From positions 2,313 to 66,312 of the forward strand of contig CAMDRF010000002.1 of the NCBI GenBank assembly GCA_945906765.1: a DNA stretch of 64,000 nucleotides. Reading direction: 5' to 3'. The position numbers were made by a program, and so were the translations under genes. Below the pieces are notes generated by a model, which worked only from the letters and a program-made list of their open reading frames with translations, ran no database searches and was not told the origin of the DNA. Source of the DNA: Nitrosovibrio sp. Nv4 (GTDB taxonomy: Bacteria > Pseudomonadota > Gammaproteobacteria > Burkholderiales > SG8-39). Of the stretch, positions 1-64,000 are shown one piece after another. Numbering within the stretch: the stretch's first letter is position 1; every line of letters begins with the position of its first letter.

Positions 1-261
1 TCGAACAACTCCTGCGTTTCGGCGACGCCGTCGCCGACGCGTTTCAGCGTCTCGACGACGGCCTCGAGCGCCTTCTTTTCCCTGCCGAGTTCCTGCGCGT
101 GCTGCTGGTTGGACCAGAGCTTGGGGTCTTCGAACTCCCGGTTCAGCGCCTGCAGGCGCTTTTCCTTGGCGTCGAAGTCAAAGATACCTCCGCAACTCGG
201 CCGACTGGGTCTGCAGTCCGGCGAGCGTCGAGGCGATCTGGTTGATGCGTTCGGCTTCCAC
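1..261 (-). CDS. prfB: peptide chain release factor 2, N-terminal part (partial at window edge, programmed +1 frameshift)
   Basis: Absent from the ORF track because it is split. GTG at 261 opens VEAERINQIASTLAGLQTQSAELRRYL, which ends at an in-frame TGA (180-178). Shifting +1 continues DFDAKEKRLQALNREFEDPKLWSNQQHAQELGREKKALEAVVETLKRV..., colinear with RF2 N-termini. Confidence 0.9.
177..191 (-). other. prfB programmed +1 frameshift site (SD-like GGAGG, then TAT CTT TGA C)
   Basis: The minus strand reads GGAGG TAT CTT TGA C. This is the classical RF2 autoregulatory slippery CUU-UGA-C context with an upstream internal Shine-Dalgarno-like element. Confidence 0.85.
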
Positions 262-271
262 GGCGCGCGAA

Positions 272-481
272 TTATACGCGCCGTCCCGTATATTCCTCGT
301 CGATCTTGTCGTCGAAAAAAGCGGTGGGGTTGGGCGCCGCCATGAAGCGGCGATAGACCTCGGGATAGACCTTCGGGTACTGGTAGACCTGCCCGTTGGA
401 CATCTCGACTTCGAGCGTCATCGATTTCTCGTCGTAGCCGACCGAGCGGAGCTTCGAAGAATTGACGCGCTTGCGCTCCAT
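272..481 (-). CDS. KTSC domain-containing protein
   Basis: 69-aa ORF. The segment VGYDEKSMTLEVEMSNGQVYQYPKVYPEVYRRFMAAPNPTAFF fits the small KTSC domain pattern. Its start abuts the stop of the upstream methyltransferase gene. Confidence 0.7.
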   Translation of the reverse strand: MERKRVNSSKLRSVGYDEKSMTLEVEMSNGQVYQYPKVYPEVYRRFMAAPNPTAFFDDKIDEEYTGRRV

Positions 482-1324
482 TTACTTTGTCGCGGCGGCG
501 CTCCAGGCGGCTTTCGAGCCGCCGCCGTCCACCGAGCCCTCGATGGCCTGGCCTTTGACGATGCCGGTGAAATCGTAGGGCTTGCCGCCGATGGCGAGCT
601 TGAAAGTGAGGCGTTCGCCCCTCAGCCTTGCGTCTTCCAGCGGCACGTCCTTGCCGCCGACGCGCGCGCTGCCCGAGATGCGGGTGATCTGCTGCTTCAG
701 GCTGAAACGAACCGGCTCCTTGCTCAGGTTAGCCGGCAGCCTTGCGCTCCAGGCGCCTTCGGCCTTCGCCGGGACCACATACAGGTAGATCAGCGTCGTG
801 CTGACGCCGGTGATGGCTACCTTGTCCTCAAGGTCGAACTGCCGGTACTGCTCCGGTATCCAGCCCGACAACGGATAGTCGTGCGACAGGATGCGGGTGC
901 CCGGATTGAGTTCGGAGAGCAGCTTGTCCTTGAGCATGTTCACCGTGTTCGGCAGCAGATACATGGTAAGCACGGTGGCCTTGCGGATGTCGGTCTTGAA
1001 CAGATCCTGGATCGTGAAGCTCGCGCGGTCGGCGACGCCCTGGAGCTTGGCCGATTCGTTGGATTCCTTGACCAGTTTCTCGTTGATGTCCACGCCGAAG
1101 CCGCGCGCGCCGAACACCTTGGCGGCGGTGAGCACGATGCGCCCGTCGCCCGAGCCCAGGTCGATGACGAAATCCTTCGGCCCCACTTCGGCGAGCGTCA
1201 GCATGTCGGCCACCACGCTGGAGGGCGAGGGTACGTAGGGGCCGGCGTTGACCGGCGCCTTGTCGAGCGCTTGCGTTGCAAAGGAAACGAAAGCGGCCGA
1301 GAGGAAAAAAAGGGCGTAACGCAT
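482..1324 (-). CDS. class I SAM-dependent methyltransferase with signal-like N-terminus
   Basis: 280-aa ORF. Hydrophobic N-terminus MRYALFFLSAAFVSFATQA and SAM-binding motif I VIDLGSGDGRIV. Confidence 0.75.
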   Translation of the reverse strand: MRYALFFLSAAFVSFATQALDKAPVNAGPYVPSPSSVVADMLTLAEVGPKDFVIDLGSGDGRIVLTAAKVFGARGFGVDINEKLVKESNESAKLQGVADRASFTIQDLFKTDIRKATVLTMYLLPNTVNMLKDKLLSELNPGTRILSHDYPLSGWIPEQYRQFDLEDKVAITGVSTTLIYLYVVPAKAEGAWSARLPANLSKEPVRFSLKQQITRISGSARVGGKDVPLEDARLRGERLTFKLAIGGKPYDFTGIVKGQAIEGSVDGGGSKAAWSAAATK

Positions 1325-1376
1325 GGCAGCGACTGTATCGCAGAATCCCGGCCGAGGAAAGACTGCGGAGCGCCGG

Positions 1377-3086
1377 CTAACGCGGCGCCGCGGGCTCGAC
1401 GTTTTCGAGCGTCAGTTGCGGCCGCCTCAGGCCATTGAATTCGTTCACGCTCACGCGGTAGGCGGCGCGAATTCGGCCGTGAAGCGGGCCAGTGCGCGCC
1501 TCGAGCGCGTTGAACCACATCGCCTCCAGCCGTTGCCCGTCTTTCAGCAACCGCAGCTTGAGGTGTCGTTCGCCGACCACGCGCTGGTCCTGCACCGTGA
1601 AGGTGTCGCAGAACAGCGGCGGCGGAAATCCCTGGCCCCAGATCTGCGCTTCCAGCATCTGCGCCACTTCGAGCGAGTGGTAGGCGCTTTCCAGTTCACC
1701 GTCGGTCTCGACGACGCGCAGGCGTGCTGCATCTGGAAGTAGTTCTGCTGCCGTTGTTTCAAATAGATCCTGAAAAAGACCCAAATCCGACTCCCGGATG
1801 GTGAGTCCTGCTGCCTGAGCATGGCCGCCGAAGCGCAGGATCAATCCTGGCGCGCGTTTGGACACGAGATCGAGCGCATCGCGCAGATGAAACCCCGGAA
1901 TCGAACGGCCCGAGCCGCGCAGTTCACTTGAATTTGATCTTGCAAAACAAACGACAGGCCGGTGAATGCGTTCCCTCACGCGGGATGCAATCAGGCCGAC
2001 GACGCCCTGATGCCAGCCCGGCTGGAACATCGTCATCGTCGCCCCCGGCGGCTCGGCCAGTCCCTCAAGCGCAGCGCTCGCTTCGTCCAGCATCTCGCCT
2101 TCGATCTTGCGCCGCTCGCGGTTCAGGCGGTCGAGTTGCTGCGCGCAATTCGCGGCGCGGGCTTCGTCATCCGTGATCAGGCATTCGATGCCCAGGCCCA
2201 TGTCGGCGAGCCGGCCGGCGGCATTCAGCCGGGGTCCGAGTATGAAGCCGAGGTCGAAGCAGTTGGCCCGTGCCGCCTCGCGCCCGCCGGCGCGCGCCAG
2301 CGCGGTGAGGCCCGCCTTGCCGGTGCCTGCGCGCAGGCGCTTGAGTCCCTGTGCGACGAGTATCCGGTTGTTCGCGTCGAGCGGTACCACGTCGGCGACG
2401 GTGCCCAGCGCGACGAGGTCGGTCAGTGCGGCAAGATTGGGTTCTTGCCTGTCCTTGAAAACGCCCCTTTGCCGAAGTTCCGCGCGCAAAGACAACATCA
2501 CATAGAACATCACGCCGACGCCGGCGATCGCCTTGGACGGAAACCTGCAGCCCGGCTGGTTCGGGTTGACGATGCATTCGGCTTCCGGCAGGGTGTCGCC
2601 GGGCAGGTGGTGATCGGTGACCAGCGTCCCGATGCCGAGGCGCTTGGCGTGCGCCACGCCCTCGACGCTGGCGATGCCGTTGTCCACGGTAATCAGCAGG
2701 TCCGGCGCCAGCCTGGCGGCAATGTCCACCAGCTCCGGCGTCAGGCCGTAACCGAGCTCCATCCGGTTGGGCACCAGGTACTCAACCCGTGCGCCGAAGC
2801 CCCGCAGCGCCCGCACGCCCACCGCGCAGGCGGTGGCGCCGTCGGCGTCGTAGTCGGCGACGATGAGAAGTTTTTTCTGCTGCGCGATGGCATCGGCAAG
2901 CAGGCGTGCGGCGCGGTCGGCGTTGGTCAGGTCGGCGGGCGGAATCAGGCGCGAGAAATCCTGCTCCAGCTGGTCCTTGGAGCCGATGTGGCGCGCGGCG
3001 AACAGCCGGGCAAGCAGCGGATGCACGCCGGATTCGACGAGCCGGCTGCGGTCCGCCTCGGCATAGCGGCGTGTGACGATCTTCAA
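1377..3086 (-). CDS. recJ: single-stranded-DNA-specific exonuclease RecJ
   Basis: ORF 1377..3365 trimmed to TTG 3086 (MKIVTRRYAE..), about 569 aa. DHH-family motifs LIVADYDADGATA and LVTDHHLPG. The TTGA start/stop overlap with the upstream gene supports this start. Confidence 0.9.
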   Translation of the reverse strand: MKIVTRRYAEADRSRLVESGVHPLLARLFAARHIGSKDQLEQDFSRLIPPADLTNADRAARLLADAIAQQKKLLIVADYDADGATACAVGVRALRGFGARVEYLVPNRMELGYGLTPELVDIAARLAPDLLITVDNGIASVEGVAHAKRLGIGTLVTDHHLPGDTLPEAECIVNPNQPGCRFPSKAIAGVGVMFYVMLSLRAELRQRGVFKDRQEPNLAALTDLVALGTVADVVPLDANNRILVAQGLKRLRAGTGKAGLTALARAGGREAARANCFDLGFILGPRLNAAGRLADMGLGIECLITDDEARAANCAQQLDRLNRERRKIEGEMLDEASAALEGLAEPPGATMTMFQPGWHQGVVGLIASRVRERIHRPVVCFARSNSSELRGSGRSIPGFHLRDALDLVSKRAPGLILRFGGHAQAAGLTIRESDLGLFQDLFETTAAELLPDAARLRVVETDGELESAYHSLEVAQMLEAQIWGQGFPPPLFCDTFTVQDQRVVGERHLKLRLLKDGQRLEAMWFNALEARTGPLHGRIRAAYRVSVNEFNGLRRPQLTLENVEPAAPR

Positions 3087-4096
3087 ATGCCTGACTTTCC
3101 GTAGTTTGCGAGCGGCCGTGGCCGGCGCCAGAAACGGCGCAAGTCGCCGCGCGCTGTCTCGAAGGACGCGGCGGCGTCGGGAACGTGGATGGTCAGCATG
3201 CCGATGCGCCCCGATTTCAGCGCCGCGAGCAGCGGTGCGAACCATTGCGATTCCAGGTCCTGCAGCCGCCTCGCCAGCGCTTCGAAATCGCCCAGTGCAC
3301 GCACGCCGCGCAAGCCGTCGAGCACCAAGAGATGCCGCCCGTCTTCGGGCGCTCGCCCGAGCCAATCCGCGGCGCCGGCGCCCGGTGTCCGGTGGCGCAT
3401 TCCCGCAAGGCGTGCGAGGCCGATGGCGACCGGATCATCGGCGCTCACGGATTGCCAGGGGCCGCTCGCCGCGGCCGGCAGCTTTCCCGCGCCCCAGAGC
3501 CAGACGCTGTTGACCACCGGGTCGCCGCGCTGCTCGCGCGCCGTATTTGCCGGGTGTTCATACAGCGCCATCTGCAGTTCGGTGAGCAGGGGATGCCACT
3601 GTTTTGGCGGCAGATGCGGGTCGATGTTCTCGCCAGCGAGATCGACGGGAGGTTTCGCGCTGGCTTCGCTTTGCCCGTCAGCTTCGATCCGCAGGCACCA
3701 CTGATCGGGCCGCACCGCGTGCAGCGCAAATTTTCCGGCAAGCCATGGGGTCAACGCAGCCGCCAGGCTTTCCGCTTCCGCGGCCGTGACCGAAAACGCC
3801 TGGTTGGGCATCAGCAGCAGGCGGTCGCGGTCCGCGCGCAGGTGTACCGGGTCGGCACGCAGCCAGGGATCCGTGCCCGGGTCCAGGCCGTGCGCGTAGG
3901 CGGTGAGCGCGCCTGCGGGAATGGAAAGATCCTCAGCGTCGAACCCGTGCAAACCGAACGCCCGGCAAAGCCAGTTTTCCAGGCCGCCTTCCGGGCCGTT
4001 GGTCCGGCGGCTGCGCGCCAGCAACATCTCCAGCGCCGGCGCCGGCGGCAGGTCCTGCGCCGGGATCAGCGCCGGAACGACGAGTTCGAGATGCAT
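3083..4096 (-). CDS. conserved hypothetical protein (recalled as RpfE-type, a family often found next to recJ)
   Basis: ORF 3083..4522 trimmed to ATG 4096 (MHLELVVPALIPAQDLPP..), 337 aa. It is coupled to both neighbours: a TGATG overlap upstream and a TTGA overlap with recJ. The family name comes from memory only. Confidence 0.6.
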   Translation of the reverse strand: MHLELVVPALIPAQDLPPAPALEMLLARSRRTNGPEGGLENWLCRAFGLHGFDAEDLSIPAGALTAYAHGLDPGTDPWLRADPVHLRADRDRLLLMPNQAFSVTAAEAESLAAALTPWLAGKFALHAVRPDQWCLRIEADGQSEASAKPPVDLAGENIDPHLPPKQWHPLLTELQMALYEHPANTAREQRGDPVVNSVWLWGAGKLPAAASGPWQSVSADDPVAIGLARLAGMRHRTPGAGAADWLGRAPEDGRHLLVLDGLRGVRALGDFEALARRLQDLESQWFAPLLAALKSGRIGMLTIHVPDAAASFETARGDLRRFWRRPRPLANYGKSGI

Positions 4097-5535
4097 CAGT
4101 GGCGGACCGGTGGAATCCGCGCGCCCAGCTCGACCACCTTCGCGCGTCCTGATGAAAGGTGGCGCGCAAGAATTTTGTAGTGATCGAGGTCGAAGCGCGG
4201 CCGGATTTGTCCCTGGAGCAGTTCGCCGACGCCGTCTTCCGATTTCGCCGTACCGAGCAGGCACCAGTTGTCCACCACGTGCACTTCGGCGGCTTCCCGC
4301 TCGCGGTCTTCCTCGATGATGCCGATCGGCCCCCGCCAGGGCCAGGCGGCGGTTTTCAGGCCGGCCAGCGCCGCTGCGGCGCGCGCCAGATGGACCTGTG
4401 CGCTCTCCTGCCCGGCGCAGGCTCCGGCGCAGCGCTTGATCTGGTGGCGGAAACAGGCGCCGGGTTGGCCACTGCGGCCCCCCCGGTCGGAGAGATGCGC
4501 GAAGCCGAGCGTGCGCAGGCACAGGCGGTGCTCGTCCGCGACGCCGCGCAGGGCATCCATGGCGGATCGCTTCGAGCGGAACACGCCGCAGAGGCGCGAA
4601 ATAGTTGCCGAATTTATTTCCTCTTTTTTAACGAGTTTCAATTTATCCGAATCAAATACAAATCCACACAGGCCGCTCGCGCGCCTGAGCTGCCGGTTGA
4701 ACACGGGCAGCAGTTCCTTCACCAGCGCCGCTTCCAGCAGCAGCGCGCCCAGCTCGCCGCAGCTGCGCCGCCACTCGATGCGCCGGATCTCGCGCGCGAT
4801 CTGCGCCTCGCGCGGGGAGTGCACGTCGGCGGAGAAATGCTGCAACACGCGGCTGCGCATGGCGACGCTCTTGCCGACATAGAGCGGCGTGTCGTTCTCG
4901 CCGTAGAAAAGATAGACACCGGGCGATTCCGGGATCGCGTCGACGACTGTGCGGTCGATATGGGCGGGCAGCGCCGGCAACTGCGCCATCTGCCGTACCG
5001 CGCTTGCCATCGCCTCGGCGCCGTGCTCCTCGGTTGCCACGCGCAGGAACTGCCATACCGCCCTCGCATCGCCAAGCGCGCGGTGGCGCGAGTCGCAACG
5101 CAGTTGATGGCGGTCGATCAAGCTGTCCAGGTTGTGCCGCGCGTGTGCCGGATACAGGCGCCGCGACAGCTTTACCGTGCACAGCGTGCGTGCCTGGAAG
5201 CGCATCCCGGCGCGCTCGAAAGCGTGGCGCAGGAAGCCATAGTCGAAGCGCGCGTTGTGGGCGACGAAGATGCGCCCCTCGAGGCGTTCGTAGAGTCCCG
5301 GCGCGAGGTCTTCGAATTCCGGCGCGCCGGCCACCATCGCATTGGTGATGCCGGTGAGCGCCTGGATCGCGGGCGGGATCGAGGTGCCCGGATTCACCAG
5401 CGTGGACCATTCGGACAGCACCTCGCCCTGCGCAATCTCCAGCACCGCGATTTCGGTGACGCGATCCCAGGCAGGGTGCGCGCCGGTGGTCTCCAGGTCG
5501 ACGATCGCGAGCGGCGCGTCGAACAGCGGCTTCAC
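4096..5535 (-). CDS. DnaQ-like 3'-5' exonuclease fused to a GIY-YIG (Cho/UvrC-N-like) nuclease domain
   Basis: 479 aa. Exo motifs are LAIVDLETTG, VAHNARFDYGFL and HRALGDA. These are followed by GVYLFYGENDTPLYVGKS....R (GIY-YIG). Confidence 0.85.
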   Translation of the reverse strand: MKPLFDAPLAIVDLETTGAHPAWDRVTEIAVLEIAQGEVLSEWSTLVNPGTSIPPAIQALTGITNAMVAGAPEFEDLAPGLYERLEGRIFVAHNARFDYGFLRHAFERAGMRFQARTLCTVKLSRRLYPAHARHNLDSLIDRHQLRCDSRHRALGDARAVWQFLRVATEEHGAEAMASAVRQMAQLPALPAHIDRTVVDAIPESPGVYLFYGENDTPLYVGKSVAMRSRVLQHFSADVHSPREAQIAREIRRIEWRRSCGELGALLLEAALVKELLPVFNRQLRRASGLCGFVFDSDKLKLVKKEEINSATISRLCGVFRSKRSAMDALRGVADEHRLCLRTLGFAHLSDRGGRSGQPGACFRHQIKRCAGACAGQESAQVHLARAAAALAGLKTAAWPWRGPIGIIEEDREREAAEVHVVDNWCLLGTAKSEDGVGELLQGQIRPRFDLDHYKILARHLSSGRAKVVELGARIPPVRH

Positions 5536-5568
5536 GTCGCTTGATGGATATACATACAGTGGCGGACT

Positions 5569-6027
5569 CTACCGCAAAACCGTGGCGAGTTGCCAGAGCG
5601 CGAAGCCGAAGAGCGATTCGAGCGCCCTTTCTTCCGCAACGATCTGGAAGCGGTTCATGTAGCCGGCGAAAAAAAACAGCGCCGCGAGAGACAGAAGATT
5701 GGAAAGAAATATGCCCCAGCCGAGCAGCGCGAGCGCGAATCCGAGGTACATCGGGTTGCGCGTCAGGCCGTAGATGCCTCCGTCCACCAGCGAGGACGCG
5801 GCGCGGGGCTTGAGCGGATTCAGCGTGGTTCGCGCGCGGCGGAACTCGACAACGCCCGCGACAGTGGCCAGCGCGCCGATCAGCGCCGAGAGCACTGCCG
5901 CGGGCGTGCGGCCGGGGAGCGCCATATCCAGAGACGGAAGCGCCCACGCGATGGCCCACATCAGGCAGGCCGCGACGGCGACCACGATGACGGGGGGAAC
6001 CTTGAGTTCAAGCGACGAAAAATTCAT
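5569..6027 (-). CDS. isoprenylcysteine carboxyl methyltransferase (ICMT/PEMT-like) membrane protein
   Basis: 152 aa and multi-TM. The segment GIYGLTRNPMYLGFALALLGWG is typical of the ICMT/phospholipid methyltransferase family. Confidence 0.75.
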   Translation of the reverse strand: MNFSSLELKVPPVIVVAVAACLMWAIAWALPSLDMALPGRTPAAVLSALIGALATVAGVVEFRRARTTLNPLKPRAASSLVDGGIYGLTRNPMYLGFALALLGWGIFLSNLLSLAALFFFAGYMNRFQIVAEERALESLFGFALWQLATVLR

Positions 6028-6036
6028 GCCCCGATT

Positions 6037-6475
6037 TTATAGGGCGGCGATGATCCAGCCTTCGCAAAGGCAAACATCCGCAGGGATGCCAAAGCGTGGT
6101 TTTCTAGATGCCCAAGCGGCTTGGGTTGCGCAAAGAATTGCGTCCAGGATGTCCCCGGTTCCGTCCAGCAAGGCGCGGTCTCCAATTGCTTTCGATATCT
6201 GAACCGCTACGCCAAGAGACCTGGATAAGCTTCGAGAGCGATCTTGCCGGAAGCGGTTTCGTTCAGCAGTGGAATGCGAATGCCGTGAGAAAGCAGGCGC
6301 CAGGCTCCTTCATAGAACATTCTCCCGACGGGCGGGTTGGTATTTGTCTTGAGAGGGCTGTGCGATCCTGCCCTAAGGTCGGTACGACGGTGCTTGTCTT
6401 CTGGTGCCTTCGCCGCCATGAAGGCGCTCATCCCCGACTGAACCGTGCACGCGAGCTTTCCTCTCAGTTACCACC
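6037..6475 (-). pseudogene. DUF429 protein, middle and C-terminal fragments (frameshifted)
   Basis: The frame of ORF 6207..6431 gives ..EDKHRRTDLRAGSHSPLKTNTNPPVGRMFYEGAWRLL..KIALEAYPG. After the stop at 6207 a different frame continues ..GDILDAILCATQAAWASRKPRFGIPADVCLCEGWIIAAL*, ending at 6037. There is no N-terminus here. Confidence 0.6.
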
Positions 6476-6738
6476 CCGACATCGCCTGAAGCCGCCCGCG
6501 AGGAGGGCGGTCGTTTTCGCATGCGCCCGCGCTTGCGCGGGATTCCCACGCCGATTCCTTACCGCCAGGGGCGGGCGGCGCGGATAAATTTGCCCATCGC
6601 TCGGCGGAACTCGCGGCCAGCAGGAGAATCAGCCATGCGATGACCGATCCGGGGATGGCGTAGTATATCGGTTCACATTGTAAAATTTAGCGTGCCCGCC
6701 CCTATCCGATCGCGCCGCACAATCATCAGGGTTCCCGA

Positions 6739-7455
6739 ATGATCCGAACCGGTACGCTGGAAAAGGCGCGCGCCGAGCGCCGCCATCACATCCTTCCCAA
6801 CGGCACCGGGTACTGGCGCAACGGTTTGATCGCATCGCCGCCGGAGGACGCCGTCGCCCCGCAAGCCTTCCTGGTGGAGCAGGACCCCGGCACCGTGATC
6901 GAGCCGCATTTCCACCTGGAAAACGAATTCCAGGTGATGGTCGGCGGCAGCGGCTCGCTCGGACGGCATTGCGTCGAGCCCGTCAGCGTCCACTACGCCG
7001 GCGCGCATACCGGTTACGGGCCGATCACGGCGGGAAGCGACGGACTGTCCTACTTCACCCTGCGGGCACGGATGGACTCCGGCGCCCAGTTCCTGCCCGG
7101 CGCGCGCGACAAGATGCAACGAGTGCCCAAGCGGCATCTCCTCGGTCATGCCGTCCGTCCCTGCGAAGCGTCCGACCTGGCCGCGCGGCGCGAATCCGAA
7201 GTCGTCACGGTTCTCGAACCCGAGGCCGGCGGGATGGCCGCATGGATGCTCCGGCTTTCCGCCGGCGGCACCGCCGCCGCGCCGGTGCACCCGGGCGGCG
7301 GCCGCTTTCTGCTGGTCATCGGCGGCGTGCTGGAGCTGAACGGCGAGCGGCTGCCGCGGCTCTCGACGGTGTTCGTCTCCGCCGAATCGCCTGCGCCGCA
7401 GCTGCGCGCGGGCAACGAAGGCTTGGAGGTGCTGGTGCTGCAATTTCCGTCGTGA
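6739..7455 (+). CDS. cupin-fold protein, function unknown
   Basis: 238 aa. The metal-site-like stretch EPHFHLENEFQVMVGGSG suggests a cupin barrel. GTGA overlap with the next gene. Confidence 0.6.
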   Translation: MIRTGTLEKARAERRHHILPNGTGYWRNGLIASPPEDAVAPQAFLVEQDPGTVIEPHFHLENEFQVMVGGSGSLGRHCVEPVSVHYAGAHTGYGPITAGSDGLSYFTLRARMDSGAQFLPGARDKMQRVPKRHLLGHAVRPCEASDLAARRESEVVTVLEPEAGGMAAWMLRLSAGGTAAAPVHPGGGRFLLVIGGVLELNGERLPRLSTVFVSAESPAPQLRAGNEGLEVLVLQFPS

Positions 7456-8417
7456 GATCGATTTTCTTCCTGGCGGCATGCGCGTTCGCTGGACTGGCGC
7501 TCGCCCAGCCCGCCGCTCTTCCCGCATATCCCGCAAAGCCGCTCCGGATGATCGTCCCTTTCCCGCCGGGCGGCGTGACCGACGTCATGTCGCGCGCCGT
7601 GGCGGCCCGGCTTTCGGGCGAGATCGGCCAGCCCGTGGTCGTGGAAAACCGCGCCGGGGCCAGCGGAATCATCGGGGCCGAAGCGGCCGCGAAGTCGCCC
7701 CCTGACGGCTACACCCTCCTGATGGGCAACATCTCTACGCTCGCGGTCAACGCGGCCATGTTTGCGAAGCTGCCCTATGATCCCGTCGCAAGCTTCGCGC
7801 CGGTCAGCATGGTCGCCATCCAACCCCTGCTCGTCGCGGTGCATCCGTCGGCGCCGGTGCAGTCGATCCCCGAGCTCGTCAGCATGGCGAAATCAAAGCC
7901 GGGCCAGCTTTCCTACGGCACCGCCGGCAGCTCGATTCATCTCGCGGTGGAGTTCTTTTCCAGCGCCGCCGGCATCCGCATGAACCACGTGCCCTACAAG
8001 GGAAGCGCGCCCGCCATCACCGACCTGATCGGCGGCCAGCTGCAGGTTTTGTTCGACCCGTTTTCGACGCTCTACCCGCAGGTGCGTGCGGGTAAGGCGC
8101 GCGGCCTGGCGGTCACGACGGAGCGCCGCTCCCCGGTGGCGCCCGAACTGCCGACCGTCTCGGAGCTCGGGTTCAAGGGCTTCGACGTCAGCTCATGGCA
8201 GGGGCTGGTCGTTCCGGCCGCAACGCCGAAGGAACTCGTGGAGAGGCTGCACCGCGAGACCGTCAAGGTTCTGGCGTCTGCGGAAATCAAGGAGCAGTTC
8301 GCGAAGCATGGCGCCGAAGCCGCGCCGACGACGCCGGAGAAGTTCGGCGAATACATCCGCGGGGAAATCGCCCGCTGGCAGAAGGTCGCGCGCGATGCCG
8401 GCGTAAAACCTGAGTAA
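7452..8417 (+). CDS. Bug/TctC-family tripartite tricarboxylate transporter substrate-binding protein
   Basis: ORF 6969..8417 trimmed to GTG 7452 (signal peptide VRSIFFLAACAFAGLALAQP). Family hallmarks PLRMIVPFPPGGVTD, ENRAGASG and YGTAGSSIHL. Confidence 0.85.
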   Translation: MRSIFFLAACAFAGLALAQPAALPAYPAKPLRMIVPFPPGGVTDVMSRAVAARLSGEIGQPVVVENRAGASGIIGAEAAAKSPPDGYTLLMGNISTLAVNAAMFAKLPYDPVASFAPVSMVAIQPLLVAVHPSAPVQSIPELVSMAKSKPGQLSYGTAGSSIHLAVEFFSSAAGIRMNHVPYKGSAPAITDLIGGQLQVLFDPFSTLYPQVRAGKARGLAVTTERRSPVAPELPTVSELGFKGFDVSSWQGLVVPAATPKELVERLHRETVKVLASAEIKEQFAKHGAEAAPTTPEKFGEYIRGEIARWQKVARDAGVKPE

Positions 8418-8444
8418 GCAATTGCGCAAACAGGAGGAATAATC

Positions 8445-9413
8445 ATGAGAGTTGTTGCCGCATTCATTGCCTTCGCGTGCATGGTATCGGGCGCGCCCGC
8501 CGCGCTCGCGCAGGCCTTTCCGTCGAAGCCCGTTCGAGTCATCGTGCCCGCGCCGCCGGGCAGCGCGCCCGACTTTCTGTCGCGGCTGCTCGCACCGAAG
8601 CTGGGCGACATGTGGGGGCAGCCGCTCGTCATCGACAACGTGCTGGGCGCCGGCGGCAACATCGGCACCGAGCGCGCCGCCAAGGCACCGGCGGACGGCT
8701 ATACGCTGCTCTTCAACACGATCGGCCCGATCGGCGTGAACATCAGCATGTATTCCAATCTATCCTTCGATCCGGTCAAGGACTTCGCGCCGATCACGCT
8801 GGTTGCCAAAGTGCCCAACATCCTGGTCGTCCATCCGAGCGTTCCGGTGAAGAGCGTCCAGGAGCTGATCGCCTACGCCAGGCAGAACCCCGGCAAGCTG
8901 CGCTACGGCTCACCCGGCAGCGGCACCTCGAACCACTTGTCCGCCGAGCTGCTGAAGCTCATGGCAGGCATCGACCTTCTGCACATCCCCTACAAGTCGA
9001 GCGCGCAAATGACGACCGACATCCTCGGCGGCCAGGTGGAGGTGGTGTTCCACAACGCGCCGGTGCTGCTACCGCACGTGAAGTCGGGCGCGTTGCGCGG
9101 CCTGGGCATCACCAGCGCGACGCGCAATGCGTCCGCGCCCGAGCTCCCGTCGATCGCCGAAGCCGGCGTGCCCGGCTTCGAAGTCACCGCATGGTTCGGG
9201 TTCATGGCCCCAGCCAACACCCCGCCGGCCGTGGTGAACAAGATCCACGCCGACGTGGTGAAAGCGATGGCGCTCCCCGACGTGCGGGAGCGCATGCTCC
9301 TTCAGGCGGCCGAGCCGGTGGGCAGCACGCCGCAGGAGTACGCGGCCTTCATCGCCTCCGAGATCGTCAAGTGGGCAAAGGTCGTGAAGCAGTCCGGCGC
9401 GAAAGTCGAATGA
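8445..9413 (+). CDS. Bug/TctC-family substrate-binding protein (second paralog)
   Basis: 322 aa with SD AGGAGG upstream. Signal peptide, then PVRVIVPAPPGSAPD, DNVLGAGG and YGSPGSGTSNHL. Confidence 0.85.
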   Translation: MRVVAAFIAFACMVSGAPAALAQAFPSKPVRVIVPAPPGSAPDFLSRLLAPKLGDMWGQPLVIDNVLGAGGNIGTERAAKAPADGYTLLFNTIGPIGVNISMYSNLSFDPVKDFAPITLVAKVPNILVVHPSVPVKSVQELIAYARQNPGKLRYGSPGSGTSNHLSAELLKLMAGIDLLHIPYKSSAQMTTDILGGQVEVVFHNAPVLLPHVKSGALRGLGITSATRNASAPELPSIAEAGVPGFEVTAWFGFMAPANTPPAVVNKIHADVVKAMALPDVRERMLLQAAEPVGSTPQEYAAFIASEIVKWAKVVKQSGAKVE

Positions 9414-9414
9414 T

Positions 9415-10539
9415 CTAGCGGCCTGGCAGCTCTGCCACTGCCGTTGCGAACGCCGAGCGCTCGCCGTCCTGGTTGACCGCGAGCATCTCGAACTCGGCGT
9501 AATTCTTGCCGTCCTGCTCGAATTTCCCCGTCACGCTGCCGTCGATGTAGAGCGTGTCGCCTTCGGGATTGTGGCGGCGGATCTCGCAATACAGCTTGTG
9601 CAGCATGCCGTCGTCACCGATCCAGTTGGTGATGTAGTGGCTCATCCAGGAGCAGCGCTCCGGTCCGTAGTCGTAGGCGTCCGGGGCGCCGACCTTGAGC
9701 GCCATCTCCTGCTCCCAGTGCACGCGCTCGGGGACATCCGGGATGCCGAAGCGGTTCTTGATCCCGGCCTTGGGATGCTTTTTCATGAGCTGCCACGCGA
9801 GCTTGTGCGCCCGGATGTAGAGACCGCCCCAGCCCTGCGCGTACGCGATGAAGCCGGTGACCGTCATCGGCCCTTTCACCATCCGCGGCAGCTTCGTGCC
9901 TACGGCGACGTCTTCCCAGTACCGCGGGGTCGCGCCGCGGACCTCCTCCTGCTCGTACAGCGCGTAGATCTTGCGCAGCTCCTCGTCCGTGTAGACCTTC
10001 TGTGGCTTGTTCTTGAGGTCCTTGTACTTCGTGCCGGACTCGCGGGCGATGTCGCGGTCGGTGCGGAAGCACCAGGTGTCGGCGGCGGCGAGGAGCTCGC
10101 CGTTGCCGTCGTGGAAATCGACGTGGTAGATCTGCTGGATCGAGCGGCCGGCGAACTTGGTCTCGTGCGCGATCAGATCCTTGAGGTAGGCGCTCGCCTT
10201 GATCGGGGTGTTGCGCAGGATGGGCTTGTGCCACGTGAAGTCGCAGCCCGCGTACATGGCATGCACGCCCGGCAGGCCGCCGACGTAGCCGCTGACGATG
10301 CGGTCGCAGGCCAGCAGGAAGGAAGGCGGCGCGATGACCTCGCCGTACCTGGTTTTCTTGGCATAGCCGGGATCGCACCAGAGCGGGTTGTCGTCGCCGA
10401 TGCCGTGCGCGTAATGCCGGATGTTGTCGCGCGTGGCCTCATAGCACCACGGCTCCACCGTGTCCTCGATCTTGACGCCGATGCGCTGCCGCAGCTCGTC
10501 CAGCGCCTGGTCGGTGATGCCGATAAATTCCCGCTTCAT
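9415..10539 (-). CDS. double hot-dog MaoC-like (R)-specific enoyl-CoA hydratase/dehydratase
   Basis: 374 aa. The N-terminal half resembles the FAS1-like/MaoC_N dehydratase fold and the C-terminal half a MaoC hot-dog. ATGA overlap with the upstream synthetase gene. Confidence 0.7.
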   Translation of the reverse strand: MKREFIGITDQALDELRQRIGVKIEDTVEPWCYEATRDNIRHYAHGIGDDNPLWCDPGYAKKTRYGEVIAPPSFLLACDRIVSGYVGGLPGVHAMYAGCDFTWHKPILRNTPIKASAYLKDLIAHETKFAGRSIQQIYHVDFHDGNGELLAAADTWCFRTDRDIARESGTKYKDLKNKPQKVYTDEELRKIYALYEQEEVRGATPRYWEDVAVGTKLPRMVKGPMTVTGFIAYAQGWGGLYIRAHKLAWQLMKKHPKAGIKNRFGIPDVPERVHWEQEMALKVGAPDAYDYGPERCSWMSHYITNWIGDDGMLHKLYCEIRRHNPEGDTLYIDGSVTGKFEQDGKNYAEFEMLAVNQDGERSAFATAVAELPGR

Positions 10540-12074
10540 GGTTTTCTCCTAAGCTCGCGCAGTGCCTTGCGATTGACCTTGCCCGCGGGCGTCTTCGGCA
10601 GCTCGCCGACCAACTCCACCTGCCGCGGATACTCGTGCTTGCTCAGCCGTTCCTTCATGAACGACTGGATGTCCTCGACCACGTCCGCCCGCGCGTCGCG
10701 CGCGACGATGTAGGCCTTGGCGACCTGCCCGCGCAGCGGATCCGGCACGGCCACCACTGCGGCTTCCAGCACCGCGGGATGCTTCAGCAGGGTGTTCTCG
10801 ATCTCGAGCGCGCTCATCGTCCACCCAGCGGAGATGATCACGTCATCCGACCGTCCCTCGATGTAGAAGTAGCCTTCCTCGTCGGTGTAGCCGCGGTCCT
10901 TCAGCGGGAACCACTTGCTTTTCTTGCGGACCGAGATCTCCCCGGTCTGCAGGGGGGCCAGCTCGTCGCCCGCCGCGTCGAGAATGGCCATTTGCGCGCC
11001 GGGCACCGGTTTGCCGAGCGAGCCCGGCTTGATGCGGTAACCGTCGAGTCCGGGATAGTTCACCATCACCACGCCGACCTCTGTCGTGCCGTACATGCTG
11101 GCCGGGGTGACGCCGAACGCCTGCTCGACCCACGCCATGGTCTCGCTGTCCATCGGCTCGCCGGCATATGAGATTTTATTCAGACCGATCTCGTACTTTT
11201 CCCTTAGCCCCGAATTACGCAGCATCCGGAAAACAGTCGGTGCCGCGGCGACGTTGCTGATCTCGAACTCCTGCAGCGCCTCGAAGATGCGCTGCGCATC
11301 GAACTTGCCCGAGTAACTCGCGGTGCGAATGCCGAGCGCGAGCGGCGAGATCGTGCCGTGCGACAGGCCGTGCCCCCACGCGGGGGACGACGGGCAGAAG
11401 TAGCGGTCGCCGTGCCGCAGGCCCAGCCCGTACAGCGCCGCGACCATCAGCGTGACCACGGCGCGATGCGTGTGCTTCACCGCCTCCGGCAGCTCGCGCG
11501 TCGTGCCGGAGGTGTACTGAAACAGCGCGTAATCCGAGGCGCTGGTGGTGGCAACGTATGCGGATTTTTCCGCAGCAAGCTCGGCCCAGAACGCGTCATC
11601 CGCGCGCACTACCTGCGTGTCCGGGAACTGCGTGCGCATCGGCTCCGGATCGGACTGCGTGAGGATCAGCTTCGGCTTGCAGTCATTGATGCGCAGCGCG
11701 AGCCCCTCGGGACCGAACAGCGTGAACATCGGCACCGCGATGGCGCCGTACTTCATGGCGCCGAACATGCCGACGTAGAAGGCGCGCGAAGGCTCGACGA
11801 TGACGGCGACGCGGTCGCCCTTCGCGATGCCGCGGCGCTCGAGCCAGTGGGCGAAGCGCCCGGTGAGGTCGGCGAGCGTCGCGAAGTCGTAGTGCTCGCT
11901 GCGGCCGTCGGCGAACTTGACGCTGATCGCGGTGCCCTTGCCCCGGTGGCGGTCGATGCACTCGTGGGCGAGGTTCATGCGGGCCTCGTTGCCATCGAAA
12001 AGCGCCCAGAGCTTTTCCCACGAGAAGCCGCGCAGCACCTCGTCGTAGGTGGTGAGGTCGAGAATGCTGTTCAC
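10536..12074 (-). CDS. AMP-dependent acyl-CoA synthetase/ligase
   Basis: The 782-aa ORF is trimmed to GTG 12074 (VNSILDLTTYDEV..), which overlaps the transferase stop as GTGA. Motifs YGTTE, GRSDDVIISAGWTMS and PKTPAGKVNRKAL. The A3 motif is atypical (YTSGTTRELPEAV instead of TSGTTGxPKG). Confidence 0.85.
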   Translation of the reverse strand: MNSILDLTTYDEVLRGFSWEKLWALFDGNEARMNLAHECIDRHRGKGTAISVKFADGRSEHYDFATLADLTGRFAHWLERRGIAKGDRVAVIVEPSRAFYVGMFGAMKYGAIAVPMFTLFGPEGLALRINDCKPKLILTQSDPEPMRTQFPDTQVVRADDAFWAELAAEKSAYVATTSASDYALFQYTSGTTRELPEAVKHTHRAVVTLMVAALYGLGLRHGDRYFCPSSPAWGHGLSHGTISPLALGIRTASYSGKFDAQRIFEALQEFEISNVAAAPTVFRMLRNSGLREKYEIGLNKISYAGEPMDSETMAWVEQAFGVTPASMYGTTEVGVVMVNYPGLDGYRIKPGSLGKPVPGAQMAILDAAGDELAPLQTGEISVRKKSKWFPLKDRGYTDEEGYFYIEGRSDDVIISAGWTMSALEIENTLLKHPAVLEAAVVAVPDPLRGQVAKAYIVARDARADVVEDIQSFMKERLSKHEYPRQVELVGELPKTPAGKVNRKALRELRRKP

Positions 12075-13246
12075 CCGCCAGCGCCTTTTTCTTTCAGCTT
12101 GCAAATCTCCTCTCCGCTGAATCCTGCGGCGAGCAGGATCTCGCTCGTGTCGGCGCCAAGGCGCGGCGGCGCGCGCCGCACGCTGCCCGGGGTGCGGCCG
12201 AGCTTCACGGCGACGCCGAGCCCGCGGTAGCCGTCTTTTTCGACCACCATGTCGCGCGCCACGGTGTGCGGGTGCTGCAGCGCCTGCGGCACCGAGTGAA
12301 CCGGTCCGGCGGGTACGCCAGCCGCCATCAGGTGCTCGCACAGCGGACCCGCATCCTCTTTCGCGAAGACTTTTTCCAGCTCTTGCCGCAGCTGCGCCCG
12401 ATTCTCGAGCCTGGGCCCGTTGCGCGAGAACCGCGGGTCCTCGAGCAGGTCTCCGCGGCCGATGAACCGGCACAGCTTGGCGAACTGCCCGTCGTTCACC
12501 ACCCCGAGGAACATCTCGCCGCTGCCGGTGCTGAACTTCTCGTACGGGCTGATGCTGGGATGCGCGCTCCCCGTGAGCTTCGGCGTGACGCCCGAGGCGA
12601 ACCAGTTGGCCGCGTGCGGATGCAGCAGGGCCATGGCGGTGTCGTAGAGGCTGCAATCGACCAGCTGGCCGCGCCCGGAGCGCTCGCGCTCCGACAGGGC
12701 GAGCAGAATGCCGAACGCGGCGGACAATCCGGTCGCGAGATCGATGATCGGCACGCCGACCCGCGTCGGACCGGTGCTGTCGTCCCCGTTCACGCTCATC
12801 AGGCCGCACATCGCCTGCAGCACGGCGTCGTAGCCCGGCAGGTTGCCGAGCGGACCGGTGGCGCCGAATCCGCTGATGCGGCAATACACCAGCCGCGGCA
12901 AGCGCGGCGCGAGAACCGCGTCATAGCCAAGCCCCCACTTTTCCATCGTCCCGGGCAGGAAGTTCTCGATCAAGACGTCCGCGTCCTGCAGCAGCCGCAA
13001 AAGCGCGTCACGCGCTTCGGGCCGGCCCAGGTCGAGCGAGAGACTAAGCTTGTTCCGGTTCAGGCCGGTGAAGTACGCGGCGGTGCCGTCGACGAACGGC
13101 GGGCCGAGCTTCCTCGTTTCGTCTCCCTGCGGAGACTCGACCTTGATCACCAGGGCACCGTGGTCCGCCAGCATCTGGGTGCAGAAGGGCCCGGCCACGA
13201 CACGCGTCAGGTCGACAACGCGTTTGCCTTCCAGTGCTCCGCTCAT
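12071..13246 (-). CDS. family III (CaiB/BaiF) CoA-transferase
   Basis: ORF 12071..13372 trimmed to ATG 13246 (MSGALEGKRVVDLTRVVAGPFCTQMLADHGA..), 391 aa. The catalytic-Asp region is LPGYDAVLQAMCGLMS. Confidence 0.85.
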   Translation of the reverse strand: MSGALEGKRVVDLTRVVAGPFCTQMLADHGALVIKVESPQGDETRKLGPPFVDGTAAYFTGLNRNKLSLSLDLGRPEARDALLRLLQDADVLIENFLPGTMEKWGLGYDAVLAPRLPRLVYCRISGFGATGPLGNLPGYDAVLQAMCGLMSVNGDDSTGPTRVGVPIIDLATGLSAAFGILLALSERERSGRGQLVDCSLYDTAMALLHPHAANWFASGVTPKLTGSAHPSISPYEKFSTGSGEMFLGVVNDGQFAKLCRFIGRGDLLEDPRFSRNGPRLENRAQLRQELEKVFAKEDAGPLCEHLMAAGVPAGPVHSVPQALQHPHTVARDMVVEKDGYRGLGVAVKLGRTPGSVRRAPPRLGADTSEILLAAGFSGEEICKLKEKGAGG

Positions 13247-13384
13247 CAACGGATTTTCTTGGAGCAGCCAGCTGAAGAGGCGATGAGCAGCGAGCGCGAT
13301 TTTAAAATGTAAAACATACGAGGGACGCAGAGCATCGTCGACATTGTGGGTTCCAACTGCGGAATTGTCCACATGGACACACCG

Positions 13385-13617
13385 GAGGCGATTACCGAGA
13401 AGTGCTCAGACGACATCAATCCTTTTTTTCGCGCCTGCTCGATGACCCGCGAGAACAGCTCTCGGATCACGTCATGCTCCAGCAGCCGCTCCGGCGGGAT
13501 CGAATCGCGACCGCTCGCCGCGTGCATCTGCTCAAACGTCTGGTCCATTTCGCGCAGATGGTAGAGCGGATCGTGAAGCGCTTCGCGCCGGAGAGAGTCA
13601 TTCTCTTCGGGTCGCAT
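13385..13617 (-). mobile_element. transposase fragment (DUF772-type N-terminal region of IS5/IS1182-family transposases), internally deleted
   Basis: ..SGRDSIPPERLL directly joined to VIRELFSRVIEQARKKGLMSSEHFSV. In intact transposases of this type (recalled ..GRPSIPPE.LL.. and ..QAR..GLLSDEHF.VDGT) these blocks lie about 100 aa apart. No DDE domain follows. Confidence 0.5.
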
Positions 13618-13790
13618 GCCACGCGAAAAGCGGGGTCCGACAGCGACAGCGACAGCGATCTGCTCGTTGTCATGCCTCTGAAGCGCACGAAGGCGGCGCT
13701 CGAAGGACGCGTGCTGTATGCGAAATGCTGAGGGCGCTCTCGCCGTCTTGCGGGAGTGGATTGCCAGGGCGGAGAACGACCCGCTTAGTG
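13540..13790 (+). pseudogene. MNT nucleotidyltransferase antitoxin fragment plus about 25-codon stub of its HEPN partner
   Basis: ..VERIVKRFAPERVILFGSHATRKAGSDSDSDSDLLVVMP matches the minimal nucleotidyltransferase core (GS..(D)xD). The overlapping ATG at 13718 opens MRNAEGALAVLREWIARAENDP, which is HEPN N-terminus-like. The similarity is then lost. Confidence 0.5.
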
Positions 13791-14035
13791 ACCATTTCAG
13801 GCCACGTGCCTGTCCAATTCTGTTGCTTTACGAATCTCTCCGGGAGTCCGAACCGAAAATCGAATCCGCCGATCCAACTATCGTCCGCACCGAGCCATAG
13901 TTCGTAGGCAGGCCAGTCCGAGAACTCCAAAATCGTCGTCACCATCGGTTCTCGATTCAACGTACAGACCGCAACAGTGATTTTTTTGTCGCGTTTTGGC
14001 GCAGATGTGAAATCGACCCCGACAATTTTCGTCAT
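13670..14035 (-). pseudogene. DUF429 protein, N-terminal fragment
   Basis: MTKIVGVDFTSAPKRDKKITVAVC...DSWIGGFDFRFGLPERFV fits the DUF429 N-terminus. Only the first 80 or so codons (about 14035 to 13790) look genuine. The rest of the ORF is antisense to the HEPN/MNT fragments. Confidence 0.6.
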
Positions 14036-14093
14036 GGCCGCTTAAGCGTGACCCAGAGGATCGCGTCGAAAATGCCGCGCGGCGCCGCGGCGA

Positions 14094-14579
14094 TCAGGAT
14101 TTCGAACAGGCGGCGAGCTCGGCGGCGGATAGGTTCCGGATGCGGCCGAAACCGGCGACGAAGCGCGCGTCGCGCGGCACGATGCGCCAGAAGGAAAAAT
14201 CCGCGAGCTCGAAATTGATGGCTTGTGCCGGGAAGCGAAGCAGCCATAGACGCTTGAGGTCCGGTTGCTCTCCCTCGAGCTGTTGCGCATTGCCGCGAAT
14301 TGAAATTCTCTTGAAGGTAAAAGGATCGGCGCGGCCGTCATCCGTCTCGGCGATCGAGAGCGCGATGCGCGGGTCCTGCGCCATGTCCTGGGTATGCCAG
14401 GCGAGGCGGCTGACGTGGACATGGAATGCAGTGAATCCTTCATCGGGCAGATAGAGGGTCATCGAAGCCATCGGCGCGTCCTGGCGCAGCGTCGCCAGAT
14501 GCGCGATGCGCTCGCCGCGCAGCAGGCGGGCGAGGGCCGCCGCGTCGTCCCCCGGAAGGTTCTTGTCCATGCATGCCAT
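14094..14579 (-). CDS. pyridoxamine 5'-phosphate oxidase-like FMN-binding split-barrel protein
   Basis: The 426-aa ORF is trimmed to ATG 14579 (MACMDKNLPGDDAAALARLLRGERIAHLATL..), 161 aa. General PNPOx/HugZ-like pattern. Confidence 0.6.
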   Translation of the reverse strand: MACMDKNLPGDDAAALARLLRGERIAHLATLRQDAPMASMTLYLPDEGFTAFHVHVSRLAWHTQDMAQDPRIALSIAETDDGRADPFTFKRISIRGNAQQLEGEQPDLKRLWLLRFPAQAINFELADFSFWRIVPRDARFVAGFGRIRNLSAAELAACSKS

Positions 14580-14603
14580 TCTAGTATCGAGTATCCTCGA
14601 CGC

Positions 14604-15845
14604 GTGCGTTACGAGCTCCTCGTCGGCCTGCGCTACACCCGCGCCAAGCGCCGCAACCACTTCATCAGTTTCATTTCGGCGATCTCGATGGCGGGCATCG
14701 CGCTGGGGGTCGCCGCGCTGATCGTGGTGCTCTCGGTGATGAACGGCTTCCAGAAGGAACTGCGCGCCCGCATCCTCGGCGTCGCCTCGCACGTGCAGAT
14801 CAGCGGCCCGGACAACCAGCTCGCCGACTGGCAGTCGGTGGCGAAAATCGTCATGCAGGACCCGCGCGTCAAGGGCGCGGCGCCGTTCGTCAATGCGCAG
14901 GGGATGCTCGCGGCGGGCCAGGCGGTGCGCGGCAGCGTGGTGCGCGGCATCATTCCGCAGCGCGAGGCGCAGGTGGCGGAGATCGGCCTGCACATGCGCG
15001 CAGGCTCGCTCGAGGCGCTCAAGGCCGGCGAGTTCGGCATCGTGCTTGGCTCGGAGCTGGCGCGCGCGCTTGGCGCGCTGAGCGGAGACAAAGTGGCGTT
15101 GATCGCGCCGCAGGGACTGGTGACGCCGGCCGGCGTGATCCCGCGCCTGAAGCAGTTCACCGTGGTCGGCCTGTTCGAGGTCGGCATGTTCGAATACGAC
15201 TCCGGCCTCGCGCTGGTGCACCTGGAAGACGCGCAGAAGCTCTACCAGATGGGCGACGCGGTGTCGGGGGTGCGCTTGAGGCTGGACGATCTGTTCGCCT
15301 CGCGCTCGGTGGCGCGTGACCTGATAGCGAAGCTGGATCCTTCCTATTTCGCCACCGACTGGACGCGCAGCCACGCCAATTTTTTCCGCGCGGTGGAGAT
15401 CGAGAAGCGCGTGATGTTCATCATCCTGCTGCTGATCGTCGCGGTGGCGGCGTTCAACATCGTCTCCACGCTGGTGATGCTGGTGACCGACAAGCAGGCC
15501 GACATCGCGATCCTGCGCACGCTGGGGGCCTCGCCGGGTTCGATCGTGCAGATCTTCATGGTGCAGGGCGCGCTGATCGGCGTCATCGGCACCTTCGCGG
15601 GCCTGGTGCTCGGCGTGCTGGTCGGCTTCAACGTCGATACCGTGGTGCCCTTCGTCGAGAACCTGCTCGGCTTCAAGTTCCTCGCCAAGGACATCTACTA
15701 CATCTCCGACCTGCCCTCGGACGTGCAGCTGGGCGATGTGACGACCATCGGCATCGTCTCGCTGGTGCTGTCCTTCATCGCCACTTTGTACCCGAGCTGG
15801 CGCGCTTCCCGCACCAACCCGGCGGAGGCGCTCAGATATGAGTGA
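14604..15845 (+). CDS. lolC: lipoprotein-releasing ABC transporter permease LolC/LolE
   Basis: GTG 14604 ([25 protein letters not shown]..), 413 aa. MacB-like FtsX topology, followed by lolD with an 8-nt overlap. Confidence 0.9.
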
Positions 15846-16515
15846 CGTGGTGTTGTCCTGCCGTGGATTGAAGAAGACCTACCAGGGCCCGGCGCCCGTG
15901 CACGTCCTGCTGAACGTTGACCTGGAAGTGCGCGCGGGCGAGCGCGTCGCGATCATGGGCCGCTCGGGCTCCGGAAAGTCGACGCTGCTGCATCTGTTGG
16001 GTGGATTGGATTTTGCGACGGAAGGGGTTGTCGTGGTGCAGGGCAGGGCCTTGAACGAAATGTCCGAAAAAGAAAGAGGTAACACCAGAAACCGGACCCT
16101 CGGGTTCGTCTACCAGTTTCATCACCTGCTGCCCGAATTCACCGCGGAGGAGAACGTCGCCATGCCGCTCTGGATCCGGCGCATGGACCGCGGCACGGCG
16201 CTCGCCAAAGCCAGAGCCGCCCTGAAAGAAGTGGGTTTGGCGGCGCGCGCCGCGCACCTGCCGGGAGAACTCTCGGGCGGCGAGCGCCAGCGCTGCGCCT
16301 TCGCGCGCGCCATGGTCACCGCGCCCGCCTGCGTGCTGGCTGACGAACCCACCGGCAACCTCGATACGCAGACCGCGGACGAAGTGTTCGAAGCGATGGT
16401 GCGCCTTTCCAACGCGCACGGCACCGCCTTCGTGCTGGTGACCCATGATGCCGCCCTGGCCGCGCGCACCGAGCGCGTGCTCGAATTGAAGGACGGCGCC
16501 CTGCATCCGGCCTGA
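15838..16515 (+). CDS. lolD: lipoprotein-releasing ABC transporter ATP-binding protein LolD
   Basis: 225 aa. Walker [10 protein letters not shown], the LolD signature region [26 protein letters not shown], and Walker [11 protein letters not shown]. Confidence 0.92.
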
Positions 16516-16593
16516 TGCTGGTGCGGCGACTGTAGTTCGGGTTCGCCGCGTACTACGATGGTTTTTGCAGGCATGGCGAACTGTGGAGGCATC

Positions 16594-16918
16594 ATGGATG
16601 CGATTTCGGTGGAACAGCTCATCAAGGAGTCCGGGCAAGCTGATCGAGGGCGCCGAAAACGGCCAGCTTGCGGTGGTCACCAAGGCGGGCCGCCCGCTGT
16701 TTCTCGCCGTGCCTTACGACGAGCGCCTGGCGGAGGAGGATGTGCACGTCGCCGTCGCGGTGCGTCTGTACGAGAGCGACGCCGTGAGCCTCGGCAAGGG
16801 CGCGAGAATCGCGGGGCTTTCGACGAGCGAATTCATCGACTGGCTCGGCGCGCTGCAGATTCCCGTCATTCGCTATTCCGCCGAGGAGCTCGAGCGGGAA
16901 CTCGCCGCGTTTGGCTGA
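16594..16918 (+). pseudogene. Phd/YefM-like plus UPF0175-like fused antitoxin, frameshifted near 16633
   Basis: ATG 16594 gives MDAISVEQLIKESG, then the frame must shift to continue KLIEGAENGQLAVVTKAGRPLFLAVPYDE (Phd pattern). Next comes ..LYESDAVSLGKGARIAGLSTSEFIDWLGALQIPV (UPF0175 pattern). The span is 325 nt, which is not a multiple of 3. An in-frame ATG at 16598 could still express an N-terminally scrambled product. Confidence 0.6.
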
Positions 16919-16955
16919 GATCGTCGTCGCGGACGCGGGGCCGCTGATTGCGTTC
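16911..16955 (+). pseudogene. 15-codon stub of a DUF3368-type PIN toxin
   Basis: TTG 16911 overlaps the antitoxin stop and encodes MAEIVVADAGPLIAF, the typical PIN/DUF3368 N-terminus. Similarity ends exactly where the CRISPR-like repeat begins. Confidence 0.5.
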
Positions 16956-16984
16956 GTGTTCCCCGCGTGCGCGGGGATGAACCA
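16956..16984 (+). repeat. solitary type I-E-like CRISPR repeat (no array)
   Basis: GTGTTCCCCGCGTGCGCGGGGATGAACCA is 29 nt. It has the same architecture as the recalled E. coli I-E repeat GAGTTCCCCGCGCCAGCGGGGATAAACCG: a CCCCGC/GCGGGG stem, a 4-nt loop and an AT(G/A)AACC tail. I saw no second copy in the window. Confidence 0.6.
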
Positions 16985-17123
16985 TCGGCCTGAACGGCGC
17001 GATCCTGGGCTACGTGATCTCGATCGAGCGGCGCCTGACGCGCCTTGAGACTTTCCAGGAGGTCCGGCGCGCGCCGCGCCAGGCGGCGGTACAATGATTC
17101 CCTTCGATCCGGTAGGGGGTTCG

Positions 17124-17282
17124 ATGAGCAAAGCACCGAAGCAAAAAGCGAGCGCGCGCCGCGGCGGCCGCGTGCACTACGTGACGATCCGCGGCAAGAA
17201 AATCAAGACCACGGCACGAGGGGCGCGTATGTTTCGCGCTGTCACGCGGGCGCTGAAGGGCGTAGACGTACCGCCGCCTTGA
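17124..17282 (+). CDS. small basic protein in the antitoxin position upstream of vapC (unclassified)
   Basis: ATG 17124 (MSKAPKQKASARRGGRVHYVTIRGKK..), 52 aa. Its stop overlaps the vapC TTG start as TTGA. No recognisable antitoxin fold. Confidence 0.4.
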   Translation: MSKAPKQKASARRGGRVHYVTIRGKKIKTTARGARMFRAVTRALKGVDVPPP

Positions 17283-17684
17283 TCTACCTCGTTGATGCAA
17301 ACGTCCTGGTGCACCTGGCCAACCGGGTGTCCGGGTCCGAGCGCATACTCGCCCGGTATGACGCGCAGCCGCGCGGCCGGGTGCGGCTTTCCGCCGCGAC
17401 GGCGCACGAGCTGCGCTTCATGATCCTGATGGCGAAGGCCTCCGCGAAGCACGTCGCGAGCCTCGACTCGATCGCGCGCGCGTATCCGGTCGAGCCCTTC
17501 GAGCTGGCCGCGGCCGCACGCCGCGGCCGACGTGCGGTATCAGCTCGAAATCGCCGGCAAACGGCTGGGCATCTTCGACATGCTGCTCGCGGGTCATGCG
17601 CGGTGCTTGGGCGCCACGGTGGTCAGCGATGATGCGGACTTTGACCGGGTGCCCGGCCTGAAAACCGAAAACTGGCTGCGCTGA
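17279..17684 (+). pseudogene. vapC: PIN-domain toxin VapC, frameshifted near 17520
   Basis: LIYLVDANVLVHL...SAATAHELRF...VEPFELAAAA is in one frame and ..ADVRYQLEIAGKRLGIFDMLLAGHARCLGATVVSDDADFDRVPGLKTENWLR* in another. The span is 406 nt (3n+1). All four PIN acidic positions are recognisable. Confidence 0.75.
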
Positions 17685-17712
17685 GCGCGGCCGCGGGGCA
17701 CGAACTCAGCGT

Positions 17713-17907
17713 TCACCGCTTGCCGTGGTTTGCGATCAGTGCGCGAATCTTCGCGAAGACTTCCTCGGCCGGGATGCCTTTGGTGTTTCCAGCCTCGAAG
17801 TCGGTGATGCGCCGGGAAATTTCCTCATCCCACGCCCGCGCGATTTCCTCCGGCGCGCCCTCCGGTTCGCCGTCGATGCTCTCGATCACCGTGCCAGCCA
17901 ACTGCAA
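17713..17907 (-). CDS. Unstab_antitox (TIGR02574-like) addiction-module antitoxin, N-terminally shortened, no toxin partner
   Basis: ..PEEIARAWDEEISRRITDFEAGNTKGIPAEEVFAKIRAL aligns with the C-terminal two thirds of the neighbouring paralog at 18027..18251. The N-terminal helix is missing and no toxin gene lies downstream. Confidence 0.55.
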   Translation of the reverse strand: MQLAGTVIESIDGEPEGAPEEIARAWDEEISRRITDFEAGNTKGIPAEEVFAKIRALIANHGKR

Positions 17908-17911
17908 TGTC

Positions 17912-18026
17912 GCTTCGCCCAGTAATCCGGTCGCCGGCTAGGGTGAGCGAGCGCAAGAACGTCAAGTACATCGCCGCGGACGCGATAAATCGGCGTGTAC
18001 GGAAATCGCTTGAATACGAAACCGCT
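17912..18026 (-). pseudogene. C-terminal fragment of a RelE/ParE-family toxin
   Basis: Directly after the antitoxin stop the same frame reads SGFVFKRFPYTPIYRVRGDVLDVLALAHPSRRPDYWAKR, the conserved RelE/ParE C-terminus. The N-terminal half is missing. Confidence 0.6.
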
Positions 18027-18251
18027 TCAACGCAGCTTGGCGCGCAGCCCCGCCATAAGCTGTTCGGAAGGAATGGTTTCGACCTCTCCGCTGTCGATCT
18101 GCGCGATGCGGCGTTCGATCTCGGCGTCCCAGGCGGCCGCCACCTCTTCAGGCGTGTCGACGCTTATCCAGAGCTTGTCGGCGAGATCGGCGCGTTCCTC
18201 CGCGGAGAGCCGCATCGCTTCGGCGGCAATTTGTTCGTAGGTGAGTGACAT
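18027..18251 (-). CDS. Unstab_antitox (TIGR02574-like) addiction-module antitoxin
   Basis: ATG 18251 (MSLTYEQIAAEAMRLSAEERADLADKLWISVDTPEEVAAAWDAEIERRIAQIDSGE..), 74 aa. Confidence 0.75.
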   Translation of the reverse strand: MSLTYEQIAAEAMRLSAEERADLADKLWISVDTPEEVAAAWDAEIERRIAQIDSGEVETIPSEQLMAGLRAKLR

Positions 18252-18370
18252 AACCGCTCCTTGAGGCGAAAGCTTGCCCGGAATTCTATTCCGGATTGGA
18301 AGGAATTTCAGCCTATGCCAGAACCCAGCGGCGAGTCGAGAGACCCGATGCCGATTTCCGCCCTTTCGCA

Positions 18371-20185
18371 CTAGACGGGCTTGTCCGCGGCGTTGCCGGC
18401 CTTCGCGTTGAGCGCCGCCTCGTCCTCGCGCAAGGTCCGGGCGAACTGGTCGCGCAGTTCGTTGGATACGGAGACGTTGGCGTCCGGGCCGCTTTTGTGC
18501 ACGCTGTACAGCTTGGCCAGCACCACGTCGTCATGTTCGGCGAAGCTCTGTATCGCGCGCGCCGCGCGCTCGGCATCGGCGCCCACGGCCGCCAAGGTCG
18601 CCCGGCCCAGCGCCAGCGCCGACTGGAAGGTCTCGCGCTCGATGATCTCGACGCCGATGTCGCGCAACTCGAACAGGTGGCGCATGTCGTGCGCCCGCGC
18701 GATGATCCTGAGTTTCGGGAAATTTTTGGCCGCCGTCCTCGCCAGACCCGTGGTCGCTACCGGGTCATTCAGCGTGATGATGAGAAAGTCGGCCTGCGCG
18801 GCGCCCGCTGCCTGCAGCAGGTCGAGCCGCGTGGCGTCGCCGTAGAACACGCGAAAGCCGAAGCGCCGTGACTGCTCGACGTGGTCGGGATCGTCGTCGA
18901 GGATGGTCGGCTCGTAGCCGCTGCCATGCAGCAGGCGCGCGACCACCTGGCCGACGCGCCCGAGTCCGGCGACGATGACCTTGCTCGGTTCGGGCGGCAG
19001 GTGCGTACGCTCCGGCGCCTTGCCGGTGAAGCGCGGCGCCAGCACGCGGTCGTGGAATACCAGCAGGAAGGGTGTCGAGAGCATGGACAGCGCCACCGCC
19101 AGCGTCATTGCCTGCGCGGTCGCCAAGGGCAGCACCTCGCGCTGCACGCCGAGCGTCAGCAGCACGAACGCGAACTCGCCGCCCTGCGCGAGCAGCAGGA
19201 TGAACAGCGGCCGCTCGCTCGGCGGCAGCTTCGCGAAACGCGCGATCGCCCAGAGCACCGCGCTCTTGAGGACGAACAGGCCGACGATCAGGCCGGCGAT
19301 GAGCAGCGGCCTGTCGAGCAACAGCCCGAAATCGACGCTCATGCCGACCGCGATGAAGAACAGGCCAAGCAGCAGGCCCTTGAAGGGCTCCACCGCCGCC
19401 TCGATTTCGTGACGGTACTCGGATTCGGCGAGCAGCACGCCGGCGAGAAACGTACCAAGCGCCATCGACAGGCCCGCGGACTCGAAGCCCCAGGCGATTC
19501 CCAGCACCAGCAGCAGCGCAAAGGCGGTGAAAATCTCGCGTTGCCGGGTGCGCGCGATGTGGCGGAATACCGGCTGGGCGAGGAAGTGTCCGCCGACGAG
19601 CGTGGCGGCGATCACGGCGCCGGCAAACCCCAGGCCGCCCCAGGAAAAGCTCGCGCCGGCGCCGGCCGCCCCCAGCAACGGCAGCAGCGCCAGCATCGGG
19701 ATCACGGCGATGTCCTGGAACAGCAGGATGGCGAATACCGCCTGGCCGCCCTTGTTTTGCAGTGCCCCGCGCTCCCTGAGCGGCTGCAATGCCAGCGCGG
19801 TCGAGGACAGGGCGAGCGCCATTCCGGCAACGATACCCAAGCGCAGGTCGATGCCCGCGGCCCAGGCCACCGCGGCGATCAGCGCGATTGAGCCCGCGAC
19901 CTGCGATACGCCCAGCGACAGCAGCCGGGCACGCATGCTCCAGAGGCGCTTGGGCTCCAGCTCCAGGCCGATGACGAAGAGCAGGAACACCACGCCCAGT
20001 TCGGCGATGTGGCGCACGTCCTCGACTTTTTCGACCAGCTTCAAGCCGAAGGGGCCGATGGCGATGCCGGCGAGCAGGTAGCCCGCCACCGAGCCCAGTC
20101 CCAGGCGGTGCGAAAACACCACCGCGAGCACCGCCGAGGCGAGAAACACCACGCTCTGGATCAGGTAGCCGCTGACGTGCTCCAT
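18371..20185 (-). CDS. CPA2-family monovalent cation:proton antiporter, KefB/KefC-like, with C-terminal RCK/TrkA-N domain
   Basis: ORF trimmed to ATG 20185 (MEHVSGYLIQSVVFLAS..), 604 aa. About 12 TM segments, then VIVAGLGRVGQVVARLL (Rossmann/RCK). Confidence 0.85.
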   Translation of the reverse strand: MEHVSGYLIQSVVFLASAVLAVVFSHRLGLGSVAGYLLAGIAIGPFGLKLVEKVEDVRHIAELGVVFLLFVIGLELEPKRLWSMRARLLSLGVSQVAGSIALIAAVAWAAGIDLRLGIVAGMALALSSTALALQPLRERGALQNKGGQAVFAILLFQDIAVIPMLALLPLLGAAGAGASFSWGGLGFAGAVIAATLVGGHFLAQPVFRHIARTRQREIFTAFALLLVLGIAWGFESAGLSMALGTFLAGVLLAESEYRHEIEAAVEPFKGLLLGLFFIAVGMSVDFGLLLDRPLLIAGLIVGLFVLKSAVLWAIARFAKLPPSERPLFILLLAQGGEFAFVLLTLGVQREVLPLATAQAMTLAVALSMLSTPFLLVFHDRVLAPRFTGKAPERTHLPPEPSKVIVAGLGRVGQVVARLLHGSGYEPTILDDDPDHVEQSRRFGFRVFYGDATRLDLLQAAGAAQADFLIITLNDPVATTGLARTAAKNFPKLRIIARAHDMRHLFELRDIGVEIIERETFQSALALGRATLAAVGADAERAARAIQSFAEHDDVVLAKLYSVHKSGPDANVSVSNELRDQFARTLREDEAALNAKAGNAADKPV

Positions 20186-20205
20186 GGTCGAGGCGCAATC
20201 CTGAT

Positions 20206-20775
20206 CTAGTGGCGTTCGCGATTCGCGCGGCGCCGCGCCCGGGAGCGCCAGGCGAGGGTGACGTAGACGCGCCAGCCGATCTGTACGGCGGCGTAGCCGG
20301 CGGTGGCAAGGGTGGTGGCGAGGGCCACGAGGCCGATCGCCAGCGGCGGGCCAAGCGAGAGGGTCCAGTGCGCCAGCGCTTGCGCCGAATCGATCCAGGC
20401 CGTCCAGTCCCAGACGAAGGGCTCGATCTTGACGGCGTGGTTGCTCGCGCCCATCAGGAAGCGGCCATAGCCGAAGGCGAGCAGGTACAGCGGCACGATG
20501 GTAAAGGGGTTGGTATAGAGGGTGGTGAGCAGCGCCACTGGCAGGTTCTTCTTCAGCGGTACGGCGATCAGGGCAGCGGTGAGCATCTGCAGCGGCCCGG
20601 GCATCAGGCCGGCGAACAGGCCGATGGCGAAGCCGCCGGCGACCGAATGGCGGTTCAGGTGCCACAGGTTCGGGTGATGCAGCCAGGTGCCCCACGTGTC
20701 CAGCCGCGCCAGGTAGCGGTTGGCGCGGATGGCGTCCCGGTCGGGCAGGAAGCGGCGGAAGTGTTTTCTTGGCAT
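20206..20775 (-). CDS. DUF2062 domain membrane protein
   Basis: 189 aa. The segment HSVAGGFAIGLFAGLMP..LKKNLPVALLTTLYTNPFT fits DUF2062. This family is commonly divergent from comEC. Confidence 0.7.
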   Translation of the reverse strand: MPRKHFRRFLPDRDAIRANRYLARLDTWGTWLHHPNLWHLNRHSVAGGFAIGLFAGLMPGPLQMLTAALIAVPLKKNLPVALLTTLYTNPFTIVPLYLLAFGYGRFLMGASNHAVKIEPFVWDWTAWIDSAQALAHWTLSLGPPLAIGLVALATTLATAGYAAVQIGWRVYVTLAWRSRARRRANRERH

Positions 20776-20825
20776 GCGGCAGGTGGCGAGTCAGCGCTCA
20801 AGGGCGCTGGTGCGTTTGATTCTAG

Positions 20826-23135
20826 ATGACGCTCGCGATCCTGAGTTTCGCCTCGGGGGTTCTTTTTCTCCAACTGCAGCCCGAATTGCCCGGGATGGCC
20901 TGGATCGGGCTTTTCGTACTCATGCCGTGTTTTTTCTCGCGGAAAAAGATCCTTTACCTTCCGGCGGCGTTCGCAGCCGGCTTCTGCTGGACGCTGGGGA
21001 TGGCGCACCTGAGGCTCGCAGACCGGCTGGCGCCCGAGCTCGAGGGCAGGGATATCGAGTTGGTCGGCATCATCGCCAGCCTTCCCGCGGTGGGAGAGCG
21101 CAGCCTGCGCTTCGAGTTCGAGCCAGAGTCGGCAGACGTGAAGCTGCCGGGCCGGATCCTCCTCTCCTGGTACCGAAGCATGTCCTATGAAGAGCAGCCG
21201 GCCATCCTTGCCGCGCCGGTGCATCCGGGTGAGCGCTGGCGCTTCACGGTGCGCCTGCGGCGGCCGCACGGCAACTTCAACCCGCATGGTTTCGACTACG
21301 AAGCCTGGCTGCTGGAGCGGGGCATCGGCGCGACCGGCTACGTTCGTTCCGCGAAAAAGTCGCTGCCGCAATTGCTTGGCGCAAGAAACAGCTTCTCCGA
21401 CCGGGTCGAACAACTGCGCGAGAGCATCCGCGACCGGTTCAAGCGCGTGCTTGGCGAGACGCCGGCGAGCGGCATCCTCGCCGCGCTCGCGGTCGGCGAC
21501 CAGCGCTCGATTTCCGCCGAGGAGTGGCGCCTGTTCAACCGCACGGGCGTAACCCACCTGATGAGTATCTCGGGACTGCATGTGACGCTGATTTCGGGGC
21601 TTTTCGCCTGGCTGGCGAGCTGGTTGTGGCGCCGGTCGCCCTGGCTCACGCTGCGGCTGCCAGCGCGCAAGGCGGGCGCCACCGCGGCGATCGTCGGCGC
21701 CCTTGGCTACTCGCTCATCGCCGGGTTCGCCGTACCGGCCCAGCGCACTTGCTGGATGGTGACCGTGTTCGCGATCGCGCTCTGGTCGGGGCGCATTTCA
21801 TCGCCCGTGCGTACGCTCGCTTTGGCACTGGCGGTGGTGCTGCTGTTCGATCCCTGGGCGGTATTCGCAGCGGGGTTCTGGCTGTCATTCGGCGCCGTCG
21901 CGCTCATATTTTTCGTTGCGGATGAAAACAGCTCCACGGCAAGGCAGTGGCTGCAGGTGCAATGGGCGATCACTGTCGGTCTCGCCCCCGCATCGCTGTT
22001 CCTCTTCTCGCAGGTATCCATCGTCGGACCGCTCGCCAACGCGGTCTCGATTCCGGCGGTTTCGGCGGTTGTCACGCCGCTCGCGCTGGTGGCGGCGGTC
22101 CTGCCCTGGGACGCGCCGCTCGAGTTCGCCGCCTGGCTGATGCAGTGGCTGCTGCAGTTCCTCGAGTGGTGCGCGTCCTTGCCGGCCGCGGTCTGGCAGC
22201 AGCATGTGCCGCCGCTCTGGAGCGTGCTGCTCGCGCTGGCGGGCGTGCTCTGGCTGCTCGCGCCGCGCGGCGTACCCTGGCGCGCGACCGGTCTTGCCCT
22301 CATGCTCCCGGCCGTCGCCCTGCCGCCGCCGGCGCCGGCGCCGGGCGCGGCCTGGATCACGACGCTTGACGTCGGGCAGGGCCTTGCGGTGCTGGTGCGT
22401 ACGGCGAACCGGTCGCTGCTCTACGACGCCGGCCCCGCGTTCGGCGCCGAGGCGGATAGCGGCGAGCGCATCATCGCGCCCTACCTTCGCGCCGCCGGCA
22501 TCGAACGTCTGGACGTGATGATCGTGACCCACAAGGATATCGACCATTCCGGTGGCGCCGCCTCCGTGCTCGAGAACTTCGATGTGGCAACCCTGCTTTC
22601 TTCGCTGCCCGCCGGTGATCCGCTGCTGGGCCTTGCACCCGTCGCGCAACGCTGCGCCGCCGGGCAGAACTGGATTTGGGATGGCGTGCGCTTCGAAGTC
22701 CTGCATCCCGAAAACGCGGCGGCGAGGGCGAGGAAGACGAACGATCTGAGTTGCGTGCTGAAGGTGAGTGCGGGGGGCCGCTCGATGCTGCTGACCGGCG
22801 ACATTGAGAATCCCGCGGAAGCCGATCTGCTGAAGAGGGTTCCCGGCGCCCTGCCCGCCGACGTGCTGCTGGTGCCGCACCACGGCAGCCGCACCTCCTC
22901 GAGCGCGGGGTTCCTTGCCGCGGTGCGCCCATCGGTGGCGGTGGTGCCGGTGGGCTACCGCAACCGCTTCGGCCACCCGAACGCCGAGGTACTGGGCCGG
23001 TATTCCTCCATGAACATTCGGATATATCGCACCGACCAGGACGGAGCGCTGACGGTGGGTCTTTCGAGCGGGGGCCTTGAAATAGCCGGCGAAAGGCAGC
23101 AGCGCCGCCGGTACTGGCACGATGCGCCATCCTAG
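20826..23135 (+). CDS. comEC: DNA internalization-related competence protein ComEC/Rec2
   Basis: 769 aa. A multi-TM competence domain plus a C-terminal metallo-beta-lactamase domain (LDVGQGLAVLV, VTHKDIDHSGG, VPHHGS). Confidence 0.9.
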   Translation: MTLAILSFASGVLFLQLQPELPGMAWIGLFVLMPCFFSRKKILYLPAAFAAGFCWTLGMAHLRLADRLAPELEGRDIELVGIIASLPAVGERSLRFEFEPESADVKLPGRILLSWYRSMSYEEQPAILAAPVHPGERWRFTVRLRRPHGNFNPHGFDYEAWLLERGIGATGYVRSAKKSLPQLLGARNSFSDRVEQLRESIRDRFKRVLGETPASGILAALAVGDQRSISAEEWRLFNRTGVTHLMSISGLHVTLISGLFAWLASWLWRRSPWLTLRLPARKAGATAAIVGALGYSLIAGFAVPAQRTCWMVTVFAIALWSGRISSPVRTLALALAVVLLFDPWAVFAAGFWLSFGAVALIFFVADENSSTARQWLQVQWAITVGLAPASLFLFSQVSIVGPLANAVSIPAVSAVVTPLALVAAVLPWDAPLEFAAWLMQWLLQFLEWCASLPAAVWQQHVPPLWSVLLALAGVLWLLAPRGVPWRATGLALMLPAVALPPPAPAPGAAWITTLDVGQGLAVLVRTANRSLLYDAGPAFGAEADSGERIIAPYLRAAGIERLDVMIVTHKDIDHSGGAASVLENFDVATLLSSLPAGDPLLGLAPVAQRCAAGQNWIWDGVRFEVLHPENAAARARKTNDLSCVLKVSAGGRSMLLTGDIENPAEADLLKRVPGALPADVLLVPHHGSRTSSSAGFLAAVRPSVAVVPVGYRNRFGHPNAEVLGRYSSMNIRIYRTDQDGALTVGLSSGGLEIAGERQQRRRYWHDAPS

Positions 23136-23151
23136 AGGGCGCGTCCTGCGA

Positions 23152-23736
23152 TCAGACGTTCTTGAGGTACCTCGCCTCAAGCTCGCGCCAGCGCCCTGAG
23201 TTCACCGCCTCCTCGCGATCGTTGAACGTCGCCAGCTCGCTCTCGATCGCCGCGGTGTCGCCGGCGCGCGCGTCCGAGCGCGCGATGATGACCATGTCCG
23301 GCTCGCGCCGCGCGTTCACCGCGGCCTTGATCTTGCCGACCATCTCCGCCTTGCTCACCAACTGCTTGCCTTCATAGTGGCCGCATTTCTTGGGTGATAC
23401 CTGGTCTTCGAGGTGGAATGCCGCAACCCCGGTCTTTTCGTATTCGCGCACACTGCGCACCACGTTGAGGGCATTGCCGTGGCCGGCATCCATGTCGGCG
23501 ACCACCGGAATCTCGACTGCTTCCACGGTGCGTGATATCCATTGCGTCACCTCGGTCATCGTTAGCAGCCCGATGTCGGGGTAACCGTTGGCGCGTGAAT
23601 AACCGCCTCCGGTCAGGTACACCGCGTCGAAGCCCGCCAGCTGCACCAGCCTTGCGGTCAGCGTGTCGTAGGCCCCGGGCACGATGGCATAGCCGTGCTT
23701 CGCCACCAGCGCGCGGAACTTCTTCCTTGGGTTCAT
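23152..23736 (-). CDS. isocitrate lyase/PEP mutase-family protein (PrpB-like) with a probable in-frame internal deletion of about 100 aa
   Basis: 194 aa against about 290 expected. The N-terminal part is colinear with methylisocitrate lyases (VADMDAGHGN, HLEDQVSPKKCGH, IIARSDA). It then jumps to a C-terminal-tail-like ELATFNDREEAVNSGRWRELEARY. ATGA overlap with the aconitase stop. Confidence 0.65.
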   Translation of the reverse strand: MNPRKKFRALVAKHGYAIVPGAYDTLTARLVQLAGFDAVYLTGGGYSRANGYPDIGLLTMTEVTQWISRTVEAVEIPVVADMDAGHGNALNVVRSVREYEKTGVAAFHLEDQVSPKKCGHYEGKQLVSKAEMVGKIKAAVNARREPDMVIIARSDARAGDTAAIESELATFNDREEAVNSGRWRELEARYLKNV

Positions 23737-26414
23737 GCGGCGACCTCACGAGTAAGGCGATGGCGCACCACATGGTGCAGCAGCCCGCCGTGGCGATAAT
23801 ATTCGACATCGCGCGTCGTATCCAGGCGCGAGAGCAAGCTGAGCGTCTCGCGCCTGCCGTCGGCGCGCGTGATGGCGCACCCGAGCTCGCTCCTCGGCGC
23901 GGCATTGCCGCTGATGCCGGTGATCTCGAATAGCTCGGTGCCGTCCAGCGAGAGCGTCTTGCGGCTGACACCGCGAGGAAACTGCAGCGGCAGCACGCCG
24001 ATGCCAACTAGATTGGAGCGATGGATGCGCTCAAACGATTCCGCGATCACCGCGCGCACCCCGAGCAGACACGTGCCCTTGGCTGCCCAGTCGCGCGAGG
24101 ACCCGGCACCGTACTCCGAGCCGGCAATCACGACCAGCGGCACGTTTTCCCGCCGGTAGAGTTCGGCCGCCGCATGGATTGTCATCAGCGCGCCGTCCGG
24201 CAGGTGGCGCGTGCTGCTGCCCTCGCTGCCGGGGGTCATCTCATTGCAAACGCGGACGTTGGCAAAGGTGCCGCGGATCATCACGTCGTGGTTGAGCCGG
24301 CGCGCGGCGTAGTTGACGAAATCGCGCGGCGCGACGCCGAGCGATTGCAGGTATTCGGCCGCCGGCGTGCGCGCCGAGATCTCTCCGATCGGAGAAATGT
24401 GATCGGTGGTGAACATGTCGCCGAACATCGCCAGCACGCGCGCGCCCGAAATGTCTTGCATTGGACTTGCTTCACGTTCCATATGATCAAAAAAGGGCGG
24501 GCGTCTGATGAACGTGCTCCCGGTTTTCCACGGGAAGGTCTTGCCGGTGCCGCCCGCCAGCGCGCGCCATTCGGGTGTGCCCTCCAGCAAAGTCGCGTAG
24601 CGCTCGCGAAAAAGCGCCGGCGTGATGATCTCGCCGATGATCTTGCCGATCTCGCCGCCGTCGGGCCAGATGTCGCGCAGGTACACCGGCGTGCCCTCGC
24701 GGTCTTCGCCCAGCGGCTGGTTGGCGAGATCGGTGAGCACGCTGCCCGCCAGGGCGTAAGCCACGACCAGCGGCGGCGAGGCGAGGTAGCTCGCGCGCAC
24801 CGATGGATGGATGCGGCCTTCGAAATTGCGGTTGCCCGAAAGCACCGCCACGGCGGTGAGTCCGCCGGCTTCGATGGCCTCGGCGACCGGCGCGGACAAG
24901 GGGCCGGAATTCCCCATGCAGGTCATGCAGCCGAAGCCCGCCGGCTGGAAGCCGAGCGCATCGAGCGGCGCCTGCAGGCCGCTCTTCGCGAGGTAATCGG
25001 CGACGACGCGCGATCCGGGCGACAGCGAGGTCTTCACCCAGGAACGCGTCGTCAGCCCGCGCGCCAGCGCATTGCGCGCAAGCAGGCCGGCGCCGATCAT
25101 CACGGAAGGATTAGAGGTGTTGGTGCAGCTGGTTATGGCGGCGATCACGACGTCGCCGTCCTTCATGGACGATATGGAAGATTCCTTTTTCCTCTTCTTG
25201 GAAACCGATAGAAAATTCCTGAAAGTTTCCGGCACCTGCCCCAAGGGAACACAGTCCTGCGGCCGGCTGGGCCCGGATACGCTCGGCTCCACGGTTGACA
25301 GGTCGATCTCGATGATCCCGGTGAATTCGGCCGGCGGCGTGTCCGGGTCGCGCCACAATCCCTGCGCCCTGCAGTAGGCCTCGACGAGTGCGACCTGCGC
25401 TTCATCCCTGCCCGACAGCCGCAAATAGCGCAGCGTCTCCGCATCCACCGGAAAAAACCCCATGGTCGCGCCATTCTCGGGGCTCATGTTGGCGATCGTG
25501 GCGCGGTCGGGGAGCGAGAGCTCGGCGACGCCGGTGCCGAAATATTCGACGAACTTGTCCACCAGCTTGTGCCTGCGCAGGATCTGCGTGATCGCGAGCA
25601 CGAGGTCGGTCGAGGTGACGCCGGGCCGCAGCTTGCCGCTGAGACGGCAGCCGATCACTTCGGGCACCAGCATCGCGACCGGCTCGCCCAATGCGCCGGC
25701 GCCGCCTTCAAGGCCGCCGACGCCCCAGCCGAGGATCCCGAGGCTGTTGATCATCGCCGTATGGCTGTCCATGCCGAGAACCGAATCCGGATAGGCGAGC
25801 CGTCTTGCCCCATCCGGGCCGTCCTGATCGCTCGTCCACACGACCCGCGCGAGGTATTCGAGGTTGATCTGGTGGCAGATGCCGTTGCCCGGCGGCACGA
25901 TGCGCAGATTGTCGAACGCCTGCGCGCCCCAGCGCAGGAAGGCGAAGCGCTCGGCGTTGCGTTGCAGCTCGAGCGCCTGGTTGCGGGTCGCTGCATCCGC
26001 CGCGCCGTAGGCATCCACCATCACCGAATGATCCACGATCAGGTCCACGGGCACCGACGGATTGAGCCGCCTGGGGTCGCCACCGAGGCGAATTATCGCG
26101 TCGCGCATCGCGGCGAGGTCGCCCAGCAGCGGCACGCCGGAGGAATCCGGCATCAGCACCCGGGTGAAACGGAACGCGATCTCACGCTCGGCACGGCGCC
26201 GCGCCAGCCATCCGCCGAGCGCGGCGATGTCCGCGCCGTCCGAGCGCCCTTGCGCGTGCTGCCGCAGGACATTTTCCAGCACCACCTTGAGCGAACAGGG
26301 CAGGCGTGATACGCCGGCGAGGCCGAGTTCCTGCGCTGCCGCGAGACTGTAGTAATCGAACACTCCGCCGCCGGCGCGCAGCTCTCGCCGGGTTGCGCTG
26401 CCGCTGATGCTCAT
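23733..26414 (-). CDS. aconitate hydratase (AcnA/AcnD-type)
   Basis: 893 aa. Fe-S ligand motifs ITSCTNTSNP and GCMTCMGNSG. ATGA overlaps at both ends. Confidence 0.9.
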   Translation of the reverse strand: MSISGSATRRELRAGGGVFDYYSLAAAQELGLAGVSRLPCSLKVVLENVLRQHAQGRSDGADIAALGGWLARRRAEREIAFRFTRVLMPDSSGVPLLGDLAAMRDAIIRLGGDPRRLNPSVPVDLIVDHSVMVDAYGAADAATRNQALELQRNAERFAFLRWGAQAFDNLRIVPPGNGICHQINLEYLARVVWTSDQDGPDGARRLAYPDSVLGMDSHTAMINSLGILGWGVGGLEGGAGALGEPVAMLVPEVIGCRLSGKLRPGVTSTDLVLAITQILRRHKLVDKFVEYFGTGVAELSLPDRATIANMSPENGATMGFFPVDAETLRYLRLSGRDEAQVALVEAYCRAQGLWRDPDTPPAEFTGIIEIDLSTVEPSVSGPSRPQDCVPLGQVPETFRNFLSVSKKRKKESSISSMKDGDVVIAAITSCTNTSNPSVMIGAGLLARNALARGLTTRSWVKTSLSPGSRVVADYLAKSGLQAPLDALGFQPAGFGCMTCMGNSGPLSAPVAEAIEAGGLTAVAVLSGNRNFEGRIHPSVRASYLASPPLVVAYALAGSVLTDLANQPLGEDREGTPVYLRDIWPDGGEIGKIIGEIITPALFRERYATLLEGTPEWRALAGGTGKTFPWKTGSTFIRRPPFFDHMEREASPMQDISGARVLAMFGDMFTTDHISPIGEISARTPAAEYLQSLGVAPRDFVNYAARRLNHDVMIRGTFANVRVCNEMTPGSEGSSTRHLPDGALMTIHAAAELYRRENVPLVVIAGSEYGAGSSRDWAAKGTCLLGVRAVIAESFERIHRSNLVGIGVLPLQFPRGVSRKTLSLDGTELFEITGISGNAAPRSELGCAITRADGRRETLSLLSRLDTTRDVEYYRHGGLLHHVVRHRLTREVAA

Positions 26415-26965
26415 TGCATCAGTTCATCCGACCGCACGATCCGTGACTTGGCCATCGCCGCAATGAAATCGAGCGACCACTTCTGGGTCTCTTCGACCGC
26501 GTGGCCGCCCCAGGCGTGCGAAACGGTGAGGTCGCTCACCACCGTGGTCGGAAAGCCGAGCTGCCAGGCATCGACGGCAGTCGTGGCGACCGCGAGCGAG
26601 GTCGACCAGCCGATGAGTTGCAGCGCGTCCACGTCCAACTCGCGCAGCGTCAGTTCCAGATCGGAGCCGAAGAAGCCGCTGTAGCGCCGTTTGTGGACGA
26701 TGGTGTCCTTGCGCGCATCGAACAGTTCCGGGATCGGCGCCTGTCCCGGCGTCCAGATCTCGTTCGCAAGCTCCCAGAATTTCAGGAACCACTTGTCGGT
26801 CCGTCGCCGCGCGCTGCAGACAAACACCACCGGCATGCCCTTGTTGCGCGCCCATGCAAGGTACGCCGCGGTCCGCGGAAGGATGGCGCGCCGCTTCTCT
26901 ACCGCGCGCGCGCTTGGCGCGATCGAGTCCTGCGTCATGTCGAGAACCAGGACGGCTTCGCTCAT
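26411..26965 (-). CDS. isochorismatase-fold protein lacking the nucleophilic cysteine
   Basis: 184 aa. The Asp (VLVLDMTQD) and Lys (HKRRYSGF) positions are present. The Cys position reads GWSTSLAVATTAVDA, where the paralog next door has GCTTSGCVRGSVVDG. Confidence 0.7.
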   Translation of the reverse strand: MSEAVLVLDMTQDSIAPSARAVEKRRAILPRTAAYLAWARNKGMPVVFVCSARRRTDKWFLKFWELANEIWTPGQAPIPELFDARKDTIVHKRRYSGFFGSDLELTLRELDVDALQLIGWSTSLAVATTAVDAWQLGFPTTVVSDLTVSHAWGGHAVEETQKWSLDFIAAMAKSRIVRSDELMQ

Positions 26966-26978
26966 CGCCGCGCGCGCC

Positions 26979-27689
26979 TCAACCGGCCATGCGCTTCGCG
27001 GCTGTCGCAGCGCCCAGCGGTCGCAGTTTCTCGAGTATCTCGGCCGCGGTTCCTACATCGGCGTACTTCGATGCCATGTCGAACAGATTCACGGCGTGGG
27101 AGGTGGCGCTGCGGTCATAGACGCAATCGGAGGGCACCAGCACACGAAAGTTGTAGGCGAAACCATCCACTACGCTGCCGCGCACGCAGCCGCTGGTGGT
27201 GCAGCCGGTCACGACCAGCGTATCGGCGCCGAGGTCGATGAGGTGGCTTACCAGCGGGGTGGCGAAAAATGCGCTCGGGTGCTTCTTCGGGATCAGCACG
27301 TCGCCCTCGCGCGGCGCGATCTCGGGCGGGAACTCATAGCCCTTTTCCGCGATGTTCATGATCGCCGGAACCTTCTGCGCGAGGCGCCCGCCGTCGGTGG
27401 CCTTGTTCTTCGGCGCCACGTGCGGATAGAGCACCGGCCAGCCGTTGGAGCGGAACTCGGCCAGCAGCGTCGCGATATTGCGCATCGCATTCCAACCGAT
27501 GTCGCCGCACGAGGTGGGAAATTCCTTGATCGCCTCCCAGAACGGCTTCGGCGCTGTGCCGATCGTGCGGTACTGCACGTCGATGATGAGGAGCGCCGGC
27601 CGCTTGCCGACGCCCGATGGCCGGCCGAATCCGGCGGCGTGGTAGGCCTTCTGTTCTTCCTCGCTGATGATCTCGTCCCAGGGTTTCAT
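26979..27689 (-). CDS. isochorismatase-family cysteine hydrolase (N-carbamoylsarcosine amidase/maleamate amidohydrolase-like)
   Basis: 236 aa. LLIIDVQ, KKHPSAFF and VVTGCTTSGCVRGS give a complete Asp-Lys-Cys triad context. Confidence 0.8.
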   Translation of the reverse strand: MKPWDEIISEEEQKAYHAAGFGRPSGVGKRPALLIIDVQYRTIGTAPKPFWEAIKEFPTSCGDIGWNAMRNIATLLAEFRSNGWPVLYPHVAPKNKATDGGRLAQKVPAIMNIAEKGYEFPPEIAPREGDVLIPKKHPSAFFATPLVSHLIDLGADTLVVTGCTTSGCVRGSVVDGFAYNFRVLVPSDCVYDRSATSHAVNLFDMASKYADVGTAAEILEKLRPLGAATAAKRMAG

Positions 27690-27741
27690 CGATGGATCCT
27701 TTCAGACTTCTATAATAGCCACAACCCGAGGTAATCCGGCG

Positions 27742-28584
27742 GTGAGAATCGAAACAGCGCGTACTCCGGCGTTCCTTCTGACCGGCTTTCTCGGCAGCGG
27801 CAAGACCACGCTGCTGAACGCCGCGCTGCGCGTCCCCGCCATGGCCAATACGGCGGTGGTGGTGAACGAACTGGGGGATATCGGCCTGGACAACCTGATC
27901 ATCGCGCAAGCCACCGACAACGTGGTACTGCTCGACGCGGGCTGCCTGTGCTGCGCGAACACCGGCGCGCTGCACGAAACGCTGGCCGACCTCGTCGGGC
28001 GGCGCGCACGTGGTGAGATTCCGCCCTTCAAGCGCGTGATCATCGAGACCAGCGGCGCCGCGGATCCTGTCCCGGTCGTTGCGTTCCTTAAAGAACTGAA
28101 TCCGGGCGCGGAATTCGTGGATTCGGTTGCAGACTCTTTTTCAGTTCATTCAGGTTACAAAAAGCCTTTTGCGCCGCTCGCTTCCCTCGGCCCGATCCGC
28201 AGCCGCGAGCACTTCTCCGGCATTCGCGCCTTCGCGTTCCGGCCGCCCGCGCCGGTCACGTGGGCCGGCTGGTCGGCGTGGTCGCGGCTGGTGGGGTCCG
28301 AATTCGGCGCGCGGCTGATCCGCGTCAAAGGGCTGTTGCACATGGAAGACGGCGGCGAGATCGCGTTCGTGCAGGGCGTGCAGGGAGTGTTCCACCCGCC
28401 GCAGCGCTTCCGCGAGTGGCCCGGCGGCGAAGGTGCGGGTGACCATGGCCACCGGCTCGTGTGCATCGCGCGCGACCTGCGCGAGCAGGACATCGCGGCG
28501 ACGCTGCCGGCACTCAATACACCGGCCGGCACCCAGGCCGTTTATTCGATGAAGGAACTCCAGGAAAGGCAGGCACAATCATGA
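27742..28584 (+). CDS. CobW/G3E-family P-loop GTPase-like protein with the central segment replaced (no NKxD/TKxD motif)
   Basis: GTG 27742, 280 aa. Walker A GFLGSGKTT, the metal motif GCLCC and IIETSGAADP are present. The 70 or so aa that normally carry the (N/T)KxD G4 motif are missing, and an AT-rich stretch (28085-28160) sits at that position. The C-terminal CobW_C-like part is retained. Confidence 0.65.
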   Translation: MRIETARTPAFLLTGFLGSGKTTLLNAALRVPAMANTAVVVNELGDIGLDNLIIAQATDNVVLLDAGCLCCANTGALHETLADLVGRRARGEIPPFKRVIIETSGAADPVPVVAFLKELNPGAEFVDSVADSFSVHSGYKKPFAPLASLGPIRSREHFSGIRAFAFRPPAPVTWAGWSAWSRLVGSEFGARLIRVKGLLHMEDGGEIAFVQGVQGVFHPPQRFREWPGGEGAGDHGHRLVCIARDLREQDIAATLPALNTPAGTQAVYSMKELQERQAQS

Positions 28585-29969
28585 GCGATTTTGTATTGCG
28601 CGGCGGGGAAGTGGTGTTTGCGGACCGCAAACCGGCGAAGCACGACATCCTGGTCGAGGCGGGCAAAATCAAGGCGCTGCTCGCACCCGGCGCGGCGGCC
28701 CCCGCCGGGATTGCCGAACAATCGGCGACCGGCCTGCATGTGTTTCCGGGACTTATCGACGCCCATGTCCATTTCGGCTTCGGCGAGAAGATCACGGAAT
28801 ACTCGACCGAGACGGCGTATGCCGCGCAGGGCGGCATCGCCACCATCCTCGGCTACTTCCTCAACAACGAGGCGTATGCCGATGTCTACAAGCGGGAGCA
28901 GGAGTATGCGCGCGCGCGCTGCCATGTCGACTACGGCTTTCATTTCAGCACCGCGAACGAACAGCACATCAAGGAACTCGGCAAATACGTGAGCGATTAC
29001 GGCGTCACCTCGTTCAAGTACTTCATGAACTTCAAGGGCGAGGAAGGCCGCTACCTCGGCCTGGACGGCACCGACGACGGTTTCTTCTGGGACCTGCTCG
29101 GCGAGTCCGCGCGCGTCGGCAGGCCGATCATCGTCTGCCATACCGAAAACATCGAGATCGTCAACCGCACGCGCGCCAGAGTGCAGGCGGCGGGCGGCAA
29201 GACGCTCAAGGACTGGTCCGCGTGCAAGCCCGCGGTCACCGAATCCGAACCCGCGCTGCGCGCCATGTATTTCGCCGAGCGCAGCGGCGCGCGCGTCTAC
29301 TTCCCGCACATTTCCTCGCGCCTCGCGCTGGACGAAGTGCGCAAATGGCGCAAGCGCTACGACCAGGTGTGGATCGAGACCTGCCCGCACTACCTGACGC
29401 ACACCGAGGATTCAGAGCTGGTGGGTATCGGCAAGGCGAACCCGCCGTTCCGCAGCAAGGACGATCAGGACGCGCTCTGGGAGGCGGTCGCCGACGGCAC
29501 CATCGACCTCATTGCCTCCGATCATTCGGCGCGCAAGCGCGCCACCAAGGACAAGCCGCTCTGGCTCGCCGCGCAGGGCTTCCCCGGCATCGCCGCCATC
29601 CTGCCGGTGATGCTCTCCGAGGGTTACCACAAGCGCAAGCTGCCGCTGCAGCGCATCTGCCAGCTGCTCGCGTCTGGTCCGGCGAAAATCTTCGACCTCG
29701 AACCGGTCAAAGGCCGCATTGCGCCGGGCTCCGATGCCGACTTCACCATCGTGGATCTGAACAAGGAGCGCAAATTCATCCCCGCAGAAATGGGCTCCGA
29801 GGCCGACTACAGCCTCTACGAGAACCAAGTGCTGAAGGGCTGGCCGGTGCGCACCGTCGTGCGCGGCGTCACCGTGATGGACAACGGCAGGATCGTCGGC
29901 CCTGGCGGCCACGGCACCTACCTGTGGCGCCGCATCGGACAACCGCCGATTCATGGCAAGCTGAGTTAG
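28581..29969 (+). CDS. cyclic amidohydrolase (dihydropyrimidinase/hydantoinase/dihydroorotase-like)
   Basis: ATG 28581 (ATGA overlap with the cobW-like stop), 462 aa. Metal ligands IDAHVHF, FKYFM (Lys), VCHTEN, FPHIS and ASDHS. Confidence 0.85.
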   Translation: MSDFVLRGGEVVFADRKPAKHDILVEAGKIKALLAPGAAAPAGIAEQSATGLHVFPGLIDAHVHFGFGEKITEYSTETAYAAQGGIATILGYFLNNEAYADVYKREQEYARARCHVDYGFHFSTANEQHIKELGKYVSDYGVTSFKYFMNFKGEEGRYLGLDGTDDGFFWDLLGESARVGRPIIVCHTENIEIVNRTRARVQAAGGKTLKDWSACKPAVTESEPALRAMYFAERSGARVYFPHISSRLALDEVRKWRKRYDQVWIETCPHYLTHTEDSELVGIGKANPPFRSKDDQDALWEAVADGTIDLIASDHSARKRATKDKPLWLAAQGFPGIAAILPVMLSEGYHKRKLPLQRICQLLASGPAKIFDLEPVKGRIAPGSDADFTIVDLNKERKFIPAEMGSEADYSLYENQVLKGWPVRTVVRGVTVMDNGRIVGPGGHGTYLWRRIGQPPIHGKLS

Positions 29970-29994
29970 CGCGGCAAGGCCGTTGGCGCTGGCC

Positions 29995-30016
29995 GAAGCC
30001 GCCCTCAGGCGGCTTC
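29995..30016. terminator. perfect 9-bp hairpin between convergent genes (possible bidirectional terminator, no U-tract)
   Basis: GAAGCCGCC-ctca-GGCGGCTTC lies between the stops at 29969 (+) and 30005 (-). The loop contains the minus-strand stop codon. Confidence 0.35.
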
Positions 30017-30997
30017 GTGGCTGCGCTCGATCTTGCGTTTGATGTGCTCGCCCGCGGTGATCGCCGGATAACGCGGCGTCTCGCCCGATTTGAGGCACGT
30101 CGGCACGCATTCGATGCGCTGGTCGTAATTGGGATGCACGAACATGCCGATCGACAGGCGCCGGCTCTGGGCCATCCCGAGCGGTGGATTGGCCACGCGG
30201 TGCAGCGTCGATGCCCAGCGCTCATTGGTCCAGCGCGCCATCATGTCGCCTAGGTTGACGACGAACTCTCCCGCCCGCGGCCTGATCGCCGACCAGCTGC
30301 CGTCGGGCAGCTGCACTTCGAGCCCGCCCTCGGCATCGGTCGCGGCGATGATCGTCATCGCGCCGTAGTCGGTATGCGCGCCGGTGCGAAGCTGGCCCGG
30401 TAGCGGCGGCTCGGTGAGCGCCGGATAGTGGTGGCAGGACAGGATGCTGAAATGGCGCGCGAGGGTGCCGCCGAAAAAATCCTCCGGCAACCTGAGCGCG
30501 GCGGCAAATACGCGCAGCATGTCGCCGGCGAGCCTTTCGTATTCGCGATACAGCGCCACCAGCGTGGCGTCGAGTCCGGCCGGTTCGGTCGGGATCAGGT
30601 TGGGCGCATAGCTGGTTGCGGCCTCCGGCATGCCCGCGTAGTGGCCGCGATGGTCGTCCACCGGGCCAAGGAACACGGTCTCCCTGAGATCCGGCGGCGT
30701 CTGCTGGCCCAGCGTGCCGGCAAGACCGCGGGTAGCGAAGCCGTGGTAGCCGCGCTGCTTGGCTGGGCCGGTCGGGTGCCAGCGGTTCTTGGTCGCGGTC
30801 GGCAGATCAAAGAAAGCGAACAGCTGGCGCGTGGCGCGCGCGAGCAGGTCCGCCGGAAAGCGGTGGCCGGAAATGATCAGGAAGCCGGTGCGCTCGCAGG
30901 TCTGCGCCACCTGCGTGGCAATCGCGCGCCGTGCCCCGGCATCGCCGTCGAGGAATGGGCCGATGTCGATCGTCGGGACGGCTGAGGGTAACGCCAT
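30005..30997 (-). CDS. 2-oxoglutarate/Fe(II)-dependent oxygenase (isopenicillin N synthase-like family)
   Basis: ATG 30997 (MALPSAVPTIDIGPFLDG..), 330 aa. HxD...H triad: GAHTDYGAMT and STLHRV. Confidence 0.85.
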   Translation of the reverse strand: MALPSAVPTIDIGPFLDGDAGARRAIATQVAQTCERTGFLIISGHRFPADLLARATRQLFAFFDLPTATKNRWHPTGPAKQRGYHGFATRGLAGTLGQQTPPDLRETVFLGPVDDHRGHYAGMPEAATSYAPNLIPTEPAGLDATLVALYREYERLAGDMLRVFAAALRLPEDFFGGTLARHFSILSCHHYPALTEPPLPGQLRTGAHTDYGAMTIIAATDAEGGLEVQLPDGSWSAIRPRAGEFVVNLGDMMARWTNERWASTLHRVANPPLGMAQSRRLSIGMFVHPNYDQRIECVPTCLKSGETPRYPAITAGEHIKRKIERSHEAA

Positions 30998-31016
30998 TGG
31001 TTCGTTTCTCCAGGGT

Positions 31017-31934
31017 TCAAGCGGCACGCGAAAGCTCGGGATCGACGACGTTTTCATAGGCGGGGTCGGTACGGATCAGGCCGCCGGATATCAATGCCGC
31101 CTTGAGCCGCAGGTAGGGCGCGGGGGGCAGATCCGGTTGCCGCGCCCACAGGCCGGCGGCGCGGTAGGCGCCGATGATGCGCACCAGCGCCTCGCGCGAG
31201 AGTTCCGGCAGGAACGGCGCGACGGCGTCGGCCACTGCGCCCGGGGTCGCCGCAAACAGCGCGGCCTGCGCGCGCGCCATGCCGTGCACCAGTCGATGGC
31301 AGGCGTCGCGCCGGGCGCGCGTGACGCGGCGCATCGCGTAAAACGTGGTGTAGGCAATGTCGCCGCGCTCGGTAAAGCGATGCCAGACATGGCCGCGGCC
31401 TTCGCGCACCAGGCGGTCGGCGTGGGGCTCGAAGACCTGCACCACGTCCAGCGCGCCGCGCAGGAATGCCTGCAGGTTGCGCGCCATCGGGCGGATGCGG
31501 TTCCCGGCAATCGCCGCGGGGTCTAGCCCCGCGCGCTGCAGATCGTCCTGGAACGTCATCCACGGCGTCGGCACGTCGCCCGCCGGCCCCACGCGCAGGC
31601 CGGCGAGATCGCGCCAGCGGAATCCCGGTTTGCGCCCGCGGCCGACGAGCAGGAACGGATCGCGCGACACGACCTGAGCGAAGCAGACCAGCGGGCAGTC
31701 CGGATCGGCGTCGTGGTGCAGCATCACCCGCATCGGCCCGCCCCAGGACACGTCCACGCTGCCATCGAGCAGTTTGGTCGCCGTCTGCGCCGTGCTCGGC
31801 GAGACCACATGGGTGATATCCAGTCCTTCGCTGCGCCAGAAATCCCCTGCGAGGGCGAGGTAGAACGGAACGTAGGGAACGGCGCGCATGTTCTCGCACA
31901 GCGTCAGCCGCCGCTGCTGGGAACCGGTGCCGCG
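31017..31934 (-). CDS. NMT1/THI5-like (SsuA/TauA-fold) periplasmic-binding-fold protein without signal peptide
   Basis: The start is uncertain: GTG 31934 (SD-like AGGA 7 nt upstream) or ATG 31889. The segment ..AVPYVPFYLALAGDFWRSEGLDI..LLDGSVDVSWGG is typical of the fold. No hydrophobic leader is seen. Confidence 0.6.
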   Translation of the reverse strand, partial: RGTGSQQRRLTLCENMRAVPYVPFYLALAGDFWRSEGLDITHVVSPSTAQTATKLLDGSVDVSWGGPMRVMLHHDADPDCPLVCFAQVVSRDPFLLVGRGRKPGFRWRDLAGLRVGPAGDVPTPWMTFQDDLQRAGLDPAAIAGNRIRPMARNLQAFLRGALDVVQVFEPHADRLVREGRGHVWHRFTERGDIAYTTFYAMRRVTRARRDACHRLVHGMARAQAALFAATPGAVADAVAPFLPELSREALVRIIGAYRAAGLWARQPDLPPAPYLRLKAALISGGLIRTDPAYENVVDPELSRAA

Positions 31935-31957
31935 CACTGGGATTCCTGGCCTGCCTA

Positions 31958-32815
31958 CTAACGCTTGAGCAGAAACCGGCTCGCCGCCCTGGCGATATCC
32001 GCTGCGCGTGCGTCCGTCGCGTCGAAGCCCGCGCCCTTCAGCGTCACCAGTTCGCCGCGCTTGAGCAGCCTGACCATCTTCGGCCCCTGGGCGCCGAGGT
32101 GCGCCTCCTCGGGAACGCGGCACTCGATCACCAGGGCCGGCAGCTTGACGCGGCGCACCGTGGCCGACAGATCGAAGCCGAAATTCATGCCGTAGATTTG
32201 CTTGATGCTGCGGCGGCACTCGATCATCTCGATCGTGCGCAATTCCTGCCGGCGCAGCGCCTCGTCCTTGATCCTGCGCCCGGTCATGACCGCCGGGTCC
32301 CACCAGATGCCGGCAAGACTGTGGTAGTCGGCCGCCCACGCGCGCATGAGGTGACTGCCGTCCGGACTCTCGCGATAGGCGGTCATGTACTTCTTGACGA
32401 TATTCATGATCGCCGCATCGCGATCCTTGCGCGACACCACGAGGCTGTGGGTCATGCCGATGAGAACGGCTTTACCGACCCTGTCCGGATACGCGGCGGC
32501 CATCGCGGCGGCAATCTTGTTGCCGGTGTGAAAGCCGAGGACGTGGGCCCGCTTGATTCCCTGCGCATCGAGGAAATGGATCATGTTGCGGGCGAGATCT
32601 TCCATCTTCGCCTTCGCGGGGAGCGGGTCGGAGCCGCCGAAGCCCAGAGTGTCGGGCGCGACACAGCGGAACTTGCCGCCGAGCTGGCGCATGATGGGCG
32701 CGAAGCTGCGTGCGGAGCGCGGCGTCTCATGCAGCAGCAGCAGCAGCGGCTCGCCCCGGCCGTGGATGTAGTAATGGATCTGCCCCTCCGGCGTGTCCGC
32801 GTAGCCGCGCTTCAT
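31958..32815 (-). CDS. alpha/beta-fold hydrolase
   Basis: 285 aa. Oxyanion LLLLHETP and nucleophile elbow GFHTGN. ATGA overlap with the upstream gene. Confidence 0.75.
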   Translation of the reverse strand: MKRGYADTPEGQIHYYIHGRGEPLLLLLHETPRSARSFAPIMRQLGGKFRCVAPDTLGFGGSDPLPAKAKMEDLARNMIHFLDAQGIKRAHVLGFHTGNKIAAAMAAAYPDRVGKAVLIGMTHSLVVSRKDRDAAIMNIVKKYMTAYRESPDGSHLMRAWAADYHSLAGIWWDPAVMTGRRIKDEALRRQELRTIEMIECRRSIKQIYGMNFGFDLSATVRRVKLPALVIECRVPEEAHLGAQGPKMVRLLKRGELVTLKGAGFDATDARAADIARAASRFLLKR

Positions 32816-33705
32816 GATCCGGGAACCGTGCCTTTCGGCAGGTTCATGCAGTAGGTGGCGATTTCACCCGGCGTCGTGAGCCAGATGTCATTGCGGTGAT
32901 CCATGATGTGCTTGATCGCCTCGCGCAGCGGCCGCAGGCGGAATGGCTGACCGACGATGAAGCCGTGCAGCACGATGCCGCAAACCAGCGGCTGCTTGCG
33001 CGATTGCTCCAGCATCTCGTCGAACTGGTCGATGACCATCTCCTTGAACTCGCGCGCAGAGTGGTTGCGAGACACCATCGCCGGGGAATCGTTGATCTCA
33101 AGCGGATAGGGCACCTGAAGGATCGGGCCCGAACGCGTCCGGAACCAGAACGGCTGGTCGTCGCAGGGCCAGTCGAGCAGGTATTCGTAACCGGCCTCCT
33201 TGAGCAGATCGGCCGTGACGTAGGTCTCGGTCATCCAGGGCCCCATCCAGCCGCGCGGGGCTTTTCCCGCAATCCGCTTGAGCGAGGCGGTGCAGTCCTC
33301 GATCAGGCGTTTCTCATCCTCCTCCCACATGCCGCTCTGCCGTTCCGAGTTGGTGCGGCCATGGCCGATCAGTTCGTCGCCGCGCTTCTTGATCCGCTCG
33401 AAGATTTCGGGATGGTATTCAAGCGCCGTCGAGTTGGTGTTATGGGACATGGGCGCGTGGAATTCGTCCATCATGTCGAAAAGGCGCCACAGTCCGACGC
33501 GATTGCCGTAATCGCGCCAGGCGTAGTTGCGATGGTTGGGCGGCGGTTGCTCCGCGGCGCTGGAGGGCCCCAGGCCAGCGCCGAACGCGAAGTACTCGAT
33601 GTTGTTGCCGAAGTAGACCGCCAGCCGCTTGCCGCCCGGCCAGGAATAGTCCGGCCGCCGGTCGATGGGAATGTAGTCAAAACGCGTGTGAGTGGGAAGC
33701 TTCAT
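32812..33705 (-). CDS. polysaccharide deacetylase-family (PuuE-like) hydrolase
   Basis: 297 aa. Overall pattern of the divergent deacetylase/allantoinase PuuE family (..YSWPGGKRLAVYF.., ..LIGHGRTN..). Confidence 0.65.
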   Translation of the reverse strand: MKLPTHTRFDYIPIDRRPDYSWPGGKRLAVYFGNNIEYFAFGAGLGPSSAAEQPPPNHRNYAWRDYGNRVGLWRLFDMMDEFHAPMSHNTNSTALEYHPEIFERIKKRGDELIGHGRTNSERQSGMWEEDEKRLIEDCTASLKRIAGKAPRGWMGPWMTETYVTADLLKEAGYEYLLDWPCDDQPFWFRTRSGPILQVPYPLEINDSPAMVSRNHSAREFKEMVIDQFDEMLEQSRKQPLVCGIVLHGFIVGQPFRLRPLREAIKHIMDHRNDIWLTTPGEIATYCMNLPKGTVPGS

Positions 33706-33756
33706 TGTTTTTCCTTGCTGGGTGGATCGGCGACGAATTGAAGCGGAACTGGAGCG

Positions 33757-35160
33757 CTAGGTTTTGATCAACGTCGCCGCAGCCTCCCCCGCGAGGCGCC
33801 CCATGTTGGTCGCCGCCATCAGGCCCGAGCCCGACAGGTAGCCCCAATCGGCCGGACCGGACAGGCCGCGCGCCGCGCCGCCGCCGGCAAAGAGGTTCGG
33901 GAACGGCTTGCCGTCCTCGCGCAGCACGCGCATTTCCCTGTTCACTTCCAGCCCGCCCTGCGTGTGCGTGAGCGCGCCCATGATCTTCGACATGCAGTAG
34001 GGCGCCTGCAGGTCGGGCTTGCCGCCGAAGTCGCGGCCGAACTCGTCCCTCTTCTCGCCGCGCACGATCGCCGCGACGTCCGCGAAGGTCTGCGCCAGCG
34101 CCCCCGCGTCGCAGCCGATGGCGCGCGCCATGGCCTCGGCCGAGTCGTAGTGCCTGATCGCCCCGGTCTCGTTCGCCTGCATGTGGCTGTGCTGCCGGTT
34201 GGCGATGTGCTCGCAGCGCTCGTCCCAGATTCCCCAGGCCACGTTGCCGGGCTGGCGCTGGACGTTCAGCGCCTGCTCCGAGTAGCCGGCGTTCTCGTTC
34301 GAGAAGCGCTGGCCGTGCTGGTTGACGTGGAAGCCGCCTTCGGTGACCGTGCCCCAGCCCAGGTGCATGCCGTGCGGCGAGCAGACCGCGCCGTGCCCCT
34401 GGAACGAGCCCAGGTCCTTGATCGAGGCGCCGAGTTCCTCGCCCCAGCGCACCGCGTCGCCCTGGTTGCCGACATGCCCTTCGTAGAAGAGATCGACGGC
34501 ATCGGGAATGTGTTTCTTGAGCATGTCCTTGTTGCCGCCGAAGCCGTTGCAGGCGAGGATCAGCGCACCGCAGCCGATCTCCTCGAGCGCGCCATCGGGC
34601 CGCCGCACGCGTACGCCGAGGATGCGTCCCGCGCCGTCGGCGTACAGATCGGTCACGTGCGCGGAGGTGGCGATCGGGATGCCTTCGGCTTCCACTGCCG
34701 CGACAAGCACGGCGTGCAGTTCCGCGCCATAGCGCGAGGGCGACGCATGCATGTGCGGCCGGCTGTGGCCGGGATACTGGAAGTCGAGGACGCACGACAG
34801 CGGCAGCTTGTAGCGCTCGACCAGCCATTCCACGGTGTTCTTCGCCTCGTCGGCGATGCGGCGCGCGATTTCGTGGTCGCATTCGCCGTGCGACTTGGCG
34901 AGGATGTCCTGGTACAGGAGCTCCGGCGTGTCGTCGAGCAGGCCCGCGGCCTTCTGCAGCTTGGTTCCCGCCGCCGGGATCTGCCCGCCCGAGAGTGAGG
35001 TGTTGCCCGAGGGTTTCGCGTCGCGCTCGAGGATGAGCACGTCCGTGCCGCGCTCGTTCGCGGCCAACGCAGCAATGGTGCCGCAGGCGCCCGCGCCGAT
35101 GATGAGTACCGGCACCTGGGTAGGAAACGATTTCCCGCCAACCTTCAGTACCGGCATCAC
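33757..35160 (-). CDS. FAD-binding fumarate-reductase/KstD-like flavoprotein dehydrogenase
   Basis: 467 aa. Dinucleotide motif VLIIGAGACGTIAALAA and C-terminal FAD motif NLFAGGGAARG. Confidence 0.8.
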   Translation of the reverse strand: MMPVLKVGGKSFPTQVPVLIIGAGACGTIAALAANERGTDVLILERDAKPSGNTSLSGGQIPAAGTKLQKAAGLLDDTPELLYQDILAKSHGECDHEIARRIADEAKNTVEWLVERYKLPLSCVLDFQYPGHSRPHMHASPSRYGAELHAVLVAAVEAEGIPIATSAHVTDLYADGAGRILGVRVRRPDGALEEIGCGALILACNGFGGNKDMLKKHIPDAVDLFYEGHVGNQGDAVRWGEELGASIKDLGSFQGHGAVCSPHGMHLGWGTVTEGGFHVNQHGQRFSNENAGYSEQALNVQRQPGNVAWGIWDERCEHIANRQHSHMQANETGAIRHYDSAEAMARAIGCDAGALAQTFADVAAIVRGEKRDEFGRDFGGKPDLQAPYCMSKIMGALTHTQGGLEVNREMRVLREDGKPFPNLFAGGGAARGLSGPADWGYLSGSGLMAATNMGRLAGEAAATLIKT

Positions 35161-35184
35161 AATTTCCTGGAAGTTTTCCCCACG

Positions 35185-36504
35185 CTACGGCGACATGAGG
35201 TTGGGCAACCACAGGATCATCTCCGGAAAGGCGACGTAGAGTCCCAGGGAGAGGAAGTCAAGGGCGATGAAGGGCACCACCCCGGTGAAGACCTGGCCGA
35301 GCGTGACCGGAACCGGTGATGAACTCTTCACCACGAAGACGTTCAGTCCCACCGGCGGCGTGAGCACGCCGATTTCGGCGAGCTTGACGGAGACCACGCC
35401 CAGCCAGATCGGATCGAAGCCCTGCGCTTTCATCACCGGGTACATGATCGGCAGGGTCATCACCATGATCGCGATCGGCTCGATGAAACAGCCGAGAATG
35501 GTGAAGAGCACCACGTACCCCACCAGGTAGGTGTACTTGCCGGTGCCGAGGGAGAGCAGTCCCTCCGAGATTATCGTCACCAGCCCGGAATAGGTGAGGA
35601 AACGCGCGAACAGCATCCCGCCCACCACGATGATGAAAATCACCGAGGTGGTGACGGCCGCTTCCTTGAGGACTTCGACCAGGGTGCCCATGCCGAGCCG
35701 GCGCTTGACGAGGGCGATGAGGAAGGCGCCGAAGGCGCCCACCGCCCCCGCGTAGGTGGCCGGGAAATAGCCGCCATAGATCCCGCCCACCACGATGAAG
35801 AAGAGGACCGCGATCCCGGTTACGCCGTAGAGCGACTTCCACCGCTCGCCCCAGGTAATGCTGATCTTGGCCAGCGGCGCGAGGTCCGGCCGGAAACGGG
35901 CGATCAGGTAGATCCCGCTGCAGTAGATGAGCGCCGTGACGATGCCCGGAATGATGCCGGCGATGAGCAGCTTGCCGATGGACTGCTCGGTGATGACCCC
36001 GTAGATGACCATCAGGATGCTGGGTGGGATCAGGGCGGCCAGGGTTCCCGCCGCGGCGATGCAGCCCGAACTCAGGCGCACGTCGTAGCCGAAGCGGGTC
36101 ATCTCCGGCATCGCCATCTTCGTGAACACGGCGGCGTTGACGATGGTGGAGCCGGAGGCCGCACCGAAGGCCGCCGAGGACATGACGGTGGCCATCGCGA
36201 GTCCGCCGCGCAGGTTGCCGAGCCAGAGATAGGCGGTGCGGAACAGTTCGGTGACGATCCCGGCCGCGGTGGCGAAGGAGCCCATCAAGATGAACAGCGG
36301 GATCACCGCCAGGGTGAAGGAGTTGGTGGTGCTGAAGGGGATCGCGGCGAGCTGCGCGAAGGCCGCGTCCGGTCCCACCGTGAGAAAGATGCCGAGGAAT
36401 CCGGACAGGCCGAGGGCGACACCGATGTGCGCGCCGAGAGCGAGCCAGATGAGCAGCTGCCCTATGACGATGTAGCCGGCAACCTCGGGGGTAAGTAAGG
36501 GCAT
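35185..36504 (-). CDS. dctM: TRAP transporter large permease (DctM family)
   Basis: 439 aa and polytopic. Follows the small permease gene by 9 nt. Confidence 0.88.
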   Translation of the reverse strand: MPLLTPEVAGYIVIGQLLIWLALGAHIGVALGLSGFLGIFLTVGPDAAFAQLAAIPFSTTNSFTLAVIPLFILMGSFATAAGIVTELFRTAYLWLGNLRGGLAMATVMSSAAFGAASGSTIVNAAVFTKMAMPEMTRFGYDVRLSSGCIAAAGTLAALIPPSILMVIYGVITEQSIGKLLIAGIIPGIVTALIYCSGIYLIARFRPDLAPLAKISITWGERWKSLYGVTGIAVLFFIVVGGIYGGYFPATYAGAVGAFGAFLIALVKRRLGMGTLVEVLKEAAVTTSVIFIIVVGGMLFARFLTYSGLVTIISEGLLSLGTGKYTYLVGYVVLFTILGCFIEPIAIMVMTLPIMYPVMKAQGFDPIWLGVVSVKLAEIGVLTPPVGLNVFVVKSSSPVPVTLGQVFTGVVPFIALDFLSLGLYVAFPEMILWLPNLMSP

Positions 36505-36513
36505 GGGCTTCTC

Positions 36514-37053
36514 TTAGCTGACTTTCGCCGTATCGGCCGGTGCGTGCGCCTGCGGAGGTCCTTCGCCGCGCCACATGCGCCCCGTGTCCGAAATGACGTC
36601 AAGCGCGAGCTGTACGATCAGCAGCGCGGTACCTGCGGTCAGGAGGAGGCGTGCCGGATAGAGGGGGAAGCGAATGGCGCCCATGGTCGCCTCGCGCATC
36701 TCCCAGCTGTAGCTGAGCTCACCGATGCTTTTCCAGCCGAGCAGCGCGAAGAACACGAACGCGAGAATGTGCGTCACCGCGTCCATGAACGACTTTACCC
36801 GCGGGCTCATGTAGCCGTGCAGGAGCTCGACGCGGATATGGCCGCGCCGCTCCTGGGTGTAGGCGAGCGCACCGAAGACGATGAGCACCATGGTGCTCTC
36901 GGTGATCTCGAGCGTTCCGGGTACCGGCCAGCCGAAGAAATTGGTCCCCGTCACATCGGCGACGCAGATGAACATCGAGAGCATCATGCCTACGGAGCCC
37001 AACAGCACCATGCCCACCGCGAGGCGCTGCACCTTCTCGCTAATCCACCGCAC
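36514..37053 (-). CDS. dctQ: TRAP transporter small permease (DctQ family)
   Basis: 179 aa with 4 TM segments, positioned between dctP and dctM. Confidence 0.8.
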   Translation of the reverse strand: MRWISEKVQRLAVGMVLLGSVGMMLSMFICVADVTGTNFFGWPVPGTLEITESTMVLIVFGALAYTQERRGHIRVELLHGYMSPRVKSFMDAVTHILAFVFFALLGWKSIGELSYSWEMREATMGAIRFPLYPARLLLTAGTALLIVQLALDVISDTGRMWRGEGPPQAHAPADTAKVS

Positions 37054-37131
37054 GCGTTCCTCTCCTGGGGCTCAGGGATCAAACGATCCGCGCCCGGAAG
37101 GACCGGGCGCGGGATTGTTCCTTACTAATTA

Positions 37132-38160
37132 TTATTGCGCGAGCAGCTGTCTCCAGCGCGCCGCTACCTTCTTGGGCGTTTCTGCATCGCCGGTGGCGGC
37201 CGCGGTCGCCTTCTCCCATTCCGCGAGGAAATCCGGGGTCATGGAGCGCCACTTCTTGAGTTCGGCCGCCGGGAACGGGGTAAAGGTCGCGCCCTGCGCC
37301 TTCAGGTTGGCCACTGCCTTTTGCTCGAAATCCCCGACCCACGCCAGGTATTCCGCCATCGTCTCGCGCGACTGGTCGAGGAAAATCTTCTGCACGTCCG
37401 CGGGCAACCGCTCCCAGGTGCGCTTGCTGATGGAGATGTTGTGGCCGGTTATCGCCATTATCGGGCCGCAGTTGATCTTGGCGACCTCGCGCAGCTTGTA
37501 CTGCTGGATGTTGCCCGCGTTGATGAACGAGTAGTCGAGGGTGCCGTGCTGCAGGGCCTCGTAGATGCCGGGCGGAGGCACGGTCACCGGTACCGCGCCG
37601 ATGGCAGTGAAGGCCTTCGGGATGTCGGCCCCGAAGCTGCGCATCTTCTTGCCGCGGAGCTTGTCCACGCTGAGGCAGTCCTCCGACTTGCCGGTCATGT
37701 AGTACTCGCCGAGCGGCTGCTGGAACAGCCACTGCGTGCCGATCTTTTCGAACTCCTGCTTGTAGACCGGGAACTCTTCTATGACCTTGACCAGGAGTTC
37801 CATTGCCTGCTTGCTGGACTGGAACACGAAGGGAGTCTGGAACGCCCGCCAGTACCGCAGCTGGTCGGGGTTGTAACCCGGCGCGGTGGAGGTCATGTCG
37901 AGGGCGCCCTTGCCGACCAGCATCAGCAGTTCCGTGTCCTTGCCGAGTCCGCCCGCGAAGGTGATGGTGATCTTCACGCGCCCGTTGGTGCGCTTCTCGA
38001 TCTTGTTCGCGAAATCCTTCTCCAGCTGGACGAACGGACCGTCAGCGAGGTAGTGACCCCAACGCAGTTGCATCGGGGCCTGGGCGAGCGCCGCCCCCGC
38101 CACCGCGAGGCCCAAGGCGCCCGCGAACGCGGATAGCAGCAGCGGAACTCGATGTTTCAT
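37132..38160 (-). CDS. dctP: TRAP transporter substrate-binding protein (DctP family)
   Basis: Signal peptide MKHRVPLLLSAFAGALGLAVAGAALAQA from ATG 38160. Alternative in-frame ATGs reach up to 38202 because the SD-start motif is duplicated. Confidence 0.85.
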   Translation of the reverse strand: MKHRVPLLLSAFAGALGLAVAGAALAQAPMQLRWGHYLADGPFVQLEKDFANKIEKRTNGRVKITITFAGGLGKDTELLMLVGKGALDMTSTAPGYNPDQLRYWRAFQTPFVFQSSKQAMELLVKVIEEFPVYKQEFEKIGTQWLFQQPLGEYYMTGKSEDCLSVDKLRGKKMRSFGADIPKAFTAIGAVPVTVPPPGIYEALQHGTLDYSFINAGNIQQYKLREVAKINCGPIMAITGHNISISKRTWERLPADVQKIFLDQSRETMAEYLAWVGDFEQKAVANLKAQGATFTPFPAAELKKWRSMTPDFLAEWEKATAAATGDAETPKKVAARWRQLLAQ

Positions 38161-38399
38161 ATCCATCCCCTTGATATACGTATCCATCCGCTTCATATCC
38201 ATCCCCTCCTGTTGATTTCCGTCGAACCGACGGCCCACTCAGTCTTCCGCCGGCAGCAGGAAATGTCAAGCTGCCGCAAACGAGCGGCGGATGCCGCGCG
38301 GTGTTGGTGTGCGCCGCAGGGTGGCATATGATGATCCGATGGGGCACGGCGCGGCGCGCGGGTTCCGCGCGGCAGGCATATCGGAAAGGGATGATGACG

Positions 38400-39428
38400 A
38401 TGAAGGTGTCCTGGTTCCATAAGCACGGTGGCCCGGAAGTCCTGGTCTGCGAGGAGACGCGCCAGCCCACGCCGGGGGCCGGCGAGGCGGTGGTGCGGGT
38501 GCGGGCGGTGGGCATCAATCATGTGGACCTGGATGTTCGCTCGGGCACCTCGCGCATTCCGCTGACCTTTCCGCATATTCTCGGACGGGAATTCGCCGGC
38601 GAGGTCGCCGCCATTGGGGGCGAGGCAGGCCCCTTGAAGGAGGGGGACCGCGTCTGGGTTTCATGCCGCATTCCCTGCGCCACCTGCGAGTTCTGCCTCA
38701 CCGGCCGGGACAACCTGTGCGAGCGCGGCGGCTACTTCGGCATGGATTTGCCCGGCGGCTACGCCGAGTACGTGAAAGTCCCGCTTTCCTCCTTGCAGTC
38801 CCTGCCATCGCAGGTCAGCTTTCAGGACGCCGCCGCGAGCCAGATCGCTTTCGGTACCGCCTGGCACGTGCTCATCAACCGCGGGGGCCTGCGCGCAGGC
38901 CATACCGTTCTCATCCAGGCAGCGGGCTCCGGAATCGGTAGTGCTGCCGTCCAGGTGGCCAGATTGGCAGGAGCCACCATTTTTGCCACCGCCAGCAGCG
39001 ATCAGAAGCTGCAGCGGGCCAAGGCGCTGGGCGCCCACCACCTCATCAACTACAGCAAGGAGAATTTCGCCGAGCGCGTCCTGGACCTCACGGGCGGCAA
39101 GGGGGTGGACGTGATCATGGAGCACATCGGCGGCGAGGTGTTCACGCGAAGCCTCGAATGCCTGAAGATGGATGGCGTGATCGTCACAGTGGGCGCGCAC
39201 GCCGGCGAGGTCGTCTCCTTCGACATCATTCCGTTTTTTCGCAAGCAGCTTCGGCTGGTCGGATCGAAGAACGCCTCGACGACCGAGCTCAGGACCGTCA
39301 TGGGCATGGTCGCGGAGGGCAGGCTGAAGCCGGTTATCCATGCCGCTTTCCCGCTCGCCGACGCCGCCGAAGCCCACCGGGTCGTAGACTCCAGGGAAAT
39401 CTTCGGCAAAGTCCTCCTGCTTCCCTAG
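38400..39428 (+). CDS. zinc-type alcohol dehydrogenase/quinone oxidoreductase (MDR superfamily)
   Basis: ATG 38400 (MKVSWFHKHGGPEVL..), 342 aa. CATCEFC structural-Zn-like loop and AAGSGIGSAAVQ NAD(P) motif. Confidence 0.85.
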   Translation: MKVSWFHKHGGPEVLVCEETRQPTPGAGEAVVRVRAVGINHVDLDVRSGTSRIPLTFPHILGREFAGEVAAIGGEAGPLKEGDRVWVSCRIPCATCEFCLTGRDNLCERGGYFGMDLPGGYAEYVKVPLSSLQSLPSQVSFQDAAASQIAFGTAWHVLINRGGLRAGHTVLIQAAGSGIGSAAVQVARLAGATIFATASSDQKLQRAKALGAHHLINYSKENFAERVLDLTGGKGVDVIMEHIGGEVFTRSLECLKMDGVIVTVGAHAGEVVSFDIIPFFRKQLRLVGSKNASTTELRTVMGMVAEGRLKPVIHAAFPLADAAEAHRVVDSREIFGKVLLLP

Positions 39429-39429
39429 G

Positions 39430-39741
39430 TCAAATCGGAATATCGACATCGAGCAGCGGCGCATGCTGCTGGGCGCCGTAGACATCGGTATCGCCCACCG
39501 CACCCGAAACGATCCTGCGCTCGAACGTGGCCTTGTATGCGAATGCCGGCGGGTACTCGGTGAGCAGGACGGAGCCTTCGGGCACGCTGTAGAGCCTGGC
39601 GAACAGCGCGGGCGTGATCACGCCGCTGCGGCGTACCTTGTCGAAGGTTTCCCGGTCGCCGAACATGACGTCGAGGGTTATCTCGTAGGGACCCGCATTC
39701 TTGCTCTTGCAGGCCCGGGCGAGATCACGGATCTTGGCCAT
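39430..39741 (-). CDS. DUF4387 protein (partner of AtuA-like DUF1446 proteins)
   Basis: 103 aa. MAKIRDLARACKSKNAGPYEITLDVMF..YGAQQHAPL fits DUF4387. It starts 8 nt after the AtuA-like stop. Confidence 0.7.
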   Translation of the reverse strand: MAKIRDLARACKSKNAGPYEITLDVMFGDRETFDKVRRSGVITPALFARLYSVPEGSVLLTEYPPAFAYKATFERRIVSGAVGDTDVYGAQQHAPLLDVDIPI

Positions 39742-39748
39742 GGACGCC

Positions 39749-41110
39749 TCAGATCGTCTCGTATTCGATGGGAAACATTTCGCAGGGATCGTTCGGCTCG
39801 ACCACGTGCCGCAGCGAAAACTGGTAGATCGGCCCGCGCTCGATGTCGGAGGGCGAGAACGGAAACGCCATGTTCCCCTCCTTGCACATCCGTCCGGCGA
39901 AATCCGTGTGCAAAAGGCTGGCCCGCGCGACCGCCACCACGGCGTTCGCGATCTCCTGGGATGGGGCGATGACCTCGGCGAGGATGCCGATCTCGTGCGA
40001 GGCAGATTTGCGCTTCGGCTCCCAATCGCCCATCACGCCGTTCTTGCCATAGAGGCGGAACACCAGGCGATAGTCCCCGGGGCGTACACCGAACGTGGCC
40101 ACCTTGATGGCGAGGGAGGCGCGCACGCTGTCGAGGAAGCTGTCAATCGTCTCGACCAGACCCGGATCGCGCGTGCCGGCAAACGTAATCGCACTGTAGC
40201 CCACCTGCTCGGCGCCTTCGAGCTTGATCGTATACGTCTGCGGCGTCCAGCGCATGCCGGTGATGCGCGTGGCGCGGTCGCTCAGCGCCCGAATGTCGCA
40301 ATCGGTGGTATCGAGCTGACCGCCGGGTTCCCGGTGAAGCACCGGGCTGGCGTTCTCGTGCAGCGCCTGGACCGCCACTGACAGCGGCGTGCAGCGCAGC
40401 GCCGGGTTCACGGGCTCACATTCGACCGAGTCGCTGCGCACCGTTGCGAACAGACAATCGTGGCTTTTGGGCAGAGCCGCATTGCACGCGCACTCCAGCA
40501 TCTTGCCCGCATACCAGGAGGGACCCGGGCCGATGCCAAGATGCATCGCCAGCGCGGCCCAGGGCGCCGGATCGGTGCTGCGACCGGCGAGAATCACCTG
40601 CGCGCCGGCATTCAGCGCCCGCATATAGGGCTCAGGCCCCATCATGCCGACGATGCGGGCGGCGCGATCGATGGTTGCCTCATCCAGCGCCGCCGCGGGC
40701 CCGAGCGGCCTGATCTTTCCCGCCGCGAGACGCGATTTGATATAGCGCTTGTCCTGTTCCGAATGGATCACCGCGAGCTTGAAGCTCAGCCGGTCCTCGC
40801 GGGCAATTTCGCGCAGGATCTCGACGCAGCGCTGCAGATGAGGCTCGCCTCCGGCTCCGCCGCAGGTCCCGATCATCATTGGAATCCCGTTGGCGATCGC
40901 GCCGTTGAGTAACAGGCGCATGTCGCGCCGGATCGCGAGCGATGACGTGAACGACTTGCCCGAACCCAGATAGTGCGGCCCGGGATCCGAGCTGCCGCCG
41001 TCCACGCCGATCATGTGAGGCTTGCGTTCGAGGCCCGCCTTTAGAGAAGCCTCGGGATAGCCGTAGCCCAGGATTCCGCTCGCCGACAGCATGCGAACTT
41101 CCTTGCTCAC
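39749..41110 (-). CDS. AtuA-like acyclic terpene utilisation family protein (DUF1446)
   Basis: GTG 41110 (SD GAGGGGA 6 nt upstream; ATG 41092 is the alternative), about 453 aa. The N-terminus ..RMLSASGILGYGYPE.. and the overall length fit DUF1446. Confidence 0.7.
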   Translation of the reverse strand: MSKEVRMLSASGILGYGYPEASLKAGLERKPHMIGVDGGSSDPGPHYLGSGKSFTSSLAIRRDMRLLLNGAIANGIPMMIGTCGGAGGEPHLQRCVEILREIAREDRLSFKLAVIHSEQDKRYIKSRLAAGKIRPLGPAAALDEATIDRAARIVGMMGPEPYMRALNAGAQVILAGRSTDPAPWAALAMHLGIGPGPSWYAGKMLECACNAALPKSHDCLFATVRSDSVECEPVNPALRCTPLSVAVQALHENASPVLHREPGGQLDTTDCDIRALSDRATRITGMRWTPQTYTIKLEGAEQVGYSAITFAGTRDPGLVETIDSFLDSVRASLAIKVATFGVRPGDYRLVFRLYGKNGVMGDWEPKRKSASHEIGILAEVIAPSQEIANAVVAVARASLLHTDFAGRMCKEGNMAFPFSPSDIERGPIYQFSLRHVVEPNDPCEMFPIEYETI

Positions 41111-41129
41111 CGATTTCCCCTCGTTCCGG

Positions 41130-42059
41130 TCATTTGTCTGCAGGGCTGCCGTTGAGGAAAGGCTTGAGGCACGCATATGCCATCGCGTGAAGCGGCGTCG
41201 GCACGCCCAGCTCGCGTCCCTTCCTGATGATCAGCCCGGAGAGGCTGTCCAGTTCAAGGCGCCGGCCGCGCGTGAGATCGTGGTACATGGACGCATACAT
41301 GCTCGGCGGGAAATTACGGTGGTTCTGGATCTGCCACGCCACGATGTCGTCGGGCAACTCGATGCCCATCGCGCCGGCCACCGCCGCGCCTTCCGCAAAC
41401 ATGGCGCTCGCAAGCGCCGCGATATCGGGGTCGTGATAGACGACTCCCGCGGGCTTGCGCGTTACGCTCGTGAGAGCCGCATTCACCGTCAGGCCCACGA
41501 ACTTGTGCCACTGCGCAATGCGTATGTCCGCGACGACTTCCGCGCCGAAGCCCGCCGCCACGCAGGCGTCGCGGAAGCGGGTGGCGCGCTGCGTCATCCG
41601 CCCGTCCGCCTCGCCGAACTTGATCGACGGTGCTTTCGACATGTAGCGGATGATGCCGGGCGATTCGATCAGTGCCGAAACAAACGCGATGCCGCCCATC
41701 ACCCGGTCGTTGCCGAGGATCGCGCCGATGCGATGCTGGCCGTCCACGCCATTCTGCAGCGTGATGCACGCCCCGCCCTTCGAGAGCAGCGGCGCGATAG
41801 CGCGCGCCGCGTCCTCGGTATCGAACAGCTTCACGCAGAACAGCACGATATCCGCCGGCGCGAGCCCCGTGGGATCGTCAGTGGCCTGCGCGCTCGTGAT
41901 GACGGCGTCACCCGCCGCCCCAACCAGTTTCAATCCTCCCGCCTGTATCGCGCGCAGATGCTCCCCGCGCGTGATGAACGCGACATCGTGCCCCGCCTGG
42001 GCGAGCCGACCGCCGTAATATCCACCGATTGCGCCGGCCCCCATGACGGCGACGCGCAT
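41130..42059 (-). CDS. 2-dehydropantoate 2-reductase family (PanE/ApbA-like) NAD(P)H oxidoreductase
   Basis: 309 aa. MRVAVMGAGAIGGYYGGRLAQAG Rossmann motif and a ketopantoate reductase C-terminal pattern. Confidence 0.8.
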   Translation of the reverse strand: MRVAVMGAGAIGGYYGGRLAQAGHDVAFITRGEHLRAIQAGGLKLVGAAGDAVITSAQATDDPTGLAPADIVLFCVKLFDTEDAARAIAPLLSKGGACITLQNGVDGQHRIGAILGNDRVMGGIAFVSALIESPGIIRYMSKAPSIKFGEADGRMTQRATRFRDACVAAGFGAEVVADIRIAQWHKFVGLTVNAALTSVTRKPAGVVYHDPDIAALASAMFAEGAAVAGAMGIELPDDIVAWQIQNHRNFPPSMYASMYHDLTRGRRLELDSLSGLIIRKGRELGVPTPLHAMAYACLKPFLNGSPADK

Positions 42060-42233
42060 GGCTCAGACGCCTGTGGACAAGGATACGAATATCAATCCTA
42101 CGCCGGCCGCGCCACGTTCCATGAAACGCCCCTCTTTTTAATATTTCAGCCCTGCTAGACTTTCTATTGTTACAGAAGAAAGCGAGCGTCGCTTGATATC
42201 GTCCCGAAACACTGGAATTTTCACGAGGCGTCT

Positions 42234-43517
42234 ATGAACGACCTCCATCACCTCGATGCAGCGGAGGCCGCGCGGCAGATCGCTGCCGGCAGAATCACTT
42301 CCGAACAACTGGTCAGGGCCTGTCTGGATCGCATCGCGGCGCGCGAGCGCGAGGTCAGGGCATGGGCGCATTGTGATCCCGATGCGGCGATCGCGCAGGC
42401 GCGCGCAGTGGACAGAGCGGGCGCGAAAGGCGTGCTTGGCGGCGTACCCGTCGGCTTCAAGGATGTGATTGACACCGCCGACCTGCCGAGCCAGTACAAC
42501 TCGCCGATCTACCGCGGCAACCGGCCGCGCGTCGACGCCGCCTGTGTCGCGCTGTTGCGAAATGCGGGCGGCATCGTCCTCGGCAAGACGGTGACGACGG
42601 AGTTCGCCTGGCGTTTTCCCGGCCCCACGCGCAACCCCCACAACCTCGCGCATACACCCGGCGGTTCGTCGAGCGGGTCTGCGGCTGCAGTGGCTGATTT
42701 CATGGCGCCGCTCGCCTTCGGCACGCAGACCGGCGGCTCTACCATCCGCCCTGCCGCGTACTGCGGCATCGTCGGCTACAAGCCGAGTTTCGGCACGATC
42801 AATCGCGCAGGCCTCAAACCGCTCGCGGAGTCCCTCGACACCCTCGGCGTAATGGCACGCAGCGTCGAGGACTGCGCGCTGCTCGTGCATGCGGTTTCGG
42901 GTCGCGCCCTTCCCGATTTCGCCGCTGCCCTCGCCGGCGCCCCGCGCATCGGACTGTGCCGCACCTCACGTTGGAAGGACGCATCACCCGACTCGCAGGC
43001 GTTGCTGGAACGCACTGCTGCCGCTCTGTCCGGCAGAGGGGCGGTGGTGCACGAGGTCGAACTGCCCGCGGAATTCGACCGTCTTTACGAAGACCAGGTG
43101 CGCATCATGGATTTCGAAGCTGCGCGCAGCCTCGCCTGGGAACGATTCAATCACCCGGACGACCTGAGCGATCTGCTGCGCAACGCCCTCACCGCCGCTG
43201 CCGCGACGCCGCGCTCGAAGTACGATGAAGCGATGCGCCATGCGCGGCTCTGCCGGCAGGTCTTTGCCGGATGCTTCGTCGATTGCGACGTGCTGCTCAC
43301 GCCCAGCGCGACCGGTGAGGCGCCGGCCGGGATAGAAAGCTGCGGCAGTTCGCTCTTCAACCGCAGTTGGACGCTGCTCGGCGTGCCGTGCGTGACGCTC
43401 CCTGCGGGTCGCGGCGCATCCGGATTGCCGCTCGGCGTACAGTTGGTGGGCAATTACGACGATGACGAACGGGCGCTGCTCGCTGCCGAGTGGGCGCGGC
43501 GTGCGTGCTCCCGCTAG
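42234..43517 (+). CDS. amidase-signature family amidase
   Basis: 427 aa. Catalytic Lys context GVPVGFKDVID and signature GGSSSGSAAAV. Confidence 0.88.
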   Translation: MNDLHHLDAAEAARQIAAGRITSEQLVRACLDRIAAREREVRAWAHCDPDAAIAQARAVDRAGAKGVLGGVPVGFKDVIDTADLPSQYNSPIYRGNRPRVDAACVALLRNAGGIVLGKTVTTEFAWRFPGPTRNPHNLAHTPGGSSSGSAAAVADFMAPLAFGTQTGGSTIRPAAYCGIVGYKPSFGTINRAGLKPLAESLDTLGVMARSVEDCALLVHAVSGRALPDFAAALAGAPRIGLCRTSRWKDASPDSQALLERTAAALSGRGAVVHEVELPAEFDRLYEDQVRIMDFEAARSLAWERFNHPDDLSDLLRNALTAAAATPRSKYDEAMRHARLCRQVFAGCFVDCDVLLTPSATGEAPAGIESCGSSLFNRSWTLLGVPCVTLPAGRGASGLPLGVQLVGNYDDDERALLAAEWARRACSR

Positions 43518-43539
43518 ATGCGCGTGAGCGCTGCGATGG

Positions 43540-43860
43540 CGCGAACTTGCGGCAACGCGGCATCTGCGTCGGCGAGCGCGCACGCAGTCGCTGCTCAAGC
43601 TGGTCGGGCTGGAGGGATTCGAGAATTACTATCCGTCGCAGCTCTCCGGGGGCATGCGGCAACGCGTGAACCTCGCCCGCGCCCTCGCGATCAATCCCGA
43701 TGTGCTGCTCATGGATGAGCCTTTTTCGGCGCTCGATGCACAAACGCGTGAGATCATGTAGACGGGGATGCTGCGGATCTGGAACGTCGGCCGCAAGACC
43801 GTCAAGTAGATGATCGAGCACGACGTCCGCGAAAGCATCTCCGAGGAAGGCGACCGCCCC
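43540..43860 (+). pseudogene. ABC transporter ATP-binding protein fragment (NitT/TauT-type), 5'-truncated with in-frame stops
   Basis: ..[77 protein letters not shown].. has the Q-loop/signature/Walker B region but no Walker A. It contains two TAG stops. Confidence 0.75.
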
Positions 43861-43963
43861 AAATCAAATCGCAACCTTGGGGGCGCAGTGGAGTAAGGGG
43901 CAGCCTCGAAGCCGCCGGCTCGAGCCGGTGTCAGTTATGCAATCGATCAAGGGGAGCAATCAC

Positions 43964-44722
43964 ATGGATCTTCAACTCGCAGGCAAGGTCGCGCTGGTCA
44001 CGGGCGCCAGCATAGGACTTGGACGCTCGATCGCGGCTCTTCTTGCGGAGGAAGGCTGCCGCCTGGCGATCGTGGCGCGACGCGTCAACCTGCTGGAGAA
44101 AGCAGCGAATGAAATCGCGTCAACGGGCAGGGAGCGGCCGCTGACCATCGTCGAAGATATTACGGCCGACGGTGCCGCCGAACGCATCAAGGCGCAGACG
44201 ATGGCGCGCTTCGGGAGCCTGGACGTCCTGGTAAACAACGCCGGCGGCTCACGGCCCCTGACGGGTCTCGGTACAGAGGCGGAATGGGAAGAAGCGATGC
44301 TGCTGAATTACACCGCCGGGCGGCGCCTGGCCCATGCCTTCGTGCCGGTGATGCGTGAAAGAAAGTTCGGCCGGATCATCAACGTTACCGGGGGCGATGA
44401 GCCTACGATTATCAATGCCGCGAACCCGCCGAACGGCGCCGTTCACATCTGGGCCAAGGCCCTGTCGCGCACCGTCGCCAGGGATGGCATCACGGTGAAC
44501 AGCATCGTGCCCGGCCGCATCCATTCCGAGCAGATAGACCAGCGCATCCTTCCCACGGAACAGGCCCGCGAAGCCTGGGTCGCGGAGCATTGCCCCGTGG
44601 GCTATATCGGCGAGCCGGATGATCTGGGCGTCCTCGTGACATTCCTGTGCTCTCCGCGGGCGCGCTACATCACCGGTCAGGTCATCCATGTCGACGGGGG
44701 CGTTCGTCGCTATGCGCATTGA
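43964..44722 (+). CDS. short-chain dehydrogenase/reductase (SDR)
   Basis: ATG 43964 (SD AAGGGGAG), 252 aa. The TGASIGLG cofactor motif is present. The usual YxxxK is not obvious (..VHIWAKAL..), so this is an atypical SDR. Confidence 0.8.
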   Translation: MDLQLAGKVALVTGASIGLGRSIAALLAEEGCRLAIVARRVNLLEKAANEIASTGRERPLTIVEDITADGAAERIKAQTMARFGSLDVLVNNAGGSRPLTGLGTEAEWEEAMLLNYTAGRRLAHAFVPVMRERKFGRIINVTGGDEPTIINAANPPNGAVHIWAKALSRTVARDGITVNSIVPGRIHSEQIDQRILPTEQAREAWVAEHCPVGYIGEPDDLGVLVTFLCSPRARYITGQVIHVDGGVRRYAH

Positions 44723-44761
44723 GTCGCGCGGTCGCCACTGCGCATCATAGATTCTGGAATT

Positions 44762-45154
44762 ATGAAGAAAGAAATCATAGATGTCCCCGGGATAAGCAGG
44801 CATCTGAAGAAGGAAGGGATTCCCCTTTCGGCGGTGGTTCGCGCCGGGGGATTCGTCTTCGTCTCGGGCCAGCCGCCGGTCGACCGCAGGACCGGCAAGA
44901 TCCCGCTGGTCAACGTCAAGAAGCAGACGCAGATGGTGCTCGACAACATCAAGGTGTGCCTGGAGGCGGCGGGGTCGTCCATGGACAAGGTGGTCAAGTG
45001 CACGGTCTACATTACCAACGCCGCGTACTTCGATGAAGTGAACGACGTGTATCGCAGGTACTTCAGGCGCAATCCGCCGGCGCGCGTGTTCTGCAACGTA
45101 GGGTCGTGGCCGAAGAAGTTCGACATCGAGATCGACTGCATCGCCATCGTGTGA
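44762..45154 (+). CDS. RidA/YjgF/Rid-family protein (1 of 3 in tandem)
   Basis: 130 aa. ..FVFVSGQ.., ..NPPARVFCNV..IEIDCIAIV, with the conserved Arg retained. Confidence 0.85.
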   Translation: MKKEIIDVPGISRHLKKEGIPLSAVVRAGGFVFVSGQPPVDRRTGKIPLVNVKKQTQMVLDNIKVCLEAAGSSMDKVVKCTVYITNAAYFDEVNDVYRRYFRRNPPARVFCNVGSWPKKFDIEIDCIAIV

Positions 45155-45552
45155 TTGCGGACAGTCGGATCATCGTTCCGCCTCCAAGCCGCGGGCTCGA
45201 CATGGCCGCAGGCTACGGCTGGGCGCAAAGCACCGCAATTCGCGCCGGGAACTACCTGTTCGTATCCGGCGTGGTCGCGATAGATTCCGAGAGCGGCGAG
45301 CGGCTGAACGGTACCGTGGCGAGCGAGGCCCATGTCGTTTTCCGGAACCTGAAGCTGGTGCTGGAAAGCGCCGGGACGTCGCTTGAGCGCTTGGTGCAGG
45401 TCCGCGCCATGATCTACGACCGAATCGAATACGACGCATTGAACCGCGTCTACCGGCAATACCTGCCTGAAGGTCCGCCCGCGCGGACCGTGTGGAGCGT
45501 CCAGATCATCGACGCATTCAAGGTGCAGCTCGACGCGATTGCCGTCATCTAA
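45151..45552 (+). CDS. RidA/YjgF/Rid-family protein (2 of 3)
   Basis: GTG 45151 overlaps the previous stop, 133 aa. ..YLFVSGV.., ..GPPARTVWSV..LDAIAVI. Confidence 0.8.
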   Translation: MIADSRIIVPPPSRGLDMAAGYGWAQSTAIRAGNYLFVSGVVAIDSESGERLNGTVASEAHVVFRNLKLVLESAGTSLERLVQVRAMIYDRIEYDALNRVYRQYLPEGPPARTVWSVQIIDAFKVQLDAIAVI

Positions 45553-45568
45553 CGCCGGAACATCCGCT

Positions 45569-45970
45569 ATGCCCATCGCGCGCGAAATCATCACCCCGAA
45601 AAACGACAAGCTCAATGTATCGCGCAATCTCAACCTTCCGCACAGTCCGGGTATCCGCGCAGGGAACTTGATCTTCCTGTCGGGCATGCTGTCGGTTGAT
45701 CCGCTCACCGGCGAGCGCAGCCAGGGCACGGTTGCGCACGAGACCCGCCAGACGCTGGCGAACATGCGCCACCTGCTGGAGTCGGCCGGTTCCTCGCTCG
45801 AGCGCGTGGTCAAGATCAACGTTCTCCTCTACGACATGCTCGAGTTCGATAACATGAACGCGGTCTACCGGGAGTTTTTTCCCAACGATCCGCCGGCCCG
45901 CACCACCTGCGGCGTGCAGCTGAGCGCGGGCATGAAAATCGAGATCGAGTGCATCGTGCTCGCCGGCTGA
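45569..45970 (+). CDS. RidA/YjgF/Rid-family protein (3 of 3)
   Basis: ATG 45569 (MPIAREIITPK..), 133 aa. ..LIFLSGM.., ..DPPARTTCGV..IEIECIVLA. Confidence 0.85.
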   Translation: MPIAREIITPKNDKLNVSRNLNLPHSPGIRAGNLIFLSGMLSVDPLTGERSQGTVAHETRQTLANMRHLLESAGSSLERVVKINVLLYDMLEFDNMNAVYREFFPNDPPARTTCGVQLSAGMKIEIECIVLAG

Positions 45971-46186
45971 GGCATGTGCGGCGTTAGCCTGAGTCGGCCT
46001 CGGAGTTATCCGGACGAATCACCAGAAGGTCCCGGCCGGCATCCGCGAGATCAGCCCCGACATGTGGCGCCGGTTCGTGGCGACGAATTTCTCTGGCGCC
46101 GAGACCTGGACAAATTGTGGTTCGCCATGTCGCGGACCCCGATGCGGCACCTCGTACATAATGAGCATCTTTGACCCTGGCACACC

Positions 46187-47353
46187 ATGCGCCAGCTGAA
46201 GATACCGGCGGTTTTCATGCGCGGCGGCACCAGCAATGCCGTCGTATTTAACGCAAGCGATCTGCCGCGCGACCGTGCCCGGTGGGACGAGATCTTTCTC
46301 GCCGCGATTGGCAGCCCGGATCCCTACGGGCGGCAGCTCGATGGTATGGGCGGCGGCGTATCATCGCTCTCCAAGGTTTGCGTCGTGGGGCCCCCGACGC
46401 GAGGGGACGCCGACATCGACTACACCTTCGCGCAGGTGCAGGTGCGGGAAGCCAGGGTGGACTACAGTGGGAACTGCGGCAACATGTCCTCCGCCATGGG
46501 CCCGTACGCGGTGGACGAGGGACTGGTGAAGGTGTCGGGCCCGGACGCGCTGGTGCGTGTCCATAACACCAACACGGCAAAAATCATCTGGTCGCGGTTT
46601 GCGCTCGATGGCGGCATGGCGGCAGTAGACGGCAACCTCGCCATCCCGGGCGTGGCCGGGACCGGCGCGCCGGTCAGGCTCGAGTTCCGCGAGCCGGGCG
46701 GCGCGACCACCGGAAATCTCCTGCCCACAGGCAACGTGGCGGATATCCTGGAGGTGCCGGGCTGCGGCAGGTACCGCGTTTCGATGGTGGATGCGGCCAA
46801 CGCATGCGTCTTCGTCCGCGCAACAGATCTCGGGATCAAGGGAACGGAGCTTCCGGACGAGATCGACGCCAATCCCGGTCTGCTGGGCAAGCTCGCCGCG
46901 ATCCGGATCGCCGCTTCGGTCGCGATGGGCATCGCCAGGACCGCGAAGGAAGCGCAGGAGCGCGCCATGGTGCCTTTCGTGGGATTCGTTTCGACGCCGC
47001 AGGACGCGAAGACGCTGACGGGCGAGACGCTCAAAGGGACGGAAGTGGATCTCACCGGCCGCATGATGTCGAACGGGCAACCGCACCGTGCGCTGCCGCT
47101 CACCGCTTCGCTGTGCATGGCTGTGGCGGCACGGCTCCCGGGCAGCGTGGTGTTCGATGCGATCATGCCCGGCGGCAACCCCGCGTCCGAAATCCGGATC
47201 GCCATGCCCTCCGGCGTACTGACGGTCGCCGCGGCAGTGAATAAACTTGATGGTCAGTGGTACGCCGAGCAGGGCGCTTTCTACCGCACCCAGCGGCGCA
47301 TGTTCGAGGGTAATGTGCTCGTGCGCCTCGCGCCTGGCCGCGGCATCAGCTAA
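46187..47353 (+). CDS. prpF: PrpF-family isomerase (methylaconitate/aconitate isomerase, 4-oxalomesaconate tautomerase-like)
   Basis: 388 aa. N-terminus IPAVFMRGGTSNAVVF and GNCGNMSSAMGPYA. The 3' end overlaps the convergent tcuA-like gene by 4 nt. Confidence 0.85.
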   Translation: MRQLKIPAVFMRGGTSNAVVFNASDLPRDRARWDEIFLAAIGSPDPYGRQLDGMGGGVSSLSKVCVVGPPTRGDADIDYTFAQVQVREARVDYSGNCGNMSSAMGPYAVDEGLVKVSGPDALVRVHNTNTAKIIWSRFALDGGMAAVDGNLAIPGVAGTGAPVRLEFREPGGATTGNLLPTGNVADILEVPGCGRYRVSMVDAANACVFVRATDLGIKGTELPDEIDANPGLLGKLAAIRIAASVAMGIARTAKEAQERAMVPFVGFVSTPQDAKTLTGETLKGTEVDLTGRMMSNGQPHRALPLTASLCMAVAARLPGSVVFDAIMPGGNPASEIRIAMPSGVLTVAAAVNKLDGQWYAEQGAFYRTQRRMFEGNVLVRLAPGRGIS

Positions 47354-48840
47354 CAGGCGCGGCGTCCGGCGCTGCTTCCCGCGATGCGCCCGAAAACGGC
47401 GCCTGACATCAGGCCCGCGCCGCCAAGGTAATTTTCGTAGAAGATGCCGCCCACGATTTCCCCGGCGGCATACAGTCCGGGTATGGTGCGGTCGCTGGTA
47501 TTCTGCACCTCGCAGTGCTCGTTGATACGCAGGCCGCCGAACGAGAACGTGATGCCGCAGGTGACGACAAAGCCCGTATAGGGCGGCTTGTCGAGGGGCA
47601 GTGCCCAGTTCGACTTCGGCGGCGTGATGCCCGAGGTCGATACGCCGTCGAGGATGGCCGGGTTGTACTTGCCCGGGTTGCAGGCGGCATTGAACTCGCG
47701 CACCGTGCGCGACAGTCCGTTCACATCGATCTCGAGCTTTGCCGCGAGTTCCTCGATGGTCGGCGCTTCTGCCTTGGTCACCTGGTGAATGCGGTATTCG
47801 TCGCGCACCATGCCGATCGTCTTGGCGTCGAAGATCTGAACCGCGGCGCGCTTCGGCTGCTTCATCACTTCCCGTCCGTACTTGGCGTAGGTGTGGTTGC
47901 GGTAGTCCGCGCCTTCATCGACGAAGCGCTCACCCTTCAGGTTGACGATGATGCCGATCGGATAGGAGTGCTTCTGGAAATTGTCCAGCACCACCCTGTC
48001 GCCGAAGGGCGGGGCGCTGATGTCCCACTGGACGGCATGGCAAGTGGACCATCCGCCGAAGGCCTGGGCATCGATGTCCAGCGCAGCGCGCAGGCCATCG
48101 CCGGTGTTGTAGCGCGTGCCCCTGACCAGGCACGATTCCCAACCCGCCCCGTAGTAGCGCACGCGCATTTCCGGGTTGGCCTCGAAGCCGCCGCAGGCGA
48201 GCACGACGTTCTTCGCATGGACATCGGCGTAACCGTCCGGGCCCATGACGTGGACGCCGGTGACAGCGCCTGACTTGTCCTGCAGCAGCCGGCGCATCGC
48301 CGTCGCATAGCGGATTTCGACGCCCAAGCGCTCGGTCTGCTTGATCAGCTGGTCGACCAGTCCCCAGCCGCCGCCGACGGCCTCGATATTGACCCCGCCG
48401 TAGAAGTGATGTTTGCCTTCGACCTTGAAGGACTGGCGTCCGAACATCGGCAGGAAGCGCACACGATTATGGCGCATCCAGCGCATGGTGTCGCGCGAGC
48501 GGCCCACCAGCAGCTCCGACAGCGTGTCGTCGGTCTGACCTTCGGTGACGCGGCGCAGGTCGTCCAGGTAGTCTTCTTTCTTCAGTACCGGCAGGACGAT
48601 CTGGTTCGCTTCGGCCTCCGACAGATCGTCCAGGATGTCACCGCGCAGGTCATCGAGCCCATCGTGGACGAAACGGAACCCGCCCGCGGTGAACAGCGAA
48701 TTTCCGCCGCGCTCGTCGATGGGTGCTTTTTCGAGCACCAGCACTCTTGCAGCGCCCTGCTCCATCGCGGAAATGGCGGCGCACAGGGCGGCGTTGCCCG
48801 CGCCGACAACGATGACATCTAACTTCTGATCTGACGGCAT
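47350..48840 (-). CDS. FAD-dependent tricarballylate dehydrogenase TcuA-like flavoprotein
   Basis: 496 aa. VIVVGAGNAALCAA, and a C-terminal GLYAAGEIVGG. Overall colinear with my recollection of the TcuA family. Confidence 0.75.
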   Translation of the reverse strand: MPSDQKLDVIVVGAGNAALCAAISAMEQGAARVLVLEKAPIDERGGNSLFTAGGFRFVHDGLDDLRGDILDDLSEAEANQIVLPVLKKEDYLDDLRRVTEGQTDDTLSELLVGRSRDTMRWMRHNRVRFLPMFGRQSFKVEGKHHFYGGVNIEAVGGGWGLVDQLIKQTERLGVEIRYATAMRRLLQDKSGAVTGVHVMGPDGYADVHAKNVVLACGGFEANPEMRVRYYGAGWESCLVRGTRYNTGDGLRAALDIDAQAFGGWSTCHAVQWDISAPPFGDRVVLDNFQKHSYPIGIIVNLKGERFVDEGADYRNHTYAKYGREVMKQPKRAAVQIFDAKTIGMVRDEYRIHQVTKAEAPTIEELAAKLEIDVNGLSRTVREFNAACNPGKYNPAILDGVSTSGITPPKSNWALPLDKPPYTGFVVTCGITFSFGGLRINEHCEVQNTSDRTIPGLYAAGEIVGGIFYENYLGGAGLMSGAVFGRIAGSSAGRRAC

Positions 48841-49003
48841 CCAACGCTCCCGTTATGTCAGGCGTCTGCGCATTTGTTTCGAACTGATTTGATTACTCTA
48901 AGGCAAGAAAAGTGGTGAAACAAGCGCGCGTTCGCATCGCCGGCGATTGAGTCGGTCCCGCGGGCGCAGTACCATGGAAATCCTCAGGCATCGGAGATCG
49001 GAA

Positions 49004-50404
49004 ATGCAACTCGACAATCCTAATCCGGCCCGCGCGCTGGCAGCCGGTAACCTGCGCGAACTGATGCGCTGGGCCACCGAGGCCCGCGGCCGACCGCTGC
49101 CGGAAGCTGTGCGACGCCGTGCCGCGACGATCCTCTCGGATGACATTGGCGCCATCGTCGCCGGCTCGCTCGAACCGCAGGTGGCGCGCGCGCGCGAAGG
49201 ATTCGTGCGCACCGCGTCCGGAACCGCGGAGGCCACGGTGTTCGCAAAAGGCGCGCCTCGCCTCGATCGGTATTCGGCGGCCTGCGCGAACGGCATGGCG
49301 ATCACCTGGTGCGAACTCGATGAAGGGTTCCGGAATGCTTCCTGCCACGCGGGCGCCTACACGATCCCCGCGCTGCTCGCCGAGGCAGAGTCGCGCGGAC
49401 TGAGCGTGGACGAAGTGCTGCGCGCGCTCGCCGTTGCCTACGAGGTAACGACCCGCTTTGCGCTCGCCTTCCCGTTCCCCACGTTCAACGTCCATCCGCA
49501 CGCCGCGTTCGCGACGATCGGTGCCGCGGCCGCGGTATCGCTGGTGCGCGGGCATGACGCGAAGACGTTGCAGGATGCGGTGACTGGCGCCGCCACCATG
49601 ACCTTCGCGGGTCCTTTCGATACCGCGGTGGAAGGCTCGCTGGTGCGCAACGGCTGGACCGCGGCCGGCGCCTGGATCGGGTTGCGCGCCGCGGAGTGGG
49701 CGGAAGCGGGCATCGCCGGCGGCATCGATACGCCTTACGACGTCTTCGCCGGCATCTTCAGGACGCGCGCCATTCCGGAGGCACTGGTCGAAGGCCTCGG
49801 CACGGCGTGGTCGGTCGCCAACGGTTACCACAAGATTTACGCGTGCTGCAACTACGCTCATGCGGCGGTCGAAGCGACGCTGAATCTACGCGGCCGCCTG
49901 AAGCAGCGCAAGGCGGAGGACATAGAGGAAATCCTGGTGGAGGCCGGCCCGGGCGGCCTCGCGCTCACGACGGTCGAACCCGAGACTGTGCTCGCCGCCA
50001 AGTTCTCGATTCCGCACGCGGTCGCCGCAACCACGCACCTGGGTACGGCGGGCGCGGCGGCGTTCACGTTCGACACGCTGCGCGATGAAAGCATCGCTCG
50101 ATTGCGCCGGCGCGTCCGCCTCGCACCCTACGCCGACGTCGGACCTGCGCCGCGAGACCGCCCCGCGCGCGTAGTGTGGAAGTTTCGGGACGGCGAAGAG
50201 ATGTCCGCCGTCGTCGAAAATCCGCGCGGCGGCGCCGACCAACCCTTCGACGAACCCACCTTGCTCTCGAAACTTGCCGATAACGCGGGCGGCGTTTTCC
50301 CCTCAGCTCCAAAAACGCTATCGGCCATCATTCGAGGAGAGGGTGCAGTGCTATCGCGATCATGGCGCGACGTTGTTGCGAGCGTGGTAGAGGGAAAAAC
50401 CTGA
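49004..50404 (+). CDS. MmgE/PrpD-family protein (2-methylcitrate dehydratase superfamily)
   Basis: ATG 49004 (GGAG 7 nt upstream; longer alternatives at 48947 and 48974), about 466 aa. The two-domain PrpD pattern is seen (..SDDIGAIVAG.., ..YHKIYACCNYAHAAV..). Confidence 0.8.
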   Translation: MQLDNPNPARALAAGNLRELMRWATEARGRPLPEAVRRRAATILSDDIGAIVAGSLEPQVARAREGFVRTASGTAEATVFAKGAPRLDRYSAACANGMAITWCELDEGFRNASCHAGAYTIPALLAEAESRGLSVDEVLRALAVAYEVTTRFALAFPFPTFNVHPHAAFATIGAAAAVSLVRGHDAKTLQDAVTGAATMTFAGPFDTAVEGSLVRNGWTAAGAWIGLRAAEWAEAGIAGGIDTPYDVFAGIFRTRAIPEALVEGLGTAWSVANGYHKIYACCNYAHAAVEATLNLRGRLKQRKAEDIEEILVEAGPGGLALTTVEPETVLAAKFSIPHAVAATTHLGTAGAAAFTFDTLRDESIARLRRRVRLAPYADVGPAPRDRPARVVWKFRDGEEMSAVVENPRGGADQPFDEPTLLSKLADNAGGVFPSAPKTLSAIIRGEGAVLSRSWRDVVASVVEGKT

Positions 50405-50517
50405 AACTCGCGCGAGAACTTGTTCTTGCGCTGCGGCAGGTCGGGTCATCGTGAAATTGTGGTGCGAAGCCGCGCGCAGTCTCACATTTGATTGAACAGG
50501 ATAAGATCCCTGCAGCC

Positions 50518-50940
50518 ATGATCCATATCCGGGGAATCGACCATGTCGTCCTGCGCGTCAAGGACATCGAGGTGATGCGCCGGTTCTACTGCGACGTCCT
50601 TGGTGCCGAGCACGTGGCCTACCGCCCGAAATTCGGCATGAGCCACCTGCGCGTTGGCGCCTCGATGATCGATCTGGTCGAGGTCGATGGCCCGGTCGGC
50701 ATGCGCGGCGCCGCCGCCGGCAGGGAAGGCCGGAACATGGATCACCTGTGCCTGCGCATCGAGCCATTCGACCAGGAGGCGATCGCAGAACACCTCAGGC
50801 GCCACGGCGTCCCGGTCGGCGACATCAAGCCGCGGTTCGGCGCAGAGGGCAACAGCGTCTCGATACACCTCACCGATCCGGAAGGCAATGGCGTCGAGCT
50901 CAAGGGGCCTTCCGACGGCAGCGCCAAGCCGCCTAGCTGA
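50518..50940 (+). CDS. VOC/glyoxalase-family protein
   Basis: MIHIRGIDHVVLRVKD...DHLCLRI...SIHLTDPEGNGVEL. The start is either 50518 or TTG 50488. Confidence 0.75.
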   Translation: MIHIRGIDHVVLRVKDIEVMRRFYCDVLGAEHVAYRPKFGMSHLRVGASMIDLVEVDGPVGMRGAAAGREGRNMDHLCLRIEPFDQEAIAEHLRRHGVPVGDIKPRFGAEGNSVSIHLTDPEGNGVELKGPSDGSAKPPS

Positions 50941-50980
50941 AAAAGATGCGCGAGATAGAGATAGAGCAAAGAAAGAACCG

Positions 50981-51453
50981 CCCTAGCAGCCTGTCGGACT
51001 TACCCGACCGAAATAATCTGAGTGACCGAAACGATACGTTGATGGGCTTGTCATAAGTGTGTCCTAACTGACGCGGCGCGAAGAGCGCCTGGCGGCGATC
51101 CGGCAGGCCAAGGCGCAGATCGAGGCGCGCGCCGCCGAGCGCGATGCGCAGGAGAAAGCCGACTTTGATGCGAAGATAAAAGCGCGCGAGGACAACACAA
51201 CGCGCACTGGAAAGAAGCCTGGGGGCAAGCCGCCGGCGCCGCCCAGCCCCGGTGCGAGGGGAGTGGACGCTGGTCACGATGGCATGGAACATCAAAAGGA
51301 TGGCGGTCATAGCGGGATAAACGAGCAGGTACGGGTGCGCACACATTCCATTCAGACCGCATAGCACCCAATTTTCCCCGTTTCTTTGTCCCGCTCGCTT
51401 TCCATGGCCGCTATGGCTCGCAAAATCAACTCAAGTCCGACAGGCTGCTAGGG
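50981..51453 (+). mobile_element. internally deleted IS1182-family element (MITE-like, 473 bp) with perfect 21-bp terminal inverted repeats
   Basis: Left IR CCCTAGCAGCCTGTCGGACTT (50981-51001) is the reverse complement of the right IR (51433-51453). Inside are out-of-frame remnants: ..REERLAAIRQAKAQIEARAAERDAQEKADFDAKIKARED..GKKPGGKPPAPPSPG and ..EWTLVTMAWNIKRMAVIAG*. These are the middle and C-terminal signatures of IS1182-type transposases as I recall them. No DDE core is present. Confidence 0.65.
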
Positions 51454-51515
51454 TCATAATATTTCCGCGGACGACCCGCCGGGTTGTCCCCACCATTGCT
51501 CAAGGAGGGCAGATC

Positions 51516-51737
51516 ATGGCCCAAAAGGAACGCAACGCTGTGTACCGGGTCACGGACGTCATCGGCACGAGTTCGGTCTCCTGGGAAGACGCCGCGCGCA
51601 GCGCGGTCAAGACGGCCGCCAAGTCGCTGCGCGACCTGCGCATCGCTGAAGTGACCAAGCTCGACGTCAAGGTCGAGGATGGCAAGGTGACGCAGTTCCG
51701 CACGCGCCTGTCGCTGTCTTTCAAATACGGCACATGA
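51516..51737 (+). CDS. dodecin-family flavin-binding protein
   Basis: 73 aa with SD AAGGAGG. VYRVTDVIGTSSVSWEDAARSAVKTAAKSLRDLRIAEV is the dodecin pattern. Confidence 0.85.
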   Translation: MAQKERNAVYRVTDVIGTSSVSWEDAARSAVKTAAKSLRDLRIAEVTKLDVKVEDGKVTQFRTRLSLSFKYGT

Positions 51738-51763
51738 GCCGTATCCGGCACGTCGGGACCTGA

Positions 51764-52075
51764 TTGTCGTTCACGGCAGTCGTTCGCGTCACCGGCAGCG
51801 CCGGGCGCTTCGAGGAATTCCGCGAGCGCGTCCGCTGGCTGCTGGTGCGCGACCCCGATGCCGAGCCGTACACCGAGCACCATGCGGGCAACCGGCTCGA
51901 GTATCGCTTCGAGCTGGCGAAGGGCCTGCCGTTCCCGACGTTCGTCGCCGCCAGCGCGGAATTTCCGGAGCTGCGCGTCGAGGCCGAGTGGAACAAGGAC
52001 GGCGCCAAAGGCGGCGCCGTGATTGAAAGCGGCCGGCTGGTCGACAAATGGAACGGCGAGAAAAGTGCGGCATGA
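51764..52075 (+). CDS. hypothetical protein
   Basis: 103-aa ORF (TTG start) with backbone-like codon usage. No recognisable family. Confidence 0.4.
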   Translation: MSFTAVVRVTGSAGRFEEFRERVRWLLVRDPDAEPYTEHHAGNRLEYRFELAKGLPFPTFVAASAEFPELRVEAEWNKDGAKGGAVIESGRLVDKWNGEKSAA

Positions 52076-52943
52076 GGAGCCTGGTCTGAGTCTGGTTTCG
52101 CGCCGGCGCGTCGTGCAGTGCGCCTCGCCCGGGGGGTTGCACCGCATTTCCTATCAGGAGTGGGGCGATGCGCGCAACGAGCGGGTACTCGTCTGCGTTC
52201 ACGGCCTGACGCGCTGCGCGCGGGATTTCGATGCGCTCGCATCGGCATTGAGCGTGCACTACCGGGTCGTCTGCCCGGATGTTGCCGGGCGCGGGGATTC
52301 GGAATGGCTTTCCGATCCGATGCTCTACCAGCTGCCGCAGTACCTCGCCGACATGGTGACGCTGGTCGCACGCCTGGACGTCGAGAAAGTAGACTGGATC
52401 GGCACTTCGATGGGCGGTGTCATCGGCATGGCGCTGGCGGCGCAGCCGGATACGCCGGTGCGCAAGTTCGTCATCAACGATGCGGGACCGGTGATCAGCA
52501 AGGTTTCGCTGGATCGCATTGCGACCTACGTCGGCATGGCGCCGGCGTTTCCGGACATCGCCACCGCCGAAAAATACATCCGCGCGGTGAGTGCGACCTT
52601 CGGTCCGCATACGGACGCCGAGTGGCGCTTCCTCACCGAGGTGGTGTTGCGCGCGAATCCCGGCGGCGGCCTGCGGCTGCACTACGACCCAAAGCTCGCC
52701 GAGCCGTTCCGCGCCAGCATGCCGGAGAAGGACCTCGAACTCTGGCCGCTGTGGGACGCGATCCGCTGCCCGACCCTGGTGCTGCGCGGCGCGCAATCGG
52801 ACCTGTTGACGCAGGAAACCTGTGCGCAGATGACCCGGCGCGGGCCGAAAGCGAAAGTGGTGGAGATCCCCGGCGTCGGCCATGCGCCGACGCTGATGCA
52901 TGACGATCAGATCACGATCGTGCGCGATTTCCTGCTGCAGTAA
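52065..52943 (+). CDS. alpha/beta-fold hydrolase
   Basis: Start probably GTG 52065 (the ORF opens at 52023). VLVCVHGLTR oxyanion region and GTSMGG nucleophile elbow, with GVGHAP near the C-terminus. Confidence 0.8.
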   Translation: MRHEEPGLSLVSRRRVVQCASPGGLHRISYQEWGDARNERVLVCVHGLTRCARDFDALASALSVHYRVVCPDVAGRGDSEWLSDPMLYQLPQYLADMVTLVARLDVEKVDWIGTSMGGVIGMALAAQPDTPVRKFVINDAGPVISKVSLDRIATYVGMAPAFPDIATAEKYIRAVSATFGPHTDAEWRFLTEVVLRANPGGGLRLHYDPKLAEPFRASMPEKDLELWPLWDAIRCPTLVLRGAQSDLLTQETCAQMTRRGPKAKVVEIPGVGHAPTLMHDDQITIVRDFLLQ

Positions 52944-54285
52944 TCCAGAATTTTTCCAGATTGGAGATCAGCGCCGGGCTGAAGTGGCAATGCGCCTGCT
53001 CGCGCGCGTATACCGCCATGTAGCGCCGGAAAGCGTCCAGGGGCTCCTCGCTGATGCGCAATGCGCGCCGATTGCCGGCGGCGCTGACCATCCCGGAACC
53101 GGTGACGTGCCCGACGAGGCGGTCGATCTCGAAATCCATCGCGTCCGGGGCCACGATGTAGTCGCAGATCAGGCGGCCCTCGGGGCTGGCGCAGTCGATG
53201 CGCCGCTCGGCGAGGATCGCCTGGCGCGCGATGCGGTCGCCGAGATGCCGTGGCAGGCGCAGGTTGGCGGCGCCCGGGATGATGCCTTCCTTCCTCGCGG
53301 GCAGCGTCATGTAGGCATCCTTTGCCGCGATCACCTGATCAATCGTTAACAGGAGTTGGCAATGGCCGCCGATGGCGAAACCCTCGACCGCGGCGATCCA
53401 GAGCTTCTCGATGGAGTCTTCCTCGGGCGATGCATCCGGCAGCGCGAGGCCGCGGTAGAGCTTGTTGACGAGGCCCAGGTCGCGGAGCAAATACCAGAGG
53501 AAGCGGATTTTCCCCCGATAGAGGTGGGTCAGGTTGATGCCGGCGCCGAACAGCCGCTTGCCCGCGTGCTTCGCGTGCGTGACCGTGTCGCCGCGCAGCA
53601 CGCAGACCTCGGTCTGCGGATCGAGCAGCGCCAGGTCGATGGCGGTTTCCAATCCCGCCAGCGTGCCTTCGTCCTCGGCGTTCAGGTGCCTGGGGTTGCT
53701 CATCGTAAGCACCGAGGCCTTGCCGTGGCGCTCGAGGCGCGCCCCGTTGAATCTGATTTTCCCGGTCTTGGAAAAATCCGCAAGGAGCTCCTGCGACTCC
53801 GCTTTCGGCAGCAACATGGCGTGGCACAGATGCGCGCCTGCCAGGGGATCGCCCAGTACCTGGGACAGGAAAATACCCTGATCGACCTCCAGGCCGTCTT
53901 TCTCGCCCTGCGCGATCCCTGAATCGTGTTCCAGGGCCTTCGCGTCCGGCACCAGCCCGGGATACTCCTTCGCGGCGCGCACGCACAGCTCGTCCACGCG
54001 CAGGAACACGCTTCGCTTCGCGCTAAGAGCATCGTAGACGCCGCGCGCATGCGCGCGCATGAAGCGGGTGCGCGACTCGCGCGCCAGGCCGAGGACCTCG
54101 GCCGCTGCCGCTGCTTCTCCCGCATTCCGCTTCGATTTCGCCGGCAGGCGCGCCAGCAGCTCGGCCGAGCGCTGCCAGAAATGGCCGAAGCCGGCCTTGT
54201 CGGAAGACAGTTCCGTGGTGCGCGCCGGCGCCGTGCGCGCCCAGCCCTTCACTGCCTGTTCCAATACGTTGTCGGTCATGTGCAA
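52912..54285 (-). CDS. crotonase-fold protein resembling DpgC-type cofactor-independent acyl-CoA dioxygenases
   Basis: 457 aa. An enoyl-CoA hydratase-like core (..VCVLRGD..FGAGINLTHL..AAVEGFAIGGHCQLLL..) with a long helical N-terminal extension, as I recall for DpgC. The subfamily assignment is from memory. Confidence 0.55.
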   Translation of the reverse strand: MHMTDNVLEQAVKGWARTAPARTTELSSDKAGFGHFWQRSAELLARLPAKSKRNAGEAAAAAEVLGLARESRTRFMRAHARGVYDALSAKRSVFLRVDELCVRAAKEYPGLVPDAKALEHDSGIAQGEKDGLEVDQGIFLSQVLGDPLAGAHLCHAMLLPKAESQELLADFSKTGKIRFNGARLERHGKASVLTMSNPRHLNAEDEGTLAGLETAIDLALLDPQTEVCVLRGDTVTHAKHAGKRLFGAGINLTHLYRGKIRFLWYLLRDLGLVNKLYRGLALPDASPEEDSIEKLWIAAVEGFAIGGHCQLLLTIDQVIAAKDAYMTLPARKEGIIPGAANLRLPRHLGDRIARQAILAERRIDCASPEGRLICDYIVAPDAMDFEIDRLVGHVTGSGMVSAAGNRRALRISEEPLDAFRRYMAVYAREQAHCHFSPALISNLEKFWITAAGNRARS

Positions 54286-54955
54286 TAGTATCGGCTGGAA
54301 AGACGGCGTGGGAGTGTACGTGGACGAGCGGCCGCAGTCGACGGGCGAGGAAATTGCGAACAGCGTGAGTCACGGCGTTGGCCTGCTTCTGGCCCTGGCT
54401 GGATTTGCGGTGCTCGTCGTTGTCACGCTGCAGCGCGGAGCTGTGCTGGAAATCGTGGCTGCGACGGTATTTGGAGCGACAATGGTCCTGCTGTATTCCA
54501 CGTCGATGCTGTTTCACGCTTTTCCGCAGAGCCGCACCAAGCGGGTGTTCCAGGTGCTCGATCACTCGGCGATCTACCTGCTGATCGCCGGGACCTACAC
54601 GCCGTTCACGCTGGGCGTGCTGCACGGCACCTGGGGCTGGATCCTGTTCGGGCTGGTCTGGAGCATGGCCGTGGTCGGCATCGTGCTCAAGGCCTTCGGC
54701 GGCATCCGGTACAACACGGTATCGACCCTGGTGTATATCGCGATGGGTTGGCTGGTCGTCATCGCGGCCGACGAGGTATGGACACTGGTGCCGAAGTGGG
54801 GAATTTTCTGGTTGTTCGCGGGTGGTATCGCATACACACTGGGCGCGGTGTTTTTCCTGGCGGAGCGAATCAGATACTTCCACTTCGTATGGCACCTGTT
54901 CGTCGTCGCGGGTACCGCTTGCCACTTTATCGCGGTGTTGTGGTACGCCGCCTGA
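54278..54955 (+). CDS. hemolysin III/PAQR-family membrane protein
   Basis: EEIANSVSHGVG.., HAFP.., DHSAIYLLIAGTYTP, ..FHFVWHLFV. ATG 54278 would overlap the divergent gene start, so GTG 54308, 54314 or 54320 are more likely true starts. Confidence 0.8.
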   Translation: MCNSIGWKDGVGVYVDERPQSTGEEIANSVSHGVGLLLALAGFAVLVVVTLQRGAVLEIVAATVFGATMVLLYSTSMLFHAFPQSRTKRVFQVLDHSAIYLLIAGTYTPFTLGVLHGTWGWILFGLVWSMAVVGIVLKAFGGIRYNTVSTLVYIAMGWLVVIAADEVWTLVPKWGIFWLFAGGIAYTLGAVFFLAERIRYFHFVWHLFVVAGTACHFIAVLWYAA

Positions 54956-54959
54956 AGCG

Positions 54960-55544
54960 ATGACGCCCGATTTGCAGGTAGTTCAGTCCGTCGCCCTGGC
55001 CTCGCTCCTTGCGTGGGCGAGCGGGATACGACTGTACCTGGTGATCTTCGCGGTGGGCCTGGCCGGCCACTTCGGCTACATCGATCTGCCGCCAGGACTC
55101 AAGGTGCTTCAGCATCCCTGGGTGATCGGGGCCGCCGGCATCCTGCTGGTGATGGAATTTCTCGTCGACAAGGTGCCGGGAATCGACAGCGTCTGGGATG
55201 CGGCCCATACCTTCATCCGCATTCCCGCCGGCGCGCTGCTCGCCGCCGGAGCGACGGGCGACACGCTGGGCGCGCTGACGGTGGCGGCAGGGTTGCTCGG
55301 CGGGACGATCACGGCGGGAACGCATTTCGCCAAGGCCGGCGGCCGCGCGATCATCAACACGTCGCCGGAGCCGTTTTCAAACTGGGGCGCGTCGTTCACC
55401 GAAGATGCGATGGTGCTGGCGGGAATCTGGTTCGCGTTCCTGTACCCGCTGGTTTTTCTCGCCGCGCTCGCGCTGTTCGCGGCGCTGGTGATCTGGTTCC
55501 TGCAGAAGTTCTGGACCAGGTTTCGAACCCGTAAAGCCGTTTAG
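54960..55544 (+). CDS. DUF4126 membrane protein
   Basis: ATG 54960 (MTPDLQVVQSVALASLLAWASGIRLYL..), 194 aa. The EFLVDKVPGIDSVWD motif is typical of DUF4126. Confidence 0.7.
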   Translation: MTPDLQVVQSVALASLLAWASGIRLYLVIFAVGLAGHFGYIDLPPGLKVLQHPWVIGAAGILLVMEFLVDKVPGIDSVWDAAHTFIRIPAGALLAAGATGDTLGALTVAAGLLGGTITAGTHFAKAGGRAIINTSPEPFSNWGASFTEDAMVLAGIWFAFLYPLVFLAALALFAALVIWFLQKFWTRFRTRKAV

Positions 55545-55566
55545 GGTTTTCTGAACCGCTGCTAAA

Positions 55567-56037
55567 ATTGTCGGACCAATCAAATTCTTCATCGTCGACG
55601 ACGACCCTGACACGCTGGCGCTCGTTTCGCGCCTGCTGACCGACGCGGGCCACGAGGTCGTGGTGCGCGCCTCCAGCACCGGCGCCGTGAGGGACATCCC
55701 GGAGGCGCGTCCCGACTGCGTCATCACCGACCTGATGATGCCGGTGATGGACGGCTTCGAGCTGACGCGCCAGCTGCGCAACCGCCCTGAGCTGGCGGCG
55801 ATGAAGATCGTGATCCTGTCGGCGAAGAGCTACGACTTTGACCGCAGGCGCGCGAAGGAGATGGGCGCGGACGGCTACCTCACCAAGCCGATCAACCGCG
55901 AGACCTTCCTCAAGTCGATAAACGAGATGGTGTCGGACATCGACGCCAAGCTCGACGAAACGCGCAAGGAACTCGCGCGGCTCGGATCGAGCGTGATATG
56001 CGAAGCGCCTGCCGAGGGGTCCGAGCTGGTGCTTTAA
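55567..56037 (+). CDS. single-domain response regulator (CheY-like receiver); start codon unresolved
   Basis: Receiver residues are all present in frame: FFIVDDDPD, VITDLMMP, ILSAKS, YLTKP. The acidic-pocket DD lies upstream of the first ATG/GTG/TTG (55660). Only ATT 55567, ATC 55579 or CTG are available after the stop at 55552. Confidence 0.6.
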   Translation: MVGPIKFFIVDDDPDTLALVSRLLTDAGHEVVVRASSTGAVRDIPEARPDCVITDLMMPVMDGFELTRQLRNRPELAAMKIVILSAKSYDFDRRRAKEMGADGYLTKPINRETFLKSINEMVSDIDAKLDETRKELARLGSSVICEAPAEGSELVL

Positions 56038-56489
56038 AACACACCGAGCGCGAGCCCGGTGGCAAATGCCGCTCCAAGTTCTTCGCATTTTGAAAGAACT
56101 TCAGGAGTAAGGTCGCGAAGGCAAATGAGTGCTTCCGCTTTCTTCTCCAATCTCAGCCCGGCCACGATGCGTTCCGCGGAACCGACTGCGCCGCTGCCGT
56201 CTTGCCCGGCGCTGACAAAGAGCGCCCAGGGCCTGCCGTTGACCTTGCCCTCGCAGGGATAGAACACGCGCTCGAGGAAGTCCTTCATCATCCCCGACAT
56301 GTAGCCGAAGTTCTCCGGCGTGCCGAGGATCAGTCCATCCGCCGCCAGCACGTCGTCCGGGCCCGCCTCGGCGCAGCGCTTGACGACCACATTCACTCCG
56401 GATTCACTGCGCGCGCCGCGTTCGACGGCCTCGGCCATCTTCGCCGTCTTCACTCCGCCGGTGTGGTAGACGATGAGCAGGGTTTTCAT
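56034..56489 (-). CDS. flavodoxin-like fold NAD(P)H-dependent FMN reductase-type protein
   Basis: ATG 56489 (MKTLLIVYHTGGVKTAKMAEAV..LILGTPENFGYMSG), 151 aa. ATGA overlap with the upstream gene. Confidence 0.7.
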   Translation of the reverse strand: MKTLLIVYHTGGVKTAKMAEAVERGARSESGVNVVVKRCAEAGPDDVLAADGLILGTPENFGYMSGMMKDFLERVFYPCEGKVNGRPWALFVSAGQDGSGAVGSAERIVAGLRLEKKAEALICLRDLTPEVLSKCEELGAAFATGLALGVF

Positions 56490-57259
56490 GAGTTGAGCCG
56501 CTTTGCCGGATCCTGCTTGTAGAAGCCCGTGAACAGTTCGTAGAGGCGGGGATACTCGCGGCGCAGCGCGTTGGGCGATTCGAAGAAGGCCTCGCTGGCC
56601 ACCGCGAAGAACTCGGCTTCGTGCTCCGCCGCGTAGGGATCGAGGAAGATCTCCTTGCCCGCTTCGATGTCGGCGCAAAAGTGGTCGAACTCGGCGTCGA
56701 ACACTTTGGTCCAGTGCTCGCGCGCCTCGCGCGAGGGTAGCGGCGGCACGCCATCAGCCTCGCCCGACATCATGTCGAGCTTGTGCGCGAATTCGTGGAT
56801 CACGATGTTCACGCCGCCCTCTGCGACCGAGCCCGCGTCATCCAGCGCCTCCCAGGACAGGACCACCGGCCCGCCCGGCCAGGATTCGCCCGCCAGCTCG
56901 TCGTCCCACTCGTGCACTACGCCGTCCTCGCCGGTCTCGGCGCGCTGCACCTTGAAATCCGACGGATGCACCACGATGCCGACCCAGCCGTCGTACCAGT
57001 CGAGGCCGAGTTCGAGCACCGGCAGGCAGGCCTGCAGCGCGATTTCGACGCGGTCGTCCTCCGAGAGCACGAGCCCGTGCACCGGCGTGAGCTGCTTTTC
57101 CGCGAGAAACACGACGGCGAGTTCTTTCAGCCGCCGCTCCTCGTGCGCGAGCAGGCCGTGCAGGAATGGAAGGTGCTTTTTCGCGCGCCGCCACAGGGCA
57201 TCGTCAATGCGGTGCCGCTTGAGTATGCGCTTGCGTTTCCAGTCGCGGAGCCAGCCCAT
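56486..57259 (-). CDS. mtfA: MtfA-like zinc-dependent peptidase (DUF980/M90 family)
   Basis: ATG 57259, 257 aa. HEFAH zinc motif (VIHEFAHKLD) plus EFFAVASEAFF. Confidence 0.75.
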   Translation of the reverse strand: MGWLRDWKRKRILKRHRIDDALWRRAKKHLPFLHGLLAHEERRLKELAVVFLAEKQLTPVHGLVLSEDDRVEIALQACLPVLELGLDWYDGWVGIVVHPSDFKVQRAETGEDGVVHEWDDELAGESWPGGPVVLSWEALDDAGSVAEGGVNIVIHEFAHKLDMMSGEADGVPPLPSREAREHWTKVFDAEFDHFCADIEAGKEIFLDPYAAEHEAEFFAVASEAFFESPNALRREYPRLYELFTGFYKQDPAKRLNS

Positions 57260-57297
57260 CGAGAATCCATCCAAACCAATGCCACTACAATAGCAGC

Positions 57298-59496
57298 ATG
57301 GTTTCCGTCGTCCAGCTTCATCCACAGTCCGGCGCTGCCGCGATCGGACTGCTCGCCCAGGGGCTGGCGGCGCCCGAGCGCGACCTGGTCGCGCGCGCGC
57401 TTGAATTTGCCGAGCCGCTCTATGCGGGCCAGACACTCTCGACGGGCGAGCCGGTGTGGCCGCACGCGCTCGGGCTTGCCTCGAGCCTTGCCGCCATCGG
57501 CATGGATCCGGCGGCGCGCGCCGCCGGCATCCTGTTCGCCGCGCCGAAGCATCTCGATGGTGTGGACCGGCTGCAGGAGGTCTTCGGGCCGGAAATCGCG
57601 GCGCTCGCCGGCGGCGTGGAGAAGCTCCATCAGCTGCGGGTGCTGACGCGGGCCGCGCCCGGCGAGCAGAACGAAATCCTGCGCAAGATGGTGCTCGGCA
57701 TGGTCGAGGACATCCGCGTGGTGCTGATCCGGCTTGCTTCTCGTACGCAGACGCTGCGCTGGTTCGCGAAGCATCCTTCTGACGGGAGAAAGGCCTACGC
57801 GCGCGAATCGCTCGACATTTACTCGCCGCTGGCCAACCGGCTCGGCGTCTGGCAGCTCAAGTGGGAGCTGGAAGACCTGTCGTTCCGCTACCTCGAGCCC
57901 GAGCTGTACAAGAAGATCGCGCAGATGCTGGATGAAAAGCGCATCGAGCGGAAACACTACATTTCGAATGCTATTGAAATACTGGGAAATGAACTGAGAA
58001 AAACAGGTTTGAAAGCCGAGGTTACCGGACGTCCGAAGCACATCTATTCCATCTGGAACAAGATGCGCGTCAAGCAGCTCGACTTCTCCGATGTGCACGA
58101 CGTGCGCGCGCTGCGCGTCATCGTGCCTACGCCGGGCGAGTGTTTCAGCGTGCTGGGCATCGCGCACGACTTATGGGAGCCGATTCCGAAGGAGTTCGAC
58201 GACTATATCTCGCGGCCCAAGGGCAACAACTACCAGTCGCTGCATACGGCGGTGATCGGACCCGGCGGCCGCACGCTTGAAGTGCAGATCCGCACCGAGG
58301 AAATGCATCGCCAGGCGGAATTCGGCATCGCGGCGCACTGGCGTTACAAAGAAAGCAGAAAAACGTCGAAAGCAGAAGGCGCCTTCGACAACAAGATCGC
58401 CTGGCTGAGAGAGCTGCTGGCGTGGCGCGATGAAGTCGCGGACGGCGCGGGATGGGCCGAGAAAACGAAAAGGGCGTCCCTCGACGACACCATCTACGTC
58501 GTTACGCCGCAGGGCAAGGTGATCGATCTGCCGGCCGGCGCTACGCCGGTCGACTTCGCCTACACCCTGCACACCGATCTCGGCCACCGCTGCCGCGGCG
58601 CAAAGGTCGATGGGGCGCTGGTTTCGCTTGAAACTCCCTTACATAGCGGCCAGCGCGTGGAGATCGTCGCCGCGAAGAGCGGCGGGCCGTCGCGCGACTG
58701 GCTGAACCCCGCGCTCGGTTTCCTGAAAAGCCACCGCGCGCGCGGCAAGGTGCGGCAGTGGTTCAACGCGCAGCAGCTCGCCGAGACCGTCGCGCAGGGC
58801 CGCGCCACGGTGGAAAAGGAGCAGCGGCGCGAGGGCGCGATGCAGGCCAATCTCGAGCAGCTTGCGCAGAAGCTCGGTTTCGCCAAGCACGACGAACTGT
58901 TCGCCGCGGTGGCGCGCGACGAGGTCAATCTGCGTAAATTGCAGGCGGCGCTGCGGCAACTGGTGGGGTCTGTTGTTCATCCTTCTGAGGACGTTCAACC
59001 CGGGAAAATAAAGAGAAGCAAACCCAAATCCGGTTCGGACGGCGGCATTCTCGTCGTCGGCGTGGACCGGCTGATGACGCAGCTCGCCAGGTGCTGCAAG
59101 CCGGTGCCGCCGGACCCGGTGCGCGGCTTCGTTACGCGCGGCAAGGGCGTCTCGGTGCACCGCGAGGACTGTGCCGGCCTCAAGCGCCTGGCTGAGCGCA
59201 GTCCCGAGCGGCTGATCGATGCGCAATGGGGGACAAGTGCCAAGGCGGGCGTGCGCTCCGACGGGCTTTACCCGGTGGACGTTCTGGTGACGGCCTCGGA
59301 TCGCCAGGGACTGCTGCGCGACATCGGCGAGGCGCTGGCGCGCGAGCGCATCAACGTCACTGCGGTGCGCACGCAGAGCCGCAGCGACCTCGCGCACATG
59401 CGCTTCAGCTTCGAGGTGGCGGATGTCGCCCACCTGAGGCGCGCGTTCGCTGCGGTGAAGGACGTCAGCGGCGTAATCCGGGTGGGCAGAGGGTAG
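57298..59496 (+). CDS. relA: GTP pyrophosphokinase RelA ((p)ppGpp synthetase I)
   Basis: 732 aa. Degenerate HD region (no HD dyad), synthetase motifs GRPKHIYSIWNKM and YQSLHTAV, and TGS and ACT domains. Confidence 0.9.
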   Translation: MVSVVQLHPQSGAAAIGLLAQGLAAPERDLVARALEFAEPLYAGQTLSTGEPVWPHALGLASSLAAIGMDPAARAAGILFAAPKHLDGVDRLQEVFGPEIAALAGGVEKLHQLRVLTRAAPGEQNEILRKMVLGMVEDIRVVLIRLASRTQTLRWFAKHPSDGRKAYARESLDIYSPLANRLGVWQLKWELEDLSFRYLEPELYKKIAQMLDEKRIERKHYISNAIEILGNELRKTGLKAEVTGRPKHIYSIWNKMRVKQLDFSDVHDVRALRVIVPTPGECFSVLGIAHDLWEPIPKEFDDYISRPKGNNYQSLHTAVIGPGGRTLEVQIRTEEMHRQAEFGIAAHWRYKESRKTSKAEGAFDNKIAWLRELLAWRDEVADGAGWAEKTKRASLDDTIYVVTPQGKVIDLPAGATPVDFAYTLHTDLGHRCRGAKVDGALVSLETPLHSGQRVEIVAAKSGGPSRDWLNPALGFLKSHRARGKVRQWFNAQQLAETVAQGRATVEKEQRREGAMQANLEQLAQKLGFAKHDELFAAVARDEVNLRKLQAALRQLVGSVVHPSEDVQPGKIKRSKPKSGSDGGILVVGVDRLMTQLARCCKPVPPDPVRGFVTRGKGVSVHREDCAGLKRLAERSPERLIDAQWGTSAKAGVRSDGLYPVDVLVTASDRQGLLRDIGEALARERINVTAVRTQSRSDLAHMRFSFEVADVAHLRRAFAAVKDVSGVIRVGRG

Positions 59497-59499
59497 GCC

Positions 59500-60318
59500 T
59501 TGCAGGATCTGCTCAACAATCCGGCGGTGCAATCCAGCGTGGCGCCTTTTCTCGCCGGCTTGCTGGTCGCCGGCTTGCTGTTCCCTTTGCGGCTCGGGGG
59601 ATTGGCGGCCGCGGCCGGATTCTTCACCACGGTCTACCTGGTCGGCGATTTCACGCTGGAATCCCTGGACTCGAAGCGCAGGCTGGTGCTGGTGGCGATG
59701 GCGGCGCCGGTGTTCGGCGTGATCGCCGACCTGGCGTTCAAGCCGACGCGCGCCAGCGGGCCGGTGCTCGGCGCGGTGTTCGCGGCGGCGGGCGGATGGG
59801 TGTTCCTGAACCTGCTGAAGCAGAAGTCGGGGGTTGATCTCGCGCTGCATGGCGCCGGATTTGCGGCGTTCGTGATCTGGACGGTCTCCTTCAGCGTTGC
59901 GCTGCACGCCGATACGCTGCGCGCGGGCGCCGCCGGCCTGGGCCTTGGCCTGGGCGCCGGTGTGGGCGCGGTACTCGGGGCCTCCGCGCTGCTCGGTCAG
60001 TATGGCATGGGCCTGGGCGCGGGTTGCGGCGCGTTCCTGCTGCTCAACATGATCTTCGGTCCGCGCATTGTGCCGGGCACGACCCTCACGCTTACTGCAG
60101 GCGTGGCTGCGAGCCTGGTCGCGGTAGGCGCGGTGCTGACCGGGCAGATGCCCTGGTATGCGCTGCTGGCGCTGGCGCTGGTCCCGGTGCTGGTGCGGCT
60201 GCCGCTGCCGAAGGACGCACCGTGGATGCAGGCCATCGTCGCCGCGCTATACGCCGCGTCCGCCGCGGTGGCCGCGTGGGTGCTAGCATGGCTGGCAAGC
60301 CGTGGTTCGCCCGGCTGA
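59500..60318 (+). CDS. Gly/Ala-rich polytopic membrane protein, unknown function
   Basis: 272-aa ORF (TTG start 4 nt after the relA stop) with about 8 hydrophobic segments. Confidence 0.5.
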   Translation: MQDLLNNPAVQSSVAPFLAGLLVAGLLFPLRLGGLAAAAGFFTTVYLVGDFTLESLDSKRRLVLVAMAAPVFGVIADLAFKPTRASGPVLGAVFAAAGGWVFLNLLKQKSGVDLALHGAGFAAFVIWTVSFSVALHADTLRAGAAGLGLGLGAGVGAVLGASALLGQYGMGLGAGCGAFLLLNMIFGPRIVPGTTLTLTAGVAASLVAVGAVLTGQMPWYALLALALVPVLVRLPLPKDAPWMQAIVAALYAASAAVAAWVLAWLASRGSPG

Positions 60319-60354
60319 ATTTTTTCCCGTAATCAAAACACCAGAGAGGAATAC

Positions 60355-60942
60355 ATGAAGACGAAGTTAATAGGCGCGCTTGCGATTGCCCTGCCGCTGG
60401 CGGCAATGGCGGCGCCGGAGAACTACACCATCGACCCGACTCACAGCTACGCCTATTTCGAGGTCGATCACCTCGGCGTGTCGAACCAGCGCGGGCGCTT
60501 CGATCGCACCAGCGGCAAGTTCGTCCTTGACCGCGTGGCCAAGTCGGGCAGCGTCGAGCTGAACATCGAAAGCGCATCGGTGTCCACCGGCGACAACCTC
60601 AAGGGCAGCCGGCCGCGCACGCTCGACGACCACCTGAAGACGGCGGACTTCTTCAACGTCGCCGAATTCCCCCGCATGGCCTTCAAGTCCACCGGCGTCA
60701 AGTTCTCCGGCGACAATCCCGCCGAGATCGTCGGCAATCTCACGTTGCTCGGCGTCGCCAAGCCGGTCACGATGAAGGTCGAACGCTGGGTCTGCAAGGA
60801 CAACCCGATGAACAAGAAGCCGATGTGCGGCGGCAATGCCTCGGCCAGCCTCAAGCGCACCGATTTCGGCATGAAGTACGCCGTGCCGGCGATCGGCGAC
60901 GAGATCCGGCTCTGGTTCTCGGTAGAGGGTTACAAGGACTAG
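60355..60942 (+). CDS. yceI: YceI-family periplasmic polyisoprenoid-binding protein
   Basis: 195 aa with a signal peptide. YTIDPTHSYAYFEVDHLGVSNQRGRF is the YceI signature. Confidence 0.88.
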   Translation: MKTKLIGALAIALPLAAMAAPENYTIDPTHSYAYFEVDHLGVSNQRGRFDRTSGKFVLDRVAKSGSVELNIESASVSTGDNLKGSRPRTLDDHLKTADFFNVAEFPRMAFKSTGVKFSGDNPAEIVGNLTLLGVAKPVTMKVERWVCKDNPMNKKPMCGGNASASLKRTDFGMKYAVPAIGDEIRLWFSVEGYKD

Positions 60943-60973
60943 CGCTCCATGACGGACTAGAAGCGGGGGAATG

Positions 60974-61010
60974 GAAGCGGGAAAATCCCTGTAAAATCCG
61001 CTTCTTTTTT
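60974..61010 (+). terminator. rho-independent terminator after yceI
   Basis: GAAGCGG ...17-nt loop... CCGCTTC followed by TTTTTT. It ends 2 nt before the tRNA. Confidence 0.6.
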
Positions 61011-61012
61011 GC

Positions 61013-61089
61013 AGGCGCGTAGCTCAGCTGGTTAGAGCACCACCTTGACATGGTGGGGGTCGTTGGTTCGAGTCCAATCGCGCCTACCA
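61013..61089 (+). tRNA. tRNA-Val (anticodon GAC)
   Basis: Hand-folded cloverleaf. Acceptor AGGCGCG/CGCGCCT, D arm GCTC-AGCTGGTTA-GAGC, anticodon arm CCACC-TTGACAT-GGTGG, T arm GTTGG-TTCGAGT-CCAAT, and an encoded ACCA. Confidence 0.9.
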
Positions 61090-61180
61090 ATTTCCTCAAG
61101 CAGTTACGTCGATGCGACTCGCGTCAAGCACGGTGCGGAATCGCATCGGCTGATGCCGCTGGCGAAATATTGAACCTCGT

Positions 61181-61504
61181 TCAGGCCCGGACTTCTTCGA
61201 TCGGCTTTACCGGGACGATCCGCGCGACGCGTTTCATGACCTTGTGGTTTTTCTCAGCCTTCTTGAGGTCGTAGGCTGCCTGCAACCGCATCCATACTTC
61301 CGGCGAGCCGCCAAACAGACGGGACACCTTCAGGCACATGACGGCGGACAGTGGCTTGCGCTTCGCCAGAATGTCGTGAAGCATCTGGCGGGACACGCCC
61401 AGCGCTTTCGCCGCGGCCGTCACGGACAGGCCGGCGGAGGGCAGGATGTCTTCCTTGATAATCTCGCCCGGATGGACGGGCGGCAGTCCGTTCTTGCTCT
61501 TCAT
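61181..61504 (-). CDS. higA: HigA-family antitoxin (XRE-type HTH)
   Basis: ATG 61504 (SD GAGGAGG), 107 aa. PVHPGEIIKEDILPSAGLSVTAAAKALGVSRQMLHDIL. Confidence 0.88.
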   Translation of the reverse strand: MKSKNGLPPVHPGEIIKEDILPSAGLSVTAAAKALGVSRQMLHDILAKRKPLSAVMCLKVSRLFGGSPEVWMRLQAAYDLKKAEKNHKVMKRVARIVPVKPIEEVRA

Positions 61505-61514
61505 AACTTCCTCC

Positions 61515-61790
61515 TCAATGGTAGTCTTCAAAATCGACATGCAGGGCGTTTTCGCCTGACCAGCCGAAAGTGATCCGGTAATTTCCGGTCACGCGCATTG
61601 ACCAGCGTTTTGGGTTGCCTTGCAAGCCATGGAAGCGAAAACCCGCGATGTTCATGTCCTCTGGACGCCCCGCTACTTCCAGCAATTGCAGGATACGCAT
61701 GCACTTCCTGATATGCCCGGCACCGATCCGGCGTGTCTTGCCGGTGAGGTAAAGCTCTTCAAGCCCTTTATGTCTGAAGCCAACGATCAT
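61515..61790 (-). CDS. higB: HigB toxin (RelE superfamily, plasmid maintenance system killer family)
   Basis: 91 aa. FRHKGLEELYLTGKTRRI....RFHGLQGNPKRWSMRVTGNYRITF. It precedes higA, the characteristic toxin-first order. Confidence 0.88.
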   Translation of the reverse strand: MIVGFRHKGLEELYLTGKTRRIGAGHIRKCMRILQLLEVAGRPEDMNIAGFRFHGLQGNPKRWSMRVTGNYRITFGWSGENALHVDFEDYH

Positions 61791-61820
61791 TCTTCACTGT
61801 AAATGCTTAAGTTGCCGTCT

Positions 61821-61838
61821 GTCAACTAAATAGTTGAC
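61821..61838. promoter_or_regulatory. palindromic putative HigA operator overlapping a -35-like TTGACA of the higBA promoter
   Basis: GTCAACTA-AA-TAGTTGAC lies 31 nt upstream of the higB start. In the minus-strand reading the half-site contains TTGACA. Confidence 0.5.
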
Positions 61839-61957
61839 TTTTTTGAGAACGCGGAATGGCGGTCGCACAGCCGATCCCGGCGGGCACGCGCCAGGTGGGC
61901 GCAGATCGGCCTGGAGTAAAATATTGATTCGGAACGACCACTTTGCCAGTTGCGAGA

Positions 61958-62003
61958 TTGACATGGTAAGGGTCGTTGGTTCGAGTCCAATCGCGCCTAC
62001 CAA
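61958..62003 (+). repeat. 46-nt copy of the 3' half of tRNA-Val (att-type direct repeat)
   Basis: TTGACATGGTAAGGGTCGTTGGTTCGAGTCCAATCGCGCCTACCAA compared with tRNA positions 61045-61090. It is identical except GG to AA at two adjacent positions. Confidence 0.9.
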
Positions 62004-62007
62004 CTTC

Positions 62008-63930
62008 TTGATAAACATAAAACTGCCCGACGGCGCGGTGAAGGGCTTTCCAGGCCCGGTCACCGTCGCCGAAGTAGCCCAATCCATCGGCGCGGGCCTC
62101 GCGCGCGCCGCGCTCGCCGGCAAGGTGAACGGCAGGCTCGTTGACACGAGCTACCGCATCGAGGCCGACGCGGAGCTCTCGATCGTCACGGGGAAGACCC
62201 CGGAAGGCGTGGAGATCTTGCGCCATTCCGCCGCGCACCTGCTTGCGCACGCGGTGAAGCAATTGTTCCCGGAAGCCCAGGTCACCATCGGGCCGGTGAT
62301 CGAGAACGGCTTCTTCTACGACTTCGCCTACAAGCGCCCTTTCACACCCGAGGACCTCGTTGCCATCGAGAAAAAGATGACCGAACTGGCGAAGAGGGAT
62401 TTTGCTGTTACCAGAAAAATTCTTCCCAGAAATGACGCGGTGAAATTCTTCCGCGAGCAGGGCGAGATCTACAAAGCCGAAATCATCCAGTTGATTCCGG
62501 AAGATCAGGAGATTTCGCTCTACAGCCAGGACGATTTCATCGACCTGTGCCGCGGGCCGCACGTGCCCTCGACGGGCAAGCTGAAGGTCTTCAAGCTGAT
62601 GCGCGTCGCCGGCGCCTACTGGCGCGGCGATTCGAAGAACGAAATGCTGCAGCGTATTTACGGCACCGCCTGGGGCAGGAAGGAAGACCAGGACGCCTAC
62701 CTGACGATGCTGGAGGAGGCGGACAAGCGCGACCACCGGCGCCTCGGCAAGAGCCTGGACCTGTTCCACATGGAGGAAACGGCGCCGGGCCTCGTGTTCT
62801 GGCATTCCAAGGGCTGGGTGCTCTGGCAGCAGGTCGAGCAGTACCTGCGCCGCGTCTACCGCGACAACGGTTACGCCGAAGTGCGCTGCCCGCAGATCCT
62901 CGACAAGAGCCTGTGGGAGCGCACCGGCCACTGGCAGAACTACCGCGAGAACATGTTCACCACGGAGTCGGAGAAGCGCGACTACGCGGTGAAGCCGATG
63001 AACTGCCCGGGCCACATCCTCGTCTTCAAGCAGGGCATCAAGAGCTACCGCGATCTGCCGTACCGGCTGGGCGAGTTCGGCGCCTGCCACCGCAACGAGC
63101 CCTCGGGCGCACTCCATGGCCTGATGCGGGTGCGCGGCTTCACCCAGGACGACGGCCATATCTTCTGTACCGAGGCGCAGATCCTGGACGAATGCGTCGT
63201 CTACACGGCGCTGCTGCAGAAGGTCTACCGCGACTTCGGCTTCAGCGAGATCGTCTACAAGGTGGCGACCCGGCCGGAGAAGCGCATCGGCTCGGATCAG
63301 GTCTGGGACAAGGCGGAAGCCGCGCTCATCGAGGCGCTCAAGCGCTCCGGGGTGGAGTACGTGATTTCGCCGGGCGAGGGCGCTTTTTACGGGCCGAAGA
63401 TCGAGTATTCGCTCAAGGACGCGATTGGCCGTCTCTGGCAGTGCGGCACCATGCAGGTAGACTTCAGCATGCCGGGGCTGCTGGGCGCGGAGTACGTGGG
63501 CGAGGACAACGCCCGCCATACCCCGGTGATGCTGCACCGGGCGATCGTCGGCTCCATGGAGCGGTTCCTCGGCATCCTCATCGAGAATTTCGGCGGCGCC
63601 TTCCCGGTCTGGCTGGCGCCGGAGCAGGCGGTGGTCATAAATGTGTCGGAGGCCCAGGCGGAGTACGCCGAAAGTGTTGCTTTTAAGCTGCGGCAGGCCG
63701 GTTTCCGGGTCAGCGCGGATTTGCGAAACGAGAAAATTTCCTATAAAATTCGGGAACATAGCTTGCAGAAGCTGCCCTACCAGTTGGTGGTCGGGGACAA
63801 GGAAAAGCAGGCAGGAAGCGTGGCTGTGCGCACGCGCGGCGGTGAAGACTTGGGGGCCGTGGCTCTTGAGACTTTCATCGAGCGCCTCGGCAACGAGGCG
63901 CGCGCGGTGCGGCACGGCCGCTTTTTTTGA
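62008..63930 (+). CDS. thrS: threonine--tRNA ligase
   Basis: ORF 61834..63930 trimmed to TTG 62008 ((M)[13 protein letters not shown].., compare E. coli MPVITLPDGS), 640 aa. Class II motifs are present, including [13 protein letters not shown] and GAFYGPKIE. Confidence 0.92.
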
Positions 63931-63951
63931 CGAGAAGAGGAGTTTTCACCC

Positions 63952-64000
63952 ATCGCACTCGAGAGATCGCAACGCATCAACGGGGAGATCACGTCGCCGC
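63952..64000 (+). CDS. infC: translation initiation factor IF-3, 5' end (partial), probable non-canonical AUC start
   Basis: The frame reads I-ALERSQRINGEITSP, and RINGEI is the conserved IF-3 N-terminal motif. No ATG/GTG/TTG lies between the thrS stop (63930) and this motif. SD AGAGGAG is at 63935-63941. Confidence 0.75.
   Translation, partial: MALERSQRINGEITSP

Follow-up and report, generated by a model that had tools for sequence, protein, structure and literature searches.

A modular catabolic gene cluster of an uncultured Burkholderiales bacterium that probably strips nitrogen from cyclic amides of small branched acids

Results

The analyzed window, a stretch of 64,000 nucleotides, was surveyed by GC3-based gene calling refined against orthologues, which placed 27 genes between positions 23152 and 50940 at a coding density of 94% (Table 1). 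The earlier note on this DNA had described 27 or so tightly packed genes between comEC and an insertion sequence remnant, and both borders were confirmed: comEC ends at position 23135, and positions 51073–51256 of the remnant on the right are ca. 72% identical in nucleotides to transposase genes of the IS1182 family. Eight strand runs were found instead of the six transcription blocks first counted, with four intergenic gaps above 150 bp plus one of 446 bp. The composition of the cluster is that of its flanks (GC3 0.836 versus 0.834; RSCU r = 0.986); therefore nothing in it points to recent acquisition from a foreign source, and the word island does not apply in the sense of foreign DNA. An independent Logan assembly (L001; other assemblies are designated likewise) is collinear with positions 36187–49660 at 99.87% identity; the left half of the window rests on one assembly.

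Table 1. Genes and other features of the cluster, with the basis of each assignment.
Feature	Position	Strand	Basis or remark
PrpB-like PEP-mutase/ICL-family lyase, in-frame internal deletion	23152–23736	-	194 aa vs 288 aa in relatives
Aconitate hydratase, AcnA type, 893 aa	23733–26414	-	NCBIfam AcnA models passed
isoC1, isochorismatase-like	26411–26965	-	Pfam PF00857
isoC2, isochorismatase-family cysteine hydrolase, NicF-like	26979–27689	-	PDB match, catalytic motifs
CobW/COG0523 GTPase, putative metallochaperone, in-frame internal deletion	27757–28584	+	Start codon uncertain
HydA, cyclic amidohydrolase, allantoinase/hydantoinase/dihydropyrimidinase-like	28581–29969	+	No equivalog
Fe(II)/2-oxoglutarate (2OG) oxygenase	30005–30997	-	Pfam DIOX_N, 2OG-FeII_Oxy; start set from orthologues
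NMT1/THI5-like protein	31017–31913	-	Pfam NMT1_2, NMT1
Alpha/beta-fold hydrolase	31958–32815	-	Pfam Abhydrolase_1
PuuE-like polysaccharide-deacetylase-fold hydrolase	32812–33705	-	Polysacc_deac_1
FAD1, FAD_binding_2 flavoprotein, soluble fumarate-reductase/flavocytochrome-c-like	33757–35160	-	Pfam, TIGR01813
TRAP transporter: DctM 35185–36504, DctQ 36514–37053, DctP 37132–38196	35185–38196	-	Pfam
Zn-ADH-superfamily/quinone-oxidoreductase-like reductase	38400–39428	+	Pfam ADH_N, ADH_zinc_N
DUF4387 protein, CmlB-like small subunit	39430–39741	-	PDB 9erq_B
AtuA-family protein, CmlA-like large subunit	39749–41110	-	PDB 9erq_A
ApbA/PanE-family 2-oxoacid (ketopantoate-type) reductase	41130–42059	-	Pfam, NCBIfam subfamily TIGR00745
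Amidase-signature enzyme, malonamidase-E2-like	42234–43517	+	PDB 1ock, 300 bits, full length
Pseudogene remnant, NitT/TauT-type ABC ATPase, rearrangement scar	43518–43963	+	Frame-2 translation with LSGGMRQR
Short-chain dehydrogenase/reductase (SDR)	43964–44722	+	Pfam
Three RidA-family genes: 44762–45154, 45202–45552, 45569–45970	44762–45970	+	Pfam PF01042
PrpF-family isomerase	46187–47353	+	TIGR02334
TcuA, FAD-dependent tricarballylate dehydrogenase	47350–48840	-	NF006130, 569 bits, cutoff 369
MmgE/PrpD-family protein	49007–50404	+	Pfam
VOC/glyoxalase-family protein	50488–50940	+	Pfam
IS1182-family remnant, right border	50981–51453		Perfect 21-bp inverted repeats at ends

Families were assigned with Pfam and NCBIfam profiles and then by nearest PDB matches. 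All those named in the earlier note were recovered, including TcuA, three RidA proteins, two isochorismatase-like proteins and the TRAP system DctPQM; about five genes had been missed or left unnamed, among them the CobW GTPase, the NMT1-like protein and some of the Zn-ADH, ApbA/PanE, SDR, second FAD_binding_2 and VOC/glyoxalase genes.

A putative core module would comprise hydA and the CobW-type metallochaperone gene, divergent from isoC2, isoC1, aconitase and the PrpB-like lyase, with the PrpD-family and FAD_binding_2 genes as associates. HydA matched allantoinase (PDB 3hm7) and L- and D-hydantoinases at ca. 190–200 bits, and every NCBIfam match was under its cutoff; orthologues in L174, L177 and L178 are 89–90% identical. 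The top PDB match of isoC2 is the maleamate amidohydrolase NicF (3ot4/3uao), followed by N-carbamoylsarcosine amidase, and its Asp, Lys and Cys motifs are kept (IIDVQ, PKKHPSAF and TSGCV), making it a candidate half-amide or carbamoyl hydrolase. IsoC1 has no nucleophile cysteine, carrying STSLAV in place of the family T-x-x-C-V. The aconitase passed the AcnA model (1257 bits, cutoff 686) and failed the AcnD model (785, cutoff 1420), and its gene adjoins isoC genes in L169, L174, L177 and L178. The MmgE/PrpD-family protein was rejected as a PrpD equivalog, its sole PrpD model match being of 30 bits; its best PDB matches were IDS epimerase and IRG1 (ca. 50 bits).

Two core genes carry in-frame internal deletions. 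TIGR02317 matched the PrpB-like lyase over model positions 2–162 of 285 only, and residues 1–167 and 251–288 of the full-length L174 orthologue correspond, in the same frame, to positions 23736–23242 and 23268–23155, a loss of ca. 90 aa. The CobW protein matched the Pfam cobW profile over positions 1–105 of 180, together with CobW_C, and residues 2–111 and 153–332 of its L174 counterpart map to overlapping DNA in one and the same frame, a loss of ca. 57 aa. This copy may thus be partly defective, although the deletions could be assembly artefacts, since they lie in the half without an independent assembly.

The second putative module would unite the TRAP transporter with FAD1, the PuuE-fold hydrolase, the alpha/beta hydrolase, the NMT1-like protein, the 2OG oxygenase and the Zn-ADH-type reductase. 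DctP has a signal peptide; the nearest solved DctP scored only ca. 70 bits, and therefore its ligand cannot be inferred. FAD1 scored 240 bits with TIGR01813, under the cutoff, and its gene comes after dctM in L087 and L174. The PuuE-like protein reached 117 bits with the PuuE model TIGR03212 (cutoff 425) and 88 bits with PuuE itself (PDB 3cl6), and also matched HpPgdA (3qbu). The fungal cyclic imidase HxnM is a member of this PuuE/HpPgdA fold group (PMC9304392), and the protein is a candidate cyclic imidase; its gene is paired with that of the alpha/beta hydrolase in L087, L177 and L178. For the 2OG oxygenase, which has the HxD...H and RxS motifs, the best PDB matches were 6jyv and thymine dioxygenase 5c3p. 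Always directly upstream lies the NMT1-like gene, in a pair that recurs in L169, L177 and L178; its product is cytoplasmic, with no signal peptide at the inspected N-terminus. A Zn-ADH orthologue (91%) stands beside the TRAP module in L087.

In the third putative module the malonamidase-E2-like amidase would be coupled divergently to a CmlAB-type C–C lyase, with RidA, TcuA and the PrpF-family isomerase. The AtuA-like/DUF4387 pair ceases to be functionally blank, the citramalate lyase CmlAB being a solved relative: the AtuA-like protein matched 9erq_A ('Citramalate lyase, subunit A') with 411 bits over residues 2–444, about half of the aligned positions being identical by eye, and the DUF4387 protein matched 9erq_B ('Citramalate lyase, subunit B') with E = 8e-26 and 94 bits. 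Cml has CoA-independent citramalate lyase activity (bioRxiv 10.64898/2026.01.16.699985), and the pair is a candidate CoA-independent 2-hydroxy-acid C–C lyase. The amidase, a candidate half-amidase, is encoded divergently from this pair also in L007, L008, L054 and L169, where the ApbA/PanE gene is missing between the amidase and AtuA genes. An SDR orthologue (88%) occurs in L177/L008, and a TcuA orthologue (92%) adjoins the amidase in L054. The P-A-R arginine is kept in all three RidA proteins, as aligned with what we take to be the E. coli RidA sequence. The PrpF-family protein was rejected as a PrpF or OMA-tautomerase equivalog (TIGR02334, 313 bits, cutoff 441); its superfamily includes aconitate isomerases.

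No match to a DNA-binding or transcription-factor family in Pfam or NCBIfam was obtained for any of the 27 products, so that homology searches bear out the earlier failure to recognise a regulator. The sole long non-coding gap (43518–43963) does not hold one either: it is an ABC-ATPase remnant, of which a 226-bp stretch is 90% identical in nucleotides to the ATPase gene that in L008 lies upstream of the SDR gene, and relatives have a full transporter there. Regulation of the cluster has no local gene in this lineage.

In at least four related assemblies of Betaproteobacteria, from uncultured soil bacteria (L169, L174–176, L177 with L008, and L178), the majority of the genes again lie close together, though in a reshuffled order, with orthologues mostly 71–94% identical (a few lower) and ca. 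20–25 common families within 20–40 kb. That the blocks would occur only separately in relatives, the refutation envisaged by the earlier note, thus does not hold there; in distant genomes the modules do lie apart. Partial sets recur in unrelated Alphaproteobacteria and a soil contig (L061, L071, L160), and the TRAP/PuuE module is alone in L087. Of all partners the amide hydrolases are conserved most tightly: in each relative inspected, isoC2 and hydA either share an operon with the aconitase and PrpB-like genes or are divergent from them. In 77 of 80 genomes the DUF4387 gene adjoins that of the AtuA-like protein; 10 of the 80 have an amidase homologue near the latter, directly adjacent in those loci that were read closely, and in ca. 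65 no other cluster genes are nearby. PuuE-like homologues (ca. 65% identity) lie in unrelated contexts in most genomes. The cluster is therefore composite, with at least three modules that are found apart in more distant genomes, and modules such as these can serve other pathways.

Discussion

With moderate confidence we read the locus as a native chromosomal catabolic supercluster of an uncultured Burkholderiales bacterium, built of at least three portable modules and predicted to import carboxylated cyclic imides or amides, hydrolyse them and then process acids of the aconitate or citramalate type. It probably strips nitrogen from cyclic amides of small branched acids by an undescribed pathway. 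The earlier note, whose observation of the cluster is confirmed, had proposed breakdown of an amide- or imide-bearing polycarboxylate; this interpretation is partly supported, being strengthened by the nearest characterized relatives, all of whose substrates are half-amides, cyclic amides or branched carboxylates. A single pathway with one substrate is what we infer across the cluster, which may instead handle several substrates. Counting against our reading, most of the enzymes score under every NCBIfam equivalog threshold, and no TcuB partner for TcuA is found among the cluster genes. As the earlier note had said, the cluster matches no described pathway: membership in the prp, tcu, rut, nic and hyu systems fails in each case on defining genes.

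In the proposed scheme, carboxylated cyclic imides, ureides or lactams would be imported, and HydA, the PuuE-like enzyme or both would open their rings by hydrolysis; isoC2 and the amidase would then deamidate the resulting half-amides, and RidA would resolve imine/enamine intermediates. The branched di- or tricarboxylate, of the aconitate or citramalate type, would be desaturated (TcuA, FAD1), isomerised (PrpF, PrpD-like), and hydrated (aconitase) or reduced (ApbA, SDR, Zn-ADH), and the PrpB-like and CmlAB-like lyases would cleave it to TCA-cycle intermediates and pyruvate or acetate, with ammonia released.

The same genes could be functionally independent small operons for different substrates, brought together by rearrangement and shared ancestry and by no shared pathway. 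The solitary TRAP/PuuE module, the unaccompanied AtuA/DUF4387 pairs, the scattered PuuE-like homologues, the regulators and ABC transporters that core operons of cultured strains have of their own, and a heavily shuffled order with its scars all speak for this alternative. We hold it to be possible but doubtful, given that the families stay together in the related assemblies, that partial sets re-form in distant lineages and that the chemistries are complementary, leading from ring hydrolase to half-amidase to tricarboxylate enzymes. Far less credible is a variant methylcitrate cycle for propionate, or a plain tricarballylate/aconitate utilisation locus, in which the amidases would be incidental: aconitase, PrpB-like, PrpF-family and PrpD-family genes and a TcuA equivalog are present, as would suit it, and aconitate isomerases are known in the PrpF superfamily, but methylcitrate synthase, TcuB, TcuC and TcuR are absent from the cluster, the aconitase is AcnA and not AcnD, PrpF, PrpD and PrpB scores are all under equivalog cutoffs, and the amide hydrolases isoC2 and HydA are the very partners most tightly conserved.

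It is also rather unlikely that in this strain the cluster is in decay and has lost part of its function. The other 25 genes are intact reading frames with normal GC3 and codon usage, and the inspected catalytic motifs of isoC2, the 2OG oxygenase and the RidA proteins are intact, which weighs against what the two internal deletions, the ABC-ATPase remnant, the insertion sequence remnant at the border and the missing regulator would suggest; the deletions themselves may be artefactual.

Comparison with known systems

An uncharacterized compact core operon is found in cultured bacteria, namely Variovorax sp. SRS16 (plasmid 4), Methylobacterium nodulans ORS 2060 (pMNOD02), M. currus, Hydrogenophaga sp. 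BPS33 (pBPS33-1) and Novosphingobium resinovorum (pSA1). One operon there combines homologues of isoC2 (66–76% identity), hydA (62–65%; 38–39% in Methylobacterium), the PrpB-like gene (42–48%), the PrpD-like gene (59–62% in Methylobacterium, 39% in Variovorax) and an FAD protein (37–40%). Unlike the cluster, these operons have an IclR, GntR or LysR regulator beside them and an ABC or TctC uptake system, and are without aconitase, TRAP, CmlAB-like, TcuA and RidA genes.

Several catabolic routes share parts of this inventory. Nicotinate fermentation in Eubacterium barkeri and isonicotinate/citrazinate catabolism in Mycobacterium sp. INA1, the product of which is tricarballylate, employ a cyclic amidohydrolase or imidase together with PrpF-family, aconitase-family and ICL/PEP-mutase-family enzymes; the cluster differs in having no B12 mutase, Mo-hydroxylases or CoA ligase, and neither the organisms nor the gene orders are related. 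With the tricarballylate system TcuRABC of Salmonella the cluster shares TcuA, whose product, cis-aconitate, would here feed the aconitase and PrpF-type isomerase; the TRAP system stands in place of TcuC, with TcuB and TcuR lacking. The AcnD/PrpF variant of the 2-methylcitrate cycle (PMC5690661) has the aconitase, PrpF, PrpD and PrpB superfamilies in common with the cluster, which is without PrpC, has AcnA instead of AcnD and scores under the prp equivalog cutoffs.

Cyclic-imide metabolism follows the logic proposed for the cluster, in which a ring is opened to give a half-amide that is then deamidated, and a bacterial route with imidase and half-amidase exists in Blastobacter. The cluster has no Mo-hydroxylase or flavin-monooxygenase to prepare the ring and adds tricarboxylate enzymes and two C–C lyases, and the similarity is at the family level only. 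In Aspergillus nidulans the lower nicotinate pathway comprises the imidase HxnM, the amidase HxnN, the 2OG dioxygenase HxnY and the SDR HxnW (PMC9304392), to which correspond in the cluster a PuuE/HpPgdA-fold hydrolase, an amidase-signature enzyme, a T7H-like 2OG oxygenase and an SDR. Finally, Raoultella planticola Cml (PDB 9erq/9evf) pairs an AtuA-family large and a DUF4387 small subunit, just as here, and both matches cover nearly the full length. Only about half of the aligned positions are identical, and the cluster differs in the divergent coupling to a malonamidase-like amidase; the substrate of its pair could be another 2-hydroxy di- or tricarboxylate.

Gene content of the cluster

Because the window has a G+C content of about 65%, genes were called by third-position GC, and starts were then corrected against orthologues. 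Between comEC and position 50940 this gave 27 genes and 94% coding sequence, in agreement with the number and tight packing described in the earlier note, though in eight strand runs instead of its six blocks. The families named there were all recovered with Pfam and NCBIfam, and the observation of tricarboxylate enzymes mixed with amide hydrolases held as a whole. Absent or unnamed in that description were a CobW/COG0523 GTPase, an NMT1/THI5-like protein (NMT1), a Zn-ADH-type reductase, an ApbA/PanE reductase, an SDR, a second FAD_binding_2 flavoprotein and a VOC protein. According to NCBIfam the aconitase is AcnA-type, not AcnD, and the PrpF, PrpD-family, PrpB-like, amidohydrolase, amidase and PuuE-like proteins all scored under every equivalog cutoff.

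Positions of features in the window and in related loci
Feature	Position	Remarks
Second catabolic-looking group	6969-13372	Left flank; two TctC (Bug) receptors, MaoC-like dehydratase, family III CoA-transferase, AMP-dependent ligase
UPF0175 protein, then ORF	16565-17632	Between lolD-like gene and kefC; ORF with weak PIN-domain match
comEC	20826-23135	Left border; Competence, DUF4131, Lactamase_B domains
PrpB-like lyase	23152-23736	About 90 internal residues gone in frame (about 168-250 of 288-aa orthologues); both ends kept
isoC1, isochorismatase-like	26411-26965	STSLAV instead of T-x-x-C-V
isoC2, isochorismatase-like	26979-27689	IIDVQ, PKKHPSAF, TSGCV
CobW	27757-28584	In-frame internal deletion of about 57 aa, in GTPase domain
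2OG, Fe(II)/2-oxoglutarate oxygenase	30005-30997	
NMT1	31017-31913	No signal peptide
FAD1, FAD_binding_2 flavoprotein	33757-35160	
DUF4387	39430-39741	
AtuA-like	39749-41110	
NitT/TauT-type ABC ATPase remnant	43518-43963	Only long non-coding stretch; LSGGMRQR...
TcuA	47350-48840	
Stretch collinear with L001 (independent assembly)	36187-49660	99.87% identical
IS1182-family remnant	50981-51453	Right border; perfect 21-bp inverted repeats
Receiver domain	55660-56037	Stand-alone response-regulator type; profile positions 30-110 only
tRNA	61013-61086	About 10 kb from cluster
Xre-type ORF	61181-61540	Small
L169 flavoprotein	12895-14373	Co-operonic with PrpF
L174 flavoprotein	17966-19444	Co-operonic with PrpF
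L177 cobW	8913-9931	Split into two ORFs
L172, two AtuA/DUF4387 pairs	147-11682	8 kb apart
L006 (Diaphorobacter sp. HDW4B plasmid)	13558-18048	LLM flavin monooxygenase-AtuA-DUF4387-MmgE/PrpD operon beside LysR regulator

Conservation in relatives and in distant lineages

A scan of 185,579 species genomes anchored on the AtuA-like protein returned 80 loci with 61-91% identity. DUF4387 adjoined the AtuA-like gene in 77 of them and an amidase homologue lay nearby in 10; almost no other gene was conserved. With the PuuE-like protein as anchor, a scan of metagenomes gave homologues (about 65% identity) mostly on short contigs or in unrelated contexts, which provide little information on function. 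Close homologues of isoC2 abound in metagenomes: 7,634 of the 8,000 scored candidates matched at E <= 1e-10, and the top 120 clusters were at least 85% identical.

The loci of close relatives carried large parts of the set in different orders, with most orthologues 71-94% identical. Identities were lower for CobW (52-68%), DctQ (66%), the amidase and PuuE-like protein of L178 (58 and 50%, respectively) and the VOC protein of L177 (53%). A CobW-amidohydrolase pair in L087 was considered as the orthologue of CobW and the cyclic amidohydrolase HydA and was rejected, its 28% identity indicating a different paralogue.

Gene arrangements in close relatives, distant lineages and cultured strains
Locus	Arrangement
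L169	Amidase divergent from AtuA-DUF4387; PrpF and TcuA-like flavoprotein; two RidA; 2OG-NMT1-PrpB (288 aa)-aconitase-isoC1-isoC2
L174-176	DctPQM-FAD1; two PrpD; hydA-cobW divergent from isoC2-isoC1-aconitase-PrpB; then CN-hydrolase, PrpF, flavoprotein, third PrpD
L177 + L008 (about 40 kb, one contig)	Two PrpD, PuuE (two copies), alpha/beta hydrolase, NMT1, 2OG; hydA-cobW divergent from isoC2-isoC1-aconitase-PrpB-VOC; then Zn-ADH, ApbA, PrpF, RidA, SDR, ABC transporter; far part with more RidA, distant PrpD-family gene, FAD_binding_2 fragment, amidase, AtuA-DUF4387
L178	Set similar to L177 + L008, plus Asp/Glu-racemase-family gene
L087	TRAP-FAD1-PuuE-alpha/beta hydrolase-NMT1 module with Zn-ADH; transposase adjoining
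L061 (alphaproteobacterial MAG)	isoC2 (73%), hydA (57%), CobW, two amidases, AtuA-DUF4387, two PuuE-like, 2OG (49%)
L071 (Methylobacteriaceae)	PrpB-like, isoC2, FAD protein, hydA-like, amidase, AtuA-DUF4387, TcuA-like, PrpF; GntR regulator adjoining
L160 (soil contig)	PrpB-like, PrpF, TcuA (62%), PrpD, amidase, two PuuE-like, isoC2 (73%), further amide hydrolases
Variovorax sp. SRS16	IclR divergent from ABC transporter, then PrpD-FAD-PrpD-CobW-hydA-isoC2
Methylobacterium nodulans, M. currus	GntR divergent from ICL/PEPM-isoC2, then ABC transporter, then PrpD-FAD-PrpD-hydA-like
Hydrogenophaga sp. BPS33	LysR divergent from TctC, then amidohydrolase, CobW, hydA, isoC2, prpB
Novosphingobium resinovorum pSA1	isoC2-PrpB-like divergent from CobW-hydA

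Partial sets were also found in distant lineages, and a compact core operon was present on annotated replicons of cultured strains, to which piecemeal megablast matches against plasmids had led. The region is a lineage-conserved, heavily shuffled supercluster of at least three modules that are also found apart. That the set stays together despite rearrangement, and that partial sets have formed again independently in other classes, argue for a functional link and not a chance neighbourhood. The separate occurrence of the modules argues that they are reusable units, and the cluster may accordingly serve a family of related substrates.

Several of these genes showed further features in the relatives. 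The flavoproteins co-operonic with PrpF in L169 and L174 are 45-47% identical to the window TcuA, whose true orthologue (92%) adjoins the amidase in L054; therefore two TcuA-like paralogues circulate in the lineage. In the window, L169, L177 and L178, 2OG always directly follows NMT1, which is probably a cytoplasmic partner or enzyme and not a transport binding protein. In L172, one of the two AtuA/DUF4387 pairs shares its operon with genes for an HpcH/HpaI aldolase, an ATP-dependent hydantoinase A/B and an NMT1-type ABC transporter, and the L006 operon is another recurring association of AtuA/DUF4387 with PrpD.

Borders, composition and possible decay

Housekeeping genes flank the cluster: recJ, a lolCDE-like set, kefC and comEC to its left, and to its right those from dodecin via spoT/relA to thrS; in L169 the flanks differ. 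The term island had been used for this region in the earlier note. In the sense of recent foreign DNA it is not supported, since the composition is that of the flanks: GC3 was 0.836 in the cluster versus 0.834 in the flanks (p = 0.83), the correlation of RSCU was r = 0.986 and the GC profile was flat. No called gene matched an integrase, and the single tRNA found is well outside the cluster.

The IS1182-family remnant is a miniature element whose 431-bp interior contains part of the transposase gene. Elsewhere in the flanks, the ORFs scanned in the second catabolic-looking group included no regulator, the UPF0175 protein and the PIN-like ORF may form a toxin-antitoxin pair, and the receiver domain may be truncated N-terminally or have a miscalled start.

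Two genes of the window copy appear to have internal deletions. That the PrpB-like gene had been cut at the comEC junction and the NMT1-2OG pair torn off was considered and rejected, as tblastn with a full-length orthologue revealed an in-frame deletion with the C-terminus kept. The deletion in CobW, together with the split gene of L177, suggests that this metallochaperone has decayed repeatedly. The ABC ATPase remnant is 90% identical at the nucleotide level to the ATPase preceding the SDR in L008, where the operon of NMT1-type binding protein, permease, ATPase and SDR is intact. Combined, the PrpB-like and CobW deletions, seen in a single assembly, and the ABC ATPase and IS remnants point to ongoing rearrangement and possibly to partial loss of function.

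Regulation

No DNA-binding family was matched by any of the 27 products in Pfam or NCBIfam. Homology searches thus revealed no missed regulator among them, and the absence of a transcription factor noticed earlier stands. The sole HTH protein among the ORFs scanned in the 64 kb was the Xre-type ORF. Within the cluster, Rfam detected neither a riboswitch nor any other RNA; across the 64 kb it detected only a tRNA. Promoter regions were inspected by eye for a shared operator, and alignment of the isoC2/cobW intergenic region with those of relatives disclosed only a conserved -10-like box. The clusters of L169, L174-176, L177 + L008 and L178 likewise contain no transcription factor gene, bar one LysR gene, which lies on the margin of L178 and faces other genes. 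The control of some 27 catabolic genes, spread over eight units, thus becomes a question in itself.

Characterized relatives of the enzymes

The AtuA-like and DUF4387 proteins match the two chains of PDB 9erq/9evf, which were deposited under the name citramalate lyase CmlA/CmlB (411 bits to 9erq_A over residues 2-444, and E = 8e-26 to 9erq_B, respectively). The AtuA-family and DUF4387 genes lie side by side, each with homology to a solved subunit, which makes the pair a candidate CmlAB-type CoA-independent lyase. Conversion of (S)-citramalate to pyruvate and acetate is an activity known for the Raoultella enzyme alone (bioRxiv 10.64898/2026.01.16.699985).

Among PDB entries, the amidase was closest to malonamidase E2 (300 bits, full length), and isoC2 to 3ot4/3uao, followed by N-carbamoylsarcosine amidase. 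Entries 3ot4/3uao are the maleamate amidohydrolase NicF, which has an Asp-Lys-Cys catalytic triad (PMC5806882), and the motifs of this triad are present in isoC2. In isoC1 the nucleophile cysteine typical of the cysteine-hydrolase branch is missing; in L178 the gene itself is wholly absent from the operon. HydA resembles allantoinases and hydantoinases (about 190-200 bits), and the P-A-R arginine is kept in all three RidA proteins, as aligned to a manually entered E. coli reference sequence. Matches of DctP in the PDB, at about 70 bits, were too weak for ligand inference. Cyclic amides, dicarboxylate half-amides and branched di- or tricarboxylates are thus the compounds on which the characterized relatives converge. 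Literature searches on DUF4387, AtuA/DUF1446, CmlA with AtuA, and citrazinate/isonicotinate/tricarballylate returned nothing useful.

A possible route and its relation to known pathways

With every step drawn from homology and gene context, the most economical chemistry would begin with the import of a cyclic imide, ureide or lactam bearing a carboxyl group, whose ring would be opened hydrolytically by HydA and/or the PuuE-like enzyme. The half-amides would be deamidated by the NicF-like and malonamidase-like enzymes, imine hydrolysis would be assisted by RidA, and tailoring by TcuA/FAD1, PrpF, the PrpD-like protein, aconitase and the reductases would precede C-C cleavage by the PrpB-like and CmlAB-like lyases. 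It is conceivable, if on balance improbable, that the conserved core (CobW-assisted cyclic amidohydrolase, NicF-like half-amidase, aconitase, PrpB-like lyase and PrpD/FAD proteins), together with the malonamidase-like amidase, CmlAB-like lyase, TcuA and PrpF, encodes a mainly hydrolytic pathway, so far undescribed, by which cyclic imides or carboxylated N-heterocycles are turned straight into ammonia and acids of the aconitate, tricarballylate or citramalate type. This pathway would be widespread among the Alpha- and Betaproteobacteria of soil, and in this lineage it would have no local regulator of its own. As its substrates, citrazinate-like 2,6-dioxopyridine carboxylates, aconitic or tricarballylic imides, and maleimides derived from tetrapyrroles (hematinic acid, for example) are candidates; they are proposed by chemical reasoning and from pathways reportedly operating in Mycobacterium INA1 and Eubacterium barkeri. 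The breakdown of an amide- or imide-bearing polycarboxylate suggested previously is supported in part and better grounded.

With such a route, soil bacteria would have a common and undescribed means of recovering nitrogen and carbon from the cyclic amides or imides of small branched acids. It would also give roles to large families that carry generic annotations: CmlAB-type AtuA/DUF4387 lyases, PrpD-family proteins other than PrpD, PuuE-fold proteins other than allantoinases, and CobW-coupled amidohydrolases. Since the core operon occurs in cultured Variovorax, Methylobacterium, Hydrogenophaga and Novosphingobium, the question is directly testable. The cluster itself is a catabolic gene cluster of a familiar sort, with a core that is widespread, uncharacterized and experimentally accessible.

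The earlier failure to match the cluster to a described pathway was borne out, as prp, tcu, rut, nic and hyu each fail on defining genes. For prp, no citrate-synthase family match that could represent PrpC (methylcitrate synthase) was found among the 27 products, and the equivalogs were not reached by AcnD (785 versus 1420), PrpF (313 versus 441), PrpB (189 versus 354) or PrpD, whose only model match was 30 bits. The TcuA equivalog was reached (NF006130, 569 bits versus a cutoff of 369), and no cluster product matched the families of the Fe-S membrane partner TcuB, the transporter TcuC or the regulator TcuR. The nic context (nicX, nicD, nicC, nicAB) is not present, and the similarity of isoC2 to NicF is modest, at 116 bits over residues 68-224 with no NCBIfam equivalog reached. 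RutA and RutF are absent, and scores for RutB (34-40 bits), RutC (46-61) and RutD (39) were far under the cutoffs. As to hyu, the D-hydantoinase model TIGR02033 was not reached (255 versus 393), and the window contains neither a racemase nor a carbamoylase of the M20 or CN-hydrolase type; an Asp/Glu-racemase-family gene was seen only in L178.

The PuuE equivalog was not reached either (TIGR03212, 117 bits versus a cutoff of 425; 88 bits to PuuE in the PDB). The protein is a member of the PuuE/HpPgdA fold group, in which the fungal cyclic imidase HxnM is also placed (PMC9304392). The best PDB matches of 2OG were an uncharacterized oxidoreductase and, second, a thymine dioxygenase, and a thymine dioxygenase match is likewise reported for HxnY of the fungal pathway (PMC9304392).

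What the first reader, a model, noticed from the sequence alone, without database searches (positions are those of the whole stretch)
61013..62003. higBA micro-island flanked by tRNA-Val and a 46-nt copy of its 3' half
The 3' 46 nt of tRNA-Val(GAC) recur at 61958-62003 with two adjacent mismatches. This is the classic attL/attR signature of integrase-mediated insertion into a tRNA 3' end. The 868 bp between the repeats holds only higB-higA and their promoter. No integrase is present. The likely history is that a larger island integrated between tRNA-Val and thrS and was then deleted down to its addiction module. That would be consistent with TA-mediated stabilisation of the last remnant. The displaced tRNA fragment now sits 4 nt before the thrS start.
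Basis: partly seen in the sequence, partly recalled or inferred. Interest (0 to 1): 0.6.

Follow-up and report, generated by a model that had tools for sequence, protein, structure and literature searches.

The report
Toxin-antitoxin islet in tRNA-Val site
An 868-bp piece of foreign DNA carrying only a higB-higA toxin-antitoxin pair sits between a valine tRNA gene and a displaced copy of that gene's 3' half, just before thrS; it is a stripped-down integrated element of a familiar kind, at a site where close relatives are either empty or hold other toxin-antitoxin pairs.

Summary
tRNA-Val(GAC) lies at 61013-61089. Its 3' part, starting exactly at the anticodon loop, recurs at 61958-62007 (47/50 identical; none expected by chance). 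Between the copies lie only an intact higB-higA operon and its promoter/operator.

Related genomes support insertion at an att site. Four relatives have the tRNA directly abutting thrS. In L098 the junction CCTACCAACTTCTTGATAAACAT matches the window's partial-copy/thrS junction exactly. The same ~45-nt tRNA segment occurs in at least 120 IMG/VR contigs, mostly as partial copies starting at tRNA positions 29-33. Tyrosine integrases of at least four families lie next to it, and one contig reads tRNA-Val, integrase, higB, higA.

No parent element for this islet was found, so "deleted down from a larger island" remains inference. A later, independent higBA insertion is a live rival. The higBA module is 87% identical in DNA to solitary copies in unrelated genomes.

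New here: close relatives hold PIN/VapC-like, MNT-HepT and DUF6932 pairs at the same site, one as a mosaic of scars. That fits toxin-antitoxin modules persisting or accumulating there.

Verdict: a new member of a known kind (decayed integrative element, CIME-like, with a TA module). Moderate interest.

The parts
61013..61089 (+). Complete tRNA-Val(GAC) gene. Its 3' part (from 61045) is the attL copy of the repeat. The anticodon stem is CCACC/GGTGG, whereas the closest relatives have CTACC/GGTAG.
   Evidence: ARAGORN; Rfam tRNA, 67.6 bits; comparison with relatives.
61045..61094 (+). attL copy of the direct repeat: anticodon loop to the CCA end, plus 5 nt.
   Evidence: the repeat finder family D1; the core occurs exactly twice in the window with 0 expected.
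61095..61180 (.). Left arm of the islet (the P'-like arm). Non-coding orphan sequence with no homologue found anywhere and no integrase remnant.
   Evidence: blastn and blastx against all fetched loci, plasmids, phages and viral contigs were negative.
61181..61504 (-). higA antitoxin (107 aa, HTH-XRE type). Its ATG lies 10 nt after the higB stop and is preceded by GGAGGAAG.
   Evidence: TIGR02607 antidote_HigA equivalog, E=1.7e-26; Pfam HTH_3. Gene callers on population contigs also aa.
61515..61790 (-). higB toxin (91 aa, RelE-fold ribosome-dependent endoribonuclease family). It is full length and keeps the family-invariant H54 and the C-terminal D89-Y90-H91.
   Evidence: PF05015 positions 3-91 of 91; PDB HigB 4mct_B, E=1e-10; invariant columns in alignment A2.
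61796..61838 (-). higBA promoter-like site (TTGACA, 18-nt spacer, TACAGT). The 18-nt palindrome GTCAACTAAATAGTTGAC overlaps the -35 box and is the likely HigA operator.
   Evidence: Promoter scan. The -35 to -10 region is conserved in higBA copies from other genomes, and the palindrome is shared with L100.
61839..61957 (.). Right arm of the islet (the P-like arm). Non-coding orphan sequence. It must contain, or pass on, whatever transcription drives thrS.
   Evidence: No homologue found. Only weak promoter candidates on the + strand.
61958..62007 (+). attR copy: the displaced 3' part of tRNA-Val (anticodon loop to CCA at 62002) plus the native 5-nt spacer ACTTC.
   Evidence: the repeat finder family D1. 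The junction with thrS is identical to the empty site in L098.
62008..63930 (+). thrS (threonyl-tRNA synthetase, 640 aa from the TTG start), the native right-hand neighbour of tRNA-Val.
   Evidence: Pfam TGS, tRNA_SAD, tRNA-synt_2b and HGTP_anticodon domains. N-termini of relatives that start with ATG align at this position.

Best explanation
A site-specific (tyrosine) integrase once inserted a circular element into the 3' part of tRNA-Val(GAC). In this Burkholderiales clade that tRNA lies 5 nt upstream of the thrS start codon. Recombination in or near the anticodon loop rebuilt a complete tRNA at the left end (attL). It displaced the original 3' half, still joined to thrS, to the right end (attR). 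The element no longer has an integrase. What remains is 868 bp: two short orphan arms and an intact, self-promoted higB-higA operon. This is a decayed, CIME-like islet. The simplest route is one internal deletion that removed the integrase and cargo but spared higBA at the attR-proximal end. Cells that delete higBA should lose the labile HigA antitoxin and be poisoned by the HigB mRNA endonuclease, so deletions that include the module are counter-selected. Shown: the duplication, the empty sites, the foreign flank, the intact higBA, and the use of the same att segment by integrase-bearing elements. Inferred: the larger ancestor, the deletion, and addiction as the reason higBA is what survived.
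For: The repeat is real and starts at the anticodon loop. Precise empty sites exist in L098, L099, L003 and L104, and the attR/thrS junction is identical to L098. The islet is lower in GC (0.51-0.60) than its flanks (0.63-0.71). The tRNA-Val to thrS adjacency is widespread: 63 of 149 surveyed loci have the tRNA within 400 nt of thrS. Independent partial tRNA-Val copies before thrS occur in L001 (42 nt, 3.4-kb island) and L008 (26 nt, island larger than 10 kb). At least 120 IMG/VR contigs carry the exact 45-nt segment. Of 129 matches, 91 are partial copies, and 80 of those start at tRNA positions 29-33. Integrases of at least four families lie within 600 nt on the 3' side. L251 and L232 show tRNA-Val, a P4-like integrase, then higB and higA. 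higBA is intact: both family models are matched and a promoter and operator are present. The islet is identical or 99.9% identical in five contigs from four metagenome samples and one deposited genome assembly, so it is fixed in this population. Sister lineages hold other TA or TA-like pairs at the same site: PIN (L097), MNT/HepT with scars (L303) and DUF6932 (L094/L096).
Against: No parent element was found. The arms have no homologue in plasmids, phages, IMG/VR, JGI metagenomes (one exact junction pattern tested) or any fetched locus. No integrase pseudogene fragment is detectable. Close relatives of this higBA (82-88% protein identity, 87% DNA identity) are solitary two-gene inserts between housekeeping genes, without att repeats or integrases. 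The module can therefore move without such an element. L097 carries a TA-like pair at this site with no tRNA repeat. Many chromosomal TA pairs do not stabilise DNA when tested (review PMC2654758).
Confidence: 0.6

Rival explanations
1. There were two events. An integrative element entered tRNA-Val and decayed to an att-flanked scar. The roughly 660-bp higBA module (promoter to higA stop) was inserted into that scar later, by whatever integrase-independent route spreads solitary TA cassettes. higBA would then never have been cargo of the att-forming element.
For: DNA similarity to other higBA copies runs only from the promoter to the higA stop. blastn gives window 61181-61813 at 87% identity to L086-L093, and the alignment extends it to the -35 box, plus the palindrome in L100. 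It stops sharply at both ends. Those copies are solitary inserts in unrelated contexts. In L303 an MNT/HepT pair is nested inside fragments of another cassette at this same site, and L097 has a PIN pair with no att repeat.
Against: This needs an extra event in an 868-bp stretch. TA modules are common cargo of integrative elements, and L251 shows integrase plus higBA next to this very tRNA. No higBA-free version of the scar was found.
Confidence: 0.3
2. The 868-bp unit is itself a minimal non-autonomous mobile cassette. Its two att sites are intact, so an integrase encoded elsewhere (a resident or incoming tRNA-Val-specific prophage or island) could excise and reinsert it, as for a CIME or an integron-like cassette. 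The alternative TA pairs in sister lineages would then reflect cassette exchange.
For: Both att copies are nearly perfect, with 33 identical nt covering the T arm and acceptor end. Many integrases target this segment. At least four different two-gene units occupy the site in close relatives.
Against: The same unit with its arms was not found at any other location or in circular-junction form. The other occupants lack comparable repeats: L097 has none, L303 none, and L094 only about 16 of 18 nt, judged by eye. No integrase was detected in the 64-kb window. The mosaic in L303 looks like illegitimate insertion and deletion, not clean cassette exchange.
Confidence: 0.08
3. The duplication is not integrase-made. 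It would be a long target-site or repair duplication created when higBA was inserted by illegitimate recombination.
For: No integrase is present, and TA cassettes at this site can insert without att repeats (L097).
Against: The duplicated block begins exactly at the anticodon loop and runs to the tRNA end, the same block duplicated around integrase-bearing elements (80 of 91 partial copies start at positions 29-33). A 46-50-nt target duplication is not typical of any known transposition or repair route (own knowledge). The copies differ in a way that fits attP/attB heterology.
Confidence: 0.02

Closest known systems
CIME (cis-mobilizable element), a decayed integrative element that keeps attL and attR
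   Same: [quoted passage not shown] This is the definition quoted in PMC5704250.
   Different: CIMEs were defined for decayed ICEs and IMEs of Firmicutes and are usually several kb long. Here the ancestor is unknown and could be a prophage, judging from IMG/VR users of the site. The remnant is only 868 bp with a single operon. Mobilisation by accretion was not tested.
HigBA type II toxin-antitoxin system (Proteus vulgaris Rts1 HigBA; PDB 4mct)
   Same: The toxin gene comes first, HigB has a RelE fold, HigA is an HTH-XRE antitoxin, and there is an own promoter with a palindromic operator.
   Different: It is chromosomal and sits in a tRNA att scar rather than on a plasmid. Only a distant sequence relative of the P. 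vulgaris protein (phmmer E=1e-10). Activity was not tested.
tRNA-targeting prophages and genomic islands with anticodon-loop-type att sites
   Same: The duplicated block runs from the anticodon loop to the 3' end of the tRNA. Integration regenerates the tRNA. The same tRNA-Val(GAC) block is used by at least four integrase families in IMG/VR contigs.
   Different: There is no integrase and no phage or conjugation genes, and no sequence similarity to any of those elements outside the tRNA block.
TA-stabilised mobile DNA (TA cassettes in Vibrio superintegrons; TA modules on ICEs and islands)
   Same: A TA module is embedded in horizontally acquired DNA, where loss of the DNA would trigger post-segregational killing (review PMC2654758).
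   Different: Here the TA module is essentially the only content, so it stabilises nothing but itself. There are no attC sites and no integron integrase.

Membership tests
HigBA type II toxin-antitoxin | The toxin belongs to the HigB/RelE-like family. | tested here: met
   PF05015, 52.8 bits against a cutoff of 27, covering positions 3-91 of 91. It matches PDB HigB chains.
HigBA type II toxin-antitoxin | The antitoxin belongs to the HigA HTH family. | tested here: met
   TIGR02607 equivalog, 91.9 bits against a cutoff of 47.7.
HigBA type II toxin-antitoxin | The gene order is reversed (toxin upstream of antitoxin) within one operon. | tested here: met
   On the minus strand, higB (61790 to 61515) is followed after 10 nt (GGAGGAAGTT) by higA (61504 to 61181).
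HigBA type II toxin-antitoxin | The toxin arrests growth and the antitoxin neutralises it; the promoter is autoregulated. | not testable with these tools
   Only sequence features are available: the promoter-like site, the overlapping palindrome and the conserved catalytic-site residues.
Integrase-mediated insertion into a tRNA gene (attL/attR) | A direct repeat made of the tRNA 3' segment bounds the insert, and the tRNA gene stays complete. | tested here: met
Integrase-mediated insertion into a tRNA gene (attL/attR) | Related genomes have an uninterrupted (empty) site with the same outer flanks. | tested here: met
   In L098, L099, L003 and L104 the tRNA is followed after 5 nt by the thrS TTG. 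L098 is identical to the window over CCTACCAACTTCTTGATAAACAT.
Integrase-mediated insertion into a tRNA gene (attL/attR) | The element encodes a tyrosine or serine recombinase. | tested here: not met
   Only higB and higA are encoded between the repeats. There is no integrase remnant in the arms and none in the window by tblastn with five representatives.
Integrase-mediated insertion into a tRNA gene (attL/attR) | Elements that do encode integrases use the same att segment. | tested here: met
   At least 120 IMG/VR contigs carry it. There are 91 partial copies, mostly from tRNA positions 29-33, with adjacent integrases confirmed by Pfam.
CIME (cis-mobilizable element) | It retains attL and attR but lacks integration and transfer genes. 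| tested here: met
   The definition is from PMC5704250.
CIME (cis-mobilizable element) | It derives from an ICE or IME by decay, and can be excised or transferred when a related element integrates alongside it. | not testable with these tools
   No parent element was found. Mobilisation needs an experiment.

The most novel reading that the evidence does not exclude
In this Burkholderiales clade the 5-nt junction between tRNA-Val(GAC) and thrS may be a dedicated trap or exchange point for toxin-antitoxin cassettes. Different TA pairs (HigBA, PIN/VapC-like, MNT-HepT, DUF6932 pair) would be swapped in and out, partly through the tRNA-derived att site and trans-acting integrases. Their position directly upstream of an essential, promoter-less thrS operon would couple cassette retention to thrS expression.
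Probability: 0.1. Interest if true: 0.65.

Novelty: new member of a known kind. Interest (0 to 1): 0.38.

Why it matters
This is a clean, minimal example of how an integrated element can decay until only its selfish stabilising module is left. Both recombination sites remain readable, and matching empty sites exist in relatives. The added comparative result is that four different TA or TA-like pairs, one of them a mosaic of scars, occupy the same few bases upstream of thrS in sister lineages. That offers a natural data set for asking whether TA modules are preferentially retained, or preferentially inserted, at integration hotspots. It also exposes an annotation artefact. ThrS is extended by 15 codons read from the tRNA sequence. 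Finally, it shows an unusual gene arrangement, with a thrS TTG start 5 nt after a tRNA end, whose expression logic is unexplained.

Tried and rejected
1. Parent element search. The islet was searched against PLSDB plasmids in distant mode, which gave only weak (about 70%) higBA hits in Azospirillum. INPHARED phages gave nothing. Exact attR-junction and attL-junction patterns gave nothing in IMG/VR, and the attR junction gave nothing in JGI metagenomes. HigB, as a single sequence and as a profile, found only 42-55% relatives in IMG/VR.

2. Arm homology. The arms were compared with the 200-nt flanks of all viral att copies and with all fetched loci. Nothing matched beyond the operator palindrome.

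3. Integrase remnants. blastx of the arms against integrase candidates gave only noise. The tblastn hit of the L183 integrase C-terminus to 61035-61091 and 61954-62001 is not a remnant. That ORF simply reads antisense through the tRNA block.

4. Integrase-bearing island at this site among thrS loci. None was identified. L008 has a 26-nt partial copy, but its island exceeds the 10 kb available. L001's 3.4-kb island carries thioredoxin-like, hydrolase-like and SDR genes and no integrase.

5. Deciding the crossover point from the mismatches. This was not resolvable. The partial copy (GGTAA) is one change from the relatives' native GGTAG and two changes from the window's GGTGG. One possibility is a crossover in the anticodon loop followed by a compensatory T-to-C change in the 5' stem strand. 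The other is a more 3' crossover with the mismatches coming from the element.

6. A promoter for thrS inside the islet. No convincing sigma-70 match was found.

7. An integron-cassette reading was rejected: there is no attC-like site and no integron integrase.

Full report
**1. The observation**

ARAGORN finds a single tRNA in the window, tRNA-Val(GAC), at 61013-61089. Rfam confirms it at 67.6 bits. The repeat finder reports one long direct repeat in 60000-63000, 61045-61094 against 61958-62007, with 47 of 50 positions identical.

- Two of the mismatches are adjacent, in the 3' strand of the anticodon stem. They are 61055-61056 (GG) against 61968-61969 (AA).
- The third mismatch (61091 against 62004) lies beyond the CCA end.
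- The 33-nt core occurs exactly twice in the window. None of 100 shuffles gave a match.
- The repeat begins at the first base of the anticodon loop, TTGACAT.

**2. What lies between the copies**

The 868 bp between the copies hold two genes on the minus strand.

- higB (61515-61790, 91 aa) matches PF05015 over positions 3-91 of 91. It also matches PDB HigB chains at E=1e-10.
- higA (61181-61504, 107 aa) matches the TIGR02607 HigA equivalog at 91.9 bits against a cutoff of 47.7.
- The order is toxin first, with a 10-nt spacer GGAGGAAGTT between the genes.
- A TTGACA, 18-nt spacer, TACAGT promoter-like site lies at 61825 to 61796. It overlaps the 18-nt palindrome GTCAACTAAATAGTTGAC.
- HigB keeps the residues that are invariant in its close family, H54 and the C-terminal D-Y-H. 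In Proteus HigB these are catalytic-site residues; that point is my own knowledge.

**3. Where thrS starts**

thrS starts at TTG 62008, 5 nt after the CCA end of the partial copy at 62002. Relatives whose thrS has an ordinary upstream region start with ATG at the homologous codon, giving MPNIRLPDG and similar N-termini. Gene callers instead start at the in-frame ATG of the anticodon loop. This gives a 655-aa ThrS in this population and a 648-aa ThrS in relatives. The extra 15 residues are translated tRNA sequence and look like an artefact.

**4. Related genomes: empty sites**

I fetched thrS loci from three sources.

| Source |
|---|
| 80 species-representative genomes |
| 80 JGI metagenome contigs |
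| Contigs encoding the closest ThrS proteins, 86-91% identical |

The organism is an uncultured member of the Burkholderiales. The best species representative has only 80% ThrS identity.

Placement of tRNA-Val(GAC) upstream of thrS is widespread. Among 149 loci with at least 500 nt of upstream sequence, 63 have the tRNA within 400 nt of thrS.

In the window's own sub-clade the tRNA abuts thrS. L098 (88% ThrS identity), L099, L003 and L104 all have the tRNA followed after 5 nt by the TTG start. L098 reads CCTACCAACTTCTTGATAAACAT, exactly the window's partial-copy/thrS junction.

These are precise empty sites. The 3' flank of the partial copy is the native continuation. The sequence after the complete tRNA (ATTTCCTCAAGC...) is foreign.

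The islet's GC content (0.51-0.60) is below that of its surroundings (0.63-0.71).

**5. Is the duplicated block a real att site?**

A scan of IMG/VR for the 45-nt block stopped at its 120-locus limit.

- Of 129 tRNA-Val matches in those loci, 91 are partial copies without the 5' half. Eighty of the 91 begin at tRNA positions 29-33. The window's copy begins at position 33.
- Several contigs carry a copy at each end, for example L239 (12 kb) and L257 (8.5 kb).
- ORFs within 600 nt on the 3' side fall into clusters. Pfam identifies them as tyrosine integrases with different arm-binding domains, and there is also a 318-aa integrase.
- L251 and L232 read tRNA-Val, a P4-like integrase (406 aa), then higB and higA. 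That higBA is 39% and 36% identical to the window's.
- Among thrS loci, L001 has a 42-nt partial copy 14 nt before thrS, closing a 3.4-kb island. L008 has a 26-nt copy closing an island larger than 10 kb.

Integrase-mediated insertion at this block is therefore common. The att reading of the window's repeat is well supported.

**6. Was there a larger island?**

This could not be shown.

- The 91-nt left arm and 144-nt right arm have no homologue in plasmids, phages, IMG/VR, JGI metagenomes (exact junction pattern only) or any fetched locus.
- The arms contain no integrase remnant.
- The higBA module behaves as a unit of its own. Its DNA is 87% identical over window 61181-61813 to copies in L086-L093. 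Those sit alone between an amidohydrolase gene and a fucosidase gene in a quite different genome.
- Similarity to L086, L100 and L101 starts at the promoter (at the operator palindrome in L100) and stops at the higA stop codon.
- L101 and L102 carry the module alone between an amidase gene and an ABC-F gene.

Two histories remain open. higBA may have been cargo at the attR-proximal end of the integrated element, in which case one internal deletion gives today's structure. Alternatively, it entered an existing scar later. I rate these at roughly 0.6 and 0.3.

**7. Occupants of the same site in sister lineages**

| Locus | ThrS identity | Content between tRNA-Val and thrS |
|---|---|---|
| L094/L096 | 91% / 90% | DUF6932 protein with a nucleotidyltransferase-like motif (by eye), plus a 68-aa ORF. 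Followed by a degenerate end-of-tRNA copy, about 16 of 18 nt by eye. |
| L097 | 89% | A small ORF plus a PIN-domain protein. The PIN stop overlaps the thrS ATG. No repeat. |
| L303 | 86% | That small ORF, a truncated PIN gene, fragments of the DUF6932 cassette, and an MNT/HepT pair nested between the fragments. |
| L095 | 90% | 6.3 kb of sensor-kinase and GGDEF-EAL genes. No repeat. |
| P0130 contig | 88% | Appears empty (gene coordinates only; no DNA was available). |

None of the species-representative loci L001-L080 has higBA.

The junction is therefore a hotspot where small TA or TA-like pairs recur and leave scars. It equally fits TA cassettes inserting there on their own. Calling the DUF6932 pair a TA system is tentative. 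It matches only a PADLOC candidate at E=6.5e-6 and an AbiEii toxin at a non-significant E=0.24.

**8. The two adjacent mismatches**

| Sequence | Anticodon stem |
|---|---|
| Closest relatives | CTACC / GGTAG |
| Window's complete tRNA | CCACC / GGTGG |
| Displaced copy | GGTAA |

The first difference (A in the copy and in relatives, G in the window's tRNA) is compensated in the 5' strand of the working tRNA. The second difference is private to the fragment.

There are two possible readings. In the first, the crossover was in the anticodon loop, the element supplied GGTGG, and the 5' strand later changed T to C. In the second, the crossover was further 3' and the fragment's 5' end derives from the element. 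The data do not decide between them.

**9. Population state**

The islet is identical or 99.9% identical in five contigs from four metagenome samples and one deposited genome assembly. It is fixed in this population. No empty allele of the same species was seen.

**10. Comparison with known systems, and verdict**

The structure meets the published definition of a CIME. [quoted passage not shown] Its only content is a standard HigBA type II module. TA modules are known to associate with islands and are argued to resist gene loss. Direct tests with chromosomal TAs have been mixed (PMC2654758).

This is a new member of a known kind. It is neat because it is so small and because both att copies and the empty sites are readable. 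Interest is moderate, at 0.38.

The most novel reading not excluded is that the junction is a dedicated TA-cassette exchange point coupled to expression of the promoter-less thrS. I give this about 0.1 probability.

**11. Unexplained**

How thrS is transcribed and translated is unexplained. In empty-site relatives there is no Shine-Dalgarno sequence and no room for a promoter between the tRNA and the TTG. In the window the working tRNA and its conserved TGTAAAAT box are 0.9 kb away. The operator palindrome plus a T-run (61821-61847) scores as terminator-like on the thrS strand. No good sigma-70 site lies in 61790-62010.

Noticed in passing
window 61958-62010; L098 5191-5275; L099 9964-10048; L003 9913-9997: In this clade thrS begins with TTG only 5 nt after the CCA end of tRNA-Val(GAC). 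There is no Shine-Dalgarno sequence and no room for a promoter. A conserved TGTAAAAT box lies about 15 nt upstream of the tRNA. thrS therefore seems to be co-transcribed with the tRNA and released by tRNA processing, giving a near-leaderless mRNA with a TTG start. In the window only the 3' tRNA half precedes thrS, and no convincing promoter was found between higB and thrS.
   Followed up: partly
window 61963-62007; proteins P0121 (655 aa), P0132 and P0144 (648 aa): Gene callers extend ThrS by 15 codons, starting at the ATG inside the tRNA anticodon loop ([15 protein letters not shown]...). This looks like an annotation artefact. In database hits, a 648- or 655-aa ThrS length flags genomes where a tRNA-Val or its fragment abuts thrS.
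   Followed up: partly
L303 2205-3402: The tRNA-Val/thrS site is a mosaic here. It holds a vapB-like ORF, a vapC (PIN) gene truncated to a few codons, two fragments of the DUF6932/68-aa cassette seen in L094, and an MNT (NTP_transf_2) / HepT pair nested between the fragments. These are layered TA insertions and deletions at one spot.
   Followed up: partly
L094 9267-10000 (also L096): The closest relative (ThrS 91%) holds a DUF6932 protein plus an overlapping 68-aa ORF at the site. The protein has a GSxxS...DxD nucleotidyltransferase-like motif (by eye) and a weak PADLOC PDC-M63A hit. The pair is followed by a degenerate copy of the tRNA end, about 16 of 18 nt. It may be an uncharacterised TA or defence pair.
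   Followed up: partly
L251 45-2134 and L232 (IMG/VR contigs): These read tRNA-Val(GAC), then a P4-like integrase (Arm-DNA-bind_3, Phage_int_M, Phage_integrase), then higB and higA, then a DnaB-like helicase. This is an integrase-bearing element at the same tRNA with a distant higBA right next to the integrase.
   Followed up: yes
L183-L302 (IMG/VR contigs): The 45-nt 3' block of this tRNA-Val(GAC) is an extremely popular att site. More than 120 viral contigs carry it and at least four integrase families lie beside it. 91 of the 129 copies share the same downstream flank, AACAAAATCCGC, which suggests one dominant host or phage group. In one integrase family the ORF reads antisense through the tRNA block.
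   Followed up: partly
L095 17429-21900: Downstream of the thrS-infC-rpmI-rplT-pheST-ihfA-merR cluster, tRNA-Pro(GGG) is followed by a mercury-resistance (MerR/MerT/HMA), integrase and Rep_trans island. This is a second tRNA-linked insertion site flanking the same conserved operon. The window ends before this position.
   Followed up: no
window 61821-61847: The likely HigA operator palindrome, followed by TTTTTT, scores as an intrinsic-terminator-like site on the plus (thrS) strand. It would tend to block read-through from the tRNA-Val promoter towards thrS.
   Followed up: no
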